A stretch of 64,000 nucleotides of DNA from IMGVR_UViG_3300005965_000002:62001-126000, one strand, 5' to 3'. Counted from the stretch's first letter, positions 1 through 64,000 are shown. The notes: generated from the sequence alone by a model not told the origin. Numbers and translations are program-made.

Positions 1-2987
1 GGTATCCTTCGACCGATACCGAAAGCTTTTTCGTGTATCTTTAAGGTTATAGGTGCCTGATTTCTTTTAAATTCGTTTCTTCTAACCATACGACCAATCT
101 GGTGGTAGTCGCTTGCACTCATTTGATTTTGTACCCGCAGTATCTCTGCCCAGTCTTCCCTATATGCTTCTCTTCCTTCAATAAATACCTTTAGTCTCGC
201 ATCTAGAAGAGGATAAGGGGGCAAATTATCAGTATCCTCCTGTCCGGGAGCTAGCTCAGCGGAAGGAGCCTTATTAATGATAGACTCCGGTATTAATTCT
301 TTATTATGAAATTCATTATAGTACCTGGCAAGCTCATAGACTTCCATCTTATAAAGATCACTTAAAGGGGCCAGGCCCCCATTCATGTCCCCGTATATTG
401 TGCAATTATGCGTTTTTACGCCATTTACTGTGTATTCATGGTCTTTTTCTACTGTGAAATCGAACATTTCAACTTCTGTTTCCACAGTTTCTAATTTTTT
501 AATAGCGGCGTAGTATGTCTTACTCTTAATTCTATCTTCCAAAGCAACCGTGATATCACTTTTATTTTTAATTGTATCAAGAAATTTTTTAAGAATACTT
601 CTTCCAATCCACTTACTATTTTTATTTAAGTGCCTTCGAATAGTCCCATTTACCTTCCAATGTGTGTTGTCCTTGATGTGTGATAATTCACAGTGTGTTA
701 TAGGAACAACATCATAGCTGGTTTTTATTTTTTTTGTGTTTTTTGTGTTATTATATAGTCTATTAGCTATACTTTTCTTCAGGATTTTAAAATTTAACAA
801 TTTTTCTGATTCTATTGCCGGTATATACACTTCGTGTAAGTTTTTCCTGGACCTAATATAGGAAACTACCCCCAAATTCAACAAAATTAGATGTAACTTT
901 TCTACTAATTTATAGCTAACACTATGGTATAGGATTTCTGACGTATTTTTGTTACCGTTGCTAGTACTATCTAAAAAAACACCTTCAATGAAAGGTTTTA
1001 CAAGATTTAGCGGGGCTCTCATAATGCACGCCGGTACATCTTTATTATGGGAACCATGTTCAATTCCTAAATGTCTTAAAAAACTGTTAAACTGAACACT
1101 ACATATTTCTATAAAAAAGCAACCTCTTTGGTCTTTTTTTGTAACTTTATACGAGCTTTCTTTTAGCCTTATGCTCTTAAAAAACATTACACAGAAATCA
1201 GAAACATACTTTTTAGAAGTACGTATTCTATAGATACTATCATTTATCCCGGAATAAGAGCCGTCAGCAACACAGATACCTATAAATTTAGATAGATTTT
1301 CATTCAAGTGAGATGGAAAATTAATATCTTGGGATATATAGTCAAATTCTTTTTTTTTGTAAGAAAACGTTATGTCGGTACTTCTGCCCCATATGTTTTC
1401 ACCAAAACTTACTATAGACATGTCTCCTACTTTTAGATTTTTAGCCTCTATAAATTCTTCTTTTCCATTTTTGTGTATCTTTATTTTGTGGTCTTCCGAT
1501 ATCTTTATTATATCCCCAAGTATGTTAGTAATTTTGATAAATCTATTTTTAACATTCCTAAATGAGTGCGTAACAGGCATGTCCTTGATAGAATAGGAAT
1601 TTTTTTCGTCAAAAACGCTACGAGCGCTAATTATGCCATTATCCGTAAATATGTAACTATCTCCATGGACACAATAACCCACGGACATCTCACTTTTGTT
1701 TCCTGTGGAAACTAGTAGATACCCAAATTGGTTAGAAAAAGCCATCAAAAGGAGCCCTCTTATACGGGCTTGCATGTTTTGCCTAGTCAAATCTGCGTCT
1801 GGAAGGTCGCCGACAGCGAAAAGAAAATCAGTGAAAACTTTTTCAAATATCCCTTTGATAGGTAGATTCTTTAGCTCTACTCCCAAGTTACTGCATAGCT
1901 TCTCAGAGTCCGTCACACTTCCTATACTAGAATACTCTGATGGCATTGTTACCGCAAAAACTTTGTCCGGACCAATAGCATCAGCGGCCATAGCTATTGC
2001 AACAGCGCTATCTATTCCTCCTGAGGATCCTATTACGATCCCTTTAAAGCACCCAAGTTTAGAAAAATAGTCATGGATACCATTTTTTATCTGTTCGTAA
2101 AAGAATTTTCCAGGGTTATCTTTGTTAATGGGACGCCTGTCATCCTTAGAAAGAAAATCATCTTGTACGGGGATCCCACCGACAAAAACAGATTCTACAC
2201 ATTGTTCGGAATAACTACCTGCGCGTAAGCAGATGTTTCCATTCTGATCTGTTACAAAGCTGTTGCCGTCGAACACTATGGAATCGTTAGCACCTACTTG
2301 GTTAACGTAAACTATGGGAATACCGTACTTCTTGGCGTTATCAGAAACTATTCTTTCTCTGACCCTACGCTTGTTGATCACTGAAGGAGAGGCGTTAATG
2401 CTGATAATAAGGTCGGCGTTTGCTTTGAAGAGATCTTCTACAGGTTTTTTTGAATAAGATTTATTCTCGAACCAAATATCTTCACAGATCAGTAACCCTA
2501 TACGATTACCATTAAAATTAAAGATTCCGGTTTCATTACCCGGTTCAAAATAGCGTGCCTCGTCAAACACATCATACGTAGGAAGCAGTTGCTTGCGATA
2601 TCTGTAAACAATCTTTCCACTTTCTATAACAAGCGCGGTATTAAAAAGGTTTTTGCCTTTACCTTTATTCTCCTCTATAGCTCCTATTATAATTATACCA
2701 GGAAATGTTTTTACCTCTGATAGTACTCTACTTAGTTCGATTTCATGGTCATGAAAAAAAGAAAAGAAGTCCAGAAGATCAAGGGGAGGATATCCTGCAA
2801 GAGCAAGTTCTGAAAAAACTATACAGTGGCTTTGATCGAAACTTTTATATTTGTGTATGTACTCTTCTATTTTTTGGACATAGCTAATGATCTTGTCCGC
2901 ATTACCTTTTAAATCTCCAACTATAAAATTGAGTTGGGCCATGTGGACGCTTAGCGACTTTTGACTACGATTAGTTGAGATATTCAT
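1..2987 (-). CDS. nadE: Glutamine-dependent NAD+ synthetase, intein-containing, 3' end beyond window
   Basis: Manual translation (not in ORF track): MNISTNRSQKSLSVHMAQLNFIVGD..ELALAGYPP..KQLLPTYDVFDEARYF (nitrilase-like glutaminase domain), then SGGIDSA, NMQARIR, TGNKSEMSVGY|intein|CTIYGDMNGGLAPL, KAPSAELAPGQED. ATG at 2987 overlaps the end of pncB; alternative ATG at 2942. Confidence 0.95.
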   Translation of the reverse strand, partial: MNISTNRSQKSLSVHMAQLNFIVGDLKGNADKIISYVQKIEEYIHKYKSFDQSHCIVFSELALAGYPPLDLLDFFSFFHDHEIELSRVLSEVKTFPGIIIIGAIEENKGKGKNLFNTALVIESGKIVYRYRKQLLPTYDVFDEARYFEPGNETGIFNFNGNRIGLLICEDIWFENKSYSKKPVEDLFKANADLIISINASPSVINKRRVRERIVSDNAKKYGIPIVYVNQVGANDSIVFDGNSFVTDQNGNICLRAGSYSEQCVESVFVGGIPVQDDFLSKDDRRPINKDNPGKFFYEQIKNGIHDYFSKLGCFKGIVIGSSGGIDSAVAIAMAADAIGPDKVFAVTMPSEYSSIGSVTDSEKLCSNLGVELKNLPIKGIFEKVFTDFLFAVGDLPDADLTRQNMQARIRGLLLMAFSNQFGYLLVSTGNKSEMSVGYCVHGDSYIFTDNGIISARSVFDEKNSYSIKDMPVTHSFRNVKNRFIKITNILGDIIKISEDHKIKIHKNGKEEFIEAKNLKVGDMSIVSFGENIWGRSTDITFSYKKKEFDYISQDINFPSHLNENLSKFIGICVADGSYSGINDSIYRIRTSKKYVSDFCVMFFKSIRLKESSYKVTKKDQRGCFFIEICSVQFNSFLRHLGIEHGSHNKDVPACIMRAPLNLVKPFIEGVFLDSTSNGNKNTSEILYHSVSYKLVEKLHLILLNLGVVSYIRSRKNLHEVYIPAIESEKLLNFKILKKSIANRLYNNTKNTKKIKTSYDVVPITHCELSHIKDNTHWKVNGTIRRHLNKNSKWIGRSILKKFLDTIKNKSDITVALEDRIKSKTYYAAIKKLETVETEVEMFDFTVEKDHEYTVNGVKTHNCTIYGDMNGGLAPLSDLYKMEVYELARYYNEFHNKELIPESIINKAPSAELAPGQEDTDNLPPYPLLDARLKVFIEGREAYREDWAEILRVQNQMSASDYHQIGRMVRRNEFKRNQAPITLKIHEKAFGIGRRI
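405..1673 (-). mobile_element. Intein (423 aa) with LAGLIDADG-type endonuclease in NadE
   Basis: Starts CVHGDSYIFT, ends GVKTHN, +1 residue Cys. Removal restores GY-CTIYGD. Internal KFIGICVADG and a degenerate FIEGVFLDS block. Confidence 0.9.
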
Positions 2988-4587
2988 TTTTACCAACGCA
3001 GTGAATGTTCAAGATATGATTAGGATTCTTTCTTTTTCTTTTTATATCTCTGGTAATTACTGTCATCAGATTTTGCTCATACTGAGTATCTTCACACATG
3101 CTTTTTGCCGGGTTATTAGATATCTTGGCGACTGGCTGCAGTTCCTCATAATTTCTGCCACACTCTACCATTTTAATTACAAGCTGTAAGGCTTTTGGTC
3201 CGATGTCGTTTGTAAGGTTAGTCCCAACACCGAAAGCTACGCGAATGCGCCCGCTGAAGTACTTAGCTAGACGAATAACGGTGGGTATATCTAACCCATC
3301 ACTGAAAACTAAGGTTTTCGTCCGGGGATCTATACCAAGATGCTTATAGTGGTCAATTAGCCTGTCTCCCCAAAGAAATGGATTCCCACTATCATGTCGA
3401 GCACCATCAAAAAGTTTGGCAAAATATCTGTCAAAATCAGCGAGGAATTTTTCATCTCCGTAAGTATCAGAAAGAACTATCCCGAGGTCCCCTCGGTACT
3501 CTTTAGCCCAGCTATCCATAACAAACTGCTGCGCGTCAGAAAGCCGGGGACCCAAAGCTTGACCTGCCTGGAAGAGCTCATGAGCCATTGTCCCGATGGG
3601 CTTAAGGTCGTAAAACATAGAAAGCATGACGTTACTGGTACCAGACAATACACCAGCTTCTGCCATTGTACTAACTACTTCTTCATGCCACTCACCACTA
3701 AAGCATCTTCGGGTGCCGAAATCTGATATGATTAATTTCTGTCCTGTTTCGGACTCATATTTTTTAACCATCTGTATCTTAGCTTGGAGTCGTTCCCGGC
3801 CTTCATCTAAGTCGGTATTTTTGTGCAGTGCCCGTGTGTAGCATTCATGTACGATTTTAAGTATTTTTACTTCAAAAGGTATCGTATGAAGCCAGGGCCC
3901 CCGAATGACAATATCGAGTTTTCCGTTTTTCTCTTTTACAGTCACGTACTTTCTGCGTAGATAAAACATACGCAAGAAATCTACGTAATCAGGGGAAAGA
4001 AATTTACATTTCTGTTCAATAAAATTAAGTTCTTCTTCTGTATAAGACAAGTTACATATATGGTCAATCTGCTTTTCTATTTCTTTTTTAAAAGGAAGTA
4101 GATCTACTCCATCGGTACGGCATTTAAAACGCGCCTTCATAACTGCTCTCGAACAGTTATGAAGTATATATTGTTGCATGGAGAGCTTATAGAGATCGTC
4201 ATCTGTCATATATTGGATTACATAGGGATCCCCGTTTTCATCCTTCTTGGCAGAATCATTATATATCTTAGACATAAAAGTGCCTTGGCTGTCACTTTCC
4301 GAGACACAAGTCATGGAAATAAATTCAGCCTCAGGATTGGCTTTTTTGATTTCAGGCATGATTTCAGTTTCCGGATCGGAAACTGGATTTTCGGTTTTAA
4401 CAACGAATGTGTCGATTACCATGCCTTCATGCTTATCAAGTACTTCTTGTATGTGCTCGCTTACGTTTTCAATATCTTCAGACACATTATCTCTAAGCAA
4501 GCTTTTCAGCGAATTGACCAATATATTATGGTCTCTCGTTGCAAAGCCCGAACGGGGCCTGATCCAACAGTCTACTAAGTACCTCAC
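2971..4587 (-). CDS. pncB: Nicotinate phosphoribosyltransferase with ~115-aa unknown N-terminal extension
   Basis: DLYK, DFGTRR, GTSN, GTMAHE (phospho-His), DTY, RHDSG, FSDGL and FGVGTNL motifs. Confidence 0.93.
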   Translation of the reverse strand: MRYLVDCWIRPRSGFATRDHNILVNSLKSLLRDNVSEDIENVSEHIQEVLDKHEGMVIDTFVVKTENPVSDPETEIMPEIKKANPEAEFISMTCVSESDSQGTFMSKIYNDSAKKDENGDPYVIQYMTDDDLYKLSMQQYILHNCSRAVMKARFKCRTDGVDLLPFKKEIEKQIDHICNLSYTEEELNFIEQKCKFLSPDYVDFLRMFYLRRKYVTVKEKNGKLDIVIRGPWLHTIPFEVKILKIVHECYTRALHKNTDLDEGRERLQAKIQMVKKYESETGQKLIISDFGTRRCFSGEWHEEVVSTMAEAGVLSGTSNVMLSMFYDLKPIGTMAHELFQAGQALGPRLSDAQQFVMDSWAKEYRGDLGIVLSDTYGDEKFLADFDRYFAKLFDGARHDSGNPFLWGDRLIDHYKHLGIDPRTKTLVFSDGLDIPTVIRLAKYFSGRIRVAFGVGTNLTNDIGPKALQLVIKMVECGRNYEELQPVAKISNNPAKSMCEDTQYEQNLMTVITRDIKRKRKNPNHILNIHCVGKNEYLN

Positions 4588-4662
4588 ATTAAGCCTCCAA
4601 AAATAAGTAAAGTTTCGAGCGCAAGAGATAATATACTTTTTTAAAATGCCCGGTTTAAAGCA

Positions 4663-5760
4663 TTAACTAAAAAAATTATCTACCGTGTTTACGCACAGAG
4701 TATCGATATCGTTGATATTAGGTGACTTAGGTAGAGTAGATTTCTTATACAATTCTGTGAGTTTTTGGTCACAATCATGGGCATACTGCTCTATTTTGTC
4801 ATATGACCAAGCTCCGTTTCTGATAGCCCGTAGCTCATCAGCATCAATATCCGTACGGTCTACGTTTACCTTTTCGGTTTCTAAGATCTCAAGACCCATC
4901 CTCAAGAGTCGGACCAAGTGTGCGGCGTTTTTAGCGTCAAATCCGTATTTTTCTTCAAGCTCAGCACGAGCCTTATTTCTGGATTTTTTCCATTCATAGT
5001 ATCTATCCCAGTCTCTTTTAGCTTCATAATAGGCAACCTCTTTTTTGGCTTCCTGTACGTATTCCTCTTTGAGGTAATTATCCCCGAGAGATATAAACGT
5101 ATTAGCCTGGGCTTTAATGCCACACTGCAGCCATTCCAGAGCAGTTTTTCTTTGCTCCGGGATCAAAAACTGGGTATACAGAGGAATTACATAATCCCCG
5201 TAAAGCCTGTCTAACTCATCCAAAAAATTCTGTTTCTCTTCTTCTATAATAAATTCCAGAGCGGCACTTACTACTGCTTTAAGCTGAGAAGTCGGAAATA
5301 TTGAGGGATTTCTTAGGCCAAACTCTTCTCTTTCGGGTGATTTTTTAGGAGGATCTAAAAGAAATTTTCTATGGGTTTTTATGCGGTTAAGTTGTGCAAT
5401 TGCATACCCGGAAAAAGTATACCTGCATCTCTTAGTCACGAAGATATCTCTGTTTTCAATAAAAGTATCCCAGTAAGGGCTTCGGGTAATAACACATCTG
5501 TCCGGCATCCATAAAAGATCCATCATATTAGGATTGTTATCGGAAATCAACCTTAGAGCTTTACGGATATCATAGCAAACGCGATCTTTTTCTTCGAACC
5601 CACGAAACTGTTCAAACTTTTGAAATCCGAAAAAATATTCTTTACCTGGAATCATGACGCCTGCTTTATCATAATCTGATTCGGCATGGTGTATACCGTA
5701 AGCTCTGCTGCCTACTACAGTCTCAAATATGATTCTGGGTAATACATAAGAAATTTCCAC
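4663..5760 (-). CDS. Pol-beta superfamily nucleotidyltransferase (Nuc-transf/YcgL/RlaP-like)
   Basis: GSRAYG..SDYD motif, NNPN, C-terminal GFDAKNAAHLVRL..IRNG. Confidence 0.8.
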   Translation of the reverse strand: MEISYVLPRIIFETVVGSRAYGIHHAESDYDKAGVMIPGKEYFFGFQKFEQFRGFEEKDRVCYDIRKALRLISDNNPNMMDLLWMPDRCVITRSPYWDTFIENRDIFVTKRCRYTFSGYAIAQLNRIKTHRKFLLDPPKKSPEREEFGLRNPSIFPTSQLKAVVSAALEFIIEEEKQNFLDELDRLYGDYVIPLYTQFLIPEQRKTALEWLQCGIKAQANTFISLGDNYLKEEYVQEAKKEVAYYEAKRDWDRYYEWKKSRNKARAELEEKYGFDAKNAAHLVRLLRMGLEILETEKVNVDRTDIDADELRAIRNGAWSYDKIEQYAHDCDQKLTELYKKSTLPKSPNINDIDTLCVNTVDNFFS

Positions 5761-5985
5761 TTTATCTTCTCCTTATTTTTGTTATCAATATACTTATCAA
5801 AGCGCTTTAATTAAAGAAAAAGAAAATTTTTATTATAGGATAAAAGTGCTCAATTCTACTTTAATTCTCCAAAAACCTCTGTTATATTAATATGATTTCC
5901 CTACCTTTTTAGGTCTAATAATTCTTTAATACGCCCTCTTGAGTTAAAATAGAGACGGTATAAAATGAAAGGATGTGTTTGAAAA

Positions 5986-8900
5986 ATGTTTAAGACTGCA
6001 CTAGCCTATGAGAATTGGAAAACCAAATATCGGTACGAGAACGAGACCCCCGAAGAAACTTTCCTCAGAGTCGCAAAGGCTCTAGCTTCAGTAGAAAAAG
6101 ACCCTGAATATTGGACTGATAAATTTTATAGAACTCTTGTTAAGCTTAACTCAGAAGGTGAAGCCATAGGCTTAAAATGCACTCCCGGGGGGCGTATTAC
6201 AGCTAATGCGGGAACGGATTTCAAGCATGCAACTCTCCTCAACTGCTACATTTCGGGGGCTGTTTCTAATGCTGAAATAAAATATCCTAGAAAGACCTTT
6301 GATAATAAGCTTGCTCACGATATCGTCTATAAGTCCGATAAAAATCCTGATGATCTTATTAATATATTTTTAACTATTCTGGAGCAAGCTAAAACCCTTG
6401 CTTCTGAAGGAGGGTATGGGATAAATTTTGATTTTATCCGCCCTAGAGGATCCTTAATTAAGGGTACCGGAATAAAGCACCCAGGCGTAGTTAGCTATAT
6501 GAAAATATGGGATTCCGTTTCGGAATGTATAGTAAAAGGTACAAATGATGGGTATATAGATAAACTAAAAAATTACTTAAATAAAGAAGATTTTAATGAT
6601 ACTAAGGAAATAGTAAAATCCATGACCCGTAAGGGAGCTATGATGGGTGTTCTTAGTTGTGTTTCTGGAGACACCTTAATTTCTACCATAGACGGTTTGA
6701 TTCCTATTAAACAATTAGTAGGAAAAAATCCTCTTTTATACTGTACAGGTAAGGATAGAAACATATACGTCAGAAGAGCTAATAAAGTATGGAAGACAGG
6801 AAAAAGAAAAACGCTAAAGATATTATTAGACAATGATACTCATTTGATATGCACTCCTGACCATAGAATTATGCTACATGATGGGTCTTATAAGGAGGCT
6901 AAAGACTTGGTATTAGGAGACTCATTGTCAGCATTCTATAAAAGTATTTATTGTAGAAAAGGTATTTACAAAACAAGTGCTTATAAACAAATAGGTATTA
7001 CTGGTCAAAAGAAAACCATACCTGAGCACAAAGCCGTGTGTGAATTTAAATACGGTATGTACCCCGAGATAGTTGTCGAAGAGGATGGAGTTTCCTATTC
7101 GGATAATAGCCAAGTCATACACCATATAGACGGGAATTCATTAAACAACTCCCCTGACAATATAGAACTTATATCTTTTTCAGAACACGCTGATCGCCAT
7201 AAAGAAGAAACAATAAGAATATTCGATAAAAATAGAAAAAGAATAGCAAAAGAAAGAAAAGGAAAAACTTGGGAAGAGTATTACGGACCAGAAAAAGCTG
7301 CTATTTTAAAGAAGAGAGCCAGTGAAAGAATTAAATTAAAAAGAAAAGGTAGCTGGAATAAAGGTTTAAATGGTGCTAAGTATAAGGAACATTATCAGAA
7401 CGGATTTAAAAATCAGTTTGAAGAGGCCAACACTTGGGAAGAAGCGTATGGTTTAGAGAAAGCTTTATCGGCAAAGAATAAAAAGAAAGAAACTCTTGCT
7501 AAAAATACCCTTAGTAACCATAAAGTAATAAGTGTCTCAGATTATGAAGAAATTGATGTTTTTGATATATCTGTGCCCGATTTTCATAATTTTGTGGCTA
7601 ATGGTATCTTTGTTCATAATTGTAGTCATCCTGATATTGAAGAGTTTATCAGAGCAAAACAATCCTCCGGAGTTTTAACCAAGTTTAACATATCAGTACT
7701 TATAGACGACAAATTCATGGAAGCCGTAAAAAAAGATAAACTCTATGATTTGAGCTTTAATGGCAAAATATACAAAAGGGTAAAAGCTAAAGACTTGTAT
7801 AATATTATCATGGAATCAACATATAATAGAGCGGAGCCTGGAGTTCTTTTTGTTGATAACATGCATCGAAATAATCCGCTATCCTATTTAGGTAAAGCTA
7901 CATGCTGCAATCCCTGTGGAGAGGTGCCGGGTTTGGGCTCTTTAACAACAACATGTTTATTGGGGTCTCTTAATCTTACTCAATATGTATTAGCTTACGA
8001 TAAAGAAACAGGTGCTAAATTAAAGAAACCTATTTTTGATTGGGAACAATACGAAGATGATATAAAAGTATTTACTCGAATGCTTGATAATGTAAATGAT
8101 ATTACTTATAACTCTCTTCCCTCTTATGATTGGGTTACTAAAAACATACGTCAGTTTGGTATGGGGATAAATGGTTTAGGATCTGCTTTATCAATGTTAA
8201 GAATTCCATATAACTCCAATAAATCCCACCAATTTGTTAAAAAAGCTGTATCCATTAAAGAGAATATAACCTGGCAAACTTCAGCTTTGTTAGCAAAAGA
8301 AAAAGGTACATTTCCAGCATATGATAAAGAACAATTTGAATCTACTGAATATTTTAACTCAGATCGCATAATAGACGAAACCCGTGAAATGCTCCGTAAA
8401 TACGGAGCCCGTAATGGAAAGACGACGACAAACCCGCCTCTTGGTAATACCTCAGTAATCTGCGACAATGTATCTAATGGCATAGAGCCTGTCTTCATGC
8501 TTGAGTATGAGCGTAAGGCTATCTGTAAAGATTGGCCTGAGGGTGTAAATGGGGAAAATATTAAAAAGCTCCTCAAGAAATATGATGAGAATGACTATAC
8601 ATATTGGCGGGGTGACATAAACGGAAAGACTTATTATTATGAGCCTCATAATAGAGGATTGTGTGGGGTAACAACAGTCCGCGACTATGGTTATCAATGG
8701 TTACTTGATAATTATCCCGAAGAAGATCATAGCGAGTACCTCGTAACCACAGATAAGCTCACTGTGGATGATCACGTAAACTTGCAGAGTATTGTTCAGT
8801 ACTACTGCAACCAGTCTGTTTCTAAAACTTCAAACCTTCCTTTTGGATATCCTTTTGATGAGTTTAAAGACCTTTATATGAAGGCTTGGAAGAAGGGTTT

Positions 8901-9519
8901 GAATGGTTTCACTACTTATCGTAGCGGATCTATGGAATCTGTTATTTCAGAAATAAGCAAAGCAGAAGAGAGCAAAGAGATTATAGCCCGGGACATAAAG
9001 CTTCCTACTGAATTCGTTAATGGCCCTACTCGGGTAATCAAAAGAGAGCAAATGAAGTTTTACATTCATTTCTCTTATTTACCTGAAGACTCCGAGATGG
9101 TATTCCCGGTTGCTATGTGGATATATACTAATGATAGAAACAAAGATAACTCTCGTATATGTAACAAAGCTTCACGCAATTTGGCTAAGCTGGCGCTAGA
9201 TTGCGGTGTTGATAGGGAAATTGTAGAGAAAGCCCTTGATAAAGCTAAAAAAGATTATCCACATAATAGACTTGGTAGGATGATCTCGCTATGTATGAGG
9301 CATAACGTTAGCCGAGATGATATACTGGTGTCTTTAATGGGTATTGATGGTGATCATATTTCTACACTATTAACTGCCGTACGAAAGTTTATAGGAGAGA
9401 CCATTAAGGATGGTACTAAACTAAAAGGTTACAGATGTGAAGAGTGCAATGGAGATAATGTAATCTTAGAAGGTGGTTGTAAAAAATGTCAGGACTGTGG
9501 CTTTAGTGGTTGTGGTTGA
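5986..9519 (+). CDS. nrdJ: Class II (B12-dependent) ribonucleotide reductase, intein-containing
   Basis: PGGRI, NC, GGYG..F..IRP, HPDIEEFI, EPG, NPCGE, CLLGSLNL, GIEP, QSVSKT, TTYR. C-terminal TSCPD-like domain and CxxC..CxxC ribbon. No beta subunit nearby. Confidence 0.92.
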   Translation: MFKTALAYENWKTKYRYENETPEETFLRVAKALASVEKDPEYWTDKFYRTLVKLNSEGEAIGLKCTPGGRITANAGTDFKHATLLNCYISGAVSNAEIKYPRKTFDNKLAHDIVYKSDKNPDDLINIFLTILEQAKTLASEGGYGINFDFIRPRGSLIKGTGIKHPGVVSYMKIWDSVSECIVKGTNDGYIDKLKNYLNKEDFNDTKEIVKSMTRKGAMMGVLSCVSGDTLISTIDGLIPIKQLVGKNPLLYCTGKDRNIYVRRANKVWKTGKRKTLKILLDNDTHLICTPDHRIMLHDGSYKEAKDLVLGDSLSAFYKSIYCRKGIYKTSAYKQIGITGQKKTIPEHKAVCEFKYGMYPEIVVEEDGVSYSDNSQVIHHIDGNSLNNSPDNIELISFSEHADRHKEETIRIFDKNRKRIAKERKGKTWEEYYGPEKAAILKKRASERIKLKRKGSWNKGLNGAKYKEHYQNGFKNQFEEANTWEEAYGLEKALSAKNKKKETLAKNTLSNHKVISVSDYEEIDVFDISVPDFHNFVANGIFVHNCSHPDIEEFIRAKQSSGVLTKFNISVLIDDKFMEAVKKDKLYDLSFNGKIYKRVKAKDLYNIIMESTYNRAEPGVLFVDNMHRNNPLSYLGKATCCNPCGEVPGLGSLTTTCLLGSLNLTQYVLAYDKETGAKLKKPIFDWEQYEDDIKVFTRMLDNVNDITYNSLPSYDWVTKNIRQFGMGINGLGSALSMLRIPYNSNKSHQFVKKAVSIKENITWQTSALLAKEKGTFPAYDKEQFESTEYFNSDRIIDETREMLRKYGARNGKTTTNPPLGNTSVICDNVSNGIEPVFMLEYERKAICKDWPEGVNGENIKKLLKKYDENDYTYWRGDINGKTYYYEPHNRGLCGVTTVRDYGYQWLLDNYPEEDHSEYLVTTDKLTVDDHVNLQSIVQYYCNQSVSKTSNLPFGYPFDEFKDLYMKAWKKGLNGFTTYRSGSMESVISEISKAEESKEIIARDIKLPTEFVNGPTRVIKREQMKFYIHFSYLPEDSEMVFPVAMWIYTNDRNKDNSRICNKASRNLAKLALDCGVDREIVEKALDKAKKDYPHNRLGRMISLCMRHNVSRDDILVSLMGIDGDHISTLLTAVRKFIGETIKDGTKLKGYRCEECNGDNVILEGGCKKCQDCGFSGCG
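6658..7620 (+). mobile_element. Intein (321 aa) with HNH endonuclease in RNR
   Basis: VLS|CVSGDTLIST ... CTPDH ... FVHN|CSHPDI. Internal HHIDGNSLNNSPDNIEL (HNH). Confidence 0.93.
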
Positions 9520-9555
9520 TAAATAACATATTCATATAATATCTAAGGAGTTTGT

Positions 9556-10185
9556 ATGTCCATGGAACACGTAAAATCATTTCTAAACGGCTTTGAAAAT
9601 GCAGAAAAAGCCAAGCTACTTGAAGAGTTAACTACTGCTCTCTCAGACCAGGGACAAGTCTTGTGTGTTACACCGGAAAAAGTTATTCCACCATTGCGTG
9701 TAAAGAAACTTTTTGACGATGCTATCATTCCTACAAAGAGCCATGAAACTGATAGCGGGTTTGATCTTTATGCTTATAAGGTAGAAAAACTATACGAAAA
9801 TAATGAGGCGGTGAGTTTGGAAAGCTATGCTTCTCCAAGCATTTCAAAAGAAATTTACTTACTTCCGGGTCAGAGGTGCCTTATTAATACTGGCATCTCT
9901 GCAACCGTAGGGCCTGGTTTTGAAATTCAGATACGTCCTAGGAGTGGTAACGCCTTAAAGAAGGGTATTACTGTTCTGAACACCCCCGGTACTATCGATG
10001 AGGGTTACAGAGGTATGATTGGTGTCATCCTACAAAATGCCTCGGATTCTCAGGTTACTATTAATATGGGTGACAGAATAGCTCAAATGGTAGTTTGCCC
10101 CGTGGTTTTATCTAAAATTCAAGTCGTTGAGGATTTAGACGTGACAGAAAGAAATGATGGTGGCTTTGGTCATACAGGTAATTAA
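9556..10185 (+). CDS. dut: Trimeric dUTPase
   Basis: SGFDL, RPRSG, NTPGTIDEGYRG, RIAQ and RNDGGFGHTG motifs. Confidence 0.96.
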   Translation: MSMEHVKSFLNGFENAEKAKLLEELTTALSDQGQVLCVTPEKVIPPLRVKKLFDDAIIPTKSHETDSGFDLYAYKVEKLYENNEAVSLESYASPSISKEIYLLPGQRCLINTGISATVGPGFEIQIRPRSGNALKKGITVLNTPGTIDEGYRGMIGVILQNASDSQVTINMGDRIAQMVVCPVVLSKIQVVEDLDVTERNDGGFGHTGN

Positions 10186-10211
10186 TAACCTTTTTTACAG
10201 GAGCATATTTT

Positions 10212-10406
10212 ATGCCATCCGCTTTTATTAAAAGAACTTGCTTAAACCCAAACTGTAACAAAAATTATGATCTGACAAAAATAGAAGCGAAATCAGACGA
10301 TGGGTACTGCTGCTTTGAATGCTGGGAAGAAATGAATTGTGAAGCTCCTCAGGAAGAAGTAGATATCTTTGAAACTAACGAAGTACTTGATTTAAAATTT
10401 GATTAA
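10212..10406 (+). CDS. Small Cys-rich (putative Zn-binding) protein
   Basis: CLNPNC..YCCFEC; GGAG RBS upstream. Confidence 0.6.
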   Translation: MPSAFIKRTCLNPNCNKNYDLTKIEAKSDDGYCCFECWEEMNCEAPQEEVDIFETNEVLDLKFD

Positions 10407-10418
10407 TACGGAGTATTT

Positions 10419-11147
10419 ATGCCTTTGAAAAGATTGTGGAAACCTAGCCCCTTCTTCTCAAAAAGGGGCGATTATCCTTTAGATATGATTGTAATCCATC
10501 ATGTGGGCAGTAAAAACGGTAAACTTTACAGCCCTGGAGGAACTATAAGGTGGTTTACGGATCTAGAAGTACATAGAAATAAAGAAACCGGTAAAATAGA
10601 GAATAAGGTTTCTGCCCACTATCTAATTACCAGGCAACCATACCAACACCATGATGTGGTTTCCTTTGTACACGACTGGGATGTAGCTTATCACGCAGGC
10701 CGTTCAGAATGGGAAGTAGATGGTACTAAGAGGAGAGGCATAAACAAATACTCTATAGGTATAGAATTAGAAGGCGACGGTAACTTTGTTGAGTATACTG
10801 ATTTTCAATATGACACCTTAATACAACTTATCAAGGAAATCAGAGAAAAATATGATATCCCTGATAAATTAATCGTAGGCCATGAAGAGGTATCCCCGGG
10901 AAGGAAAGTAGATCCTGGGAAATACTTTGACTGGGCTATATTAATGAAGGGTATAAGCCCGGAACCTGAACCTATAGTTATGCCTCCTATTGAGATTACC
11001 TCGGGAGAACAACAGGAAGACTCTACTACGAAAACTGAGGGTAGCGTGGTAGTAGATGACTTCTATATGGAGGATGGTAAAAAAGAGAACGGATCTTTTA
11101 TACAAGCCATTTTTGCTTTCCTGCAGAACCTGCTTTCTCGTAGCTAA
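10419..11147 (+). CDS. N-acetylmuramoyl-L-alanine amidase (Amidase_2/AmpD-like), possible endolysin
   Basis: IVIHH, VSAHYLI, AYHAG, SIGIELEG, VGHEEVSPGRKVDPG. Confidence 0.9.
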   Translation: MPLKRLWKPSPFFSKRGDYPLDMIVIHHVGSKNGKLYSPGGTIRWFTDLEVHRNKETGKIENKVSAHYLITRQPYQHHDVVSFVHDWDVAYHAGRSEWEVDGTKRRGINKYSIGIELEGDGNFVEYTDFQYDTLIQLIKEIREKYDIPDKLIVGHEEVSPGRKVDPGKYFDWAILMKGISPEPEPIVMPPIEITSGEQQEDSTTKTEGSVVVDDFYMEDGKKENGSFIQAIFAFLQNLLSRS

Positions 11148-11153
11148 AAAACG

Positions 11154-11187
11154 AACCCCTCATCTATTATAGTAGGTGAGGGGTTTT
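11154..11187. terminator. Bidirectional intrinsic terminator between convergent amidase and dnaJ
   Basis: AACCCCTCA...TGAGGGGTT stem flanked by A and T runs. Confidence 0.75.
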
Positions 11188-11212
11188 CTATAAATATCTT
11201 ACTTTATCTTCG

Positions 11213-12115
11213 TTAGTCCTTCTCTATACTGATGATTTTTTTATACAGTACAATTGTTTCTTCAGAAGGGGTTATATCTTTTTCTACAAAAATTATTCTT
11301 ATTCTTCTAGGGTAAGGAAGCTCAGGACGTTTATCTATAATTTCTGGATCAGAGTTATCAGGGGCGAACTTAACTCTAAATTTTTTATCGTATATAGTAA
11401 CTACTATTGGTTCTCTTATAATTTTTCTTAAGGGGTGTATTGATATATACTTTTTAAATCCCCACCCATCGAGGAGTATCCTGCTTTTTTCTTCTAAATT
11501 TATTTTAATGTGAACATCCCCAAAATTGCCATTAAGATCTTGGTTTCCTTTACCTCTCACTATAGCAGTTTTTTCATTACATTCTTTAAGATCTACTCTG
11601 AACTCTATAGGAATTACTTGAAAGGTAAACTTGGTACCGGAGCACTTCGGGCAAGCAGAGTCTTTCTTATAACCTATACCCTCGCAAGACGGGCAAGTAG
11701 GATCGTTATTTAATAGCGACATTACTTTGTTTTTTATCTTACCTTTGCCGGAGCAAATGTCGCAGATACCATCTTTTTTAAGATAGCTTCCTGTGCCTTC
11801 ACAATCGGCGCACAGCACCCGTCTGTTGATATGTATATACTTGGGCCTGCCAAAGTATATATCATCGATAGAGACGGTTACAGACGTGTATATGAAGCCT
11901 TTGGTGTGGGTAGGTTTGCTTGTTTGGATCTGATCTAAAATAGAAGGGTCTTCTCTAATGCTTTTTATCGCCCTAACTATTTCAGAAAATTTTTTAGCAG
12001 TCTGAGGATCTTTGGTTTTATCGGGGTGGTATAGTATAGCTAAACGTTTGAAGCTTTTTTCTGCTTCTTTGTAAGTACATCCGAGGGGTAATTCTAAAAC
12101 ATCTAATGGATTCAT
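11213..12115 (-). CDS. dnaJ: DnaJ-like co-chaperone
   Basis: J domain with HPD, four CxxCxGx Zn repeats, C-terminal GxG..GD; lacks the G/F-rich region. Confidence 0.88.
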   Translation of the reverse strand: MNPLDVLELPLGCTYKEAEKSFKRLAILYHPDKTKDPQTAKKFSEIVRAIKSIREDPSILDQIQTSKPTHTKGFIYTSVTVSIDDIYFGRPKYIHINRRVLCADCEGTGSYLKKDGICDICSGKGKIKNKVMSLLNNDPTCPSCEGIGYKKDSACPKCSGTKFTFQVIPIEFRVDLKECNEKTAIVRGKGNQDLNGNFGDVHIKINLEEKSRILLDGWGFKKYISIHPLRKIIREPIVVTIYDKKFRVKFAPDNSDPEIIDKRPELPYPRRIRIIFVEKDITPSEETIVLYKKIISIEKD

Positions 12116-12130
12116 ATATTATATAAAAAG

Positions 12131-12159
12131 AAAAGGAGGGATAAATTCCCTCCTTTTTT
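12131..12159 (-). terminator. Intrinsic terminator after the 12173-13970 cluster
   Basis: AAAAGGAGGGA-TAAAT-TCCCTCCTTTT hairpin. Confidence 0.75.
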
Positions 12160-12172
12160 ATTAACTGCTTAC

Positions 12173-12670
12173 TTAACGAGTATTTGCTCTGGGAGCCTGG
12201 TTCATCAATCGATAACCAGGAATTCCTTTGTAAGAAGATGGGAAAGTCGATTCATCTTCTTCAGATTCGTTAGTAACGGTCCTTAAGAAGATCACAGACT
12301 TAGTAGCAGCAGTAGTGCTTAAACCGCCCTGGCTAGCTATTAATCTAACCATAATAGACGTGTTATAGATACTGCCTCCTAAATCAGAGCGAGCTTCCCA
12401 TTCAAAGTTTAAAGAGGTTCCCTCTGAGCTAAAAGTAAGATCGTTAATGTCGGTATCCGATGACTCTGTCATTTCATCCCAAGTACTACCGCCATCTATT
12501 GAATACTCGAATGAGCTCAAAGAGACTCCCGAACGCTCCGGATCAGCAGTACCGGTGTACGGGATGTTGATACTCTGAAAATCGCTACTCAAAGTGGGAG
12601 TGCCGATTTTAACTTTAAATTGTACTACCGATAACTCCGTATCTAAATTTTTCACTTCTATAGTACTCAT
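12173..12670 (-). CDS. Beta-rich putative virion protein
   Basis: S/T-rich, EYSIDGGSTW motif typical of Ig/FN3-like structural domains. Confidence 0.5.
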   Translation of the reverse strand: MSTIEVKNLDTELSVVQFKVKIGTPTLSSDFQSINIPYTGTADPERSGVSLSSFEYSIDGGSTWDEMTESSDTDINDLTFSSEGTSLNFEWEARSDLGGSIYNTSIMVRLIASQGGLSTTAATKSVIFLRTVTNESEEDESTFPSSYKGIPGYRLMNQAPRANTR

Positions 12671-12683
12671 TTTATTCTCCTAG

Positions 12684-13061
12684 TTAAACTTCTATGTTAA
12701 GGCCTGTTTTTGCTAATTGCTTTTTCAACGTTTTTTCCAATTCTTTCAACGTCTTCTTGTTTGAAAGATCGTTATAGATATCTCCGTGTAGTATCTCAGC
12801 AGCATCTTCGCTGTTAGGGTTGTCAGAAGGTCCTACAGCTAAATTTTGTCTTTTATAGACTACAAAAGCTAATAGTTTTCGCTTATCTTCTTCTACTAGC
12901 CCCTCAAAAGGCTTCTTATTACTTTCAACGTTCTCTCTTACCTTTTGATATATCTTGGGAGCATCATGATTAAGCGTACGCATATCCAGATCATCTAGTC
13001 CTATAGACTTTTCGATGATATCAGCGTATCTTCTGATCTTTTTCCCTATTGATTCAAACAT
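12684..13061 (-). CDS. Hypothetical protein (possible head protein)
   Basis: Operon-coupled ORF; N-terminal KIRRYADII. Confidence 0.5.
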   Translation of the reverse strand: MFESIGKKIRRYADIIEKSIGLDDLDMRTLNHDAPKIYQKVRENVESNKKPFEGLVEEDKRKLLAFVVYKRQNLAVGPSDNPNSEDAAEILHGDIYNDLSNKKTLKELEKTLKKQLAKTGLNIEV

Positions 13062-13510
13062 TAGTCATTGTACTCAAAGACGAATCTATAGTTAACGTTT
13101 TCAGAAGCGGGGTCTTGCGTTCCTAATGAATTTCCTCCAGCCTGGACATCTAACCAAACGTAGTTCCAGTTACCAGCGGATCCACCAATGTCTAACCCAT
13201 CGCTAACGAGAGTAAAATCACTCACATCAGGTCTTACAGTAAAGTTATCTGATAGCCTGGTATCTCCAGCAGGTACTCCAGGAATCTGGGTAGCGCTTTG
13301 AAATTTACCAAATGCACAGTGAACAAAAGATCCGCGATCTTCCAAGAATAAAGCAATTCTTGAGGGAGTTATACCATCACCATAGGGCTGTAATACAATA
13401 GGAGATGCATTATGACTACCCTGGACTACAGTACCAAATGATAAACCTGTAGCATCATTAGTTATTTCCTCAAAGTCTGAAGGATTATAGGTTCTAACTT
13501 TTAAGCTCAT
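13061..13510 (-). CDS. Putative virion protein, paralog of 13527-13970
   Basis: Shares KVR.Y.P, TGL.FG, YxWLDVQ and NVNYRFVFEY with its neighbour. Confidence 0.6.
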   Translation of the reverse strand: MSLKVRTYNPSDFEEITNDATGLSFGTVVQGSHNASPIVLQPYGDGITPSRIALFLEDRGSFVHCAFGKFQSATQIPGVPAGDTRLSDNFTVRPDVSDFTLVSDGLDIGGSAGNWNYVWLDVQAGGNSLGTQDPASENVNYRFVFEYND

Positions 13511-13526
13511 TTTATCCTACCTTTTC

Positions 13527-13970
13527 TTAAGAATACTCGAAGACAAATCTATAATTAACGTTAGTAGTGCTCCCTGTTTCGAGGGCACCTACCTGCACGT
13601 CCAGCCAGATATAATCTCCATTTCCTTGTGTATCTAAGTTTATGTTAACACTTCCTGCCCCTGTAGCCTGGGTATTTACGGTAAAATGGTCTGATATGTA
13701 AGGGCCTGGGAGTGACGTGTCAGAGGTCCAAGACCTAACGTCAGCAGCGAATTCATCGCTTACGAGATATCCGAATTGAGACTGATTATAGCCTCCGTTA
13801 TTCTGTAGATAAAGCTTTAAATCAGTAAAACTATCTTCAGATGTTTTGAGCGGCCTAACAAGAACAGGCAGCGCACCGTGTTGACCCGCTCTAATATTTC
13901 CAAAATTTAGACCGGTTACATCGCTGGCTAATAAATTACCCGTCCTGGGGCTATATGCTCTAACCTTCAT
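13527..13970 (-). CDS. Putative virion protein, paralog of 13061-13510
   Basis: Same shared motifs; preceded by the TAATTATCTCTTAATA motif. Confidence 0.6.
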   Translation of the reverse strand: MKVRAYSPRTGNLLASDVTGLNFGNIRAGQHGALPVLVRPLKTSEDSFTDLKLYLQNNGGYNQSQFGYLVSDEFAADVRSWTSDTSLPGPYISDHFTVNTQATGAGSVNINLDTQGNGDYIWLDVQVGALETGSTTNVNYRFVFEYS

Positions 13971-14036
13971 ATACTTAATTCCGATAGCTAAGAATACTCT
14001 ATTCCTTAACTTAAGTATATTAAGAGATAATTATCC

Positions 14037-15083
14037 TTAATAAGCCTTTAGGACATTTAATATGTGTTGGAGTCTGTGGGTGTAGGTATGGTTTAATGCT
14101 ACTTTTTTATAAGCATTAAAGGCCATTGAATCTCGAAGTTTGTCATCTTTGATATACTTTTCTGCTTGGTAGGATAGTTCTTCAGGAGAGGAAAAAAACC
14201 CTACTTCATCTTCGGTGAATATCTCCCTTGCTTCTTCTCTTGTATCTTCCATAAGCATAAAGGACTGGCAAAGGGGAGCCTCATATGCGCGGGGATTTAA
14301 GCTTAGAGCTGGATAGCGGCTTTTGTTATTTGGATTACTTCCGGATTTAGTGCGGGGATTCCATTTAATATCTCTAAAAAAATTAAGTACAATTTTTGCC
14401 CCATTGTAGTATTTGACTGTGTCCTCATGGTTCACAGTGCCATTCACATCTACATAATCCCAAAGGGGCGTCTTTTTTGACATATAGTTCACATGACCGG
14501 AGATATTAAACTTTAGATTGTGCTTTTGCACAACGGGAATGAGGCCTTCCATCATTTTTTGCCTGTTTGGATAGACAGCTCCTATAAAAAGGATATCGGA
14601 ATGGTATCTCGAATTTATCCTCTCTCTGGGTATTTTACCACATTCTTCCTCGGAAGCCGCTGTGGGGCAATAGTATACATTTTTATACTTTTTACTAGTT
14701 CCTATAGATTTTTCATTTGAGAAGTAGTAATCTATCTTATCAAGCTTATATTTCATAGGATCGAAGCTATGAGGATCCTCAGTACCTACCACAACAGTTT
14801 TTACGTGATAATAGCTCTCCAGCATATAATCCGGGATGTTCAACCCACCAATAAAGAAAATGTGGGTGAATTCTTTTTCTTTAATTAAGGCCAGAGAGTG
14901 TGCTACATGGTAACAAATTTTAGGAGAGACTATCTCAACAAAATTATGGAATGGGAGGGTTTCAAATTGTACACCTAGCTTTTTAAGGGCGTACATGTAA
15001 CCGTGATAAACATCGGTGAGAGCAAAATTGGTAAAATCAGAAACTAAAAGAACTTTTATCTTATTTTTTAGCTTTAGCATCAC
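14037..15083 (-). CDS. GT-B glycosyltransferase, CgeB/Glyco_trans_1_2-like
   Basis: TEDP, DILFIG.YPNR, YNGAKIVLN, NPRAYE and HTYTHRL motifs. Confidence 0.82.
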   Translation of the reverse strand: MMLKLKNKIKVLLVSDFTNFALTDVYHGYMYALKKLGVQFETLPFHNFVEIVSPKICYHVAHSLALIKEKEFTHIFFIGGLNIPDYMLESYYHVKTVVVGTEDPHSFDPMKYKLDKIDYYFSNEKSIGTSKKYKNVYYCPTAASEEECGKIPRERINSRYHSDILFIGAVYPNRQKMMEGLIPVVQKHNLKFNISGHVNYMSKKTPLWDYVDVNGTVNHEDTVKYYNGAKIVLNFFRDIKWNPRTKSGSNPNNKSRYPALSLNPRAYEAPLCQSFMLMEDTREEAREIFTEDEVGFFSSPEELSYQAEKYIKDDKLRDSMAFNAYKKVALNHTYTHRLQHILNVLKAY

Positions 15084-15459
15084 GGGTTGATATCCTTAGA
15101 TTGCCGTTATCTTCGTCTACGGTAAAAATTTGTAAGATACCATCTTTTACGTATCCTATATTCCTTGCAATGACCTTTATTTCCCTATTACTCATATCTT
15201 GGTATCCTAGCTGACTAAAAAACCAATCATCAGCCTTTATAAACGGATACTCATCTTTTGCTATGGATATTTTAGATTCACCACGCCATAATAATTCAAG
15301 CGCCACTAACTTGTCCTTTTTTATCTCGAACCAGTTAGTGGCGTGATTTTTTCCGTTGCTATCAGTATAGTTTTCTTTTTCTCTTAATTTACGGCCATCA
15401 TCATAATAGGCGATAAACCCGGTGAAACTCTTTCTGCTATTTCCTTCTCTTGGGGACAT
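15061..15459 (-). CDS. Hypothetical protein
   Basis: Overlap-coupled ORF in operon. Confidence 0.55.
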   Translation of the reverse strand: MSPREGNSRKSFTGFIAYYDDGRKLREKENYTDSNGKNHATNWFEIKKDKLVALELLWRGESKISIAKDEYPFIKADDWFFSQLGYQDMSNREIKVIARNIGYVKDGILQIFTVDEDNGNLRISTRDAKAKK

Positions 15460-15778
15460 GGAATTTTGGCCTTTTGGGTCTTGATGGTTTAATTGCTTTA
15501 GGCTTTTTTGGTTTGTGAATTTTTGGCTTTTTCGGCTTTGGTGGCTTATGTTTTTTGTGCGTCATCCAATTAGGAGTGGTACGCTTGAATAGTTTTTTCG
15601 TTTTACCGAAAAGCTTTGTTCTCTTTAAATAACGCCTTCTTTGAAGCCTAATCTTTGCTTTATGCTTTCTGTAATAGAGCTTAGCCTTTAATCTTTGGGC
15701 TGGTGTTCGCCTTTTGAGCTTTTTCACCAGCCTTCTTTTGTATGCTCCAAGTATTACTCTTCTTACTGACACCGGCAT
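15437..15778 (-). CDS. Very basic Lys/Arg-rich protein (putative nucleic-acid condensing protein)
   Basis: Composition dominated by K/R with KPKKPK repeats and no acidic residues. Confidence 0.55.
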   Translation of the reverse strand: MPVSVRRVILGAYKRRLVKKLKRRTPAQRLKAKLYYRKHKAKIRLQRRRYLKRTKLFGKTKKLFKRTTPNWMTHKKHKPPKPKKPKIHKPKKPKAIKPSRPKRPKFHVPKRRK

Positions 15779-15828
15779 CTTACATTCCTTTTTAAGAGAT
15801 TTGTTAAGGTGCCAGTATAAAAAGATTA

Positions 15829-16380
15829 TTACTTAATAAGTCCGTGCTCTTTTTGGAATTTATATAGATTATACGCGGGGGAGTTTGATAACTCTCGTTC
15901 TATCCTCTTATATTCGTCTAAAAGAGGAGCCGCTCTCTCAGGGGTCATACCCTTTCTAAGGAGCTTCTTACGTATCTTATGCAATTCTTTAAGTGGTTTA
16001 ATAACCTCTTTATACCTTCTCGATGTCCCAGCCAAAGATGAGGAGTTCTTTAGACCGTGGCAGACTTTACAGAGATAAAGCTGCTCTTTTTTTGGGAATT
16101 TTGAAGGTAGATAGAGTTTTAAACAATGCCTGCCACATTTAGGGCACAGAATATACCAGCGAGCACCACCTAAATGGTTAGACTTATGGTGGTATGTGAA
16201 AGTCTGATTATTAATCGTGAAGTTTTTCAGACTAGCATACATTCGCCTGAAAAATTCCTCTTCGGTATCGTCTGGGTATTTCTTTTTGATTTCTTTTTTT
16301 ACTTTTTGAGCGATTACGGCAAAATCTAATCTGTCCGTGGACTCAATAGGTAGGTATTTGGATTTTTGCATGTCAGTCAC
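15829..16380 (-). CDS. Zn-finger protein of unknown function
   Basis: GGARWYILCPKC..LY..CKVCHGL. Confidence 0.6.
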   Translation of the reverse strand: MTDMQKSKYLPIESTDRLDFAVIAQKVKKEIKKKYPDDTEEEFFRRMYASLKNFTINNQTFTYHHKSNHLGGARWYILCPKCGRHCLKLYLPSKFPKKEQLYLCKVCHGLKNSSSLAGTSRRYKEVIKPLKELHKIRKKLLRKGMTPERAAPLLDEYKRIERELSNSPAYNLYKFQKEHGLIK

Positions 16381-16440
16381 CTTTGAATAAGCGACAATCT
16401 ATTCTTATCTATGGATAAACAAATTATTAAAAGATAATTA

Positions 16441-16947
16441 TTAACTGCCGCTTTCCATCAATTTAGTTTTACTTCCAGAAACAAATTCAAGAAGTTTTTC
16501 CAGTAGTTTTATAGTAAAAACAATAAAACTACCCAAAATACCAGGCTCTTTCTTAGCTTCTGTCAGAGACTTATCAAGCACCCATTCATACGCGGAGAGC
16601 TCAGGGTACTTTTCGTATTTTACTTCTGGATCCTTTAACTCTTGCTCTAGCTGTTTTTCAGCATCTTCTCTCGAAAGTTTGTAAGCAAACGCATTACATT
16701 CTTTCGGATTGGTACAGTGGTCAAGTAGGTCTAAATTAAGTCTGGCTTTTTTTGCATCGCTAAAGTCTAAACAATTGTATGCACATAGCTTAATCTGATA
16801 TGGTTCACCAGCGTTATTATTTATAGTTATTGTTTTGCCATATGCACAATTATCATGTACTTTCTTTCTATCTTCCTTTATCTTTTCGTATAAAGCTTTT
16901 CTATAAAGCTTTCTATACTGCCTGTATATTACCCCTGGACTTTTCAT
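16441..16947 (-). CDS. Hypothetical Cys-containing protein
   Basis: ORF in operon. Confidence 0.5.
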   Translation of the reverse strand: MKSPGVIYRQYRKLYRKALYEKIKEDRKKVHDNCAYGKTITINNNAGEPYQIKLCAYNCLDFSDAKKARLNLDLLDHCTNPKECNAFAYKLSREDAEKQLEQELKDPEVKYEKYPELSAYEWVLDKSLTEAKKEPGILGSFIVFTIKLLEKLLEFVSGSKTKLMESGS

Positions 16948-16994
16948 TTAGCTATTTCTCCATTTAGTTACTGGCCGGGGAATGACGGATACAT

Positions 16995-17519
16995 TCATTT
17001 TGAGCTATGATCGTTACTATGGTCATAAAAAAAGTCGTCGTTCAAGAAATGTATAGTATCCACGTAGTTGCAAAACCTCTTATTAAAGCTAGAACCCTTC
17101 ACGGACCACACATCTACAGTTTTTCCATGATCCTTTAAGTATTTACAGAGGTCGATAAAATCTCCATCCCCGGACATTAAAACCCATTTATCGAATTTAT
17201 TTATCATCCTCATACAATCAATACAGATTGCCATATCCTGGTCGGTGCCTGTATAGGTGACCCCACCTCCACCCTTATTATAGTAATCTACATGTTTATA
17301 TGCTTTTTTGATAATGAGCTTGTACTTTAGATTCTTTAAAAATTGTTCAAACTTATCACTTTGAGCGTCTGGGGTCCTGATTATATAGGCGTACATCCCT
17401 ATAATATCATCACCACTTTTGTCAAAGTATTCCTTAATTTTTAAGAAGTCGATCCTTTTTTGCTTATCCTTTGCGGAAAAAAACAGATTTTGTACATCCA
17501 GTTGTACGAAGGTTCTCAT
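16995..17519 (-). CDS. NYN domain (LabA/DUF88, PIN-like) nuclease
   Basis: DVQN, DQDMAICID, LMSGDGDF, GKTVDV. Confidence 0.88.
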   Translation of the reverse strand: MRTFVQLDVQNLFFSAKDKQKRIDFLKIKEYFDKSGDDIIGMYAYIIRTPDAQSDKFEQFLKNLKYKLIIKKAYKHVDYYNKGGGGVTYTGTDQDMAICIDCMRMINKFDKWVLMSGDGDFIDLCKYLKDHGKTVDVWSVKGSSFNKRFCNYVDTIHFLNDDFFYDHSNDHSSK

Positions 17520-18130
17520 ATTTTTTTCTCTACCTTTATATTGCTATCTACCAATTTTACTTCATACTCGTTTTTCGCGTGCTCTGCTAAGTTAGGATTG
17601 TGGGTTATTATCAAGATGTCCATTCCTAATTTAGTAGAGAGCTCAGATATTAACTTGCTAACATTTTCTATATAAAGACTGTCGACGGCTCCGAAGCTTT
17701 CATCTAGCATCATAAATCTTTGCTTCTTCAGTTTTATGATACTTAGGATTCTTAGTATCGTGCTCTCGACTACTTGCACGCTGCTTTTGGAGCTAGGGTT
17801 AACTAATTTACCATTATAATAAGTTTGTAAGTCAATAAATAGCTTTTTCCTTTTTTCCTGTACTTCAGATTGGAACTTCATATCCCGGTCAGTAAAAACT
17901 GTGTTGAGTCCGTACGTAACAAGCTTATCCATTTTGGATAAATCATTTTGTATAAGCTTATCTATAAGGTACTTTAGTACTTTCTCTGTTTGAGTAAGTT
18001 CTTCATCTTCCTTAGTAAGACTGCTTACTTCTTTTTCAATTTTTTCGAGCTGATCCTTTTTGGCTTTATAGATACCTTCGAGGTATCGCACTCGATCTAA
18101 AAAATCGTCTAGTTTTTCTGTATCTATCAT
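17516..18130 (-). CDS. SbcC/Rad50 C-terminal half
   Basis: Coiled coil, Walker B MMLDE, D-loop FGAVD, H-loop IITH; no Walker A. Confidence 0.82.
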   Translation of the reverse strand: MIDTEKLDDFLDRVRYLEGIYKAKKDQLEKIEKEVSSLTKEDEELTQTEKVLKYLIDKLIQNDLSKMDKLVTYGLNTVFTDRDMKFQSEVQEKRKKLFIDLQTYYNGKLVNPSSKSSVQVVESTILRILSIIKLKKQRFMMLDESFGAVDSLYIENVSKLISELSTKLGMDILIITHNPNLAEHAKNEYEVKLVDSNIKVEKKI

Positions 18131-19290
18131 GCTTTAATAACTCTTGAGTAGCTACCGATACCAACACTGATATACTTGTTATCATTGTCAGCACCAGTCT
18201 TATATAATTTGAAAAATGGCTTATCATTGTCCATATATAACTCTAGCAGCCCGTCCGAGCCAAAAGACGACAGAACTGTTTTAAATAGCTTGTAGGATAC
18301 CGTCCTCGTAACTTCATCGTTGTCATCATCAATTCTTACGCAACTGACTGTCTCAGTACATTCCAGGTTACCTATCATGGACATAGTTAGCTTAGCATCA
18401 GATCCAGTGCCTGAGAGATTTAGCTCTATCCCTGTTGCAGCTAAATCCTTAGAAGTTATTACAAGCCTGTCGAGGCACTTAATCAAAGTATTCTTATCCA
18501 CCTCTATATGGGGCCCCTCAGATTTGATCATGTCTTTCTTTATCTTAGGGGTCTCGATTGCTGACTTTAGAAATGAAAAATATAGGTTCCCTGCTAAATC
18601 GGTTACACCTATCTCTTTGTCGTTTTCGAATACTTTAACAATCTCCTCTCCGCTAGTGCTGAGAGTCCCTGAAAAAGAAGGGATAGCAGTCTTACGAATC
18701 TTGGTATTATCAAAAGGCTTAAAGGTTTTGCTTAGAAAAAATCCTATTTTATTGCTCCCGTTTGCACTGTAAGCTATGCTGTCATGAAGTATCAGAAAAT
18801 CATATTTTCTGACTTCATCCTTTAAGGGGGTCATATAATTTAGCGACCATTTTAGGATATTTGACAAGGTTTCAGAAGATATCTCACATATTACGTCGTC
18901 CTCATCTACCGTACCGCTGAATGTAAGCATTTTATCGGGAGGAAAAGACTGAAATGACGTAAAAGATTTACCGGCTTGAGTAGTATATATTTTTACTACT
19001 AAATCTTCGGGGTTGATCTCTATTCTAACTTGCTCTGTATCTATCTTGGAAATGAGCTTATCAATGATCTTAGGGTCAATTGTAAAAGACATCTCACTTT
19101 TATCTTGATCGATTACATCGATAGACACGCGGCACTTAAGATCATTATTGGTACCAACAATAGATAGCTTACTGTCTTTTACAGAACAAAGTAAATGCGC
19201 ACGTTCTTCTTGCAGAACTACTTTAGATAGTGAAAGCTTTGCCGTATCTACAGCTTTTTTAAATTCTGCTTTATCCACTATGATTAGCAT
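18127..19290 (-). CDS. dnaN: DNA polymerase III beta sliding clamp
   Basis: 387 aa with a three-domain beta-clamp pattern (GTNNDL, FP, SANG); clamp loader genes are in the same window. Confidence 0.75.
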   Translation of the reverse strand: MLIIVDKAEFKKAVDTAKLSLSKVVLQEERAHLLCSVKDSKLSIVGTNNDLKCRVSIDVIDQDKSEMSFTIDPKIIDKLISKIDTEQVRIEINPEDLVVKIYTTQAGKSFTSFQSFPPDKMLTFSGTVDEDDVICEISSETLSNILKWSLNYMTPLKDEVRKYDFLILHDSIAYSANGSNKIGFFLSKTFKPFDNTKIRKTAIPSFSGTLSTSGEEIVKVFENDKEIGVTDLAGNLYFSFLKSAIETPKIKKDMIKSEGPHIEVDKNTLIKCLDRLVITSKDLAATGIELNLSGTGSDAKLTMSMIGNLECTETVSCVRIDDDNDEVTRTVSYKLFKTVLSSFGSDGLLELYMDNDKPFFKLYKTGADNDNKYISVGIGSYSRVIKA

Positions 19291-19291
19291 A

Positions 19292-19552
19292 TTATCCCTC
19301 GATCTCTTCTAATTTCTTTGCAGCTGCATCTAAATTACTTTCAAGATCAGATACTAATTTAGAAAACTCGGATTCTTTTTCTTTTATTACATTTTTGAGT
19401 TCACTAGGTTTGTACCCGGCATCTGTGATTTCTTTGACGACTTCAGAAAGAGCCTTTTTCTTGGCTTTATATTGTTCTTCGAGCCTGATTTTTTGAGTTT
19501 CTAGCTCTTTAGCCTTCTGCTTTAATTCCTGAAATTTCTCTAAATCAGACAT
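19292..19552 (-). CDS. Small coiled-coil protein
   Basis: Heptad-rich 86-aa ORF. Confidence 0.6.
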   Translation of the reverse strand: MSDLEKFQELKQKAKELETQKIRLEEQYKAKKKALSEVVKEITDAGYKPSELKNVIKEKESEFSKLVSDLESNLDAAAKKLEEIEG

Positions 19553-19603
19553 GAATATACCTTTCTTCTATCATAATATAGTAGGCGGTCAATAAAAATT
19601 AAA

Positions 19604-20434
19604 CTAAAACCCAATATCTATAACTTCCCCGTTGCTATCTTCCTTTATTGAGCTTCTTTTTCTTCTATTTGCTTGTTTCTTTTGATTAAACTCATCACAC
19701 ATTGTTTGCCAGGCGCACCACTTACAGTGCTTTGAGAGCTTAACGTTGGGTTTGAATTCTTTGTCCTCTTTGATAGTCTTTTTTACGAGCGCCAGCTTGT
19801 TCTTAAATTTGATTATGTCATCCATCGTAAAATCTATGTAGTCTATTAATCTTAACTTGAAGTATAAGAATCCTATTTTATCCGGGAGTTTTCTGTGATG
19901 TAAAAGATATGCTAAAGCATAAAAGTATAACTGCTCCACATCGACGTTTTTTCCGACTTTATCAGTACCTTTACCGTCTAAAATTTCTATAGTACCGTCC
20001 GGGCAATGATGTATAAAATCTATCTTAGCTACTAATTCATCACCGCTTTTTTTCAAATTAATGACATACTTCTTCTCAGAAATGCAATTTGACCAAAAGT
20101 CGAACTTTTTAAGTACCTCCAAGGCATCTTGATAAACTAATTCAAATATGTCTACAGATGAATATTTTACCCAAGGATCGTCCCACACAACGTGGTTTCT
20201 ATCGAGCACTTTTTTCCACAAACGCCGGAGTAACCCTTTAATGACTTCAGGAGTAAAATCCGGTACCTCTCTTATGTAGTATTTTACATAGTATTCGAAA
20301 AACATCTGTATTAAAATACCATACAGAGCAAAATACTTACTAGGTGGGTATGGTGGCGGTACCCTGTTTATTTGGTAATAGAATTGCCTCGGGCAATCTT
20401 TATAGGTTTTATAATTTGAATATGACAGCCTCAT
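19604..20434 (-). CDS. PD-(D/E)XK RecB/Cas4-like exonuclease
   Basis: LSYS..CPR, E..KID..ILDGK, QLYFYA, CKWC..C. Confidence 0.85.
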   Translation of the reverse strand: MRLSYSNYKTYKDCPRQFYYQINRVPPPYPPSKYFALYGILIQMFFEYYVKYYIREVPDFTPEVIKGLLRRLWKKVLDRNHVVWDDPWVKYSSVDIFELVYQDALEVLKKFDFWSNCISEKKYVINLKKSGDELVAKIDFIHHCPDGTIEILDGKGTDKVGKNVDVEQLYFYALAYLLHHRKLPDKIGFLYFKLRLIDYIDFTMDDIIKFKNKLALVKKTIKEDKEFKPNVKLSKHCKWCAWQTMCDEFNQKKQANRRKRSSIKEDSNGEVIDIGF

Positions 20435-21426
20435 TTATTCACACCTTTCAGAATAAGGTCCGCTTCGTCCATATAATGCTTAACCCTATCTATTATATTT
20501 TGACCTATATTTATATCTTTAATCTGATCATCTATTTTATCTATATCTGTTTCTTTTTCTTCTAACTCTGTTTTTAACTTTTCAACGAACTCAACAGCCT
20601 TCTCAATTTTTTCCTTTTGCTTCTTTTTACGCTCTATGTAGAAAGCTTCTTCTGCTGGACGGACTTTTAGCTTTACTATTTGTATTTTCGGTTTTTTATT
20701 TTCATCTATAGTAACTAATGATATCTTAGGGATTCTTTTAATACTATCCTCAGATAATGAGCCTCTACTAATAGCTCCAACATTTATAAAATGTTGCTCT
20801 TTTGAGGATCGCCTGATTACCTCTACCCCCTGGTCGATATGGTAATGGCCCAGGACAAAAATATCATCACTTAGCTCTGCTATTTCATCATACGAAAACA
20901 ACTTTTTTCCATATAGGTCACCACCTTTTTTTGTACTATAAAGATGGAGGACGCAAACAGAAAATTCATCATTTTTACTCTTGGGTATATCTTCAAAATT
21001 TGGCTCTTCAACAAAGGGAAAACTTCTTAGATTAATGCTGAATTTATTTTCCCTATCCCAGACTTCTTCATTTCTTAGCTGGGTAAGAGCCCCGCTTTTA
21101 TACAGAACATTCAAAGGCTGCTTATCGAATTGTTCATAGCTGTCATTTCTTAAGTCATGGTTGCCCTCGGTCATGTATATAGGAGCCGGGAAGGACTTAA
21201 AAAGTTCTATAAGCAATGAAGTAAGCTCGTGAGAATTTCTCATCGGAGCCTTTAAATTAAACAGATCACCGGCACAGATAAAGAAATCCACATTGAGTTT
21301 CTTACCCACAGCTTTAATCTGCTTAAGCTTGTGGAGAATATCATCACGATAAGACCCTTTTCTATTCTCAGGGTTTATATCGCTGATATGGACATCGGTA
21401 AACGTTATGAATTTAATGTCACTCAT
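20431..21426 (-). CDS. SbcD/Mre11 metallophosphoesterase nuclease
   Basis: DVH, GDLF, GNHD, GHYH; start taken at MSDIKF (21426). Confidence 0.9.
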   Translation of the reverse strand: MSDIKFITFTDVHISDINPENRKGSYRDDILHKLKQIKAVGKKLNVDFFICAGDLFNLKAPMRNSHELTSLLIELFKSFPAPIYMTEGNHDLRNDSYEQFDKQPLNVLYKSGALTQLRNEEVWDRENKFSINLRSFPFVEEPNFEDIPKSKNDEFSVCVLHLYSTKKGGDLYGKKLFSYDEIAELSDDIFVLGHYHIDQGVEVIRRSSKEQHFINVGAISRGSLSEDSIKRIPKISLVTIDENKKPKIQIVKLKVRPAEEAFYIERKKKQKEKIEKAVEFVEKLKTELEEKETDIDKIDDQIKDINIGQNIIDRVKHYMDEADLILKGVNK

Positions 21427-22574
21427 TTTATATCTGCTCCACAAGCAGGGCACTTATCAAAGGCGCTTAGCTGATCTGTAATACCATTAATTTGTTTTTT
21501 AACTTCAGATAATTCTATTTCTATCTCTTTAGTCTCTCTCGCAGATTTAATCAGTTTTTCTTGTAAGCTTTTTAGATTTGTGATTTCATTTCCGAATTTA
21601 ATAGTAGGTATTTTTACTTTGCCAGATTTAGAGAGATTTTGTTCTTCAGTATAGAGCTTCTCATATCGTATCTGTAATGCCTTTAACTTTTCTATTTCCC
21701 TTTGCTCTATTTCGAGTTTTTCCCTATCAATTATACTAACTGACGAGATGCTTTCTAGTCTTTTAATCTCTTTAGCCAAACCCGTTAATTTAAGGTTAAG
21801 CTCTTTGAGGTTATTTATAGACTCCTGAAAATCGGTGATAGGGCTATAGTCATGAACCTCTACAGACTCAACTGCCTTTAATTTTTTGTATTCTTGGGCT
21901 AACTTTGAGTAAGAATCACGCAAGTCCTTAAATTTGATTATCTCGGACTCTGCTTGTTTGACCTGGTTCCTGAATCCTACTATCTGAGCTTTAGCTTTCA
22001 GGACCTCTTCAAATCCTTCAAACCTCGCAATTTCTCTTTGAGCGGATTCTAGGTCGGCTTGACGAGTTTTTAGGAGGGACCGGTTCTTTCTTATATCTTT
22101 GGCACACAGATCAGAAGATTTATATAATCTGTCTAACCCGTAGATAGATATAAGAAGATCGGCTGTTTTGGAGTCGCGCTTATCGACTAGAAACAACGGA
22201 AAGAACTGCTCGGAGTAATGAAGGTTTATTTTATCATTACCCGCAGCAATCAAACCAAGACCCGCTTCAGTAATAGCTGACGGAGGGGGCTCGTTGCCTA
22301 CTTTTTCTAGCCTTTTACCATTTACAACATAAAAATTGTTTCCATCTTCTTTATGCCAGGTAAGGTCTAGATTGTTAGCCCTAATTCTTACTTCAGCGTA
22401 CTTAGCTTCCCAATTAATGAAGCTAGTACCTTGCTCATTAGTAAGTGCAGCATTGATTGCCCTCAACACTGCACTTTTTCCCAGGTGGTTCCTACCTGTT
22501 ATTACCGTAAATCCATCAACTTTTATATGAGCGTGTTTAATTGATTCATAGTTCGTAATCTCTATCTCAATCAT
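21423..22574 (-). CDS. SbcC/Rad50 N-terminal half ending in a Zn hook
   Basis: ITNYES, Walker A GRNHLGKS, Q-loop SEQ, coiled coil, terminal CPAC. Confidence 0.85.
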   Translation of the reverse strand: MIEIEITNYESIKHAHIKVDGFTVITGRNHLGKSAVLRAINAALTNEQGTSFINWEAKYAEVRIRANNLDLTWHKEDGNNFYVVNGKRLEKVGNEPPPSAITEAGLGLIAAGNDKINLHYSEQFFPLFLVDKRDSKTADLLISIYGLDRLYKSSDLCAKDIRKNRSLLKTRQADLESAQREIARFEGFEEVLKAKAQIVGFRNQVKQAESEIIKFKDLRDSYSKLAQEYKKLKAVESVEVHDYSPITDFQESINNLKELNLKLTGLAKEIKRLESISSVSIIDREKLEIEQREIEKLKALQIRYEKLYTEEQNLSKSGKVKIPTIKFGNEITNLKSLQEKLIKSARETKEIEIELSEVKKQINGITDQLSAFDKCPACGADIK

Positions 22575-23853
22575 TTTTCTCGCCCATAAGACTTTCTAAC
22601 TCATCCAAATCTGCTTTCGCGTCTGGATCTATGTCTGAACCTTCGTTTAAGATATCATCAGAGAGCCCCAGGTTACTTCGGAGATCCTTCATAATATCTC
22701 TCTCATCATCGGTAAGGTTCTCAATGCCCTTTTCAAGAAGCTCATCATGCATAGTTTTCATTTCATCTATATTCTGAGTAGGCTTCAAGTAGGTCTGCAG
22801 AGCTTTGAGGATTTCAGGGTTATTTTCCAAATGTTCAAGTAGAGCTTCCTTACCCTGACAGTTAAAGCTGTACTCGCCGTTGGGATCTTCCCACGAAAAC
22901 CAAGCGCCTTTGAGTTTAATAACCTTTTTGTTTTTGCCGAGTTCAACAAGGGATAGGATATTGTTTATACCCTTTCCGAAGGTTATGTAGATAGGTCCGG
23001 TCTTAAAAGGAAGATCAAGTTTATTTTTAACAACAGTAGCCTTAACTACCTGGTTGACTATCTTCTCTTCCTTTGCCCCTGTAATGTTACTCGTTACAAG
23101 AGCTTTTTCTTTCTGCTTAGGCCTGAGCTCTATACGTACGTTCGAGAAGAATCGTACAGCGTTTCCACCAGAGGTAGTTTCATCCGGTCCTGAATCATAT
23201 TTACTCTTCTTGATCACCTTACGCTTCTGGTTAAGAAGCATCAAACAAGTATTAGAGTTTTCTAATCTTTTTGTGATCCAGTTAAGAAAATGACTCATCA
23301 ACCGGGCTTGTTTACCAATTGCTGATACTTCGTCGGCATCTCCCTCAGCACTGTCTCTAGGTATCATTGCTGTTACTGAGTCAATGATAATAAGCCAGGG
23401 TTTGATTTCCATGAGTGATTGACCAATCAACTTAGCACCTTGTTCAAATGACATCGGAGTCATATGAATAAAGGTTTCTTGGTCAATATTAATGCCGAGG
23501 TTTTCTATATACTTCTTTTGTGTACGTAGGGAGTGCTCAAAGTCGGCGAATAAAACAGTACCGCCAGCTTTTTGTACTTCTTTAGCTGCATGCAAGGCTA
23601 TAGTTGTTTTACCGCAAGCCTCATCACCAAAAATCTCAACAGTATACCCACGAGGAAATCCACCGGGTTGGTCTTGGAGAGTACCGTCTCCTATGAGACG
23701 GTTTAAAACCCATGAACCAGATGGGATAATATCGATAGCCTTATGTATATCACCTTCAATTTGTTCTTTTTTTAATCTTTCAAGAAAAGACTGAGCAGCG
23801 CTTTTTGTAGGCTTACTCGTTGTTTTTTTCGTGCTCTTTTTTGCCGGAGGCAT
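22567..23853 (-). CDS. recA: RecA recombinase
   Basis: GGFPRG..EIFGDEACGKTT, IIIDSV, QARLMS, NQ.R, TSGGNAVRF, VVKNK. Confidence 0.95.
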   Translation of the reverse strand: MPPAKKSTKKTTSKPTKSAAQSFLERLKKEQIEGDIHKAIDIIPSGSWVLNRLIGDGTLQDQPGGFPRGYTVEIFGDEACGKTTIALHAAKEVQKAGGTVLFADFEHSLRTQKKYIENLGINIDQETFIHMTPMSFEQGAKLIGQSLMEIKPWLIIIDSVTAMIPRDSAEGDADEVSAIGKQARLMSHFLNWITKRLENSNTCLMLLNQKRKVIKKSKYDSGPDETTSGGNAVRFFSNVRIELRPKQKEKALVTSNITGAKEEKIVNQVVKATVVKNKLDLPFKTGPIYITFGKGINNILSLVELGKNKKVIKLKGAWFSWEDPNGEYSFNCQGKEALLEHLENNPEILKALQTYLKPTQNIDEMKTMHDELLEKGIENLTDDERDIMKDLRSNLGLSDDILNEGSDIDPDAKADLDELESLMGEKND

Positions 23854-24550
23854 TTTCGGAACTCCTTTTTATTTTATCAAAATCGTAAAACGAATCGTTT
23901 TGACGATATATGATGCCGTGGTAATCTACCGTACCTTTTTTCTTCCCTCTGGTGAATGTGTGCTTACCGGCAAAAGTGTGTAATTCGTACTCGTTTAAAT
24001 CTTTATCAGTTATTGTTTTTCTAAAATACCAGTCATAGAATTTTCTGGCAAAAACACCTGCCCAATAAGCATCACATGTATCTTCGGGAAGCCTTCTACC
24101 GACCATACCCAACGCCTCTTTAGCGGATTGGATCATGTGCGATTTGAAAACTTTCCTGGCGCTCATATCCGGGAATACAAGTTTCTTTAGCGTAGAAGGA
24201 GGGAAATAGACAACAAAGACACCTAGGTCAAGGTACTCACGGTGCAGGAATTGATTCAAAGCATACAGCATTTCTGTGTTAAACCCCTCAAAGTAAGGAG
24301 CTTCAGAGCCTATATACTTGATATCATACTCAAGAATTTTATCTCGTACCTGGTTAGCCTGTTTTATTAACCTCTGAACGAAGATTCCATCAGATGGGTC
24401 AGTTTTTAATCTGCCCTTATCTACAACTTCATTCGTAGGCTTATCTAGATCCATGACCACATAGCCCGTTTTTTTAACGGACGGGTCTAATCCTAACATA
24501 TACGCCATAGACTTGTATTGGGCTGAGGAAGAAGGGTCTTCCTCAGCCAT
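23813..24550 (-). CDS. RuvC-like Holliday junction resolvase
   Basis: LGLDPS..TGY, E, PSTLKK, K..M, DTCDA. Confidence 0.8.
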   Translation of the reverse strand: MAEEDPSSSAQYKSMAYMLGLDPSVKKTGYVVMDLDKPTNEVVDKGRLKTDPSDGIFVQRLIKQANQVRDKILEYDIKYIGSEAPYFEGFNTEMLYALNQFLHREYLDLGVFVVYFPPSTLKKLVFPDMSARKVFKSHMIQSAKEALGMVGRRLPEDTCDAYWAGVFARKFYDWYFRKTITDKDLNEYELHTFAGKHTFTRGKKKGTVDYHGIIYRQNDSFYDFDKIKRSSENASGKKEHEKNNE

Positions 24551-24558
24551 TCCTTTCT

Positions 24559-25197
24559 TTAGACATCCAGGACGTCGTCAAGCTGTACGTCGGTAGCAGC
24601 ATCATCGGAACCTGCGGTATCGATACCCAGGAGTTCACGGATTTCTTCAAGGGAAAGATCAGAGGCAAGGTTGCTTCCGATTTTCTCAAAGAGAGGATCT
24701 GCTTCCTTCAGAATCTTTTCTTCAAGTTCTGGCTTTGAGCGCCAGAAGCAAGAATTACAGCTCTGGATGATGATATTCTGGAATTCCTCGTTATCACAGG
24801 TGACCAGAATATCGTGGCTCTTAAGGGGGAATTCCTTATTGGCTTCGTTCAGGCGCTGGTACTTTTTATCATTGAAGATCCAAGGAACCAACTCGTAACC
24901 GGTCAGCTTGTCCTTACCATCGACCTTTTTGATATCGTAAACTACCAACACGGCACCCAAACGCCAGCGGGGGTCATTACCTTTGTAAGCGTGAGTGCAG
25001 CAAATCGCTGGATTCTCTTTTGTGCTCTTACAAACGTAATAGCGCTGGTTGAAGTGAACTTTCGTGGCCTTAAAAGGTTTTCTTTCATCACGAAAAACCA
25101 CACCACAGCGAACAGTCTTCCCTGCCTTGAATTTATGACTCTTGAAAAACTGAGGCTTTACATCTTCTCTATCGAAACCAATTTCCATCGCAGACAT
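24559..25197 (-). CDS. Putative single-stranded DNA-binding protein
   Basis: Zn-ligand-like H/C/CC, OB-like core and acidic tail; lies next to recA. Confidence 0.55.
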   Translation of the reverse strand: MSAMEIGFDREDVKPQFFKSHKFKAGKTVRCGVVFRDERKPFKATKVHFNQRYYVCKSTKENPAICCTHAYKGNDPRWRLGAVLVVYDIKKVDGKDKLTGYELVPWIFNDKKYQRLNEANKEFPLKSHDILVTCDNEEFQNIIIQSCNSCFWRSKPELEEKILKEADPLFEKIGSNLASDLSLEEIRELLGIDTAGSDDAATDVQLDDVLDV

Positions 25198-25246
25198 AGT
25201 TATCTCCTTAATGTGAATAATCTCATCGAAGCTCGTAGGACGAGGG

Positions 25247-25558
25247 TCAAAGAAATTCTTTAATTAATTCGCCAGCTTGGTAAACTATCTTCTTACCACT
25301 AATGTTCTTATCTACCATTTTTCCGGTAGTTCTATCAAATACTTTTTTAGTTTTGGTGCCCTTATCTTTTAAAACGACGGTACCAAAGCCAGCATCTAAA
25401 GTTAATTTTCCGTTTTTTAGTAATTCGTAGAACATGTCTTGAGTGAGACGCTTCTTAAGCTTTTTTCTAATTGCCTTTGTGTCGGCTTGCCTCAGTATTT
25501 CGGGGTCTATTTTTTCTGATAATACGGAAAAAATTGCCTCAAGGATTGTGTCTTCCAC
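25247..25558 (-). CDS. HU/IHF-like DNA-binding protein
   Basis: GFGT..KKVFDRTTGKMV..IVYQAG arm motif. Confidence 0.7.
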   Translation of the reverse strand: MEDTILEAIFSVLSEKIDPEILRQADTKAIRKKLKKRLTQDMFYELLKNGKLTLDAGFGTVVLKDKGTKTKKVFDRTTGKMVDKNISGKKIVYQAGELIKEFL

Positions 25559-25579
25559 ATGCTTACTCTCTCATAAATA

Positions 25580-26752
25580 TTATAAGGAGTCTAACAGATC
25601 ATCGACATCAATCCCTTCGGTTGACACCGAAGCCTCATCCTCATTAACAGGTTCTTGGGCTTTCTCACTACTTGAGGGATCATCGTTACCCTCTTCCGCC
25701 GAGTTATCGAGATCGGACTCGTCCAAATCGATATCCAACATATCTTCTGAATCGGATTCGCTATCATTGGACATCCTGACTCGTTGCTGAGCCTCGTCCC
25801 TGTCCTGGCTTTCCCCTTCAGAATTACTATCAGTATCTTCATCGGAACCGAATTCATCAAGAATGTCATCCACTGAATCTTCTTCCACTTCATCCATTCC
25901 GTCTACTTGCTCCCCGTTTTGATCCGACGAGCTTTCATCTCCGGACGAACTATCCGAATCATCAATAGATAGATCCACATCAAGGTCCGCCTCGATTGAA
26001 TCCTCTTCGGTAGCGTTTCCTACTGAGCCATCTGGTTTGTTAGTCCCAGCTTTCTGTTCAGGCGCACTATCCGATAATAGATCATCCCCGATTTCGGCAT
26101 CTTCTGTGTCGATATTATCTATATCTATATCTAAATCTTCATCTTCAGTCTTATCTATTTCTTCTGCAGAGGACTCGACGGTTTCATCAAAATCCTCTAC
26201 ATCAATTTCATCAGTCACCTCTTTTATATCAGCGAGATCGTTTGCAAAATCTTTTATGTCAGCATGGTCTATGGGTAGATTATTGAGCTTTGTTATATTC
26301 AGCTCTGTCATCCGGGCCATAGTTTTTAGATCGGAATTTTTTGAGCGCAATAGCTGGATTTGGGCTCTAAGAGCAGAGAGTAGATTTTGATAATCATTAA
26401 TTTTTTCTTCTGCTTCCGCTATCGCTCGGTGCTTATCCTCATATAAATCATCTACAGCGGCTTCCCTCTCCTTAATTGAAGGAAGCTTTTTTATTTTTTC
26501 GCTACTTGTCAGAGCCTTCCTTTTTAGAATCTCAAGCTCTGACTTATCGATATTGAGGTTACGTCGAATTACAGTATAGCTACGATTAGACTTTATGAAA
26601 ATCTTTTGGACCTGTCCTAACTTTTGTCCGCACTCAGCAATTTTTCTGTTAATATATGAGGGAGGAGCAACATCATGTCCATCAATATGTACATCGAGAG
26701 TCAGTAAACGGTCGTACGTTGCAGAGAAATAATCTTTTTGTTCGGTGCTCAT
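25580..26752 (-). CDS. Coiled-coil protein with ~200-aa highly acidic tail
   Basis: Helical N-half; D/E/S-rich low-complexity C-half. Confidence 0.6.
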   Translation of the reverse strand: MSTEQKDYFSATYDRLLTLDVHIDGHDVAPPSYINRKIAECGQKLGQVQKIFIKSNRSYTVIRRNLNIDKSELEILKRKALTSSEKIKKLPSIKEREAAVDDLYEDKHRAIAEAEEKINDYQNLLSALRAQIQLLRSKNSDLKTMARMTELNITKLNNLPIDHADIKDFANDLADIKEVTDEIDVEDFDETVESSAEEIDKTEDEDLDIDIDNIDTEDAEIGDDLLSDSAPEQKAGTNKPDGSVGNATEEDSIEADLDVDLSIDDSDSSSGDESSSDQNGEQVDGMDEVEEDSVDDILDEFGSDEDTDSNSEGESQDRDEAQQRVRMSNDSESDSEDMLDIDLDESDLDNSAEEGNDDPSSSEKAQEPVNEDEASVSTEGIDVDDLLDSL

Positions 26753-26820
26753 GTTCTATCTCCGTAAAAGGTCTGTTGAGTTAATATATCTGTTTTAAAA
26801 TATTTTTTAAAGTAGTTTCG

Positions 26821-27219
26821 TTATTTTTTTAGATTGGTAATGTTCAGCCCGCTACCGCTGTATATTTTTGAGTGGTTATTTATGAAATCTACAGTTTCAG
26901 GGTCATCTAGATCTCCCCAGAAGCATAGATTGCGTAAAGGGCTCTGCACAATCATTTTTACCTCATCCATGTGGGGGAAATATGAGGAAAAGATAGTTAT
27001 TCCCCCCGGATCACCAAAAGTATACTCGGATCGGAAATACTCCTGTAGAGCTTCAAACATCGGAGACTCATCGTAACCGTGTATAATTTCATTACTTACG
27101 GTTAGGATGACGTGAGGCCGGTCTCCAGCGATAATAACTGCTTTAGATTCTCCTGATTCGCGTATTCTTCCGGATTCGTATACAAGTCTTGCAAAGTAAT
27201 TCCATCTCCGTTCATCCAT
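26821..27219 (-). CDS. Degenerate dCMP/cytidine deaminase-fold protein
   Basis: AVII..N..TIFSSYFPHMDEVKMIVQS matches the TLYxTxxPCxxCxKxIxQS pattern; HAE and PCxxC are absent. Confidence 0.55.
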   Translation of the reverse strand: MDERRWNYFARLVYESGRIRESGESKAVIIAGDRPHVILTVSNEIIHGYDESPMFEALQEYFRSEYTFGDPGGITIFSSYFPHMDEVKMIVQSPLRNLCFWGDLDDPETVDFINNHSKIYSGSGLNITNLKK

Positions 27220-30200
27220 CCTCTGATCCTTTCGTCGAACAGAGTGTTTCTTCTCTGTATCCGATCATTATTAATCGCTTGCTCTATAGCTGATCCTTGC
27301 CCTAAGACCACAACTTTTTTCTTGGCCCTTGTAATGGCGGTATACAAAAGATTTCTCTGAAGAATTCTCTGACCATGGGCGCGTACAATAGGCAGGATAA
27401 TCAAGGGATATTCTAAGCCCTGACTATTATGGGTTACATACCCATTCATCACATATGTATTATCGTGTTCTACCTCAATATCATACATATCTACTTCAGG
27501 TAATTTTTCTACTGATATTACTTTATCATAATTATAATCACTATTGTAATATGTGTTTTCAAACTTATAAAATAAGGAATTACCCTCATTGTGTCCTATT
27601 TGAGGATTTCTCAAAGCGCACAGGTAGTCGCCGTTTTTTATATTTCCCGCTTCTTTAAAGTAGATTCCAGAGGTATTGGCTACAAGGTGCCTATGCTCAA
27701 AACTAGAATCTACAAATGCTCCTGATTTAGTAGTAATTCTATAAACTTCCTTTTTCCCCACATGTACCTTGGATATTACCCTTTTTTTATTATTTTTACC
27801 TGTTAGCACTATATCACCTTTTTTTATGTCAGATAAAGGTATTATCCCTCGTTCAGTAAAGATTTTATTGTATCCAGGAGCGCATTTGTGTACACTTATT
27901 GCATAAGCTAATTTAAGCATATCATCCGCAAGCTTCATGGGGATTTCTACTCGTTTTGTTTTCCCATCAAACTCATCAATATCAATAACAATATTTCCTT
28001 CTACTATTAAAACGACCTTACCAATATCTCCATTAAATACATCTAGGTAGTAGTTGTTCTTTTTGATTAGTACCCGGTCGCCTTTTCGAATTATCATCCG
28101 GTTTAAAGAAACCTCTTTTTTGTTATCTGCTGGAGGGTTTAGCACACTCTGAAGCGCTACGTTAAGCGTTTCTACACTCAGAGGGCCATTATTCCTCGGG
28201 GTGATAATCTGGAAAAGCGTGGGTTCCTTTTTCTTTTTGTTTCCGTCCTTTATATGCTGAGCAAACCGTATGATTGTTTCTTCGATTGTTCCCATATTCT
28301 TTTCACGAAGGAACCATATATCAGCATGCTTATCTCTTTTAAATAGGGAAAGATCCGTATTGCCGTCTCTTATCCTTTTAGCGGCTTTGATGATGTCAGA
28401 CTGCTCTTCCTGCCGGAATATGGTTCTAAGCTGAATGACTTTAAAGCATGCGCAGCTAATTAAGTGCTTAAGTACGGTACCTGGGCCTACAGAAGGTAGC
28501 TGGTCATTATCCCCGACGAACACAATCTTTGTGTGGGAGAATAAGGCAGAAACCAGCCTGAAGAACACCTCCATATCAACCATGGAAGTCTCATCTACAA
28601 TGACTACCTTTGTATTGTACTTATTCAGAGCATGGTAGTCCCATTTATCTCCTTTATACCCTAGCTGTCTGTGTATCGTGCGTGCATCATAATTAGCCGT
28701 TTTAGCCAGCTTTTTAGCAGATATGCCGGTAGGTGTCAGTAGGTCAAAGCTTATATTCTTTCTCACCATGAGTTCTACAAGAGCTTTAACAATTGTTGTA
28801 TTGTGAGTTACTGTGAAATCTCCTAAAACAAATCGACCGTTTCCTGATATTTGAAACCCATAATATTTACCCTTTCCTATGCTTTTAATTTGTATCCCAG
28901 TAACTAGATTATCTTTAATTTGTTTTCTTTCCTCGGCTGTTTTTTTCTTAACCTTCGTTGGTATCTTACATAGACCATTACCAGAAATAGTAGCACGGTA
29001 ATAAGTGCCCTCTCCTGAATAGTATTTCCCTTTACTAAAGCATGAAAAGGATTTTTTGCATGGTTTAGGGTAAGCGCTGAATCCTAATGATCTAGCGATG
29101 AAAACTACATCGTTTAAAAGCTTTTCACTCTTAAATATTATGTCATAGCAGTTTCCTCTTTTATCATAAGATCCATCAGAATCGATTATACCAGCTAAAA
29201 GATTGAGTCTTATTTCTTCGCTGTTGGCCTTATATAAGTGGGGGACAGTTTTTGCTATTGTCAGCCCAGATTCTTGTAGATAATTCCAAAAAAAATTGGG
29301 CTTTCTTTTTCCCTTTAATTCTCCGTATGCTTTTGAATCCATATCACGGGATATGTGGTATTCAATATTATCTCCACTAACTTTTTTTATTGAAATTTCT
29401 GTCCCTCTTAGTATGGTATCGATAGCCTCAACTACTTCGGTAAACGGAGTACTTATTCTTGAGGCGTCTATAGCGCCGTTTCCTAACCACATACCGAGTA
29501 GGTATGGATGTATAGGTATATCTTTTGTTGGAAATTTAACAGGCACTCTGTACCCTTTTAGCCTTTCACGAAAGCTCTTGGCTAAAGAAAAATAAGTGTC
29601 TATGGATATATCGTGTATTTTTCCTTTACCTGACCCAGCATAGGTTGATTGCTTTAGAGAGAGAATATGAGACCTATTTACGACGTACTTATCTCCCTTT
29701 TTAGGAATAACTTCAAAAAGTTCTTCTTCCCCAGTCGCCGTGGAAAGAACTACCCTGGGGGTAGAGTCATCCCCCATCAGAACATCGTTTGTCTTTATAT
29801 CTTGAACTTCTTTAATTGTACCATCATACATTAGAACGGGTGTCCCGTAGCCTAAGCATTTACCTGTACCCGGGGAGCCTGTAATCACCATTACTTTTTC
29901 TTTTGTGAAAGATCTAATAGATTCTTTTTGATCCTCACTAAGATCCATGTGGTGGGCTTTTTCGTACTCGGATATAAATTCTTCTACGTTGAAATCCCCA
30001 AAATCGCACTCATCGTGCTTATCATAGATTTTCTTAAGTAGCCTGGCACTTTCATTTTCATAGAAAAACATGTTTATGTCGTAGTACCGGTTTTCGTCCT
30101 GGTAAATAAAGCCATCCTTTACCAGTCCTTCTATATGAGGCTCTATCTCAGAAAAAAGAACAACACCATTTTTGAATGGGTACTCAGAACTTTTATTGTA

Positions 30201-30920
30201 ATCATTGAATAGCTTGCTGATTTCAGCAGGCTGCAGGAACAGGTGTCCGGACTGCATACAGCTACGAAGCATAAAAAGGATAAAGTATCGGTATCTTAGC
30301 GGGTCCTGCGGAGATTTGCCTAGTTTGTGCGCCAGGTAATCGCAAGTGGTGAATCCGAATCCTTCAAAGCTTAAAAGATAGGGATTCTGCTTGATGACTA
30401 ATTCGGCATTGTAGCTATATTTCGATATGATTTTTTCTATTTTGAACTTAGAAAGCCCGAGGCTATGGAGGAATACTTTTACGGATTTTAACTCTTTATT
30501 TTCCTTCCACGCCTCAACAATATTTTCTACTATTTTTTCGCCTATACCCTCGATCTCAGTTAATCTTTCCGGGGTATTTTCAATGATATCTTCTATATCT
30601 TCTTTCTTAAAGTGCTCCGCTATGTCTCGGGCTCTTTCGGGTCCAATCCATTTTGCGATGGACTGTAAGTAGAGATAAATTCCCTGTAGTGAGTTATCGT
30701 GTGCGAAGGTATGGCTGAGAGCTTTGAATGTCATCCCGTATTTAGGGTGATTGAAGAAATCACCATGCACATCTACCATAGCGTTAGGTAGAAGATTTGG
30801 GAAAGAACCGGAAACCGAAATCCTAGCTCCGTCTTTCTGCGCAAGTATAAAAATTTTGAAGTCACCGTCTTGCGATTCAAATTTTATTTTGTTTACTTTT
30901 CCGGTGATAGTTTCCATCAT
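27102..30920 (-). CDS. recD2: RecD2-like SF1B helicase with two inteins
   Basis: HhH repeats, GSPGTGK|T, PTG.SA, TIHR, DETSM, VGD.DQLPSV, RQ, NGDIG, HK|SQG.EY, LLYTAITRAK. Confidence 0.93.
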   Translation of the reverse strand: MMETITGKVNKIKFESQDGDFKIFILAQKDGARISVSGSFPNLLPNAMVDVHGDFFNHPKYGMTFKALSHTFAHDNSLQGIYLYLQSIAKWIGPERARDIAEHFKKEDIEDIIENTPERLTEIEGIGEKIVENIVEAWKENKELKSVKVFLHSLGLSKFKIEKIISKYSYNAELVIKQNPYLLSFEGFGFTTCDYLAHKLGKSPQDPLRYRYFILFMLRSCMQSGHLFLQPAEISKLFNDYNKSSEYPFKNGVVLFSEIEPHIEGLVKDGFIYQDENRYYDINMFFYENESARLLKKIYDKHDECDFGDFNVEEFISEYEKAHHMDLSEDQKESIRSFTKEKVMVITGSPGTGKCLGYGTPVLMYDGTIKEVQDIKTNDVLMGDDSTPRVVLSTATGEEELFEVIPKKGDKYVVNRSHILSLKQSTYAGSGKGKIHDISIDTYFSLAKSFRERLKGYRVPVKFPTKDIPIHPYLLGMWLGNGAIDASRISTPFTEVVEAIDTILRGTEISIKKVSGDNIEYHISRDMDSKAYGELKGKRKPNFFWNYLQESGLTIAKTVPHLYKANSEEIRLNLLAGIIDSDGSYDKRGNCYDIIFKSEKLLNDVVFIARSLGFSAYPKPCKKSFSCFSKGKYYSGEGTYYRATISGNGLCKIPTKVKKKTAEERKQIKDNLVTGIQIKSIGKGKYYGFQISGNGRFVLGDFTVTHNTTIVKALVELMVRKNISFDLLTPTGISAKKLAKTANYDARTIHRQLGYKGDKWDYHALNKYNTKVVIVDETSMVDMEVFFRLVSALFSHTKIVFVGDNDQLPSVGPGTVLKHLISCACFKVIQLRTIFRQEEQSDIIKAAKRIRDGNTDLSLFKRDKHADIWFLREKNMGTIEETIIRFAQHIKDGNKKKKEPTLFQIITPRNNGPLSVETLNVALQSVLNPPADNKKEVSLNRMIIRKGDRVLIKKNNYYLDVFNGDIGKVVLIVEGNIVIDIDEFDGKTKRVEIPMKLADDMLKLAYAISVHKCAPGYNKIFTERGIIPLSDIKKGDIVLTGKNNKKRVISKVHVGKKEVYRITTKSGAFVDSSFEHRHLVANTSGIYFKEAGNIKNGDYLCALRNPQIGHNEGNSLFYKFENTYYNSDYNYDKVISVEKLPEVDMYDIEVEHDNTYVMNGYVTHNSQGLEYPLIILPIVRAHGQRILQRNLLYTAITRAKKKVVVLGQGSAIEQAINNDRIQRRNTLFDERIRGWMNGDGITLQDLYTNPEEYANQENLKQLLSLETGLTSS
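27426..27884 (-). mobile_element. Mini-intein (153 aa) in RecD2 motif V
   Basis: SVHK|CAPGYNKIFT...YVTHN|SQGLEY; no endonuclease. Confidence 0.92.
28800..29858 (-). mobile_element. LAGLIDADG intein (353 aa) in RecD2 Walker A
   Basis: GTGK|CLGYGTPVLM...VTHN|TTIV; LLGMWLGNG and LLAGIIDSDG. Confidence 0.95.
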
Positions 30921-30935
30921 CGCCCTTAATAAGTA

Positions 30936-31244
30936 CTAGTTCAGAGAATCGTTATCTATCCTGGATTTTGGTATCTTTATCTTAATCCCTAAGATCAGCT
31001 TAAAACCCGCTAACGTTATAGATACAAGTGTCAGAAGAGCTGATAAGCAAGCTATAGCAACTACTAAAATAGCAGCTGTATCAGCTACAATCCAAGAAAT
31101 ATCTCTTATTCGTGATCCTTCAGATAGCCCAAAAAGGAAAAATGCTGAAAGGGCTATAGCTGGGATTACTAATAGAAGACCTTTGAAGAAAGAATTCATA
31201 AAAATACCTAAAAGGGGAGTGCTAACCCTCATGGTATGTAGCAC
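30936..31244 (-). CDS. Small membrane protein (two hydrophobic segments)
   Basis: Two long hydrophobic stretches; start may be the downstream MNSFF. Confidence 0.55.
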   Translation of the reverse strand: MLHTMRVSTPLLGIFMNSFFKGLLLVIPAIALSAFFLFGLSEGSRIRDISWIVADTAAILVVAIACLSALLTLVSITLAGFKLILGIKIKIPKSRIDNDSLN

Positions 31245-31265
31245 TCCCCGCCTCAGTTAGTGGTT

Positions 31266-31916
31266 TTAGTTCTGAATGTATTTACGATCAACGCGCACGA
31301 TGATATATTCACCAGGCTTGTACGTGGAGAATTTCATACCCTCACTGAATGCTTTTGCTGCATTAATTTCGAGGATTTCTACCCTGTCGCCCTCCCGTGT
31401 GGCAAACTTCGACGCAAAGTCGTTAGCCATCTCTGGAGTGTCATACAATTTGATGTACTTTTTTGTATGACTGCGTAGGCCTGTCTCCCGCATCCGACCT
31501 GCCAGGTTTTCCAGAGTACCAAAGTAAAGTGTATCAGGGGGTTGGACATACCGAACGATTTTGTACTTGATCTGGTTCTCCCCGTTGATGAGGATCTTCT
31601 GGTCTCTATCCTTGAAAAAGAACTCCACTACATGATTGTCATTGATGTAGTCAAGGTAAGGATGGAGGAAGACAACCACTTCTCTCATAGCCGGGATTGG
31701 TACGAATGCTTCTTGGTTATAAGGAAGCGAGTAGGATCTTCCTTCATTATCAAAAATCTCCAAGGAACCCGCGCAATTTTCACCATCACATTTGTCAGCT
31801 ACGCTCTTCAAAATATCAATAGAGCATAAAAGAGCTGTTTTGAGATCAGCGCTGCTTTTGAAAAGAGTTGGGGGTGACTTCTTAAACGGCGGTTTTTTGT
31901 TGTGATGCGGTATCAT
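31266..31916 (-). CDS. Degenerate RNA 2'-phosphotransferase (Tpt1/KptA)-like protein
   Basis: PPDTLYFGT..GL..KKYIKLY..ILEINA..GMKF..GEYI..V..KYI follows the KptA C-lobe pattern; start MIPHH has a GGAGG RBS. Confidence 0.7.
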   Translation of the reverse strand: MIPHHNKKPPFKKSPPTLFKSSADLKTALLCSIDILKSVADKCDGENCAGSLEIFDNEGRSYSLPYNQEAFVPIPAMREVVVFLHPYLDYINDNHVVEFFFKDRDQKILINGENQIKYKIVRYVQPPDTLYFGTLENLAGRMRETGLRSHTKKYIKLYDTPEMANDFASKFATREGDRVEILEINAAKAFSEGMKFSTYKPGEYIIVRVDRKYIQN

Positions 31917-31941
31917 TAACTTATCCTCCTGTGGTAGTTTA

Positions 31942-32373
31942 TTAGGATTCCGCTTTATTATTAGTATCACTACTAATGTTGGTTTCTTCTTCTTCTATTT
32001 CTTCTTCTTTTAGGGCTTCAGAGATATCAGATTCGGATAAAAGGACTTCTCTTTTAAGCAAACCAAATATCGTGGTATTTAGAAAACTGTTAACTACTCG
32101 GGTCTCTGTAAGAAGGTGCTGAATCATCTGGTTGATAGGAGATTCCTGATCCTTTAAAATATTCCTTACATTAGCCTTATCCCCATTAGCTAAACCAGAT
32201 AAAACTGTAGAGATATGCTCCATTGCTCGTACATTGAAGGAAATTTTCTTCTGAATAAAACCTTTCAGGTCTCGATTAATACCTTCCATGGAAAATGTAT
32301 AAGCTACTTCTTCTAACCGGCTATTATTCATTTCTTGATACTCTTGGAATTTCTTTTTGAGATCATCATTCAT
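31942..32373 (-). CDS. Hypothetical protein
   Basis: First ORF of the leftward block. Confidence 0.55.
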   Translation of the reverse strand: MNDDLKKKFQEYQEMNNSRLEEVAYTFSMEGINRDLKGFIQKKISFNVRAMEHISTVLSGLANGDKANVRNILKDQESPINQMIQHLLTETRVVNSFLNTTIFGLLKREVLLSESDISEALKEEEIEEEETNISSDTNNKAES

Positions 32374-32797
32374 ATTTTTAATCCTTAGGTGCAGTGATCA
32401 ACACTATGAATATACTGGTTTGCTCATTCTTTTTAAAGCGAATAAATGACATTTTTTGAGAAAATAAGAATATTTACTATTTTATAAACTGTATACTCGT
32501 TATTAATTATGACTTTTACCTTACCTAATAATTTACCAGAACCCAATATACTTTTTTAAATCATTACCTTACATATACTTTTTTAAAATTCAAAAAATAA
32601 AACCTATATATTAGTAATTATATTAATAATTACTCTTCTATTGTGTTTCCTCGAAGAGGAAATACAGTAGTAGCTATAAGAAATAAAGCTTAAACAGATG
32701 GCGACAAAAAATTAGAAAAAAGTTAGTAATGAGTAGATCTTACTTTAATTATGAAAATTTGATAAGTATATTGGAATAGATGTAAAGAAATCCAGGA
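32374..32797. promoter_or_regulatory. AT-rich divergent intergenic region at the strand switch (promoters, possible origin)
   Basis: Genes diverge here. Two ATATACTTTTTTAAA repeats, inverted repeat 32613-32634, hairpin 32638-32670, TTTGATAAGTATATTG at 32758. Confidence 0.6.
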
Positions 32798-33483
32798 GTG
32801 AATATGGGTCCTATTATAGTTATATCTGCTGATAAACTATCTCAATCAATGTTTTGTTCTTATTTATCCCAGATTTCCCTTATAGGGAAGGAAGTGGTAG
32901 TTAGAGATATAAATCTACTCTACTCCCCTGATGTTCAAGAGCAGATGATTGATGAATTTCTTACTCAGTTAGATAAAAGCCAACTATTGGTTGTTAAGTA
33001 TAAGATCAAAATAAATACTGATATGGATAAATTTAAGCTGCCGCCTAAAATACAGGATGCAGCATCTTATATTGTATTATTCGACATGTACTCCACCCAC
33101 CCTGAAGTATTAAAGGATACTCAGCAGTTTCCTAAGATACTTGATCGCTGGGAGGATTATATAAAAGGGCTCTCTTAGAGAGCTAACCCTCGTTTGAGAG
33201 AAGGTGAGCAAGGAGATAAGCAGCGGGATCGAGGCAGATTGACCGTGGTGGCTCCTGAAAATGCAAACCGGGCGGCTTATGAGGATTTTTAAAGGTCTTT
33301 TTAGGAAAAGGCCCCCTGCCGAAAGGCTGAGGAATTCTGCCAATAACTTACAGCCCGTAAATGCACGCGAAGCTGAGTGAGGCCCTGCCAGAAAGAAGCT
33401 TATAAATATCAAGCACTTAGGCAGGAAATAATACCAACTAAAGCCAAAACAGTAGTAGCCATCAGAAACAAAGCTTAAACAGA
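32664..33483 (+). repeat. 35-bp imperfect direct repeat (32664-32698 and 33449-33483)
   Basis: ACAGTAGTAGCTATAAGAAATAAAGCTTAAACAGA vs ACAGTAGTAGCCATCAGAAACAAAGCTTAAACAGA; 3 mismatches. Confidence 0.9.
32798..33178 (+). CDS. Hypothetical protein
   Basis: AGGAG RBS and promoter-like motif upstream. Confidence 0.6.
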   Translation: MNMGPIIVISADKLSQSMFCSYLSQISLIGKEVVVRDINLLYSPDVQEQMIDEFLTQLDKSQLLVVKYKIKINTDMDKFKLPPKIQDAASYIVLFDMYSTHPEVLKDTQQFPKILDRWEDYIKGLS

Positions 33484-33520
33484 AGAAACTCTGTTTCGGC
33501 GGGGTGCGTTAATCCCCTCG
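33169..33520 (+). ncRNA. Candidate structured non-coding RNA
   Basis: GC-elevated intergenic segment with many stems, including GCC-GAAA-GGC; family not recognised. Confidence 0.35.
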
Positions 33521-33549
33521 ACAAAAATTTTAGGTGAGGAATGTAACTC

Positions 33550-34563
33550 ATGTATTTCAAAGCCATTAAAGGCCATGGGGAAAATATTGCCCTGTTTAAA
33601 AAATGGGTGGTAGAAAACTCATTTGAAGGTGTTTATCTTTTTACAGGACCTAAAGGGGTAGGGAAATTTACAACGGCTCGCCAGCTCTGTAAATACATCC
33701 TGTGTACCGGAGTAAAAGATGATACCTGTCGCTGTGGAAGCTGTAAAATTTTTCCAGGCACCCCTGATTATCTGGAGATTAGTAAGGGTGGAGGAGAAAC
33801 TATTAAAGTTGCTGACGCAGAAAGCATAGACAATTTTACTAGTCTTCTTCCTTATAAAAGTAGAAAAAGGGTTGTGTTGATTGATGATGCAGAGAATCTA
33901 AACGTAAAAGCGGCTAATCGTCTACTAAAGGTGTTAGAAGATATAAAGAGCCATATGATTGTCATTTTGGTTTCTAGTAACCCGCATCTAATTCTCCCAA
34001 CTATTAAATCACGCACAACAGAAATTCCTTTCAGTCGCTTATCTGTGGAGGAATCTTTAGAGGTATTGAAGGATAGGGGCATGTCCGTTGGAAAAATTAA
34101 AGATATGTCCAAGGCTATACCATATTTGAGGGAAAGCATGCCTCGGGCAGGTCTTAAGTACTATGAGTATTATAAGTATGTACCCTCCTTCCTGGAGCTA
34201 ATGGTTTCTTCCAGTGAAGACGAAGTCTTGAGTGCTATTAAGAGTATAGAAGAAAATGAAAACATTTCTTATTTTGCCGAAATGTTAGTTGAGTACCTAT
34301 CTGACATGCTAAGGATAATGTACGATGCCGAGAACAACATACATTTTGATGCAAAGTTTAAGGAAATAGAGAAATTGACATTTTCTTGGAACGACGATCT
34401 ATGTATAGCATTTGCTAACCGCCTGCGAAACGCAATATCTGATTATGATCGAGGAATAAATTTGAAGTTGTATAATAGAGTACGCACAGCAGTATCCTGG
34501 GTTTACATTCTTCTCCAGAATCATTTGGGTAGGAAACAAAGTAAAGCCAAGGTTGCTCCATAG
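33550..34563 (+). CDS. holB: Clamp loader delta-prime subunit
   Basis: GPKGVGK, C-rich Zn module, IDDAENLN..AANRLLK.LE, LPTIKSR. Confidence 0.88.
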   Translation: MYFKAIKGHGENIALFKKWVVENSFEGVYLFTGPKGVGKFTTARQLCKYILCTGVKDDTCRCGSCKIFPGTPDYLEISKGGGETIKVADAESIDNFTSLLPYKSRKRVVLIDDAENLNVKAANRLLKVLEDIKSHMIVILVSSNPHLILPTIKSRTTEIPFSRLSVEESLEVLKDRGMSVGKIKDMSKAIPYLRESMPRAGLKYYEYYKYVPSFLELMVSSSEDEVLSAIKSIEENENISYFAEMLVEYLSDMLRIMYDAENNIHFDAKFKEIEKLTFSWNDDLCIAFANRLRNAISDYDRGINLKLYNRVRTAVSWVYILLQNHLGRKQSKAKVAP

Positions 34564-34571
34564 AGGAAATA

Positions 34572-35480
34572 ATGCCTAATAAGTATTTGATTACTGCTAA
34601 AGATTCATATTTTGCTCGTGAAAAAATTTTTCAGATAGCTGAAAAACACGATATACCGGATCCAAAAATTTTTGTAGAGCACAAGGACTTCATAGAGGAA
34701 GCCTACCAGGGTGACCTTTTTAATGATAGTCAAAAAGCCCTGGCTTTAATACCTCTTACAACAGAATCCCTGCCCCACATACTTAGTCTTTGTAACCAGA
34801 CTACTTCTGATGTTCTAATTCTAGTAGATTACGGTGGTCTATCCAAGAATCGAAACTACACAAAGATCAAAGCTCTTTGTGAGATTGTCCCGGTTAAAAA
34901 GTTTAGTGATAAAGAATCGGTTTCCTGGACAGCGGCTACCCTTAAAAACCACGCCTTTTCTTATGAGCCGGGCGTACCCGAGTTAGTAGCTGCTTATAAA
35001 GGACCTGATGCTCAAGGTATAATGAATGAGATAAAAAAGTTGGATTTGTATTTAGACGATAAAAAAGTTACAAAAAAAGTTTGTAAAACAATCATTTCCC
35101 GTGTAGGAGAGGGTAAAATGTTTGATTTTACAGAGCACTTCTTTAGAAAGCACAAAAAGGAAGTTATTGAGGAGTTTAATTCATTTTCAGAATCTTCATA
35201 TATAGGTTTGGTGCATCTACTGATTTCTCAGTGTGACCGGATATATAAGGTAGCTGTTTATAGAGAGCAAAAGATGTCAGCGGAAGAAATAGCAGAACTG
35301 ATAGGTATACCCCCTTTTATCATAAAGACTAAGATTTTTACAGCGCTGAATGTTTTTAATAAGGTAAAATTATTAAAGTTAATGGATATGTTTAATGAGC
35401 TAGATAAGCTCTTAAGATCATCTCCATATAATAAGAGATTGATGTTCGAGTCCTTTTTGCTGAAATCCTTTAACTTGTAA
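34572..35480 (+). CDS. holA: Clamp loader delta subunit
   Basis: NEIKKLDLY, FDF, GIPPFIIK, L.ELDKLLRS pattern of HolA. Confidence 0.78.
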   Translation: MPNKYLITAKDSYFAREKIFQIAEKHDIPDPKIFVEHKDFIEEAYQGDLFNDSQKALALIPLTTESLPHILSLCNQTTSDVLILVDYGGLSKNRNYTKIKALCEIVPVKKFSDKESVSWTAATLKNHAFSYEPGVPELVAAYKGPDAQGIMNEIKKLDLYLDDKKVTKKVCKTIISRVGEGKMFDFTEHFFRKHKKEVIEEFNSFSESSYIGLVHLLISQCDRIYKVAVYREQKMSAEEIAELIGIPPFIIKTKIFTALNVFNKVKLLKLMDMFNELDKLLRSSPYNKRLMFESFLLKSFNL

Positions 35481-35551
35481 TAATCTTTTTATTATTAAGG
35501 TAAAGCGGAGACTACAGTGACTGTAAGAAGCATAAAAAAAGGGTATGCCGG

Positions 35552-35872
35552 ATGAAAACGGGTGATCGTGGGGTTATAATAGAGATGGATCTGGACCAAC
35601 AAAGGTTAAAAGAATTGGTTAGTGAAGCTCTTAGGATAATTTACGAATTTATAGAAGGTGAGTATGTATACACAAAAGAAGATATAATGGGACAACTTGA
35701 AAGAATTTTGTCCACGAACCGTGTATCAGTTCCTTTTGTTTTAAATATAGGAAGTAAAAAAATTCCTGACTTGGAGCTTAAAGTAGAGCCTAGGCGAAAA
35801 AGATTGCTCTGCCACACTAAGTTTAGAAAAAAGATAGCTGTAGTTAATCAGATTTTAAGGACAATGAAATGA
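35552..35872 (+). CDS. Hypothetical protein
   Basis: ORF downstream of a copy of the late-type motif. Confidence 0.5.
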   Translation: MKTGDRGVIIEMDLDQQRLKELVSEALRIIYEFIEGEYVYTKEDIMGQLERILSTNRVSVPFVLNIGSKKIPDLELKVEPRRKRLLCHTKFRKKIAVVNQILRTMK

Positions 35873-36351
35873 TAGCCGAACCTTTATTTATTAGGTTTGT
35901 GAATGGTAAGATATCATCTCCAGGTATTATCGAATCCTTTAGGAATAATGCTGTAAATGATAAGACAAGAGATATAATAGAAGCAGCTACTGCTTCCCCT
36001 CCTAATTTAAGCGTTTTTAGAAAAGATTTTAGGAATTTATTAACAGATGTTATTGATAAAGGTATTACCCAGGATTTCATTAACTACGTAAATAGCTATA
36101 TGAAGCCCTCCATTGAGGAATATGTGCAGGGTTCGAGTGGTGGAAGGGCTGGTGAAAATAGGACGATAGGCATAAAGGATGAGGACACACCTTGGGTAGA
36201 GGCGGTAGTCTGTTATAATTTGTGCCTCTACATAAAAGTTGAGGGGATTGAGAAGATTAAACAGTGTGCTGTATGTAAAAAATTTTTCTGCCATAAAACT
36301 AAGTATGCCAAGTATTGTAATGATTCATGTAAGAGTAGAGGTAGAGAATGA
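35869..36351 (+). CDS. Protein with C-terminal CGNR-like Zn finger
   Basis: IKQCAVCKKFF..AKYCNDSC. Confidence 0.6.
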   Translation: MIAEPLFIRFVNGKISSPGIIESFRNNAVNDKTRDIIEAATASPPNLSVFRKDFRNLLTDVIDKGITQDFINYVNSYMKPSIEEYVQGSSGGRAGENRTIGIKDEDTPWVEAVVCYNLCLYIKVEGIEKIKQCAVCKKFFCHKTKYAKYCNDSCKSRGRE

Positions 36352-36872
36352 GGAAGAACCTCGTATTAGCTTTTGGCTTGCAGAATACTTACATGCATCA
36401 GGATGGCGCTATATCTTTAGGAGATAAAGCAGAAGTTTATAGATTCAGGATTAAAGATTATATACAGTCTTTAAATCAGGAAGTGAATAAGTTATACTTA
36501 TTAAGAGAAGTACACGCTCCTAATGATACTTTTTTCTGCCGCGACCGTACTCATTCTTTAGTCGGGAGTAAAGATGTAGAGGTCCCTGAAGTATTTAAAT
36601 CATATTTTAAATTTATCATCAATACGACACGATATAACGCTTTATATAAGACACCATTAGAATCAGAGATATTTAAAATTGACCCGGAAAAAATAGTATT
36701 GATAGGATTTGAAACCCATACTAATATCCTTTTTACTGCTGAGGAGTTAAGAAATAGAGGATATAATGTAACGGTAATTGAGCCTCTAGCAGCATCCAGA
36801 GATTTGACCTTGCATGCCTCAGCGATATCTCTATTAAGTGACACACTGTCTGTTTCTATTAGTCAGGAGTAA
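36348..36872 (+). CDS. Isochorismatase/nicotinamidase-fold protein lacking the catalytic triad
   Basis: LQNTY..DGAI, E.H, H..VGS, RYNALYKT.LE, GFET..IL.TA..RGY.V.V. Asp, Lys and Cys are replaced by Gly, Thr and Asn. Confidence 0.8.
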   Translation: MRKNLVLAFGLQNTYMHQDGAISLGDKAEVYRFRIKDYIQSLNQEVNKLYLLREVHAPNDTFFCRDRTHSLVGSKDVEVPEVFKSYFKFIINTTRYNALYKTPLESEIFKIDPEKIVLIGFETHTNILFTAEELRNRGYNVTVIEPLAASRDLTLHASAISLLSDTLSVSISQE

Positions 36873-36875
36873 GTT

Positions 36876-37193
36876 ATGGTAGCAATATTTCAGTACAAAA
36901 TACAGTGTCCCTATTGCGATACAGAAATATCTTTAGTTGCGGAAGAATCGAATCCAATAATTTTTCCCTGCAAAGGATGTAGCAATCATATTGTAATAGA
37001 GGGTAATATCGTGTACAATGTTCCATCTAATGTAGCACAGAGAGTAATGAAAAGGGTTAAAGTCAAACAGTGTGGCCAGGTAGTGAAGTCAAAACTTAAC
37101 CCTAAACATGTCATAACTCAGAAAGAGATAGATGACTTGCACGAAATGCTTGAAAATAATAGTACTATAGAGGATTTTTTAAAACAACTTTAA
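36876..37193 (+). CDS. Zn-ribbon protein
   Basis: CPYC..CKGC. Confidence 0.6.
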   Translation: MVAIFQYKIQCPYCDTEISLVAEESNPIIFPCKGCSNHIVIEGNIVYNVPSNVAQRVMKRVKVKQCGQVVKSKLNPKHVITQKEIDDLHEMLENNSTIEDFLKQL

Positions 37194-37206
37194 AAAATAG
37201 TACATA

Positions 37207-37659
37207 ATGTATATATTAAGGTATATGGAAGATAAAGAACTTGACGGAAAACTGGTATACCTTACAATCCATTTTGAAAATTGGTTAAAACAGGTAAATC
37301 CTGCATTTAACGTCCCTATGGCTAATAGGTTAGCTAAGGTGATTAAAGTCTTCGATTGGGATACAGAAGAGGGTCAGATACTGCTAGCCGAGAGGGAAAA
37401 GACTGGTAAGTGGAAAAATCTAGATCCCAAAGACTTTAAATTTGTCCTTAAGGTATACTACCCCGAATTAGTCTTAAAAGGCAAAGTCAGAGGCTTCTCC
37501 GCCCAGGAGCTTGCTTGTAGGTATTACCCGGGCAAGGATATAACTATGTTTGAGCCGCTGCCAGATTCCCTAGTAAAAGAATTAGTGCGACAAGAAAAAA
37601 ACATACTGAAGGTAGAAAAAAGAAATGTATCTGGATCCGTTCGTAAGAAGAGCAAATGA
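37207..37659 (+). CDS. Hypothetical protein
   Basis: ORF in operon; start may be the downstream MEDKE. Confidence 0.55.
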   Translation: MYILRYMEDKELDGKLVYLTIHFENWLKQVNPAFNVPMANRLAKVIKVFDWDTEEGQILLAEREKTGKWKNLDPKDFKFVLKVYYPELVLKGKVRGFSAQELACRYYPGKDITMFEPLPDSLVKELVRQEKNILKVEKRNVSGSVRKKSK

Positions 37660-38317
37660 AGCTATTTTTCGATACGAGGAACCTTTAGAATATCTAAACG
37701 ACAGAGGAATAACAAAAGACGAAATAAGAAAATATTCTTTAGGTTACTTGAATATTGCCAATATAAAAGATGATGAAACCGAAGAATACAAAAGATTTAA
37801 AGAACAGACCTACAATTTTAGGGCCCTCGAAAAAAAGTTACTGATTCCCTTAAAAAATATTCTCGGTAAAGTGAATGGTGTCATTACCAGGGACTTGAAA
37901 GAAAAACGATACAAACAGTTTTTCTTGAAAGAAGCAAAGGATATAGGCACCTTTTTTGGATTGTATGAGGCTCTGCCGGAAATATGTAAGCAGAGGAAAG
38001 TCTTCGTTCACGAGGGAGCGATAGACGCGATTTCTTTTGCGAAAGTTTTTCCAAATAGTATTTCTGTACTAACTTCTCGAATTAACGAATGCCAATACGA
38101 GACATTGCGTTTTTTCGCTGATACGATTATCTTAGTTTTCGATGAGGATAGCCCGGGTAAGCACGGCGTAGATACAATGTATAAACTGTTTGGTAAGAAA
38201 CATCTTTATACAGTTTCGATTGGGTTTAACGATTCAAATGCATGCTTACAAAGAATGGGGCTCGAATCTTTTAAAAGATATATGAGGAACAAAGTCCCTC
38301 TTTTATTAAGAAATTAA
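37625..38317 (+). CDS. DnaG-type primase catalytic core (TOPRIM)
   Basis: YLNDRGIT, IPLKN..G, VHEGAIDAIS, FDEDSPG; no Zn-binding domain. Confidence 0.82.
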   Translation: MYLDPFVRRANEAIFRYEEPLEYLNDRGITKDEIRKYSLGYLNIANIKDDETEEYKRFKEQTYNFRALEKKLLIPLKNILGKVNGVITRDLKEKRYKQFFLKEAKDIGTFFGLYEALPEICKQRKVFVHEGAIDAISFAKVFPNSISVLTSRINECQYETLRFFADTIILVFDEDSPGKHGVDTMYKLFGKKHLYTVSIGFNDSNACLQRMGLESFKRYMRNKVPLLLRN

Positions 38318-38343
38318 TATTAATAGATAATAAGGAAACTTAC

Positions 38344-39699
38344 ATGTCGGGTACAAAGTATCGTCCATTAGATTTTAATAGCGTATTGGGATTGGATTCT
38401 ATCAAGCTTATTCTCCAAAGAATAATTGATAGAAAGGAATTCGATCCCGCTTACTTATTCAGCGGTGACTTTTCTACTGGAAAAACTACCCTGGGAAGAA
38501 TATTCGTTCGGAGTGTCTTCTGCACCAACCGTAAAAAGGATATGTCCCCATGTAATGAGTGCTCGTCTTGTAAAGACTTTTTATCAGAGCGCCACCCCGG
38601 TTATATTGAGATTGATGCAGCTAATAATGGATCAAAGGAAAAAATAAAAGAGATCAGAGAAAAGCTTTCGTACGAGTCTGTAACAAGCAGGATATTTATT
38701 TTATTTGATGAATGTCATAATATTAGTAAAGAAGGAAACGACGCATTACTTAAGGAGTTAGAGAAAGACAGGGATAACGTACATTTTATTTTTTGCACCA
38801 CAGAATTAGATAAGATGCCCCCGCCTTTAAGATCGAGATGCATACAATTTGAAATACACCAGCCTACTGAAGAAAATATACGTAAAAAGTTAGAGTTTAT
38901 TTGTAAGAAGGAAAATATTAATTATGAGCTTGAGGCTTTAAGATTAATAGTTCAGTCCACCGGCAGGCATTACCGTGACTCTGAGAATAAGCTTAGACAA
39001 GTATCTTTCTTAGGGGATATATCTCTTGAGAATACTAAAAAAGTAACGTGTGTGTACGAAGAAGAAATAGCAAGGATGTTAATTTATCTTTCAGATGATG
39101 TAAACATTGCTATGGAAATTTGTGATTACTTAGTAGAAAGAATGAATGTAAAAAATATCTATCAGACAATACTTAGACTCATAGTAGATGGTATTAAGCT
39201 GCTGCAGGGTGACATGGAAGTTGATAACTCAGCTATGTCGTATATGAATGATTTAGTACGGCAATACGGAGATTCGTTATATGAAATGCTAGATTTCATA
39301 TTATCAAAAGGAAGATTTACAGATTTAACATTTCTCCAATCCGACCTCTTATTAATGCACTATAAATTCCTCAGATGTCAATTCGATTCAAAGGCACTCG
39401 CGCCACAAGCCGCATCAGTATCAGCACCAAATAAAGATCAAGATCAAAAAATAGTATCAAGAAATAAGATGGAAAAATTAAAACAAGCAGGATCCTCTTG
39501 GGAACGTGCTGAGATGATGCGGAAATTACGTAATGAAAAAAATAAGACAAAGAAAGATGATAGAGTAGAAGAAGCCGTATCAAAGGCATGGGGTCCTGAA
39601 GTGGATTCTTTTGGGACAGAGTCGGTGTTTAAAAGGGAGATATCTCCTACTGACTTTATGAAAAAAATTGGAGGAGCTCTGGATGATAACAAGATCTAG
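38344..39699 (+). CDS. dnaX: Clamp loader gamma/tau subunit
   Basis: KYRP..F, G..STGKTT, PCNECSSC, EIDAA, DECH, LLKELE, SRC, G.YRD. Confidence 0.92.
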   Translation: MSGTKYRPLDFNSVLGLDSIKLILQRIIDRKEFDPAYLFSGDFSTGKTTLGRIFVRSVFCTNRKKDMSPCNECSSCKDFLSERHPGYIEIDAANNGSKEKIKEIREKLSYESVTSRIFILFDECHNISKEGNDALLKELEKDRDNVHFIFCTTELDKMPPPLRSRCIQFEIHQPTEENIRKKLEFICKKENINYELEALRLIVQSTGRHYRDSENKLRQVSFLGDISLENTKKVTCVYEEEIARMLIYLSDDVNIAMEICDYLVERMNVKNIYQTILRLIVDGIKLLQGDMEVDNSAMSYMNDLVRQYGDSLYEMLDFILSKGRFTDLTFLQSDLLLMHYKFLRCQFDSKALAPQAASVSAPNKDQDQKIVSRNKMEKLKQAGSSWERAEMMRKLRNEKNKTKKDDRVEEAVSKAWGPEVDSFGTESVFKREISPTDFMKKIGGALDDNKI

Positions 39700-40243
39700 T
39701 AGAGCCCCTAAGAATAAGGGTATGGATCTTTCACATAAGTACAAAGGACCCGGAAATTGGTTAATAATACGAATTAAAGAAGGTTGTGAATTATCTGAGA
39801 ATTTTGATTTAATAGAGAGAGAATTAAATCTAATCTTAGAAAGCGATACTGAATATTTTATCCCAGCGTATGTGGAAAAGGTTGAAGATCAGTATATACC
39901 TATAGTTCTTTTCGAGGGGTATGTTTTTGTGAGGTGTGCTCATTGCTCATGTGATTCATCAAGTATATCATGCCTCGATGGGCCATTAGTAGTTAATAAG
40001 AGTATACAGTACGCTAGAAATAGGGACATTAATAATTTTAAGGACAAGCTTAATAAGCAGATACAGGATATGATCCCTAAGAAAGGGCAACTAATAGTTC
40101 CTAAAGTCGGTACCTTTAAAAACTTGGAGGGTACCGTAATTTCTGTGAATCGTAAAAAAAGAACCGCTAAGGCGATATTTAAGCAGGCATCAAGAGTCGT
40201 ATCAGCCTATATAAACGTAATAAATCTTGAAATTATAGATTAG
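39668..40243 (+). CDS. NusG/RfaH-like transcription factor (NGN+KOW)
   Basis: YFIP..LFEGYVFV (NGN), KGQ.I....GTFKNLEGTVISVN (KOW); true start is likely 39683 or 39722. Confidence 0.78.
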   Translation: MEELWMITRSSRAPKNKGMDLSHKYKGPGNWLIIRIKEGCELSENFDLIERELNLILESDTEYFIPAYVEKVEDQYIPIVLFEGYVFVRCAHCSCDSSSISCLDGPLVVNKSIQYARNRDINNFKDKLNKQIQDMIPKKGQLIVPKVGTFKNLEGTVISVNRKKRTAKAIFKQASRVVSAYINVINLEIID

Positions 40244-40250
40244 GAAAGAC

Positions 40251-41198
40251 ATGAAAGCTTACTTTATTATTGATGGAAATAACTTGGCTCACCGGGCACA
40301 CAACAGCCATTTTGACTTGAAGAAGGCAAATGGGGATCCTTCCGGTATGGTTTACGGATTTATGAGAATATTGATCTCTTTAAAAAAGAAGTACAGAGCT
40401 TTCAAATTTATTGTTGTGTGGGATAATAGGCCGGATAAAAAGTATGAGCTAAAACCCGATTATAAAGCTGGTAGATCTAGACTACCCACAAAGGTATTTG
40501 ACCAAGTAGGTGAAATAAAGTTGATATTAAGTAGGTGCGGGGTGGATCAGTACGAAAAGAGAGGGGAAGAGGCAGATGATGTAATAGCAACTTTGGTGCG
40601 CAGGTTTAAAGACGAAGGTTCTAAGGTATACGTATATAGTAACGATAAGGATCTCCTACAGCTAGTTGAGGATGGAAAAGTTACAGTATACAGGCCTAAG
40701 GTAGGAAATACCCCGGAAAAGTTTTTTGATGAAGAAGCTGTGAAGGAGAAATTTAACGTATCTCCAAAAAAATTAGCTCTATATCGTAGCTTCGACGGGG
40801 ATTCAAGTGATAATATATCAGGAGTTCCAAGGGTACGTAGGAAACTAATAGCAAGTATTGTGTCTAAGCAATCATCTCTCGCGGATATATTTAATAGTAT
40901 TCACGATGATGCGGACATAAAGAAAATGTTAAGCGAAAAAGAATACGAAGCTATAAATAAGCATCTGGAAACCGCTGCAATAAATCTTAAGATAATTGAG
41001 CTGAATCAGTTTTTAGAAGATATAGATAAGACAGAGGCTCAGTATTCGGTGGAAGAGGTATCAAAGATACTTAGTGACTACGAAATTAAATCTATAGACG
41101 CAGAAAATGTCATAGATTTATTTAAGACATCTGTGAATATTAAATTCACTGAGCCTAAGCAAGCTATCAAGCTTGAAACCTATTCCCTCTTTGATTAA
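40251..41198 (+). CDS. 5'-3' exonuclease / flap endonuclease (PolA N-terminal-like)
   Basis: IDGNN..R, YKAGR, EADDVIATL, SNDKDLLQL, GDSSDNISGV. Confidence 0.93.
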   Translation: MKAYFIIDGNNLAHRAHNSHFDLKKANGDPSGMVYGFMRILISLKKKYRAFKFIVVWDNRPDKKYELKPDYKAGRSRLPTKVFDQVGEIKLILSRCGVDQYEKRGEEADDVIATLVRRFKDEGSKVYVYSNDKDLLQLVEDGKVTVYRPKVGNTPEKFFDEEAVKEKFNVSPKKLALYRSFDGDSSDNISGVPRVRRKLIASIVSKQSSLADIFNSIHDDADIKKMLSEKEYEAINKHLETAAINLKIIELNQFLEDIDKTEAQYSVEEVSKILSDYEIKSIDAENVIDLFKTSVNIKFTEPKQAIKLETYSLFD

Positions 41199-41211
41199 CA
41201 GGGGAGGACAT

Positions 41212-41838
41212 ATGAAGCATAGCGTATGTCGTAGTATGGATCCTTTTGAGATACAGAGCAGATATTCATCTGAAGATTATTCTTTCTTTAGCTTTAAAGA
41301 AAGCTCATTTTGTTTAGATGATTTTGAACCGTTTATTGATAAGCTGCCTCGTAGAGAAAAAGATCTAATTGAAATGTACTACAAAAGGCAAAAAAAGCAG
41401 AAAGAAATAGCGGAGTTTTTTAATGTGACCCAGGGCGCTGTTTCTCATAGGCTCTCTAGAGCAAGAAAAAGATTAAAATTTTTGAGGGATATGCCCAAAG
41501 CTACAGGTAATCTCGAAGAAGATTTATCCACACATTTTACTGATTTTGAGATTGATATCATAAAATATATGATAGAGACTACGTGTCAGTCTAAAACTGC
41601 TGATATACTCAACAAGAAGCACGGGCTAAAAGGTAAAGAGAAGATGACGCAAGTTAAAGTAAGACACAAGTTTGATAGAGCAATATCAAAGATAAATAAC
41701 CTTAAGAAGAAAAACCCGGAACTCAATGTATACTTTGAACTTACGAAGTATGTACAGAAAAATCCGTATATGCTGCACGAGGTAATTTTGCCGCATTTCG
41801 ATAGAGGCTATAAGGTAAACTATAAAGGTGTTTTCTAA
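41212..41838 (+). CDS. Sigma-70 region-4-like HTH protein (tandem HTH)
   Basis: LPRREKDLIEMYY..QKEIAEFFNVTQGAVSHRLSRA; a second similar HTH follows; GGAGG RBS before ATG 41212. Confidence 0.75.
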   Translation: MKHSVCRSMDPFEIQSRYSSEDYSFFSFKESSFCLDDFEPFIDKLPRREKDLIEMYYKRQKKQKEIAEFFNVTQGAVSHRLSRARKRLKFLRDMPKATGNLEEDLSTHFTDFEIDIIKYMIETTCQSKTADILNKKHGLKGKEKMTQVKVRHKFDRAISKINNLKKKNPELNVYFELTKYVQKNPYMLHEVILPHFDRGYKVNYKGVF

Positions 41839-42189
41839 TGAGTAGGGAAAGTGGGGGCGGTTCTTCAGTCACAGAGGTAACTGGTACGGCCCAGAGGACT
41901 CCTATGAAGAAGTTGTTAATAAATTTTATTCAAAAAACCATAGGCTACCAGACAGTGTTACCTATCCCGTTTACGCAAAAGTTAGAGTGAGTGATGATAA
42001 GAAGTTACTGAGTTGTGAGAGGAATTTTAAGATAGAAAATCAGATGAAAAAAACTCTACCTTTAGTGGTACAAAAGATCAGAAATAAATAAAGTTTAGAT
42101 ATAATTATCTATTAATACATATCCTCCATTAGAATTTGGGAGCTTTGCAGTAAAATTCTGAAAAAGCTAGTTCTAATGGAGGTTTTCTT

Positions 42190-42594
42190 TTGTATAAGAG
42201 TTTAGCTAGTGTAATTAGAAGAATCGCAGCTACTATCGATAACCCCGATTCTGCCTACCAAAACATACCCTACTACCAACCGAGTACAGATATATCTGAT
42301 ATAGGGACTAAAGAGGAGATACAGGACGGACCTCCTTCTCTTTATACAAAACACTTTGATAAGAAAAAGTTTTTGGATACAGTTTACCAGGGACCTAACC
42401 CCCCGGTAACTGATGTTCTTATAAAGGATAGAGAAAGGGCTAACATTAACCCTGGTGATCCTATACAGAATTTGAATGGAGACCCTACTAGGAATCCTAA
42501 TCAAAGTCCTAATGAGAAGTATTTTGAAGACGACTTTGATAGAGATACTATCGGTTTTAATCCGGGAGAAAAAAAAGACTATTATATACCTTAA
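42190..42594 (+). CDS. Hypothetical protein, first of head module
   Basis: GGAGG RBS, TTG start, late-type motif at 42102. Confidence 0.6.
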   Translation: MYKSLASVIRRIAATIDNPDSAYQNIPYYQPSTDISDIGTKEEIQDGPPSLYTKHFDKKKFLDTVYQGPNPPVTDVLIKDRERANINPGDPIQNLNGDPTRNPNQSPNEKYFEDDFDRDTIGFNPGEKKDYYIP

Positions 42595-42604
42595 GGTGGC
42601 GAAT

Positions 42605-42946
42605 ATGGAAAGCAAATTTGAAGAAGCTGTAAAAAGAATGAACAGTAAACTCGCTGGTGAGGAAGACTACAATAAGTCTGTAGTTAATAACCTATATCAG
42701 TGCCTGAGTGAAGGGTTGTCTCCAAAGAAGATGGCTTCGAAGGTAGCTGGTAAGGGAGCTATTAATAACAAAAGCGCTTCCATAAAAATTTCCAGTTTAG
42801 CGGATATGTATAACTTCGATAGGGTCGCTAATGACGTTCTGGTTCATAAGTCTAATAAAGATTTATGGGCTATTGAAGCCGATGATCAAGGTGAGGTGCG
42901 TATAACAAGACTTTTTGATAACAATGGAGAACCCCTTAGGGTTTAA
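42605..42946 (+). CDS. Hypothetical head-module protein
   Basis: Start at MESKF; LVHKSNKDLW; KxAS motifs. Confidence 0.6.
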   Translation: MESKFEEAVKRMNSKLAGEEDYNKSVVNNLYQCLSEGLSPKKMASKVAGKGAINNKSASIKISSLADMYNFDRVANDVLVHKSNKDLWAIEADDQGEVRITRLFDNNGEPLRV

Positions 42947-42961
42947 GCAGTGGAGGACTAA

Positions 42962-43603
42962 ATGTCTAAAAGAATTAGAATGACTGAGAAAGTAGCTGCT
43001 GGACCTAAGGCTAAGAAAGATATACAGGATAATGGTAGGCAGACTGATGGTTTTAGTTATGATAAGTCACATGCTAAAACTTTACAGAAAGTCCTCCATA
43101 ATTTAAATGTAGCCTTAGGTACTCAGATAGCAGCTATGAAGGATTTGGCTATGCTCAGGGGTTCTGATGTTACTCCTGATGGCAAACTGGGGGGACGTGG
43201 GTTTGTTATGGAGTTTAGAGAAATGAAGTCTCTTATTAACGAATCCATTAATAATCTTTCTGATATTACTGACTCAATAGGTGACGAGCTAACAAACCCT
43301 AAATGGGGGTTGAGTAAAAATCAGGTAAATAAGATAGAAAAAGAGAAAGATAAGGTCCAGGATGAGGTTGAGGAAGTACAGGAAGAGATTAAAGAAAAAT
43401 CAGAAGACGATGAGGATTTAAGCCTCGATGATCTTAGAACTAACCAACCTAAAGAATCTGAAGAAATAAGCCCAAAGGACGTGAAAGATTCTAGTTATGT
43501 AGAGTCCGTGAGAAAATATAAAGAGATGTTAGAAGATCCAAATAAGAAAGATAAAGTGGCTGCAGCATTAAGAAGATCAATCCAGGCAAACCTTCTACGA
43601 TAG
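42962..43603 (+). CDS. Hypothetical head-module protein
   Basis: PDGKLGGRGFV core and acidic tail. Confidence 0.6.
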   Translation: MSKRIRMTEKVAAGPKAKKDIQDNGRQTDGFSYDKSHAKTLQKVLHNLNVALGTQIAAMKDLAMLRGSDVTPDGKLGGRGFVMEFREMKSLINESINNLSDITDSIGDELTNPKWGLSKNQVNKIEKEKDKVQDEVEEVQEEIKEKSEDDEDLSLDDLRTNQPKESEEISPKDVKDSSYVESVRKYKEMLEDPNKKDKVAAALRRSIQANLLR

Positions 43604-43614
43604 GAGAATATAAA

Positions 43615-45537
43615 ATGTCTTCACTTGGCGATATTTCCGGTTTCATGAAAGACTCCGGGGCCAAAGTCCCTGATTTGGACTGGCTCCAATTAGATGTTAA
43701 TAATAAGGACAATATTCCTGTCCCTATGAATGTTGAAATTGTTCCTCAGCTTGAAGAAGCGTGGGGACACGATAAAGTTGCTGGTACTACTCATCTGATA
43801 GAAAATCAGTCAGCTACCTACAACCCTTCTTTAGAGAAGAAGGCATCCGATGAAGATGTTAAAAAGGTAGTTGATGCAGCTAAGATAGAAATCATGAGGG
43901 GATCACTTGGTAAGGAACTAACCGAGAAACTAGGTAGCCAGTTCCCTCAAGAAGTAATAGTAGCTGCTAAGGATGAGCTGAAAAAGGTAGCTTCAGAGCA
44001 GGGACTTTTAGGAAGTGTCTACATAGACATCAGTCCTTTTAATTCATGTGCTGAGGCATCTAGAGTTTTGGGTCATAATAAGATTCGAATGGCTAGATAT
44101 GTTGTGGGAGAGCCCAAGAGGCATGTTTGCTCTTCTCATGCTACCGGAGTCTGTAAGGAACTCAAGAAAAAAGTTATTAGCAGCATGGAATATGATGAGG
44201 CTGTTTTAAATGAGTATACTACTCATTTAAAAATAGCGGGACTATTGAGCGCCGATGAAAAAGTTGTTAGTAGGGAAGGCCTGCGTAACGCTATCATAGC
44301 GTCAAAAATGCCTGCTAATAAAAAACAGGAACCTCAGAAAAAACAAGATAGTTCTGAGACTCAAATTGATGCTAGCAAACTTGATGAAAGTTTTGCCAAG
44401 CATCTTGAAAAAGAAGCAGCTGATATCCGTAAGTCTTATGAGTCAGATCGTTTTGAAGAAGCAAGACCTATAGTCGCTTTTATACAGAATGAAATGCTTA
44501 AGGGTAAGATCGGGAATTCTTTAAAAGAGTCAATTCAGAAGAATTTCCCACCGGATACCATTGAGAAGTTTTCTGCTGAGATTAAAAAGATCGCGTCCTT
44601 GCAGGGATTGATGGGTAATGTTTACGTGGATCTTGCTTATTATCCAAATGCTGAAGAAGCCGTAAAGTGTATTAAAACAGCGTCTACTAACCCAGCTTAT
44701 CTGATTAACACCAGACCTACTAATGAATTCGATAATAAGCTGGAAGTAGTAGCTAAGGCTACAGGGTGTCAGATTCTACCTAGAAATGGTGGTATAGATA
44801 AGAAGGTAGCTCATAGCTATATTGATGATCTTGCCTTTTCTGATAAGATTTCATTTGAGCTTTCAAAGGATCTTAAAAATAAGGTTGAGGCCGGAGAAAA
44901 TGTGTTGGCTATAATTAGAAATGCTTTTTTGGCCACACAGCAGCACACCAAGGCTGTTAAGGAAGGTGGAGTGCAAGGGTACTTTGCCTCAATGAATACA
45001 AGTAAATATAAGGATACAGAAAAAATTAAGACAGCCGCATATAAATCTATGGAAGCCGGTATTGAGTATGATAAGGTTTCTGCAAAGATGGCTGAGCTTA
45101 TGCCTACTACAGAAGCACTAAGTGCTGCTCGTACAGTTCTCGGTAGCATGAAAGAGGTTAAAGCTGATATCCTTAATAAGTGCAGCACTGATAAGTACCC
45201 CCTGGCTAAAGATGCTTCCATAGTGCAGGGTAGTAAATGTGCAAGTTGCATCCTCTCTACTGGTAATTCTTGCCTAAAACAGGAAAGAAAATTTGCCGGT
45301 AAAGAGAACATGGATAAACCCGTTGTGAACATCGACCCAAAAACATCGAAAGTCATTTACGATGAAAACCCTGACGTAAAAAGGGCGGACATAAATTCTG
45401 AATTTGAGATGTACGGAGATTTCGGTTCCGGAATGAATATCACCCTGAATGAAATGCGTGATCAGAAAAAAGAAGCAGGACTTGATATTGAAAACGGGTA
45501 CAACATGAATGGCCTGGATGCTGCCTTGTCCGACTAA
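43615..45537 (+). CDS. Putative head protein with internal duplication
   Basis: KKVASEQGLLGSVYID and KKIASLQGLMGNVYVD repeats; Cys clusters. Confidence 0.6.
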   Translation: MSSLGDISGFMKDSGAKVPDLDWLQLDVNNKDNIPVPMNVEIVPQLEEAWGHDKVAGTTHLIENQSATYNPSLEKKASDEDVKKVVDAAKIEIMRGSLGKELTEKLGSQFPQEVIVAAKDELKKVASEQGLLGSVYIDISPFNSCAEASRVLGHNKIRMARYVVGEPKRHVCSSHATGVCKELKKKVISSMEYDEAVLNEYTTHLKIAGLLSADEKVVSREGLRNAIIASKMPANKKQEPQKKQDSSETQIDASKLDESFAKHLEKEAADIRKSYESDRFEEARPIVAFIQNEMLKGKIGNSLKESIQKNFPPDTIEKFSAEIKKIASLQGLMGNVYVDLAYYPNAEEAVKCIKTASTNPAYLINTRPTNEFDNKLEVVAKATGCQILPRNGGIDKKVAHSYIDDLAFSDKISFELSKDLKNKVEAGENVLAIIRNAFLATQQHTKAVKEGGVQGYFASMNTSKYKDTEKIKTAAYKSMEAGIEYDKVSAKMAELMPTTEALSAARTVLGSMKEVKADILNKCSTDKYPLAKDASIVQGSKCASCILSTGNSCLKQERKFAGKENMDKPVVNIDPKTSKVIYDENPDVKRADINSEFEMYGDFGSGMNITLNEMRDQKKEAGLDIENGYNMNGLDAALSD

Positions 45538-45573
45538 GCAGCATTCAGCGTTTATATAACATAGGAGACATAT

Positions 45574-46260
45574 ATGCCAGATGATTCAATGGATCTCAAC
45601 TTAGACGAGATTCTTGAAACTGCTGAATTTGAGGATGAAAAAAATCCTATTGATATAGTAGAGAGAGAAAAGGGCGAAACAGAAGATATTAAGGATCTTG
45701 AATCCGAGATAGGTAAGGTACAAGAAAGCCATGATAAGGGTGAAGAGAGAGAATTAATAAACGAGCCCCAGGATCTTTTAGCTATTAATGTAAAAGGGCA
45801 CAGCCAGCTACAGCAGCTTATAGAAGACCCTTTAGAGAATGATGATCTATATCAGGCAATAGATAATGACGACCCCGCTCCGGCATTACTAAGGAGCGCC
45901 ATGAAGGAGTATGCAGAAGAGATAGCATACTTAAAGGCATGGAGGAAACATAATTATAAGTTAGACGCCGATATGACATCCGAGATATCTGATAAAAGGA
46001 TGAAAGCATTATTTAATCTTGTAAAGGCCGTACTTGAAAGAGAAAAGATAGCCAGTAAGCAAAGTAAAGGTAAGATAGATTTTCACGGAGAAAATTTTGC
46101 AAAGGTTTTTCAGTTTTTTCTCCAAGAGGTTCAGGAGACTTTTAAGACTGTAAATATACCAGAGCAGTATCAAAAGATCTTCTTTCCGCAGTTAGCAAAA
46201 CGACTGGACGGTTTTGAGAAAAAGGCGGAGAGGATATACTACGGGAAATCTCCTAGATGA
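45574..46260 (+). CDS. Putative terminase small subunit
   Basis: Helical protein overlapping the start of terL; positional inference only. Confidence 0.4.
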   Translation: MPDDSMDLNLDEILETAEFEDEKNPIDIVEREKGETEDIKDLESEIGKVQESHDKGEERELINEPQDLLAINVKGHSQLQQLIEDPLENDDLYQAIDNDDPAPALLRSAMKEYAEEIAYLKAWRKHNYKLDADMTSEISDKRMKALFNLVKAVLEREKIASKQSKGKIDFHGENFAKVFQFFLQEVQETFKTVNIPEQYQKIFFPQLAKRLDGFEKKAERIYYGKSPR

Positions 46261-48134
46261 GCATAGCTGAAATATGCGCTAACATGTCATCCGAAGAGGG
46301 TGTCGATACCAGTAAAATTCTGCATAAAGATGCTATGGAGTTTATTACTGCTCCGTGGGGTCTTGGGATGGGAACTGTACCAGGTGTTCCTTCGTTATAT
46401 CCCGCACAGAGATTTATCATTAAAATGTACTACGGGTTGGAATTAGATAATGGTTCTAATCGTGATATTATAATAAAAGATCAGTTCAACGAAGAAGAAA
46501 TTTACAGATTTAATGAGAAAGAGTATCAGGATTATCTTTTCTCCGAAGGTCGTATAAATAAGGATACTGAAAATAACTGGTTTACTGATCTTACCTTGGT
46601 TATGGGCAGGAGGGCCGGAAAAACTATGCTCACTTCTTGTATAATTTCTTATGAATTATACAAGCTTCTTTCGTATTATTGCCCTCAGGAATTTTACGGT
46701 ATAGTTCCTGAGTCTGAGATACGAGTGACGTGTGTAGCTACAAGCAAAGAAACAGCGGGTGAGCTCTTTAATGCGATTACTGGAAATATTGAGAGATCAG
46801 AGTTTTTTAGAAAGTTTAGAGGAAAACCTACTAAGCAGAGCATGTCTCTAAGAACACAGAGAGACTTGGATAAATATGGTGAGACCGGTAGAGCTACTCT
46901 TTCTATTCATGTGGCTCCATGCAGCGCTAAGGGTCTTCGCGGACATAATAACATTATTGTGGCTCTCGACGAGGTCGCATTCTTTTTTGAGGATGAGAAA
47001 AAAGAAGGAAAAAATTCAGCAAGCGACAGAAACGACCGAGCTATTTATAAAGCTGTTACCCCTTCTGTAGCTAAGTTCCAGGGAAAAGACGGTAAGCCCC
47101 ATGGTAAAATTATTTGTATATCGTCTCCTAATACAAAATCCGGTAAGTTCTTTGAATTGTATGAAAACTCATTTGGTGAGAATACAAAAAATCAGCTTAT
47201 GATACAAGCCCCTACGTGGGAGCTTGATAGTAACTTATCCTCAGAGTTTTTACATAATGAGTATAACTCAAATAGATCTAATTTTTATGTTGAGTACGGA
47301 GCACAGTTTAGTGATAGAGTAAAGGCATGGATAGAAGATCCAATAATAGTACGCCAAAATATAGTACCGGGTCTTATATACATAAAAAGAAGTAGTAACA
47401 GAATACCTCATTTTATGGGAATAGATATAGGACTAAAAGAGGACGGAACCGCTATTTGTATATGCCATCATGAAGAAGAGCTGGTAAACGGGGTACGTGA
47501 GAATTTAATCCAAGTAGACGACTGCCAGGTAAGGTTCGCACATGATGAGGGTAAAAAACATTTCACCCCGCAGGAGTTAGCTGACTGGCTCCATAGTTTT
47601 ACTAATAATTTCTTCATAGTCAAAGCTTTAATGGACCAATATTATGGGATGGGGATTATACCTCTTTTAGAAGATAAAGGCTTAAGACAGTTTGAGTATA
47701 GAATTTTTACTGAGACGCTGAATTCTCAGATTTATCAAAACCTACTCACTCAAATGATATCTTCAAATCTTAGGATTCCTGAAGAAGAAAGAGTGGTTGA
47801 CGGTAAAATTGAAAAAGATTCAGCTCTTGTGCAGGAGCTTCTTTCATTACAAGCTTATCAGAAGAGCAAGTATATAGTAAAGGTAGAAGCCCCGGATAGA
47901 AAAAACGCACACGATGACCGTTCAGATGCTTTCGCTCGTGCGGTCCTTCTAGCAACTGAATACAAAATTAGAGGTAAGGGAGGAAAGGTGGCTGCAGCTA
48001 GCTCAGGAAGAGCTCACAGCCATACTTTACTAAGATCGCTGGAAAGACGAAAAATTGATCTAAACAGACCCACAAGAGGTAGAATGCCATCCAGGACGGG
48101 AATGGGAGCAGGCTCTTTGGGGTTAAGACGATAG
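46257..48134 (+). CDS. terL: Terminase large subunit
   Basis: GRRAGKT, LRG, VALDE, ISSP, EYGAQF, GIDIG..D and HDD motifs. Confidence 0.92.
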   Translation: MSIAEICANMSSEEGVDTSKILHKDAMEFITAPWGLGMGTVPGVPSLYPAQRFIIKMYYGLELDNGSNRDIIIKDQFNEEEIYRFNEKEYQDYLFSEGRINKDTENNWFTDLTLVMGRRAGKTMLTSCIISYELYKLLSYYCPQEFYGIVPESEIRVTCVATSKETAGELFNAITGNIERSEFFRKFRGKPTKQSMSLRTQRDLDKYGETGRATLSIHVAPCSAKGLRGHNNIIVALDEVAFFFEDEKKEGKNSASDRNDRAIYKAVTPSVAKFQGKDGKPHGKIICISSPNTKSGKFFELYENSFGENTKNQLMIQAPTWELDSNLSSEFLHNEYNSNRSNFYVEYGAQFSDRVKAWIEDPIIVRQNIVPGLIYIKRSSNRIPHFMGIDIGLKEDGTAICICHHEEELVNGVRENLIQVDDCQVRFAHDEGKKHFTPQELADWLHSFTNNFFIVKALMDQYYGMGIIPLLEDKGLRQFEYRIFTETLNSQIYQNLLTQMISSNLRIPEEERVVDGKIEKDSALVQELLSLQAYQKSKYIVKVEAPDRKNAHDDRSDAFARAVLLATEYKIRGKGGKVAAASSGRAHSHTLLRSLERRKIDLNRPTRGRMPSRTGMGAGSLGLRR

Positions 48135-48144
48135 GATAGAAAAA

Positions 48145-51100
48145 ATGTCACAAAAATTTCAGGATCAGTTTTATTCTAACATAATAGTATACGATGAAAG
48201 AAAAAGGTACTATTACTTGTGGGCTCGTAAGAATAAGCCTTTGTTAGATGATGAGATTAGAAATTCTCAGTTAGCTATAGTAGATCAGGTTCGTCGCTCT
48301 ATCCAAAATGTGAGCGGTGATGTTTGCGTCCCTATCTCTCCGTATTCAACTAATAATCAGACAAACCCTTTTTCTATTACAGTTCCCGATGTGTATTCAG
48401 ACAATTTTATAGTAAAGGGAGGAAATGGGTTAGAGGCTCCCGCTGTAATGTTTGTAAAAGGATTTTACGTATTCTTGCCTGGAGATATTACATATAGAAA
48501 TCAGAATGATGCTGGTGGTAAATCAATAACGGATGAAGAGTACACAAAGACACCAATACCTGATATTTCAGAACCAAATGAGGATCGTATTGATATTATT
48601 TATGTCGATCTTCATTTTGGAGAGGTGTCTGCTACAGACTTAACTGAATATAAAGATACTAATTTAAGAAATCCTATAGTTGGAACGGAAACAGCAAATA
48701 GGCTAAGAGCTGTTTTTGATATTAGAATTTTAGAGGGGTTTACGTCATCTATAGATGAGAATATATTTAATAGACCCGAATTTTTAGGATCTATATCAAG
48801 TGATGACCCGGAAGCTAATCCTATATATAAAGAGCATTTTAAGGTTCCTATAGCAGTAGTATACAGGGAAGCCAACAAACCGTTAGATTCAAGTACTAAG
48901 ATAGTAGATCTACTTTCACTATATAACAAAAGAATACTTTCTTTAAATGAGATTACTTACAGAACCCTGCACGGAGGTTATGGAGAGACCGCTGTATATG
49001 AGCTAGGGATAAACCAGAACAATCCTAGATTCCCTCACGCTAAGTTAGATGAGGGGGCTTATGCTACAGGACTCAATCAGGGATTCGATACACAGGCATT
49101 TAATACTGATTCCGTAACTCCTCGCGTCCTCGATTCCGATGGTAAATTTGCTGTGGGAGGCCTCCTCGTCGGAAGAGAAGACTCTGAAAAAACGTATCCC
49201 ATTACCTCTGAGACTGGCCCGGTAGGATTATCTGATGGCGAAGCAATGGCGAATCAGATATCTTCAAAATCCGTATATATAGGATATGATAGAGGAGTCA
49301 CAGGATTAAGAGAATACCATGATCGTCTTAATATCCATATGCAAGGCATTACTGGGTTTGCTGGTCTAAGGATTATAAACGAAACCGGGGAAACAGGATC
49401 CATATCTGCCCATATAAAAGGAAAATCCGGTTCAGACGAAAATAATGTGTTTATCGATTATTTGGGTAGGTTAGGGATAAACACTCAGTATCCAGGGTGG
49501 ACCGCTGTAAATACTTTATGGAACACATCAGATGATAATATCGTTTTAGATGTTAATGATTCTGTAAGAATATGGCGGAACCAGTTTATTAAAGGTGACC
49601 AGTATATAGAAGGTAGTGCCTTTGGACAGGGGTGGCAAATACCGCAAAACCCTGAGGCACGTACCCCGGCTGCGTTTGGGTTTACCGGTATCACAAATCA
49701 GACAAGTGGAGTGATTCCAACAGATGATCTAGGTATTACGGGCAGAGCCGCTGTATACTTCAAACCGGGTGTGGCTGTTGTAGGTCACAAGGATGTTCCT
49801 GGGTATACAGGAAATTTTGGTTTTTATGAGGCTTTTGATTCTGATGGCGGCAGAGTTTTCACTATCGGTAGTTTAGGTGAAGATTTTGATAGGACTGTAA
49901 GAACTCTCTTTGGAGTAGGTTTTAGAACTCTATTTTTGACAGATTACAGTTTGTTATACCTACCACAGGGATATGGTCAAATCACGGGAGCAGATTCTCC
50001 ATGGGATCCTGATAAATTAGAAGTTACAGGTTTTGATTATAACGGTAATTTGGTCAATTTTACATATGAGATGCAGTCAACTGTAGGGTTAACCGGTATT
50101 TTTGAATTTGGGCAAGCGCTTGAAAACAATTTCCCCCAAACTAAAGCCCAGATAATACTGGACCCATTTGATGAATCTAGGGATCCGGGCGATAGAGCCG
50201 AGACACACGGGCAGTTAATTATAAAGGATTTGCAGGATAGGTCCTCTTTTAACATAAAATCAGTAAAACTTTATAGGGATAATTGGTTCACACCCCCCGG
50301 AGGCGGTGACTACTTAGAAATCCCTATGGTTGAGTCAAAATTTTTTGGATCCGGTAACCTAGGCGGTAATGTACTTGATCTTAAGTTCGCCAAACTTGAT
50401 CTTGGTGAAGCTGCTAACGCTTGGTTATTTAACGGAGACGTTTTCTTTAATGGTATCGGTGAACTCAATAGAGTCACATTTAGCCCCAACGTTCTTTTCC
50501 GGAACGATGTCTTCGTATATGGAAACTTTGTAGCAGATAGCTTGCTTTTTAATTACGCTAAAGTTAATAGTATGCAAGTTAATAATCAGCTAAAAGTAGA
50601 TGATGATCTAGCTGTTGGAGAGCATGCTGTTTTTGGTTATGATCTGGATGTGGCTTTTTCAAGGCTGAATTTGCAAATAAATATTAACGAAAATCTTACT
50701 TTACTAAATAACGGAGATATGCTGTCTGCTAAATACATAGCTCAGACGACAGGAGACTATGATGATGTTGACATAGATGTCTACGGAAGTTTTATAACAC
50801 AAACTAGAAGATATGGTTATGATCTCAGTCTGAAAATAGGTGGAAAATTCGGGAGTGATACAGACCCCTTAGGAATACATCTGATAGATAATAGATCAGG
50901 CATAACTTTAAATTCCGGGGATAGTCCTGATACTATAGTGTTTGACTACGGAAACGGTAGGGGTGATTACGGGACTCTTAATATAAATGTGAGGGGTAAT
51001 CTAACAGCTTCACAAGGAGTTTTGGCTGCAAACGTATCAGCGGGATCCGATCTCACGGAAGCTAACACTGATTATGCCCTCTATGTAAGCGGTGACAGCC

Positions 51101-52173
51101 GCATAGTAGGAACATTAACTGTTAACCAAATTAAGTACACAGGGAGTGAGGCTTCTGAAGACGGAGACCAAATAACTACTCCTCCTAATGTCAATGTTAT
51201 TGAAAGAAGTCAAGAATTTGTCATTGAGCCTCAAGGTGATATCTTAAGAACCAAAAAGTTTTCTTTATCCACAAAGGTTCTTCTTAACAATTCCGGTGGG
51301 TTGGGCGGTTCCCTGTACGAGTCATATGAATCGAATCCACCAACAGTCACCGAAGCGGATGTTTCTAGTACTACAGCTCTATTCGCGCATGATAACTTAA
51401 CGTATACGCAAGATGCTTTTAATGGAGATTATAGTCAAGATGAAGCTACTATCGAGCTTCGAGCAAGCGACTTTACTGACTCCTCTGTGCCAGAAGTGTT
51501 CCGGAGAAATTTCGACAGAATAACTATAGTTACATTAGGCACTCTTAGATCTACATTTGTCGGGTATGTGAGGGGTACGGATTACGGTATATCTAATGCC
51601 GATAAAGATAGCAGGGATCCAGCAAAAATAGTGCAGTCCTATGAATTTGAAAGCAGGTATTTTAGGAATAAGAACGGTGGTAGCATCATTAATTGGTTGC
51701 CTTCCTCATCAGGATCTAGCTCCAGATTTGGAGACGAGAACCTCATAGCTAAAGTAGAAGCCGATCTTATAGGTACTCATCCAAATAGACCAGAGATATA
51801 CCATATAGACAAACCCATAGCGGTTTTTCTACCACTCGATGTGTGGGAAAGGTATTGTATTAGATATCCGGATGCTTCAGATGCTTACACATACTCACTT
51901 TATTACCCTAAAGAAAATTTGATAGATAATTTAAACAGGGCAAAGTTTGAACAGTTAACAAGCTTCTCTAACACTGACGGCACTCCCGAAGATGAGTGGT
52001 TTTTAACTTTATACCCACAGCTTAACAATGTCACATCTGTAGCCTTTGCAGGTAGTAACAGTGATAGGTTGTATCGGGCAGAGTGGGATTTAAACATTAT
52101 AGTATACTCCAAAATATACGGTAAATGCTCTAATTTGATAGGTAATATAAACGTTTCTTATATGCAGGGATAA
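48145..52173 (+). CDS. Large virion structural protein (tail fibre/baseplate-like)
   Basis: N-terminal KPLLDDE and R.DIIYVDL..EV..D.L..ETANRL pattern; GRLGINT and beta-helix-like G/N/D-rich body. Confidence 0.6.
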   Translation: MSQKFQDQFYSNIIVYDERKRYYYLWARKNKPLLDDEIRNSQLAIVDQVRRSIQNVSGDVCVPISPYSTNNQTNPFSITVPDVYSDNFIVKGGNGLEAPAVMFVKGFYVFLPGDITYRNQNDAGGKSITDEEYTKTPIPDISEPNEDRIDIIYVDLHFGEVSATDLTEYKDTNLRNPIVGTETANRLRAVFDIRILEGFTSSIDENIFNRPEFLGSISSDDPEANPIYKEHFKVPIAVVYREANKPLDSSTKIVDLLSLYNKRILSLNEITYRTLHGGYGETAVYELGINQNNPRFPHAKLDEGAYATGLNQGFDTQAFNTDSVTPRVLDSDGKFAVGGLLVGREDSEKTYPITSETGPVGLSDGEAMANQISSKSVYIGYDRGVTGLREYHDRLNIHMQGITGFAGLRIINETGETGSISAHIKGKSGSDENNVFIDYLGRLGINTQYPGWTAVNTLWNTSDDNIVLDVNDSVRIWRNQFIKGDQYIEGSAFGQGWQIPQNPEARTPAAFGFTGITNQTSGVIPTDDLGITGRAAVYFKPGVAVVGHKDVPGYTGNFGFYEAFDSDGGRVFTIGSLGEDFDRTVRTLFGVGFRTLFLTDYSLLYLPQGYGQITGADSPWDPDKLEVTGFDYNGNLVNFTYEMQSTVGLTGIFEFGQALENNFPQTKAQIILDPFDESRDPGDRAETHGQLIIKDLQDRSSFNIKSVKLYRDNWFTPPGGGDYLEIPMVESKFFGSGNLGGNVLDLKFAKLDLGEAANAWLFNGDVFFNGIGELNRVTFSPNVLFRNDVFVYGNFVADSLLFNYAKVNSMQVNNQLKVDDDLAVGEHAVFGYDLDVAFSRLNLQININENLTLLNNGDMLSAKYIAQTTGDYDDVDIDVYGSFITQTRRYGYDLSLKIGGKFGSDTDPLGIHLIDNRSGITLNSGDSPDTIVFDYGNGRGDYGTLNINVRGNLTASQGVLAANVSAGSDLTEANTDYALYVSGDSRIVGTLTVNQIKYTGSEASEDGDQITTPPNVNVIERSQEFVIEPQGDILRTKKFSLSTKVLLNNSGGLGGSLYESYESNPPTVTEADVSSTTALFAHDNLTYTQDAFNGDYSQDEATIELRASDFTDSSVPEVFRRNFDRITIVTLGTLRSTFVGYVRGTDYGISNADKDSRDPAKIVQSYEFESRYFRNKNGGSIINWLPSSSGSSSRFGDENLIAKVEADLIGTHPNRPEIYHIDKPIAVFLPLDVWERYCIRYPDASDAYTYSLYYPKENLIDNLNRAKFEQLTSFSNTDGTPEDEWFLTLYPQLNNVTSVAFAGSNSDRLYRAEWDLNIIVYSKIYGKCSNLIGNINVSYMQG

Positions 52174-52175
52174 AT

Positions 52176-52364
52176 ATGCCTGGAGATTTAAAAGATCAAG
52201 AATGGTCAGCCTGGCCTGGATATTATGATCAAAGGTACCAGGATAATCCCGGATTTACTTACATGCCGGAGCCTAAAAGTGAGCAGGTACAGGTAAAAAG
52301 AATAATGAAAAGAATTCGAAAAAAATTCTTAAATGGGGAAGATCCAGATGGCAAATCCAAATAA
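52176..52364 (+). CDS. Small hypothetical protein
   Basis: Tightly coupled ORF. Confidence 0.5.
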   Translation: MPGDLKDQEWSAWPGYYDQRYQDNPGFTYMPEPKSEQVQVKRIMKRIRKKFLNGEDPDGKSK

Positions 52365-52686
52365 AATGATATCTGATTCAACACGCATGTCAAAGAAGCT
52401 TAAGGGAGAGATTGGTAAGTTAATGGCCCTATATGATGAGCTCTTTAAAGACATTGACCGAAAGTTCAGGACAGAGTATGTGAACCAAAATGGATCCATT
52501 GACGGGTTAGAAGATTTTTACACATTACTTATGGATTTGAAAATTAATAAATCTAAACTTAAGAATATTTTTTCTTTAATGTCTAGAATGAAGGATTTAA
52601 CTAAATACGATATTAATGAGGCTGAGAAGAAGATAGAAGACGAAAAAGAAAAAATAGAAGAAATAATAGATGGATCATTTAGATAG
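52333..52686 (+). CDS. Hypothetical helical protein
   Basis: ORF upstream of portal. Confidence 0.55.
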   Translation: MGKIQMANPNKMISDSTRMSKKLKGEIGKLMALYDELFKDIDRKFRTEYVNQNGSIDGLEDFYTLLMDLKINKSKLKNIFSLMSRMKDLTKYDINEAEKKIEDEKEKIEEIIDGSFR

Positions 52687-52695
52687 GAGATATAA

Positions 52696-55600
52696 ATGGC
52701 TGGGAGAAAAACAGGGAACAAAGGAACAACACCAAAGACTACGGTCACTAAGACTGCCTCTGAGGATTTAACTGTCCAGGAAGTACGTGGGGTAAAACCT
52801 ACTATGAAATTAACTGATAAAGAAAAACAAGTACGTGCGTTGAAGAAGTATGCTACTACCTCCTTTGGTTTTGGTAGTAGGGTAAGTTCAATGTACGGAA
52901 ATACGATGTTAAGTAATGAGGGTAATTTTTATTCTCCCCAGCTAAGTACAGACTTTCTTGAAAAACCACAAAATTTAAGAGAGAGACGGGCTTGGTATAG
53001 GCACTTCTATAATAGTAATGAGTTTGTAGGATCAGCAATAGACTTGCATTCCACCCTGCCTTTATCCAAAGTAAAACTGGAAAAGCCTAAGTGTAAAAAC
53101 CCAAAAATGGCACAATATGTTTATACGTTTTTTGAGGACATGTGCCAAGATATGAGACTGTTCAAGGTTCTTACAGAAATAAGCCACGAGTACTGGCTGA
53201 TGGGAAATTGTCTGGGAAAGAACTCAAAGCTTAGGTGTGTGGACTCTTATAAGAAAGCTGTTGATGTATCAGTAGGGGATTATGTACTTACTCATGAGGG
53301 TAGATTTAGAAGAGTAAAGAATAAATTTTCTCGGTACTCAGAAAAAATAACAAATATAGAAATGTGGAAAACTTATAAGAAGTTGGATCTTACAGAAGAA
53401 CATCCGGTTGAAGTTTATAGAAATGGTAAATTTGAATTTATAGAAGTCAAAGATCTAACGGAAGATGATTACATACGTGTAACATGGGTAAAAGATATAG
53501 ATGATGTAAAAACCATAAATTACTTAGAGAGTTTTAAAAATTTGGATATTACAGAATCTGGATATACGAAAGAAACAAATATAAAGAGAAAAAGAGCTAA
53601 GAAATCTCATGAATGCAGATTAAAGATGCTATTTTGGTTATCCAATTTAACGGAGCCTGTGATCAAGTCTAGAGATGACATAGCCTTTGATTTGAATGTT
53701 GAAAGAAAGACACTAGATAATGTTTTAACACAGTTAAATAAAGAATTTGGTAAAAGCAGATATAGTAGAAGAATAGGAGCGTCCAACTATCAAAAAGGAT
53801 CAAGGGTAGAGTGGCTACCTTTTAAATATTCTGATGTTGATAGCTGTTATGAGATAAAAAGGATAGAAAATTTTACCACTCCCCACACGGTTGATATTGA
53901 TGAAGATTTCTGCTATTTACTCGGGTACTGGATTGGGGATGGAACAATTTCAAGAGATAATAGTAGAAAGAATATTTGGGGAAGAGCTATATGGAATATT
54001 GTTTTTGGTGATAGCTCTGATAAACAAAAAGAAAAAATATATAGAATATTGCAGGAAAAGATAGGTATACAATGTATTAAGGAATGGGATTCCTACAGAG
54101 ACTGTGGAGATGGTAAAGTTAGTAAGCTTAGTACTGTTAAGATTAAGAGTAATCCTGCGTTTGTAGAGTGGTGGGCTAATAATTTTGGAGAGACTACAAA
54201 AGGTGATAATAGGAAAAAGATACCTTTATGGGTTTCTAAATTGCCCTTAAATAAGCTATATGCTCTTATAGCTGGTTTAGTTGATTCTGACGGATGTATA
54301 TCAAATGGTGTTTGTGATATTAGTTTATCTTCAGAATCATTGATTAGTTCTATACAGGAAATTTTGCTGAAATGTAATATTGTGCCTAATATTAATAAAA
54401 AGGAAGGAACTAAAGGAACAGGTGTTTTAAACAATAATGGAAAAATCTATAGCGATGTATATAAAGTTGTATTTAAAGCTAGAGATTTTTCTTCTTTTGT
54501 AGGAAACTATTCTATAAAGGGCGCAAAGTATTCGGATATAAAGCAAGAAAAGCCATACCTAAGCAAATACATAATTACAGATAATGGTGATATAGCATTT
54601 AAAGTAAAAAAGATAACAGAATCTGAATATAATGATATGGTTTTTAACTTTGAAGTGGAAGAAGACCATACTTTTCAAGTAGAGGGTTTTTCCACACACA
54701 ACTGTTTTCCTTTTGCCGAAGACCACGATCCTTACGATGGTGATGAGCAGACTGTAGCCCATCTTAAAGAAGAGGGTAGACAGAGAGCTGAGTACCTGTG
54801 GGAAAATTTTAAAGTAAGAGACAAAGACCCTAATTACAAAGGTTGGAGAAAAATTATCATTTTACCCCCGGATCAGGTTCGGGTAAGAAATGTCCTGTTG
54901 TCCGACCAAGAATCAATTATAGAATTCATGCCTGACCCGGAGACAAAAAAGTTAATAATGGGAGAGGGGTTAGGTAGGGTGTATGGCTATAGTGAAAGTA
55001 TGCAAATAAGCGAGATGGAAAAGAACATAAGCGTACCTGAAAAAATGAGGGATCAGATTAGAGAGGGGGGATCCATACCTCTAGATACTGATCCATATAC
55101 AGGTTCTCACGTTTACCACTTAGCCAGGAAAAAGAGCCAGTATGAGACACTGGGTGTATCAATATTAGAGAGATGTATCAATACCCTCCTTTTTGCCGAT
55201 AAAATCCGTCAGGCTCAGACTTCTATAGCCTCTCGACATATGACCCCTATTAGAATTGTATGGGCAGAGGAGCTCAATGAGGCGGATGTTGAAGCTCTGA
55301 GAGAACAGGTAGACCTTGCTCTAGTGGATCCAGATTATTCCATTATAACCAATTACCAAGTAAATTGGGAAGAGATGGGAAGTAATGGAAGATTGTTGGA
55401 GTTATCTACAGAGTACGAGCATATAGAGAATTCTTTGTTTGCTGGTTTAAATGTCACTAGGGAAATTCTGACCGGTGAAGGTTCATACTCTGGTAGCCGA
55501 ATTACCCTGGAGGTAATGAATCGAATCTATCTGCTCTTCCGAGATAGCATCCAAGAGTACATAGAAAATTATCTCTTTAAGCCCGTGGCCCATAAAAAGG

Positions 55601-56139
55601 GATTTGTTGAGAAAGATGAGTTTGGAAGAGAGCGGTTGATTTATCCTAAGCTGTCCTTCACGAGACTCGCTATTAAGGATAATGATGTTTATTTTGACCA
55701 GGTAAATCAGCTATATCAGAAGGGTTCGGTATCAGTAGATGTTATCTTGGATATGCTTGGTATTGATCCTGACGCTACAAAAGAAAAAATTGAAGCGGAT
55801 CTATTCACTGTTAATGACGCCTCCTTTAACGCTTTTATGCAGTCCCTATACACCGCTGTCGGATCTGACTTCTTCCAAAAGTATGATGTTGAAGGGGCTC
55901 TGGCTAAGTATCTCAGGATACCGGAGCTTGTGCAGCCTGCCGGAGAAGAAGAAGGAGGTTTAGGCGGAGCAGGTCTGGGAGGCGGACTAGGCGGAGGAGA
56001 AGCTCGGTTTGCTTCAGAAGATACTTCTGATATGACAGAGAGAAGGAAGGCGGCATTGCAGAAATTGATGAAGATAGCTATCAAAAACCCAGATAAACTG
56101 GATAAGCTAGCTCAAATTTTCGACCGTAAGAGAATATAA
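52696..56139 (+). CDS. Portal protein, intein-containing
   Basis: FVGSAIDLHS..P, EYWLMGN, HLARK..Y..G.SIL pattern; ~650 aa after splicing; lies between terL and the protease. Confidence 0.8.
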   Translation: MAGRKTGNKGTTPKTTVTKTASEDLTVQEVRGVKPTMKLTDKEKQVRALKKYATTSFGFGSRVSSMYGNTMLSNEGNFYSPQLSTDFLEKPQNLRERRAWYRHFYNSNEFVGSAIDLHSTLPLSKVKLEKPKCKNPKMAQYVYTFFEDMCQDMRLFKVLTEISHEYWLMGNCLGKNSKLRCVDSYKKAVDVSVGDYVLTHEGRFRRVKNKFSRYSEKITNIEMWKTYKKLDLTEEHPVEVYRNGKFEFIEVKDLTEDDYIRVTWVKDIDDVKTINYLESFKNLDITESGYTKETNIKRKRAKKSHECRLKMLFWLSNLTEPVIKSRDDIAFDLNVERKTLDNVLTQLNKEFGKSRYSRRIGASNYQKGSRVEWLPFKYSDVDSCYEIKRIENFTTPHTVDIDEDFCYLLGYWIGDGTISRDNSRKNIWGRAIWNIVFGDSSDKQKEKIYRILQEKIGIQCIKEWDSYRDCGDGKVSKLSTVKIKSNPAFVEWWANNFGETTKGDNRKKIPLWVSKLPLNKLYALIAGLVDSDGCISNGVCDISLSSESLISSIQEILLKCNIVPNINKKEGTKGTGVLNNNGKIYSDVYKVVFKARDFSSFVGNYSIKGAKYSDIKQEKPYLSKYIITDNGDIAFKVKKITESEYNDMVFNFEVEEDHTFQVEGFSTHNCFPFAEDHDPYDGDEQTVAHLKEEGRQRAEYLWENFKVRDKDPNYKGWRKIIILPPDQVRVRNVLLSDQESIIEFMPDPETKKLIMGEGLGRVYGYSESMQISEMEKNISVPEKMRDQIREGGSIPLDTDPYTGSHVYHLARKKSQYETLGVSILERCINTLLFADKIRQAQTSIASRHMTPIRIVWAEELNEADVEALREQVDLALVDPDYSIITNYQVNWEEMGSNGRLLELSTEYEHIENSLFAGLNVTREILTGEGSYSGSRITLEVMNRIYLLFRDSIQEYIENYLFKPVAHKKGFVEKDEFGRERLIYPKLSFTRLAIKDNDVYFDQVNQLYQKGSVSVDVILDMLGIDPDATKEKIEADLFTVNDASFNAFMQSLYTAVGSDFFQKYDVEGALAKYLRIPELVQPAGEEEGGLGGAGLGGGLGGGEARFASEDTSDMTERRKAALQKLMKIAIKNPDKLDKLAQIFDRKRI
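53209..54702 (+). mobile_element. LAGLIDADG intein (498 aa) in portal
   Basis: LMGN|CLGKNSKL..LTEEHP..STHN|CFPF; LLGYWIGDG and LIAGLVDSDG. Confidence 0.93.
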
Positions 56140-56519
56140 TGAAGTATAAGTTAATCTCCGATTTTATAAAAAAGCTTTCTTATGAATTAGAAATCGACCC
56201 GCCAAAAAGGGAAGAAGGGGGCTCTGGGTTTATTAAAAATCCAGTAGTTAAGAATATTAAGCCTAGACCTGCAGAAGAAATCTACCAAGAAGATGTTGAA
56301 CAAGAAGAAACACAAAGTCCTCGTTCATTTAAAAGACCGTCAGATGAGTTAGTAGAGCATGAGTATGAAAAAACCGATAAGCCCCATGTTAAGCCTGAAA
56401 GAGGCAAGCCCGCTCCTCAGAAATGGGATTATAAAGATACTATGACAGATTATATGAGAGAATATAGGCGTCAAAATAAGGACTTAGATACAGGTAATAG
56501 ATATATAAAAAGGAAATAA
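56139..56519 (+). CDS. Hypothetical head-module protein
   Basis: Coupled to the portal stop; YMREYR motif. Confidence 0.55.
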   Translation: MKYKLISDFIKKLSYELEIDPPKREEGGSGFIKNPVVKNIKPRPAEEIYQEDVEQEETQSPRSFKRPSDELVEHEYEKTDKPHVKPERGKPAPQKWDYKDTMTDYMREYRRQNKDLDTGNRYIKRK

Positions 56520-56546
56520 CCTCAGGATTTTTATATCAAGGAGTTT

Positions 56547-56843
56547 ATGATGGCGAAAGTTCCAAGACCCATGGTTAAACAGATTGAAAATATCGAAGAG
56601 ATTATTAAAAGTCTCTGCGATCTTGTGAACGATAGTAAAATAAAGCTTGAGTATTATGGCAAGGATTTTTTGGAAGAGTTGTCAGAAATCAGGCAGTCAG
56701 GTTTGGAGTTAAGAGATCGTTTGGAAATTTTTAAGAATAAGATGGAGTATGCTGCTAACGAGCAATTTAATAGCAGCAGCCGGTTCGCATCTACAGATTC
56801 CGTGAAAAGAGTGGTAGATGGATATTTATCTAGAAACTCCTAA
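56547..56843 (+). CDS. Hypothetical head-module protein
   Basis: AGGAG RBS; RFAS motif. Confidence 0.55.
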   Translation: MMAKVPRPMVKQIENIEEIIKSLCDLVNDSKIKLEYYGKDFLEELSEIRQSGLELRDRLEIFKNKMEYAANEQFNSSSRFASTDSVKRVVDGYLSRNS

Positions 56844-56869
56844 CATAATCTATTAATATCACTCAATAA

Positions 56870-58087
56870 GTGACTGTAGTGTATCAGAAAGGATCTGTAA
56901 TGGCCAAAAATATATATAGTGAAAGTCAGGCAAGTCAGAACGATTTACGCTATTTACTAGGTCCCTGTGAAAATAAGGGTATAAAGATAGATCTTTCTGA
57001 TGCCAAAGCTAAAGCAAAAAATCTTTTGCTGAAGCATCCAGAGATTCTTCATGATGGTAGACATCTTTTTCGAAATGAAAATGGCACTACTATTGTACAG
57101 GAAATAGTACCCCGAGGAGACCAAGGCCTGCCCCGTGTTTTAAATCAAGGTGACTTAAATGATATGGATCTTAAAGGTTTGGCTGATTATGCAGCTAAAT
57201 TAGTTGATCCCTGTCTTCTCCGGTACGACAGGAGAGTTGCCCTGGAAGATGCTTTAAAGAAGGCAATTTGGGAAAAAGATTCTGGAATGTATCAAGGTAA
57301 AGTAAATACCAATACATTTTGTTTACTCATAGATTTAATGGGTAATAACACAAAGAATGCTAGCGGTGATACTGAAGAGGGTAATAAAGAGAAACCGGAT
57401 AAAGAACCTGAGGAAAAGAAGGTAGTACAGGTAACTGAGGTCACAAGGAAAATAATGACACCTGAGCAAGAAGCTGAGTTAAAGGGTGAAGGTACTGGTG
57501 ATACTAAAGGTGTACCAGAAAGTGACAAGATAAAGCATCGTAAGTTCCTGGAGAGAAAGGAAGAGGAAAAGAGTCAAGAAGAATCTGATAAACCTCGTCG
57601 TAAAAAAGATAAAACCAATCCTGAAAAGGAGAATAAGAAGATGGATAAAGCAGCAGCCTTAAAAAAGATCGAAGCCATGCAAAAAGCAATCGAGGAGATG
57701 AGGGGTGTACTTGCTTCTGATGATACAGAAGAAAGAACAGCATCCGAAGAAGTGAATGGTGTAGCTCCTATCATAGACTCTCTTGATAAGATCGCTGGTG
57801 AATTAGAAGAAACCGGTGACATTGAGCTCATGAAGGTAGCTTACGGTATTGACGTCGTTTCTGATGTCCTGGAAGGTAAGAAAGAAGCCAAAGTGCTTGA
57901 GCATGATCTTGATGAAAAGTTCATGAGAGAGTATTTCAAGGGTGGTGTGCGCGAAGGTGAAGCTGATGAAAAGAAATATATGAAGCAGTTTGATAATGAC
58001 GATTCCGCTGCTGTAGAAAACGTCAAAGATAAGAAGAGTAGAACTGCTTCCGAGAAGACTAAAAGACCGTACACCAGAATCGACTAA
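56870..58087 (+). CDS. Charged putative internal head protein
   Basis: Late-type motif upstream; KNAS and RTAS motifs; start may be MAKNI. Confidence 0.55.
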   Translation: MTVVYQKGSVMAKNIYSESQASQNDLRYLLGPCENKGIKIDLSDAKAKAKNLLLKHPEILHDGRHLFRNENGTTIVQEIVPRGDQGLPRVLNQGDLNDMDLKGLADYAAKLVDPCLLRYDRRVALEDALKKAIWEKDSGMYQGKVNTNTFCLLIDLMGNNTKNASGDTEEGNKEKPDKEPEEKKVVQVTEVTRKIMTPEQEAELKGEGTGDTKGVPESDKIKHRKFLERKEEEKSQEESDKPRRKKDKTNPEKENKKMDKAAALKKIEAMQKAIEEMRGVLASDDTEERTASEEVNGVAPIIDSLDKIAGELEETGDIELMKVAYGIDVVSDVLEGKKEAKVLEHDLDEKFMREYFKGGVREGEADEKKYMKQFDNDDSAAVENVKDKKSRTASEKTKRPYTRID

Positions 58088-58108
58088 GATTTAAGAAGGG
58101 AAGGTACC

Positions 58109-58681
58109 ATGCCTGGATTATTTCCAAATCCTTCCGCTGCTCCGGAGGTTTTTAACATCGGCGATCCTGTACGCTGGTACATAGATGAGAAGTCTGTATC
58201 ACCGTACGTAGGTAGAGTAGTCGCTGTTGAACCTGCTATCTATAAAGTTTGGGTAGAATGGCCCGTCGGTGGAAAAAGACAACATTCACCGGAAGAGCTT
58301 ATTTTGGTCCCTCCTCAGGACGGAAGACCTACGGTTGAAGGGGAATCAGGATACACAAACTATGGTATCCAGGAATCTTACGAAGATTTTGGTAAGCTGG
58401 AGAGTGAGAAGGCTAAGAAGTTAGCTAAGGATATCGTGTCTAAGGTGAAGAAGGATACGAACAAGAATACTAAGATACAGAAGATGGCTTCTAAAATAGC
58501 TGGTAAGTTTGCCTCCGATGTCGTAGATAAGATTTCTACTGATATCGTAGAGTGCAAAGATAAGGGTTTTAATGAAGTCTATACCTATCAGAATATATAC
58601 AAAAAATACTCCAATACTTGTTCTGATCATTTCATTAGGTACGCTATCGAGAAGATTTATAATGAATTAAATCAGGAGTAA
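58109..58681 (+). CDS. SH3-like hypothetical head protein
   Basis: FNIGDPVRW..GRVVAV..VWVEWP..PEEL. Confidence 0.55.
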   Translation: MPGLFPNPSAAPEVFNIGDPVRWYIDEKSVSPYVGRVVAVEPAIYKVWVEWPVGGKRQHSPEELILVPPQDGRPTVEGESGYTNYGIQESYEDFGKLESEKAKKLAKDIVSKVKKDTNKNTKIQKMASKIAGKFASDVVDKISTDIVECKDKGFNEVYTYQNIYKKYSNTCSDHFIRYAIEKIYNELNQE

Positions 58682-58684
58682 CCT

Positions 58685-60253
58685 ATGGCAATGCCTAAGT
58701 ATGGACACGCTGTTGTCGTAGGACACAGTATTGATCCTGGAAGATGGATAGATAAGAAGGTTGCTCCCGGAAGGGTAAAAGTAGCAAAAAGAGTCATAGC
58801 TGATTATGACCCGTCTAGGTGGTTGCTTAGCCATGCTACTATTATTGCGTCTGTTGACGTTGATCAGAAGGATCCAAGTGATCCGAAAAGTAATTATCTG
58901 ATTAAGCCCGAATACTCCGTATTTGTTAATAATAACGGAGACTCCTGGGAAAGAGGCCTTCTTAAAAATTGTTACCACACCTTTATAGGTGCCGATAACT
59001 ACGTCGAGCACGTTCAGATTCCCGAGCTCTCTAAGGGAAAAATTATCGATGCCGCTATACGTGAGGTGCCTTTCGCTAAAGATTCCGAGGGTAATGATTT
59101 AACAACTCTCTACGTTGATATTCTTGTAGCTACCAGTTTAAAGCATAAAGACCTTGTGCAGAAGATTAAGACTGGGGACTATAATGCAATGTCAATGGGC
59201 TGCCTTATAGAATATTCTCAGTGTAGTAAGTGTGGTAATATAGCCAAGGATGAGACACAAGCATGTAAGCATATCCTCTATTTTAAGAAAAATTTCTTCT
59301 ACGATGAGGGAGGAAATAAGAGGATCATAGCTGAGCTTTGTGGTAGATCTGAAGATCCTGATAGTTGTAAGTTCATAGAAGGTAGCTGGGTTAAGAAACC
59401 CGCCTTCGAAGGAGCTCTTCTTAGGAATATTGTTAATCCTTCAGAAGGTATGGGTGAAAAGTTACAAAATGCTATAGCGGTCCCTTCTGCCGTTCCCACT
59501 ATGACTGACTTTTCAAAAGCCGCATCGTTAACTGCTGGTAATTTAGTACGCCAGATACAGGCCCAGGAAGAGGGTGAAGCACCTGCAGAAGCGCCAAAGG
59601 ATGATGCTGGTTTTCCTGAAGCTCCCGAAGGAGAGGGTGCTCCGTTAGAGCTGGATAAGCCCGGAGAAGAAGCCACCCCGGATGCGGGAGGAGCTGGAGG
59701 TGGTTTAGGTGGTGTACCTGCAGAAGGTCCCGGTGCTGAGCCTGTCGCTCCAGTCCCTGAAGGAGATGCTACTGTTAAGGAAGTTAAGGATCTCCTAAAG
59801 AAACATGTTTTACAAGAAATACGTGATGAATTAATACAGAAGAACTATAATGTAGAACCAAGAAATTTAGATGTTAATCCGGGCCTGGAAAATGATATGA
59901 ATGAGTCTCTAGTTAAAGAGGCAACATTCAAGAGGGTAATGGCTTCTGCAAAGAAATTAGGTAATGATAGATTAACAAACGGATTATTTATACTTACAAA
60001 TTTGAGGGATTGGAAAAGCCTAAAAAGATATGGTTATAGTCGAGAAGATGTAATAGGAATGATGCACTATATAGATAAAGTTGCTTCTAAAGAACCGCTT
60101 GATACTGATGTTGTAAAGGCTCTGGTTTCTATAAAGGAATCATCGGATTTAACAGATTTTTTTACTGAAATTATTGTAGAAACAGGTAAAGAATTAACCG
60201 CTAGCCAGGCAAAAAAGTTAGCTGGTTGGCGAAAAATATTGAAAAAAATATAA
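58685..60253 (+). CDS. Prohead (maturation) protease with Zn finger and acidic linker
   Basis: NNNGD, VEH..GKIIDA, AMSMG, CSKC..CKH, E.SWV..PA; lies between portal and scaffold. Confidence 0.72.
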   Translation: MAMPKYGHAVVVGHSIDPGRWIDKKVAPGRVKVAKRVIADYDPSRWLLSHATIIASVDVDQKDPSDPKSNYLIKPEYSVFVNNNGDSWERGLLKNCYHTFIGADNYVEHVQIPELSKGKIIDAAIREVPFAKDSEGNDLTTLYVDILVATSLKHKDLVQKIKTGDYNAMSMGCLIEYSQCSKCGNIAKDETQACKHILYFKKNFFYDEGGNKRIIAELCGRSEDPDSCKFIEGSWVKKPAFEGALLRNIVNPSEGMGEKLQNAIAVPSAVPTMTDFSKAASLTAGNLVRQIQAQEEGEAPAEAPKDDAGFPEAPEGEGAPLELDKPGEEATPDAGGAGGGLGGVPAEGPGAEPVAPVPEGDATVKEVKDLLKKHVLQEIRDELIQKNYNVEPRNLDVNPGLENDMNESLVKEATFKRVMASAKKLGNDRLTNGLFILTNLRDWKSLKRYGYSREDVIGMMHYIDKVASKEPLDTDVVKALVSIKESSDLTDFFTEIIVETGKELTASQAKKLAGWRKILKKI

Positions 60254-60357
60254 AAATATTTAGATAATCCTAATTATCTATTAATATTATCAAATTTAAC
60301 GAATTGGAATATACGAAATTTTTTCTGATTTCTCAGCAATAAGTCAGGAGGATATGA

Positions 60358-61431
60358 ATGACTAGGAAAAGATTGACAGACAAAACCGCCGAGTGGCTGC
60401 AGTCTAAGCCGGGCCAGGTGGTAGAGGGCAAGGGATCCGGAATCGATAACGATCCGTATAATATGAATGACACGGGTCATGAGAAGAACGATCCTAAGAT
60501 GGATCAGTATGCAAGTGGAGATCCTTCTGCTTGGGGTGAAGATGTAAACAAGGACAAATGGTGGGATGGTGAGGAGTCTCGTAATGAGATGAATGTTGCT
60601 GAGATGGGTAAAGGTACTCCTAAGAATGCTGCACAGGCTATTAAGGCTGCTCGTCAGATGGAAGAGCGTGCTTACAAGTGCATCGTTGCTTCGCAGCGTA
60701 TCCTTCCTGGTGCTCCTGATAATATTATTGAAGCCCAGGCTATGGAACTCCTTAATCTCCCTGTAGCTGCTATCGATAACATGCTTGGTCGCCAGGAAAA
60801 GCTTGCTAAGATGATCGCTGAAGCTGCTGAGAAAGCTGCTGAGGATAGCGAAGAAGAAGAAGAGACTGCGGATCCTGCTGAGGAAACTGCGGATCCTGCT
60901 GAGGAAGAAGAAAAAGATAAGAAGAAGGATAAGAAGGATAAGAAGGATAAGAAGGACTGGCTTTCTGCTAAAAAAGCTGCCATCGCAGAATTGAAAGCAA
61001 AGCTTGCTGAAGAAGAAGCAAAGATCGATGATGCTGAAGAAGAAGCAAAGATCGATGATGATGAAGGCGAAGGAAACAATAAAAAGAGAGCCAAGGATAC
61101 TGAGACAGAACCTGGCCGTCAGCCTCAGGAAGAGGGTGACATAGAAGAAAAGCATAGCGAAGGAAAGAAATCTAAAGAAGAAAAGAAGCCTGCTGAAGAC
61201 ATGGGAGAAGTAGAAGCTAAAGGTAAAAGCTGCAAGTCTGCTTCTGATGAAATTGAGCTGACTGCTTCTTCTGACAACCTTCTCGATGATATCTTCTCAA
61301 GCGTTACTGCTTCTGATGAGAAGAAGGGTGCAAAGACTCTTTCTGGTATCGTGAAGAAAGAAGCTTCTGAGGGTTCAGATAATTTGTCAAATCTTTGGCG
61401 TACAGATCCGGACGTAAGTTCGAATTTCTAA
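60358..61431 (+). CDS. Putative scaffold protein
   Basis: Highly charged, low-complexity protein upstream of decoration and MCP genes. Confidence 0.6.
   Translation: MTRKRLTDKTAEWLQSKPGQVVEGKGSGIDNDPYNMNDTGHEKNDPKMDQYASGDPSAWGEDVNKDKWWDGEESRNEMNVAEMGKGTPKNAAQAIKAARQMEERAYKCIVASQRILPGAPDNIIEAQAMELLNLPVAAIDNMLGRQEKLAKMIAEAAEKAAEDSEEEEETADPAEETADPAEEEEKDKKKDKKDKKDKKDWLSAKKAAIAELKAKLAEEEAKIDDAEEEAKIDDDEGEGNNKKRAKDTETEPGRQPQEEGDIEEKHSEGKKSKEEKKPAEDMGEVEAKGKSCKSASDEIELTASSDNLLDDIFSSVTASDEKKGAKTLSGIVKKEASEGSDNLSNLWRTDPDVSSNF
60862..61062 (+). repeat. In-frame tandem repeats in scaffold
   Basis: 21-bp x2 (ETADPAE), 9-bp AAGAAGGAT x4 (KKD), 27-bp x2 (AEEEAKIDD). Confidence 0.85.
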
Positions 61432-61491
61432 ATCCGCTTCCAAGAAGTTGGAAGATTGGGTCCTTTTAATAAACACTTATGGAGGTAAACT

Positions 61492-62043
61492 ATGGCTATT
61501 GGAGAAGCCAGCGCAATCGTCCCTGATAAGGGTGTGAACATTCTTTATAGAGTTGTTCTTAACACTCTTGGTAATCTGACTGCTACCGGCCTGACTCAGG
61601 ATAACACAACCGGTAACGATCAGAAGACAGAAAATTCTCGTCTTGGAACTGATACTCCTAAGGGTATTCTCGGTGGTTCAGTTGTAGCCGTTAGCAGCAC
61701 TGCTGGTAGCGGATACATTGTGGCTGCTGACGGAAGCACTAACACGCCCGTCGGTATTGCTGAGAACAACGCCGTTGGTTATCCTTATGAGTCTTCAAGT
61801 GGTGTCGCATCCGGTAAGCTTCCTTACCTGTGCGGATCTGGTTCAGTCTTTTCGACTGATATCTATGAAACTCGTAACGCAGCTGACAGCGCTGACCTTA
61901 CATATGAGGCCGGTGATGAGCTGTATCCGTCTCAGAACGGTCTTCTGACCAACGAAGATGCTGGTGGTGGCGTCGTTGTTGGTGTGGTTCTGACCGCTCC
62001 GAGCACAAGCGATCCTTTCATGGTTGTCCAGCTTCGTATCTGA
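61492..62043 (+). CDS. Putative capsid decoration/cement protein
   Basis: G/S/T-rich; YEAGDELY..NGLLT..VGVV motif; directly before the MCP. Confidence 0.65.
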   Translation: MAIGEASAIVPDKGVNILYRVVLNTLGNLTATGLTQDNTTGNDQKTENSRLGTDTPKGILGGSVVAVSSTAGSGYIVAADGSTNTPVGIAENNAVGYPYESSSGVASGKLPYLCGSGSVFSTDIYETRNAADSADLTYEAGDELYPSQNGLLTNEDAGGGVVVGVVLTAPSTSDPFMVVQLRI

Positions 62044-62093
62044 TGAGGGCCATCGGAGTCGCGTTTTAACTAACACATAAATGGAGGTTTTTA

Positions 62094-62975
62094 ATGGAAC
62101 AACCTATTACCAATGAACTTAAACAAGAGATCATTGGGCAGTATCTGAAGACTGCTGCCGGTCGTCAGAAGCTGGCTGCCAGCATGATTCAGCCCCTGCG
62201 TCTGCGTCGTGACTACACCTCCGTGGCTCGTAAGGCCTTCTTGGTCGAACAGCTTCCGGATGGTGCTCTCCCGATCTATGACAAAGATCCCAATGTGACT
62301 GCTTTTGTGGTCGGAGAAGAAGGCGAGAACATTCTCGCTATTACACGTCCTCGCCGTGTAATTTTCCCTCTCTTCGAGATTGCATCTAACCCTGAGATCC
62401 CGTTGACACAGGTTAAAGAACGCCGTTTCGATCTTATCGAACGTAGCCAGGATCTTGCTAAAGCACAGATTCAGGCCGCTGAAGATGGTCGTGCATTTGA
62501 CGTTCTCGATGCCGTTGCTAGCAATGGTTTTGATAACCTCGGTAGCGCTTATACAAACGCTCCGGTCAACGCTACAGCTCCTCTGACACCTAGTGACATG
62601 ATTGATGCCTTCGCACGTATCGAAACTCATGACCTTCGTGTTGCTAGAGTTTTCTGTAACGCTCTGGACTTCGCTGACATCCGTAAGTGGGGTCGTGATG
62701 TTCTGGATATCGAAAGCCAGGCTACTCTTCTGCGTACCGGTCTGATGGCCTCTGTTTGGGGTGCTCAGATCATCGTTACCAGAAAGGTCGCCCCGGGTTA
62801 CATCTACGTTTGTGCAGAACCTGAGTTCCTAGGCCGTATACCGGTCAGAACAGAACTAACGGTTCTCTCAGCCGATGATCCGAAGGCTCGCCGTATAGGA
62901 TTCTCTGTCTTCGAGAACCTTGGGATAGGAGCACATAATCCGCTTGCAGTCACGCGGATTCGTATAGCTCGCTAA
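62094..62975 (+). CDS. Major capsid protein (compact HK97-type fold)
   Basis: Strong RBS and highly biased codons. E-loop LPDGALPIYD, spine helix AQIQAAED, WGAQIIVT..V.PG; strong terminator follows. Confidence 0.82.
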   Translation: MEQPITNELKQEIIGQYLKTAAGRQKLAASMIQPLRLRRDYTSVARKAFLVEQLPDGALPIYDKDPNVTAFVVGEEGENILAITRPRRVIFPLFEIASNPEIPLTQVKERRFDLIERSQDLAKAQIQAAEDGRAFDVLDAVASNGFDNLGSAYTNAPVNATAPLTPSDMIDAFARIETHDLRVARVFCNALDFADIRKWGRDVLDIESQATLLRTGLMASVWGAQIIVTRKVAPGYIYVCAEPEFLGRIPVRTELTVLSADDPKARRIGFSVFENLGIGAHNPLAVTRIRIAR

Positions 62976-62993
62976 GTAAATTCTTAGTAAAGT

Positions 62994-63030
62994 AAAAAAT
63001 CCCGGTATTTTTATATACCGGGATTTTTTT
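62994..63030 (+). terminator. Intrinsic terminator after MCP
   Basis: AAAAAATCCCGGTAT...ATACCGGGATTTTTTT. Confidence 0.9.
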
Positions 63031-63103
63031 ATGCCCACATACGACCCAAAAAAAGGTATTATTGGATATTGATAAATTTTTTGGCGATATATATATTGTT
63101 AAT

Positions 63104-64000
63104 ATGAATAAACTAGATGAAATCAGAGAGAAAATTAAGAATGGCTCTTCCTATGAGGAACTATCCAAGGAGTATCCTTTAACGATAAATGGATACAAGA
63201 AACTGGGAGGAGTAATAAAAAAGAAGAGAAAAGTAAATAGCCATTCGGTAGCTGCTGTATACGGGAAAAAGTTAAAGGACGGATTAAATACTATAGATAT
63301 AATAGTTCAAGATGAACAAAAAGGTAGAGAAAAGAAATTAAACAGATCTCATATTATAGGAACATTACTAGGAGACGCATCTATAATAGTCACCACAAAT
63401 AAATGCTACCGTAGAACTTTTTACTACACAGTGGCACATACATGGAGACAGATAGAATACACTAAACTTAACTATGAAAAATTAAAGCCATACGTATCCA
63501 GGGTTAATATATCGGAGCCTAGAGATTGTGACGGTTTTAAAGATCACTGTATTTATATAAATACGGAAAGTACATCTGATTTTTTAGAATATTACGATAT
63601 GTTTTATACCCATGGAAAAAGAGATTGTAATCCTAAGAAACATGTTTTTCGCAGCAATATAGCTACAGAAATAGATGTAGAAGTACTATCGTTTTGGTTA
63701 ATGGATGACGGTAATCAGAGGGGAAAAGCAAAAGGTGTATTTGAGTTGACCATAGGAATGCAGGATTTTTATACAGAGAGAGAAGTAAAATGCTTTGTTG
63801 ATATTCTAACAGATAAAATAGGTATACCTTTCTATTACAACTTTGGTTCTACTTCTATCGAGATATATAATAAAATAGAATCATCAGAAAAGGCTATTCA
63901 GTTATTATCTCCGTATATTATCCCTGACTTAAGTTACAAATTGGGTTTAGAACCTGACATGTGCGGTTCTGTTTATAGAGGTGAGATTTGGTATAAAAAC
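63104..64000 (+). mobile_element. Free-standing LAGLIDADG homing endonuclease, runs off the right edge
   Basis: Manual translation: MNKLDEIREK..IIGTLLGDASI..LSFWLMDDG; not in ORF track. Confidence 0.85.

What the first reader, a model, noticed from the sequence alone, without database searches (positions are those of the whole stretch)
42190..61431. Recurrent [KR]-x-A-[SA] motif across head proteins: candidate maturation-protease site
Seen: KMAS and KSAS (42605); KVAA x2 (42962); KKAS, KVAS, KEAA, KIAS, KTAS, KTAA (43615); KTAS near the portal N-terminus and RFAS near its C-terminus; RFAS (56547); KNAS and RTAS x2 (56870); KMAS and KFAS (58109); KAAS and KVAS (protease); KSAS and KEAS (scaffold). 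Many flank charged disordered segments. Established: T4 and phiKZ prohead proteases cut many head proteins at short motifs ending in Glu, and herpesvirus assemblins of the same fold cut Ala-Ser. Inference: a head-wide processing system with Ala|Ser specificity, which also predicts which unknown ORFs are internal head proteins.
Basis: partly seen in the sequence, partly recalled or inferred. Interest (0 to 1): 0.75.

Follow-up and report, generated by a model that had tools for sequence, protein, structure and literature searches.

The report
Predicted head-protease cutting motif, jumbo phage
A short Lys/Arg-x-Ala-Ser/Ala motif is about four times too frequent in this giant phage's head genes, is conserved in relatives as distant as Bacillus phage G, and most likely marks where a herpesvirus-like capsid protease cuts; no cut has been measured.

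Summary
In the head module (42.4-62.1 kb), [KR]-x-A-[SA] occurs 33 times against 8.3 expected from within-protein shuffles (z 8.9). The rest of the 258.6-kb genome shows 60 against 57.7. An unbiased scan of all gapped patterns puts K.A and K.AS first. Permuted control motifs and T4/phiKZ-type x-E motifs are not enriched (T4-type [LI]-x-E only weakly, z 2.1). Codons at the sites vary, so the signal is at the protein level.

Sites keep their position in relatives while their flanks diverge. K-A-A-S lies just after the protease domain, and its second Ala is invariant in 113 of 113 homologs. Conserved sites also sit 12-41 residues from the C-termini of the scaffold, portal and three small proteins, each followed by a conserved tail. 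The protease domain has the herpes assemblin/T4 gp21 fold (Z 11.6 and 9.8) with invariant His109 and Ser170. The same enrichment appears in the head modules of seven metagenomic relatives, phage G, Tunturi_5 and LR745208.

The best reading is a clade-wide prohead protease with P3 Lys/Arg and P1 Ala specificity and a herpes-like release-site/maturation-site layout. Cleavage itself is inferred, and several instances inside folded domains are probably not cut. This is a new variant of a known kind.

The parts
58685..60253 (+). Prohead protease gene (522 aa). It has an N-terminal assemblin/gp21-fold domain (about residues 41-252, nt 58805-59440), a linker, and a C-terminal helical domain (about residues 360-522).
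   Evidence: PHROG 18299 'head maturation protease'. AF2 model with pLDDT above 85 over residues 40-240. VIA-align matches: VZV protease Z 11.6, T4 gp21 Z 9.8, HCMV protease Z 9.1. 959 metagenomic homologs.
59009..59011 (+). His109 codon, the candidate catalytic histidine (in the Glu-His pair).
   Evidence: H in 112 of 113 homologs. Equivalence to the catalytic His of gp21 or assemblin is inferred, not superposed.
59192..59194 (+). Ser170 codon (Ser-Met-Gly), the candidate catalytic serine.
   Evidence: S170, M171 and G172 are invariant in 113 of 113 homologs.
59516..59527 (+). K278-A-A-S281, the predicted autocatalytic release site between the protease domain and the C-terminal domain.
   Evidence: A280 is invariant in 113 of 113, A279 in 106 of 113, and K/R precedes them in all rows displayed, within an otherwise variable linker. 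The fourth position varies (S, A, K, M, G, R, T, N, H) in distant homologs. Phage G gp19 and Tunturi_5 gp331 carry KVAS/KIAS after their protease domains.
60358..61431 (+). Scaffold-like protein (357 aa). Candidate sites: N-terminal K9-T-A|E (nt 60382-60393), KNAA89 (60622), KSAS293 (61234), and KEAS334 (61357), which lies 21 residues from the C-terminus and precedes a conserved tail.
   Evidence: By eye in the alignment, KEAS334 is kept in 8 of 8 sequences and KSAS293 and KNAA89 in about 7 of 8 within a few columns, while the acidic low-complexity sequence between them is unalignable. Strict column conservation: KEAS334 1.0/0.86/1.0, KNAA89 0.57/0.71/1.0, KSAS293 0.57/0.57/0.57. The scaffold shares an N-terminal signature with 42962 that is found in only these two proteins of the genome.
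52696..56139 (+). Portal protein (1147 aa including an intein). Candidate sites: KTAS19 (nt 52750), KYAT at about residue 58, and RFAS1104 (nt 56005), which follows a Gly-rich linker 41 residues from the C-terminus.
   Evidence: PHROG portal families and intein Pfam hits. RFAS1104 column conservation is 1.0/0.86/0.86 with flank identity 0.23.
56547..56843 (+). 98-aa head-module protein with RFAS79 (nt 56781), 17 residues from the C-terminus.
   Evidence: RFA[SA] is present in all 5 sequences (window plus 4 orthologs).
56870..58087 (+). 405-aa acidic head-module protein. Candidate sites: KNAS162 (nt 57353), RTAS289 (57734), and RTAS391 (58040), which lies 12 residues from the C-terminus and precedes a conserved Pro-Tyr tail.
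   Evidence: A C-terminal [KR]xAS is present in 7 of 8 sequences. 4 observed against 0.61 expected.
58109..58681 (+). 190-aa protein immediately upstream of the protease, with the overlapping run KMAS-KIAG-KFAS (nt 58481-58516).
   Evidence: A [KR]xA[SATN] stands at or within a few columns of KFAS133 in all 8 sequences by eye. The strict column count is lower: K/R 0.57, Ala 1.0. 3 observed against 0.28 expected.
42962..43603 (+). 213-aa scaffold-like acidic protein. Candidate sites: N-terminal KVA|A (residue 10, nt 42989) and C-terminal KVA|A (residue 198, nt 43553), 13 residues from the end.
   Evidence: The N-terminal site is present in 5 of 5 sequences and the C-terminal site in 4 of 5. The N-terminal signature is shared with the scaffold.
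43615..45537 (+). 640-aa conserved protein of unknown fold with 12 [KR]xA[SAG] instances. KKAS75 (nt 43837) lies at the boundary between a disordered N-terminal region of about 77 residues and the folded body.
   Evidence: 12 observed against 1.87 expected. AF2 gives pLDDT below 50 up to about residue 70 and a helix from residue 79. Sites at 124, 325 and 354 are conserved but lie inside folded repeats. The distant homolog in LR745208 has 10 instances against 1.3 expected.
42605..42946 (+). 113-aa protein with KMAS, KVAG and KSAS (nt 42728-42781).
   Evidence: Orthologs of the same length keep K[SA]AS at the first position. 4 observed against 0.34 expected.
62094..62975 (+). Major capsid protein (293 aa) with KTAA19 and KLAA26 (nt 62148-62180) after a variable N-terminal 18 residues.
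   Evidence: PHROG 2522. Both motifs are conserved, also in Tunturi_5, but absent in phage G gp27. This is a weak candidate because the whole protein is highly conserved.

Best explanation
The motif marks substrate sites of the phage's own prohead maturation protease (gene 58685-60253). This is a serine protease with the herpesvirus assemblin/T4 gp21 fold. It appears to recognise Lys/Arg at P3 and Ala at P1, prefers a small P1' residue (Ser, then Ala, then Gly), and often has acidic residues after the site.

The inferred sequence of events is as follows. The protease enters the prohead through its C-terminal helical domain and frees itself at K278-A-A|S281, a release-site analogue. It then clips short conserved C-terminal anchor tails from the scaffold (KEA|S334), the portal (RFA|S1104) and the small proteins 56547, 56870 and 42962. 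It removes short N-terminal leaders from 42962, the scaffold and perhaps the portal, and possibly a disordered N-terminal region of about 77 residues from 43615. It also cuts inside acidic disordered stretches so that core proteins can leave before DNA packaging.

Shown here: the enrichment, the positional conservation, the fold, the invariant His and Ser, and the spread of the motif across the clade. Inferred: that cleavage occurs, that the bond cut is Ala|Ser, and which sites are used.
For: - Enrichment is confined to the head module (z 8.9 against 0.3 for the rest of the genome) and is top-ranked in an unbiased pattern scan. The P1' class matters: [KR].A[SAG] has z 9.0 but [KR].A[^SAG] only z 1.2.
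- The signal is at the protein level, because codons at the sites vary.
- K-A-A-[S] lies 30-35 residues after the protease domain, and A280 is invariant in 113 of 113 homologs down to 38% identity, in a variable linker.
- Sites near the C-termini of five proteins are each followed by a conserved tail, and motif positions are kept where the flanks are only 17-55% identical.
- Motif K/R and Ala columns are more conserved than other K/R and Ala columns (0.66 against 0.49, p 0.014; 0.64 against 0.49, p 0.02).
- The fold matches VZV, HCMV and KSHV proteases and T4 gp21. His109 is nearly invariant (112 of 113) and Ser170 invariant.
- The same enrichment occurs in seven metagenomic relatives, phage G (19 against 6.7), Tunturi_5 and LR745208.
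- The P3-x-P1 layout matches the known T4, phiKZ and SPN3US motifs, which also include C-terminal autocleavage of the protease (PMC5694885). The release-site and maturation-site logic and Ala-Ser/Thr bonds match herpes assemblin (PMC4498786).
Against: - There is no experimental terminus for any protein of this clade. The phage G capsid paper that might hold mass-spectrometry data is not in the library.
- The protease has no Pfam hit. It does not align significantly with T4 gp21 by profile (E 0.12), and Foldseek against the PDB found nothing. Fold assignment therefore rests on one aligner.
- Several motif instances lie in confidently folded helices (43615 residues 124, 325, 354; protease 465), where cleavage is unlikely. 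The AF2 model also places the 278-281 site in a moderate-confidence helix.
- Strict column conservation is only moderate for some sites.
Confidence: 0.7

Rival explanations
1. The motif is a short linear docking or assembly signal that is bound but not cut. It could be recognised by the portal, the capsid shell, the scaffold core or a protease exosite to recruit proteins into the prohead.
For: Head-restricted enrichment and positional conservation fit a binding motif equally well. Two proteins share an N-terminal leader that contains the motif, which resembles a capsid-targeting sequence.
Against: The best-conserved instance sits exactly at the protease-domain boundary. Many sites are followed by separately conserved tails that look like the actual anchors. 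Known relatives of this fold use P3-x-P1 motifs of this length as cleavage sites.
Confidence: 0.12
2. The motif is a structural by-product: helix-capping or amphipathic Lys/Ala periodicity typical of scaffold-like coiled coils and of one duplicated domain, with no role as a recognition site.
For: The instances at 43615 residues 124 and 325 belong to an internal repeat in well-folded helices. KMAS-KIAG-KFAS in 58109 has period 4. AF2 predicts helix around several sites.
Against: Within-protein shuffles and permuted motifs control for composition and show no excess. Many sites lie in disordered acidic or Gly-rich stretches. The dependence on P1' class and the invariant Ala in a variable linker are not expected of generic helices.
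Confidence: 0.1
3. The sites are cut, but by a different protease: a host enzyme or another phage enzyme, not the product of 58685-60253.
For: Nothing here links enzyme and substrate directly. The complex prediction gave no answer. The record is estimated to be only 55% complete, so other proteases could be missing.
Against: The motif co-occurs with this protease family from this phage to phage G. The protease itself carries the best-conserved site. No ClpP-type gene is present in the record.
Confidence: 0.05

Closest known systems
Herpesvirus assemblin (pUL26/pUL26.5, MEROPS S21) with release and maturation sites
   Same: - The protease domain has the same fold (VZV Z 11.6, HCMV 9.1, KSHV 7.3).
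- The protease domain is followed by a conserved x-A|S-type site and then a C-terminal helical domain.
- The scaffold carries a site about 20 residues from its C-terminus, before a conserved tail.
- P1 is Ala and P1' is Ser or Thr (PMC4498786).
   Different: - P3 is Lys/Arg here. The hydrophobic P4/P3 preference of the herpes sites is from my own knowledge.
- The scaffold is a separate, non-overlapping gene whose tail differs from the protease C-terminus.
- There is no detectable sequence similarity and no Pfam Peptidase_S21 hit.
- An invariant Cys/His cluster is inserted after the catalytic Ser.
- Many more substrates are predicted.
T4 gp21 (S77) and phiKZ gp175/SPN3US gp245 (S80) prohead proteases
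   Same: - Same fold (5jbl Z 9.8).
- Same head-wide processing of many proteins at a three-residue P3-x-P1 motif.
- Same C-terminal autocleavage of the protease.
- Extra motif copies inside propeptides (PMC5694885; PMC10052503).
   Different: - Those enzymes cut after Glu ([LI]-x-E, [SAG]-x-E, A-x-E). Here the [SAG]-x-E and A-x-E motifs are not enriched and [LI]-x-E is only weakly so (z -0.6, 0.5, 2.1), and P1 is predicted to be Ala.
- In SPN3US nearly all cuts remove N-terminal propeptides. Here many predicted cuts remove C-terminal tails.
- Profile comparison with gp21 is not significant.
Head module of Bacillus phage G (gp14 portal, gp19 protease, gp27 capsid protein), Tunturiibacter phage Tunturi_5 and cluster C mycobacteriophages
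   Same: - Homologous protease (32-44% identity over the domain) and capsid protein (27-50%).
- Same motif after the protease domain (KVAS/KIAS) and the same head-module enrichment in phage G and Tunturi_5.
   Different: - The phage G and Tunturi_5 proteases are about 290-300 aa and lack the long C-terminal domain.
- The phage G capsid protein lacks the N-terminal KTAA/KLAA pair.
- Enrichment is weak in the one cluster C locus sampled (17 against 10.4).
- No cleavage specificity for this lineage was found in the searchable literature.

Membership tests
Assemblin/gp21-fold prohead serine proteases (MEROPS clan SH: S21, S77, S80) | Characteristic beta-barrel protease fold | tested here: met
   AF2 model residues 41-252 align to VZV protease (Z 11.6), T4 gp21 (Z 9.8), HCMV protease (Z 9.1) and KSHV protease (Z 7.3), which are the top four of 48,161 chains. 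Foldseek missed them.
Assemblin/gp21-fold prohead serine proteases (MEROPS clan SH: S21, S77, S80) | Conserved catalytic Ser and His | tested here: inconclusive
   His109 (112 of 113) and Ser170 (113 of 113, Ser-Met-Gly) are conserved. Their structural equivalence to the catalytic residues of gp21 or assemblin was not checked residue by residue, and the third triad member was not identified.
Assemblin/gp21-fold prohead serine proteases (MEROPS clan SH: S21, S77, S80) | Sequence membership in a curated S21/S77/S80 family | tested here: not met
   No Pfam family at E 0.01 or better. The profile against PDB sequences found nothing. hhalign against T4 gp21 gave E 0.12 over 24 columns. Only PHROG 18299 'head maturation protease' matches.
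Assemblin/gp21-fold prohead serine proteases (MEROPS clan SH: S21, S77, S80) | Gene sits in the head module between the portal and the scaffold/capsid genes | tested here: met
   The order portal, small proteins, protease, scaffold, 183-aa protein, capsid protein is conserved in seven relatives, and the corresponding order is seen in phage G.
Assemblin/gp21-fold prohead serine proteases (MEROPS clan SH: S21, S77, S80) | Proteolytic activity and autoprocessing | not testable with these tools
   Only the conserved candidate site at residues 278-281 can be shown.
Herpes-type Ala|Ser specificity with release and maturation sites | Invariant Ala at P1 and a small P1' residue | tested here: met
   A280 is invariant in 113 of 113 and P1' is mostly Ser. 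[KR].A[SAG] has z 9.0 against z 1.2 for other P1' residues. This holds only if the cut is after Ala.
Herpes-type Ala|Ser specificity with release and maturation sites | A site between the protease domain and a C-terminal assembly domain, and a site just before the scaffold's C-terminal tail | tested here: met
   K278-A-A-S281 follows the domain, which ends at about residue 250. KEAS334 lies 21 residues from the scaffold's C-terminus in 8 of 8 sequences, before a conserved tail.
Herpes-type Ala|Ser specificity with release and maturation sites | Experimentally mapped scissile bond | not testable with these tools
   No proteomic data were available, and the complex prediction gave no answer.
T4/phiKZ-type head-wide processing after Glu | Cleavage motif ending in Glu ([LI]-x-E, [SAG]-x-E, A-x-E) | tested here: not met
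   In the head module these motifs have z 2.1, -0.6 and 0.5, against z 8.9 for [KR].A[SA].

The most novel reading that the evidence does not exclude
A very large, mostly uncultured clade of jumbo and mega phages, running from this phage to Bacillus phage G, matures its capsids with herpesvirus-style logic. An assemblin-fold protease is tethered to an assembly domain through a release site. A separate scaffold is detached from the shell at a maturation site before its C-terminal anchor. P1 is Ala and P1' is Ser. Under this reading, Ala|Ser specificity and the release/maturation-site architecture are either ancestral to the phage-herpesvirus lineage or arose twice on the same fold. The motif could then be used to annotate head-internal and ejected proteins in hundreds of unannotated huge-phage genomes.
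Probability: 0.35. Interest if true: 0.75.

Novelty: new variant of a known kind. Interest (0 to 1): 0.62.

Why it matters
Prohead proteases of this fold are known to cut after Glu in T4 and phiKZ-like phages and at Ala|Ser in herpesviruses. A phage branch with a Lys/Arg-x-Ala|Ser rule and a release/maturation-site layout would add specificity and assembly logic to the fold similarity that already links phages and herpesviruses.

It would also give a simple sequence rule for finding processed head and ejection proteins in the phage G-like huge phages. At least 959 protease homologs are already in metagenomes, and almost all head genes in this group are unannotated.

The claim is directly testable. 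Existing virion mass-spectrometry data of phage G could be re-searched, or a single co-expression experiment could be run.

Tried and rejected
- Megablast of 56-64 kb against GenBank phages found no match.
- A peptide-pattern scan of IMG/VR with the protease found no relative.
- Pfam has nothing for the protease, scaffold, 43615, 56870, 58109, 42962 or 48145 beyond the portal intein.
- Foldseek against the PDB and a profile against PDB sequences gave nothing for the protease. Only the exhaustive VIA-align search found the fold.
- hhalign of the protease family against T4 gp21 was not significant (E 0.12).
- Complex prediction of the protease domain with the scaffold's C-terminal 42 residues returned no answer (score 0.01). 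It is not evidence either way.
- The 640-aa protein 43615 was modelled well, but its fold matched nothing informative in the PDB or BFVD, so its function stays unknown.
- No sequence similarity was detected between 61492 and the phage G decoration protein gp26, so it is not named as a decoration protein.
- Literature searches found no phage K/R-x-A|S specificity. The phage G capsid paper PMC7316594 is not held, so prior knowledge for phage G cannot be excluded.
- A DNA-level repeat was rejected as the cause of the motif because codons at the sites are diverse.
- The genome has no ClpP-type alternative protease, but the record is estimated to be only 55% complete.

Full report
**Context.** The window is bases 62,001-126,000 of a single 258,580-bp phage contig with 38.6% GC. 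CheckV estimates the record at about 55% complete. The region 42-63 kb is a head-morphogenesis module on the + strand. In order it holds:
- a conserved 134-aa gene (42190-42594), a 113-aa gene (42605-42946), a 213-aa acidic protein (42962), and a 640-aa protein (43615);
- a 228-aa protein (45574), the large terminase (46257), and a 1342-aa unknown (48145);
- two small ORFs, then a portal interrupted by a LAGLIDADG intein (52696, 1147 aa);
- four small proteins (56139, 56547, 56870, 58109), and the protease (58685, 522 aa);
- a scaffold-like protein (60358), a 183-aa protein (61492), and the major capsid protein (62094).

- Against within-protein shuffles, the 17 head-module proteins carry 33 [KR]-x-A-[SA] against 8.3 expected (z 8.9). 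They carry 21 [KR]-x-A-S against 4.1 (z 8.0), and 9 [KR]-x-A-S-[DE] against 0.6 (z 11).
- The other 256 crudely called ORFs of the genome carry 60 against 57.7 (z 0.3).
- Motifs with the same residues in other orders are not enriched.
- To guard against a hand-picked pattern, I ranked all gapped tri- and tetrapeptide patterns by head-versus-rest enrichment. K.A (p 1e-11) and K.AS (8.4-fold, p 3e-9) came first, followed by related patterns: KVA, KK.A, AS.D, K.AA and K.AG.
- The P1' class is part of the signal. [KR].A[SAG] has z 9.0, while [KR].A followed by any other residue has z 1.2.
- T4-type [LI]-x-E is only weakly enriched (z 2.1). The phiKZ-type [SAG]-x-E (z -0.6) and A-x-E (z 0.5) are not enriched.
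- Codons at the sites are varied (AAA/AAG/CGG/AGA; all four Ala codons; both Ser codon families). The signal is therefore selected at the protein level and does not come from a DNA repeat.
- Genome-wide, the four proteins most enriched for the motif all lie in the head module.

**The protease.**
- Gene 58685 has at least 959 homologs in metagenomes, on contigs up to 496 kb.
- In an alignment of 113 of them, the N-terminal 250 residues are highly conserved. Ser170-Met-Gly is invariant and His109 nearly so (112 of 113). A Cys/His cluster is also conserved: C180, C183 and C194 are invariant, and C173 and H196 nearly so.
- An AlphaFold2 model is confident over residues 40-250.
- Foldseek found nothing. 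An exhaustive structural search put VZV protease (Z 11.6), T4 gp21 (Z 9.8), HCMV protease (Z 9.1) and KSHV protease (Z 7.3) at the top of 48,161 chains.
- There is no Pfam hit, and no significant profile match to T4 gp21.
- This is therefore a divergent member of the fold class, not of a curated family.

**Comparative evidence that the motif is functional.**
- In the variable linker after the protease domain, K/R-A-A-S (residues 278-281) is almost invariant. A280 is present in 113 of 113 homologs and A279 in 106 of 113. The fourth residue drifts to A, K, M, G, R, T, N or H in distant homologs.
- That pattern is what a site cut after Ala would show. P3 and P1 are constrained and P1' is tolerant. 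The P3-x-P1 layout is the same as in the T4, phiKZ and SPN3US motifs (PMC5694885).
- I fetched syntenic head modules from seven relatives whose proteases are 39-83% identical. I also fetched the region upstream of the terminase from four relatives.
- By eye in the alignments, motif positions are retained while their flanks diverge:
  - RFAS79 of 56547, in 5 of 5 sequences;
  - the C-terminal RTAS391 of 56870, in 7 of 8;
  - a [KR]xA site at or near KFAS133 of 58109, in 8 of 8;
  - scaffold KNAA89 and KSAS293 (about 7 of 8, within a few columns) and KEAS334 (8 of 8), separated by unalignable acidic repeats;
  - portal KTAS19, KYAT at about residue 58, and RFAS1104, which follows a Gly-rich linker;
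  - both KVAA sites of 42962;
  - K[MSA]AS of the 113-aa protein.
- Strict column counts are lower for sites in gappy regions, for example K/R 0.57 at KFAS133, KNAA89 and KSAS293.
- Overall, motif K/R and Ala columns are more conserved than other K/R and Ala columns in the same proteins (0.66 against 0.49, p 0.014; 0.64 against 0.49, p 0.02). The motif instance in the terminase does not keep its Ala.
- The head-module enrichment recurs in all seven relatives and in LR745208. It also recurs in Tunturiibacter phage Tunturi_5 (gp328 11 against 2.7; gp332 7 against 1.9) and in Bacillus phage G (19 against 6.7).
- Phage G gp19 and Tunturi_5 gp331 carry KVAS or KIAS directly after their protease domains.

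**Anatomy suggests a mechanism.**
- Five proteins have a site 12-41 residues from the C-terminus, followed by a separately conserved tail. The residues left after the predicted cut number 21 for the scaffold, 41 for the portal, 17 for 56547, 12 for 56870 and 13 for 42962.
- This mirrors the herpesvirus maturation site, where the scaffold's capsid-binding C-terminal tail is cut off. The site after the protease domain mirrors the herpes release site (PMC4498786).
- 42962 and the scaffold share an N-terminal leader (Met, basic residues, Leu/Met-Thr, then K-x-A). It is found in no other protein of the genome and resembles a cleavable capsid-targeting leader.
- In the 640-aa protein, KKAS75 lies at the junction between a disordered N-terminal region of about 77 residues and the folded body.

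**Caveats.**
- Cleavage is not shown anywhere in this clade. The library holds no report of this specificity, and the phage G capsid paper could not be read.
- Not every instance is a plausible site. 43615 residues 124, 325 and 354 sit in confidently folded, internally duplicated helices.
- Protease residue 465 is only partly conserved.
- The capsid protein's KTAA/KLAA pair is conserved, but so is the whole protein, and the pair is absent in phage G.
- The complex prediction gave no answer.

**Verdict.** The motif is real, is selected at the protein level and is clade-wide. It is best explained as the recognition site of an assemblin/gp21-fold prohead protease with P3 Lys/Arg and P1 Ala specificity (confidence about 0.7). 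Rivals are an uncut docking motif (0.12), a structural by-product (0.10) and another protease (0.05). It is a new variant of a known kind of system.

Noticed in passing
window 52696-56139 (about nt 53332-54702): The portal gene carries a LAGLIDADG intein (Pfam Intein_splicing, residues 213-669, and LAGLIDADG_3). Orthologous portals without it are 636-672 aa. In relatives L002 and L016 the intein sits in the terminase gene instead.
   Followed up: partly
window 63062-64000 (the ORF continues to genome position 127032, 656 aa): A LAGLIDADG homing-endonuclease-like ORF lies directly downstream of the capsid gene. Similar ORFs occupy the same position in L004 (800 aa) and L008 (615 aa).
   Followed up: no
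window 59201-59341 (protease residues 173-219): A conserved Cys/His cluster (C173, C180, C183, C194, H196, C219) is inserted just after the catalytic Ser. It looks like a zinc-binding site and is also present in phage G gp19 and Tunturi_5 gp331. From my own knowledge, it is not a described feature of T4 gp21 or the herpes proteases.
   Followed up: partly
window 48145-52173: A 1342-aa ORF between the terminase and the portal is conserved in relatives (34-69% identity). It has no Pfam or PHROG hit and contains no motif instance at all (0 against 0.69 expected).
   Followed up: no
window 42190-42946: The mechanical ORF 42476-42946 overlaps a conserved gene (42190-42594, TTG start, 134 aa). The downstream gene really starts at the ATG at 42605 (113 aa, with orthologs of identical length). 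Some relatives carry an extra CxxCxxCC-domain gene here.
   Followed up: yes
window 40251-41838: A 5'-3' exonuclease gene and a sigma-70 region-4-like factor gene lie immediately upstream of the head module. This synteny is conserved in four relatives. The factor may be a late-gene sigma factor.
   Followed up: no
window 43615-45537: The 640-aa protein contains an internal duplication (K-x-A-S-[EL]-Q-G-L-[LM]-G-[SN]-V-Y-[IV]-D at residues 124 and 325). It also has an invariant C-terminal Cys cluster (C523, C542, C545, C553). Its fold matched nothing known.
   Followed up: partly
L003:14836-16256: In one relative, an IS200/IS605-type pair (Y1 transposase plus a TnpB/Cas12f-like gene) is inserted just downstream of the capsid gene.
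   Followed up: no
genome positions 131083-131880, 165655-166425, 241551-243314 and 174555-175829 (outside the window): After the head module, these are the next proteins most enriched for the motif (4 against 0.65, 3 against 0.42, 4 against 0.96 and 4 against 1.14 expected). They are candidates for further processed virion proteins.
   Followed up: no
window 56870-56900: The GTG start at 56870 is probably wrong. Orthologs align from the ATG ten codons downstream, at 56900.
   Followed up: partly
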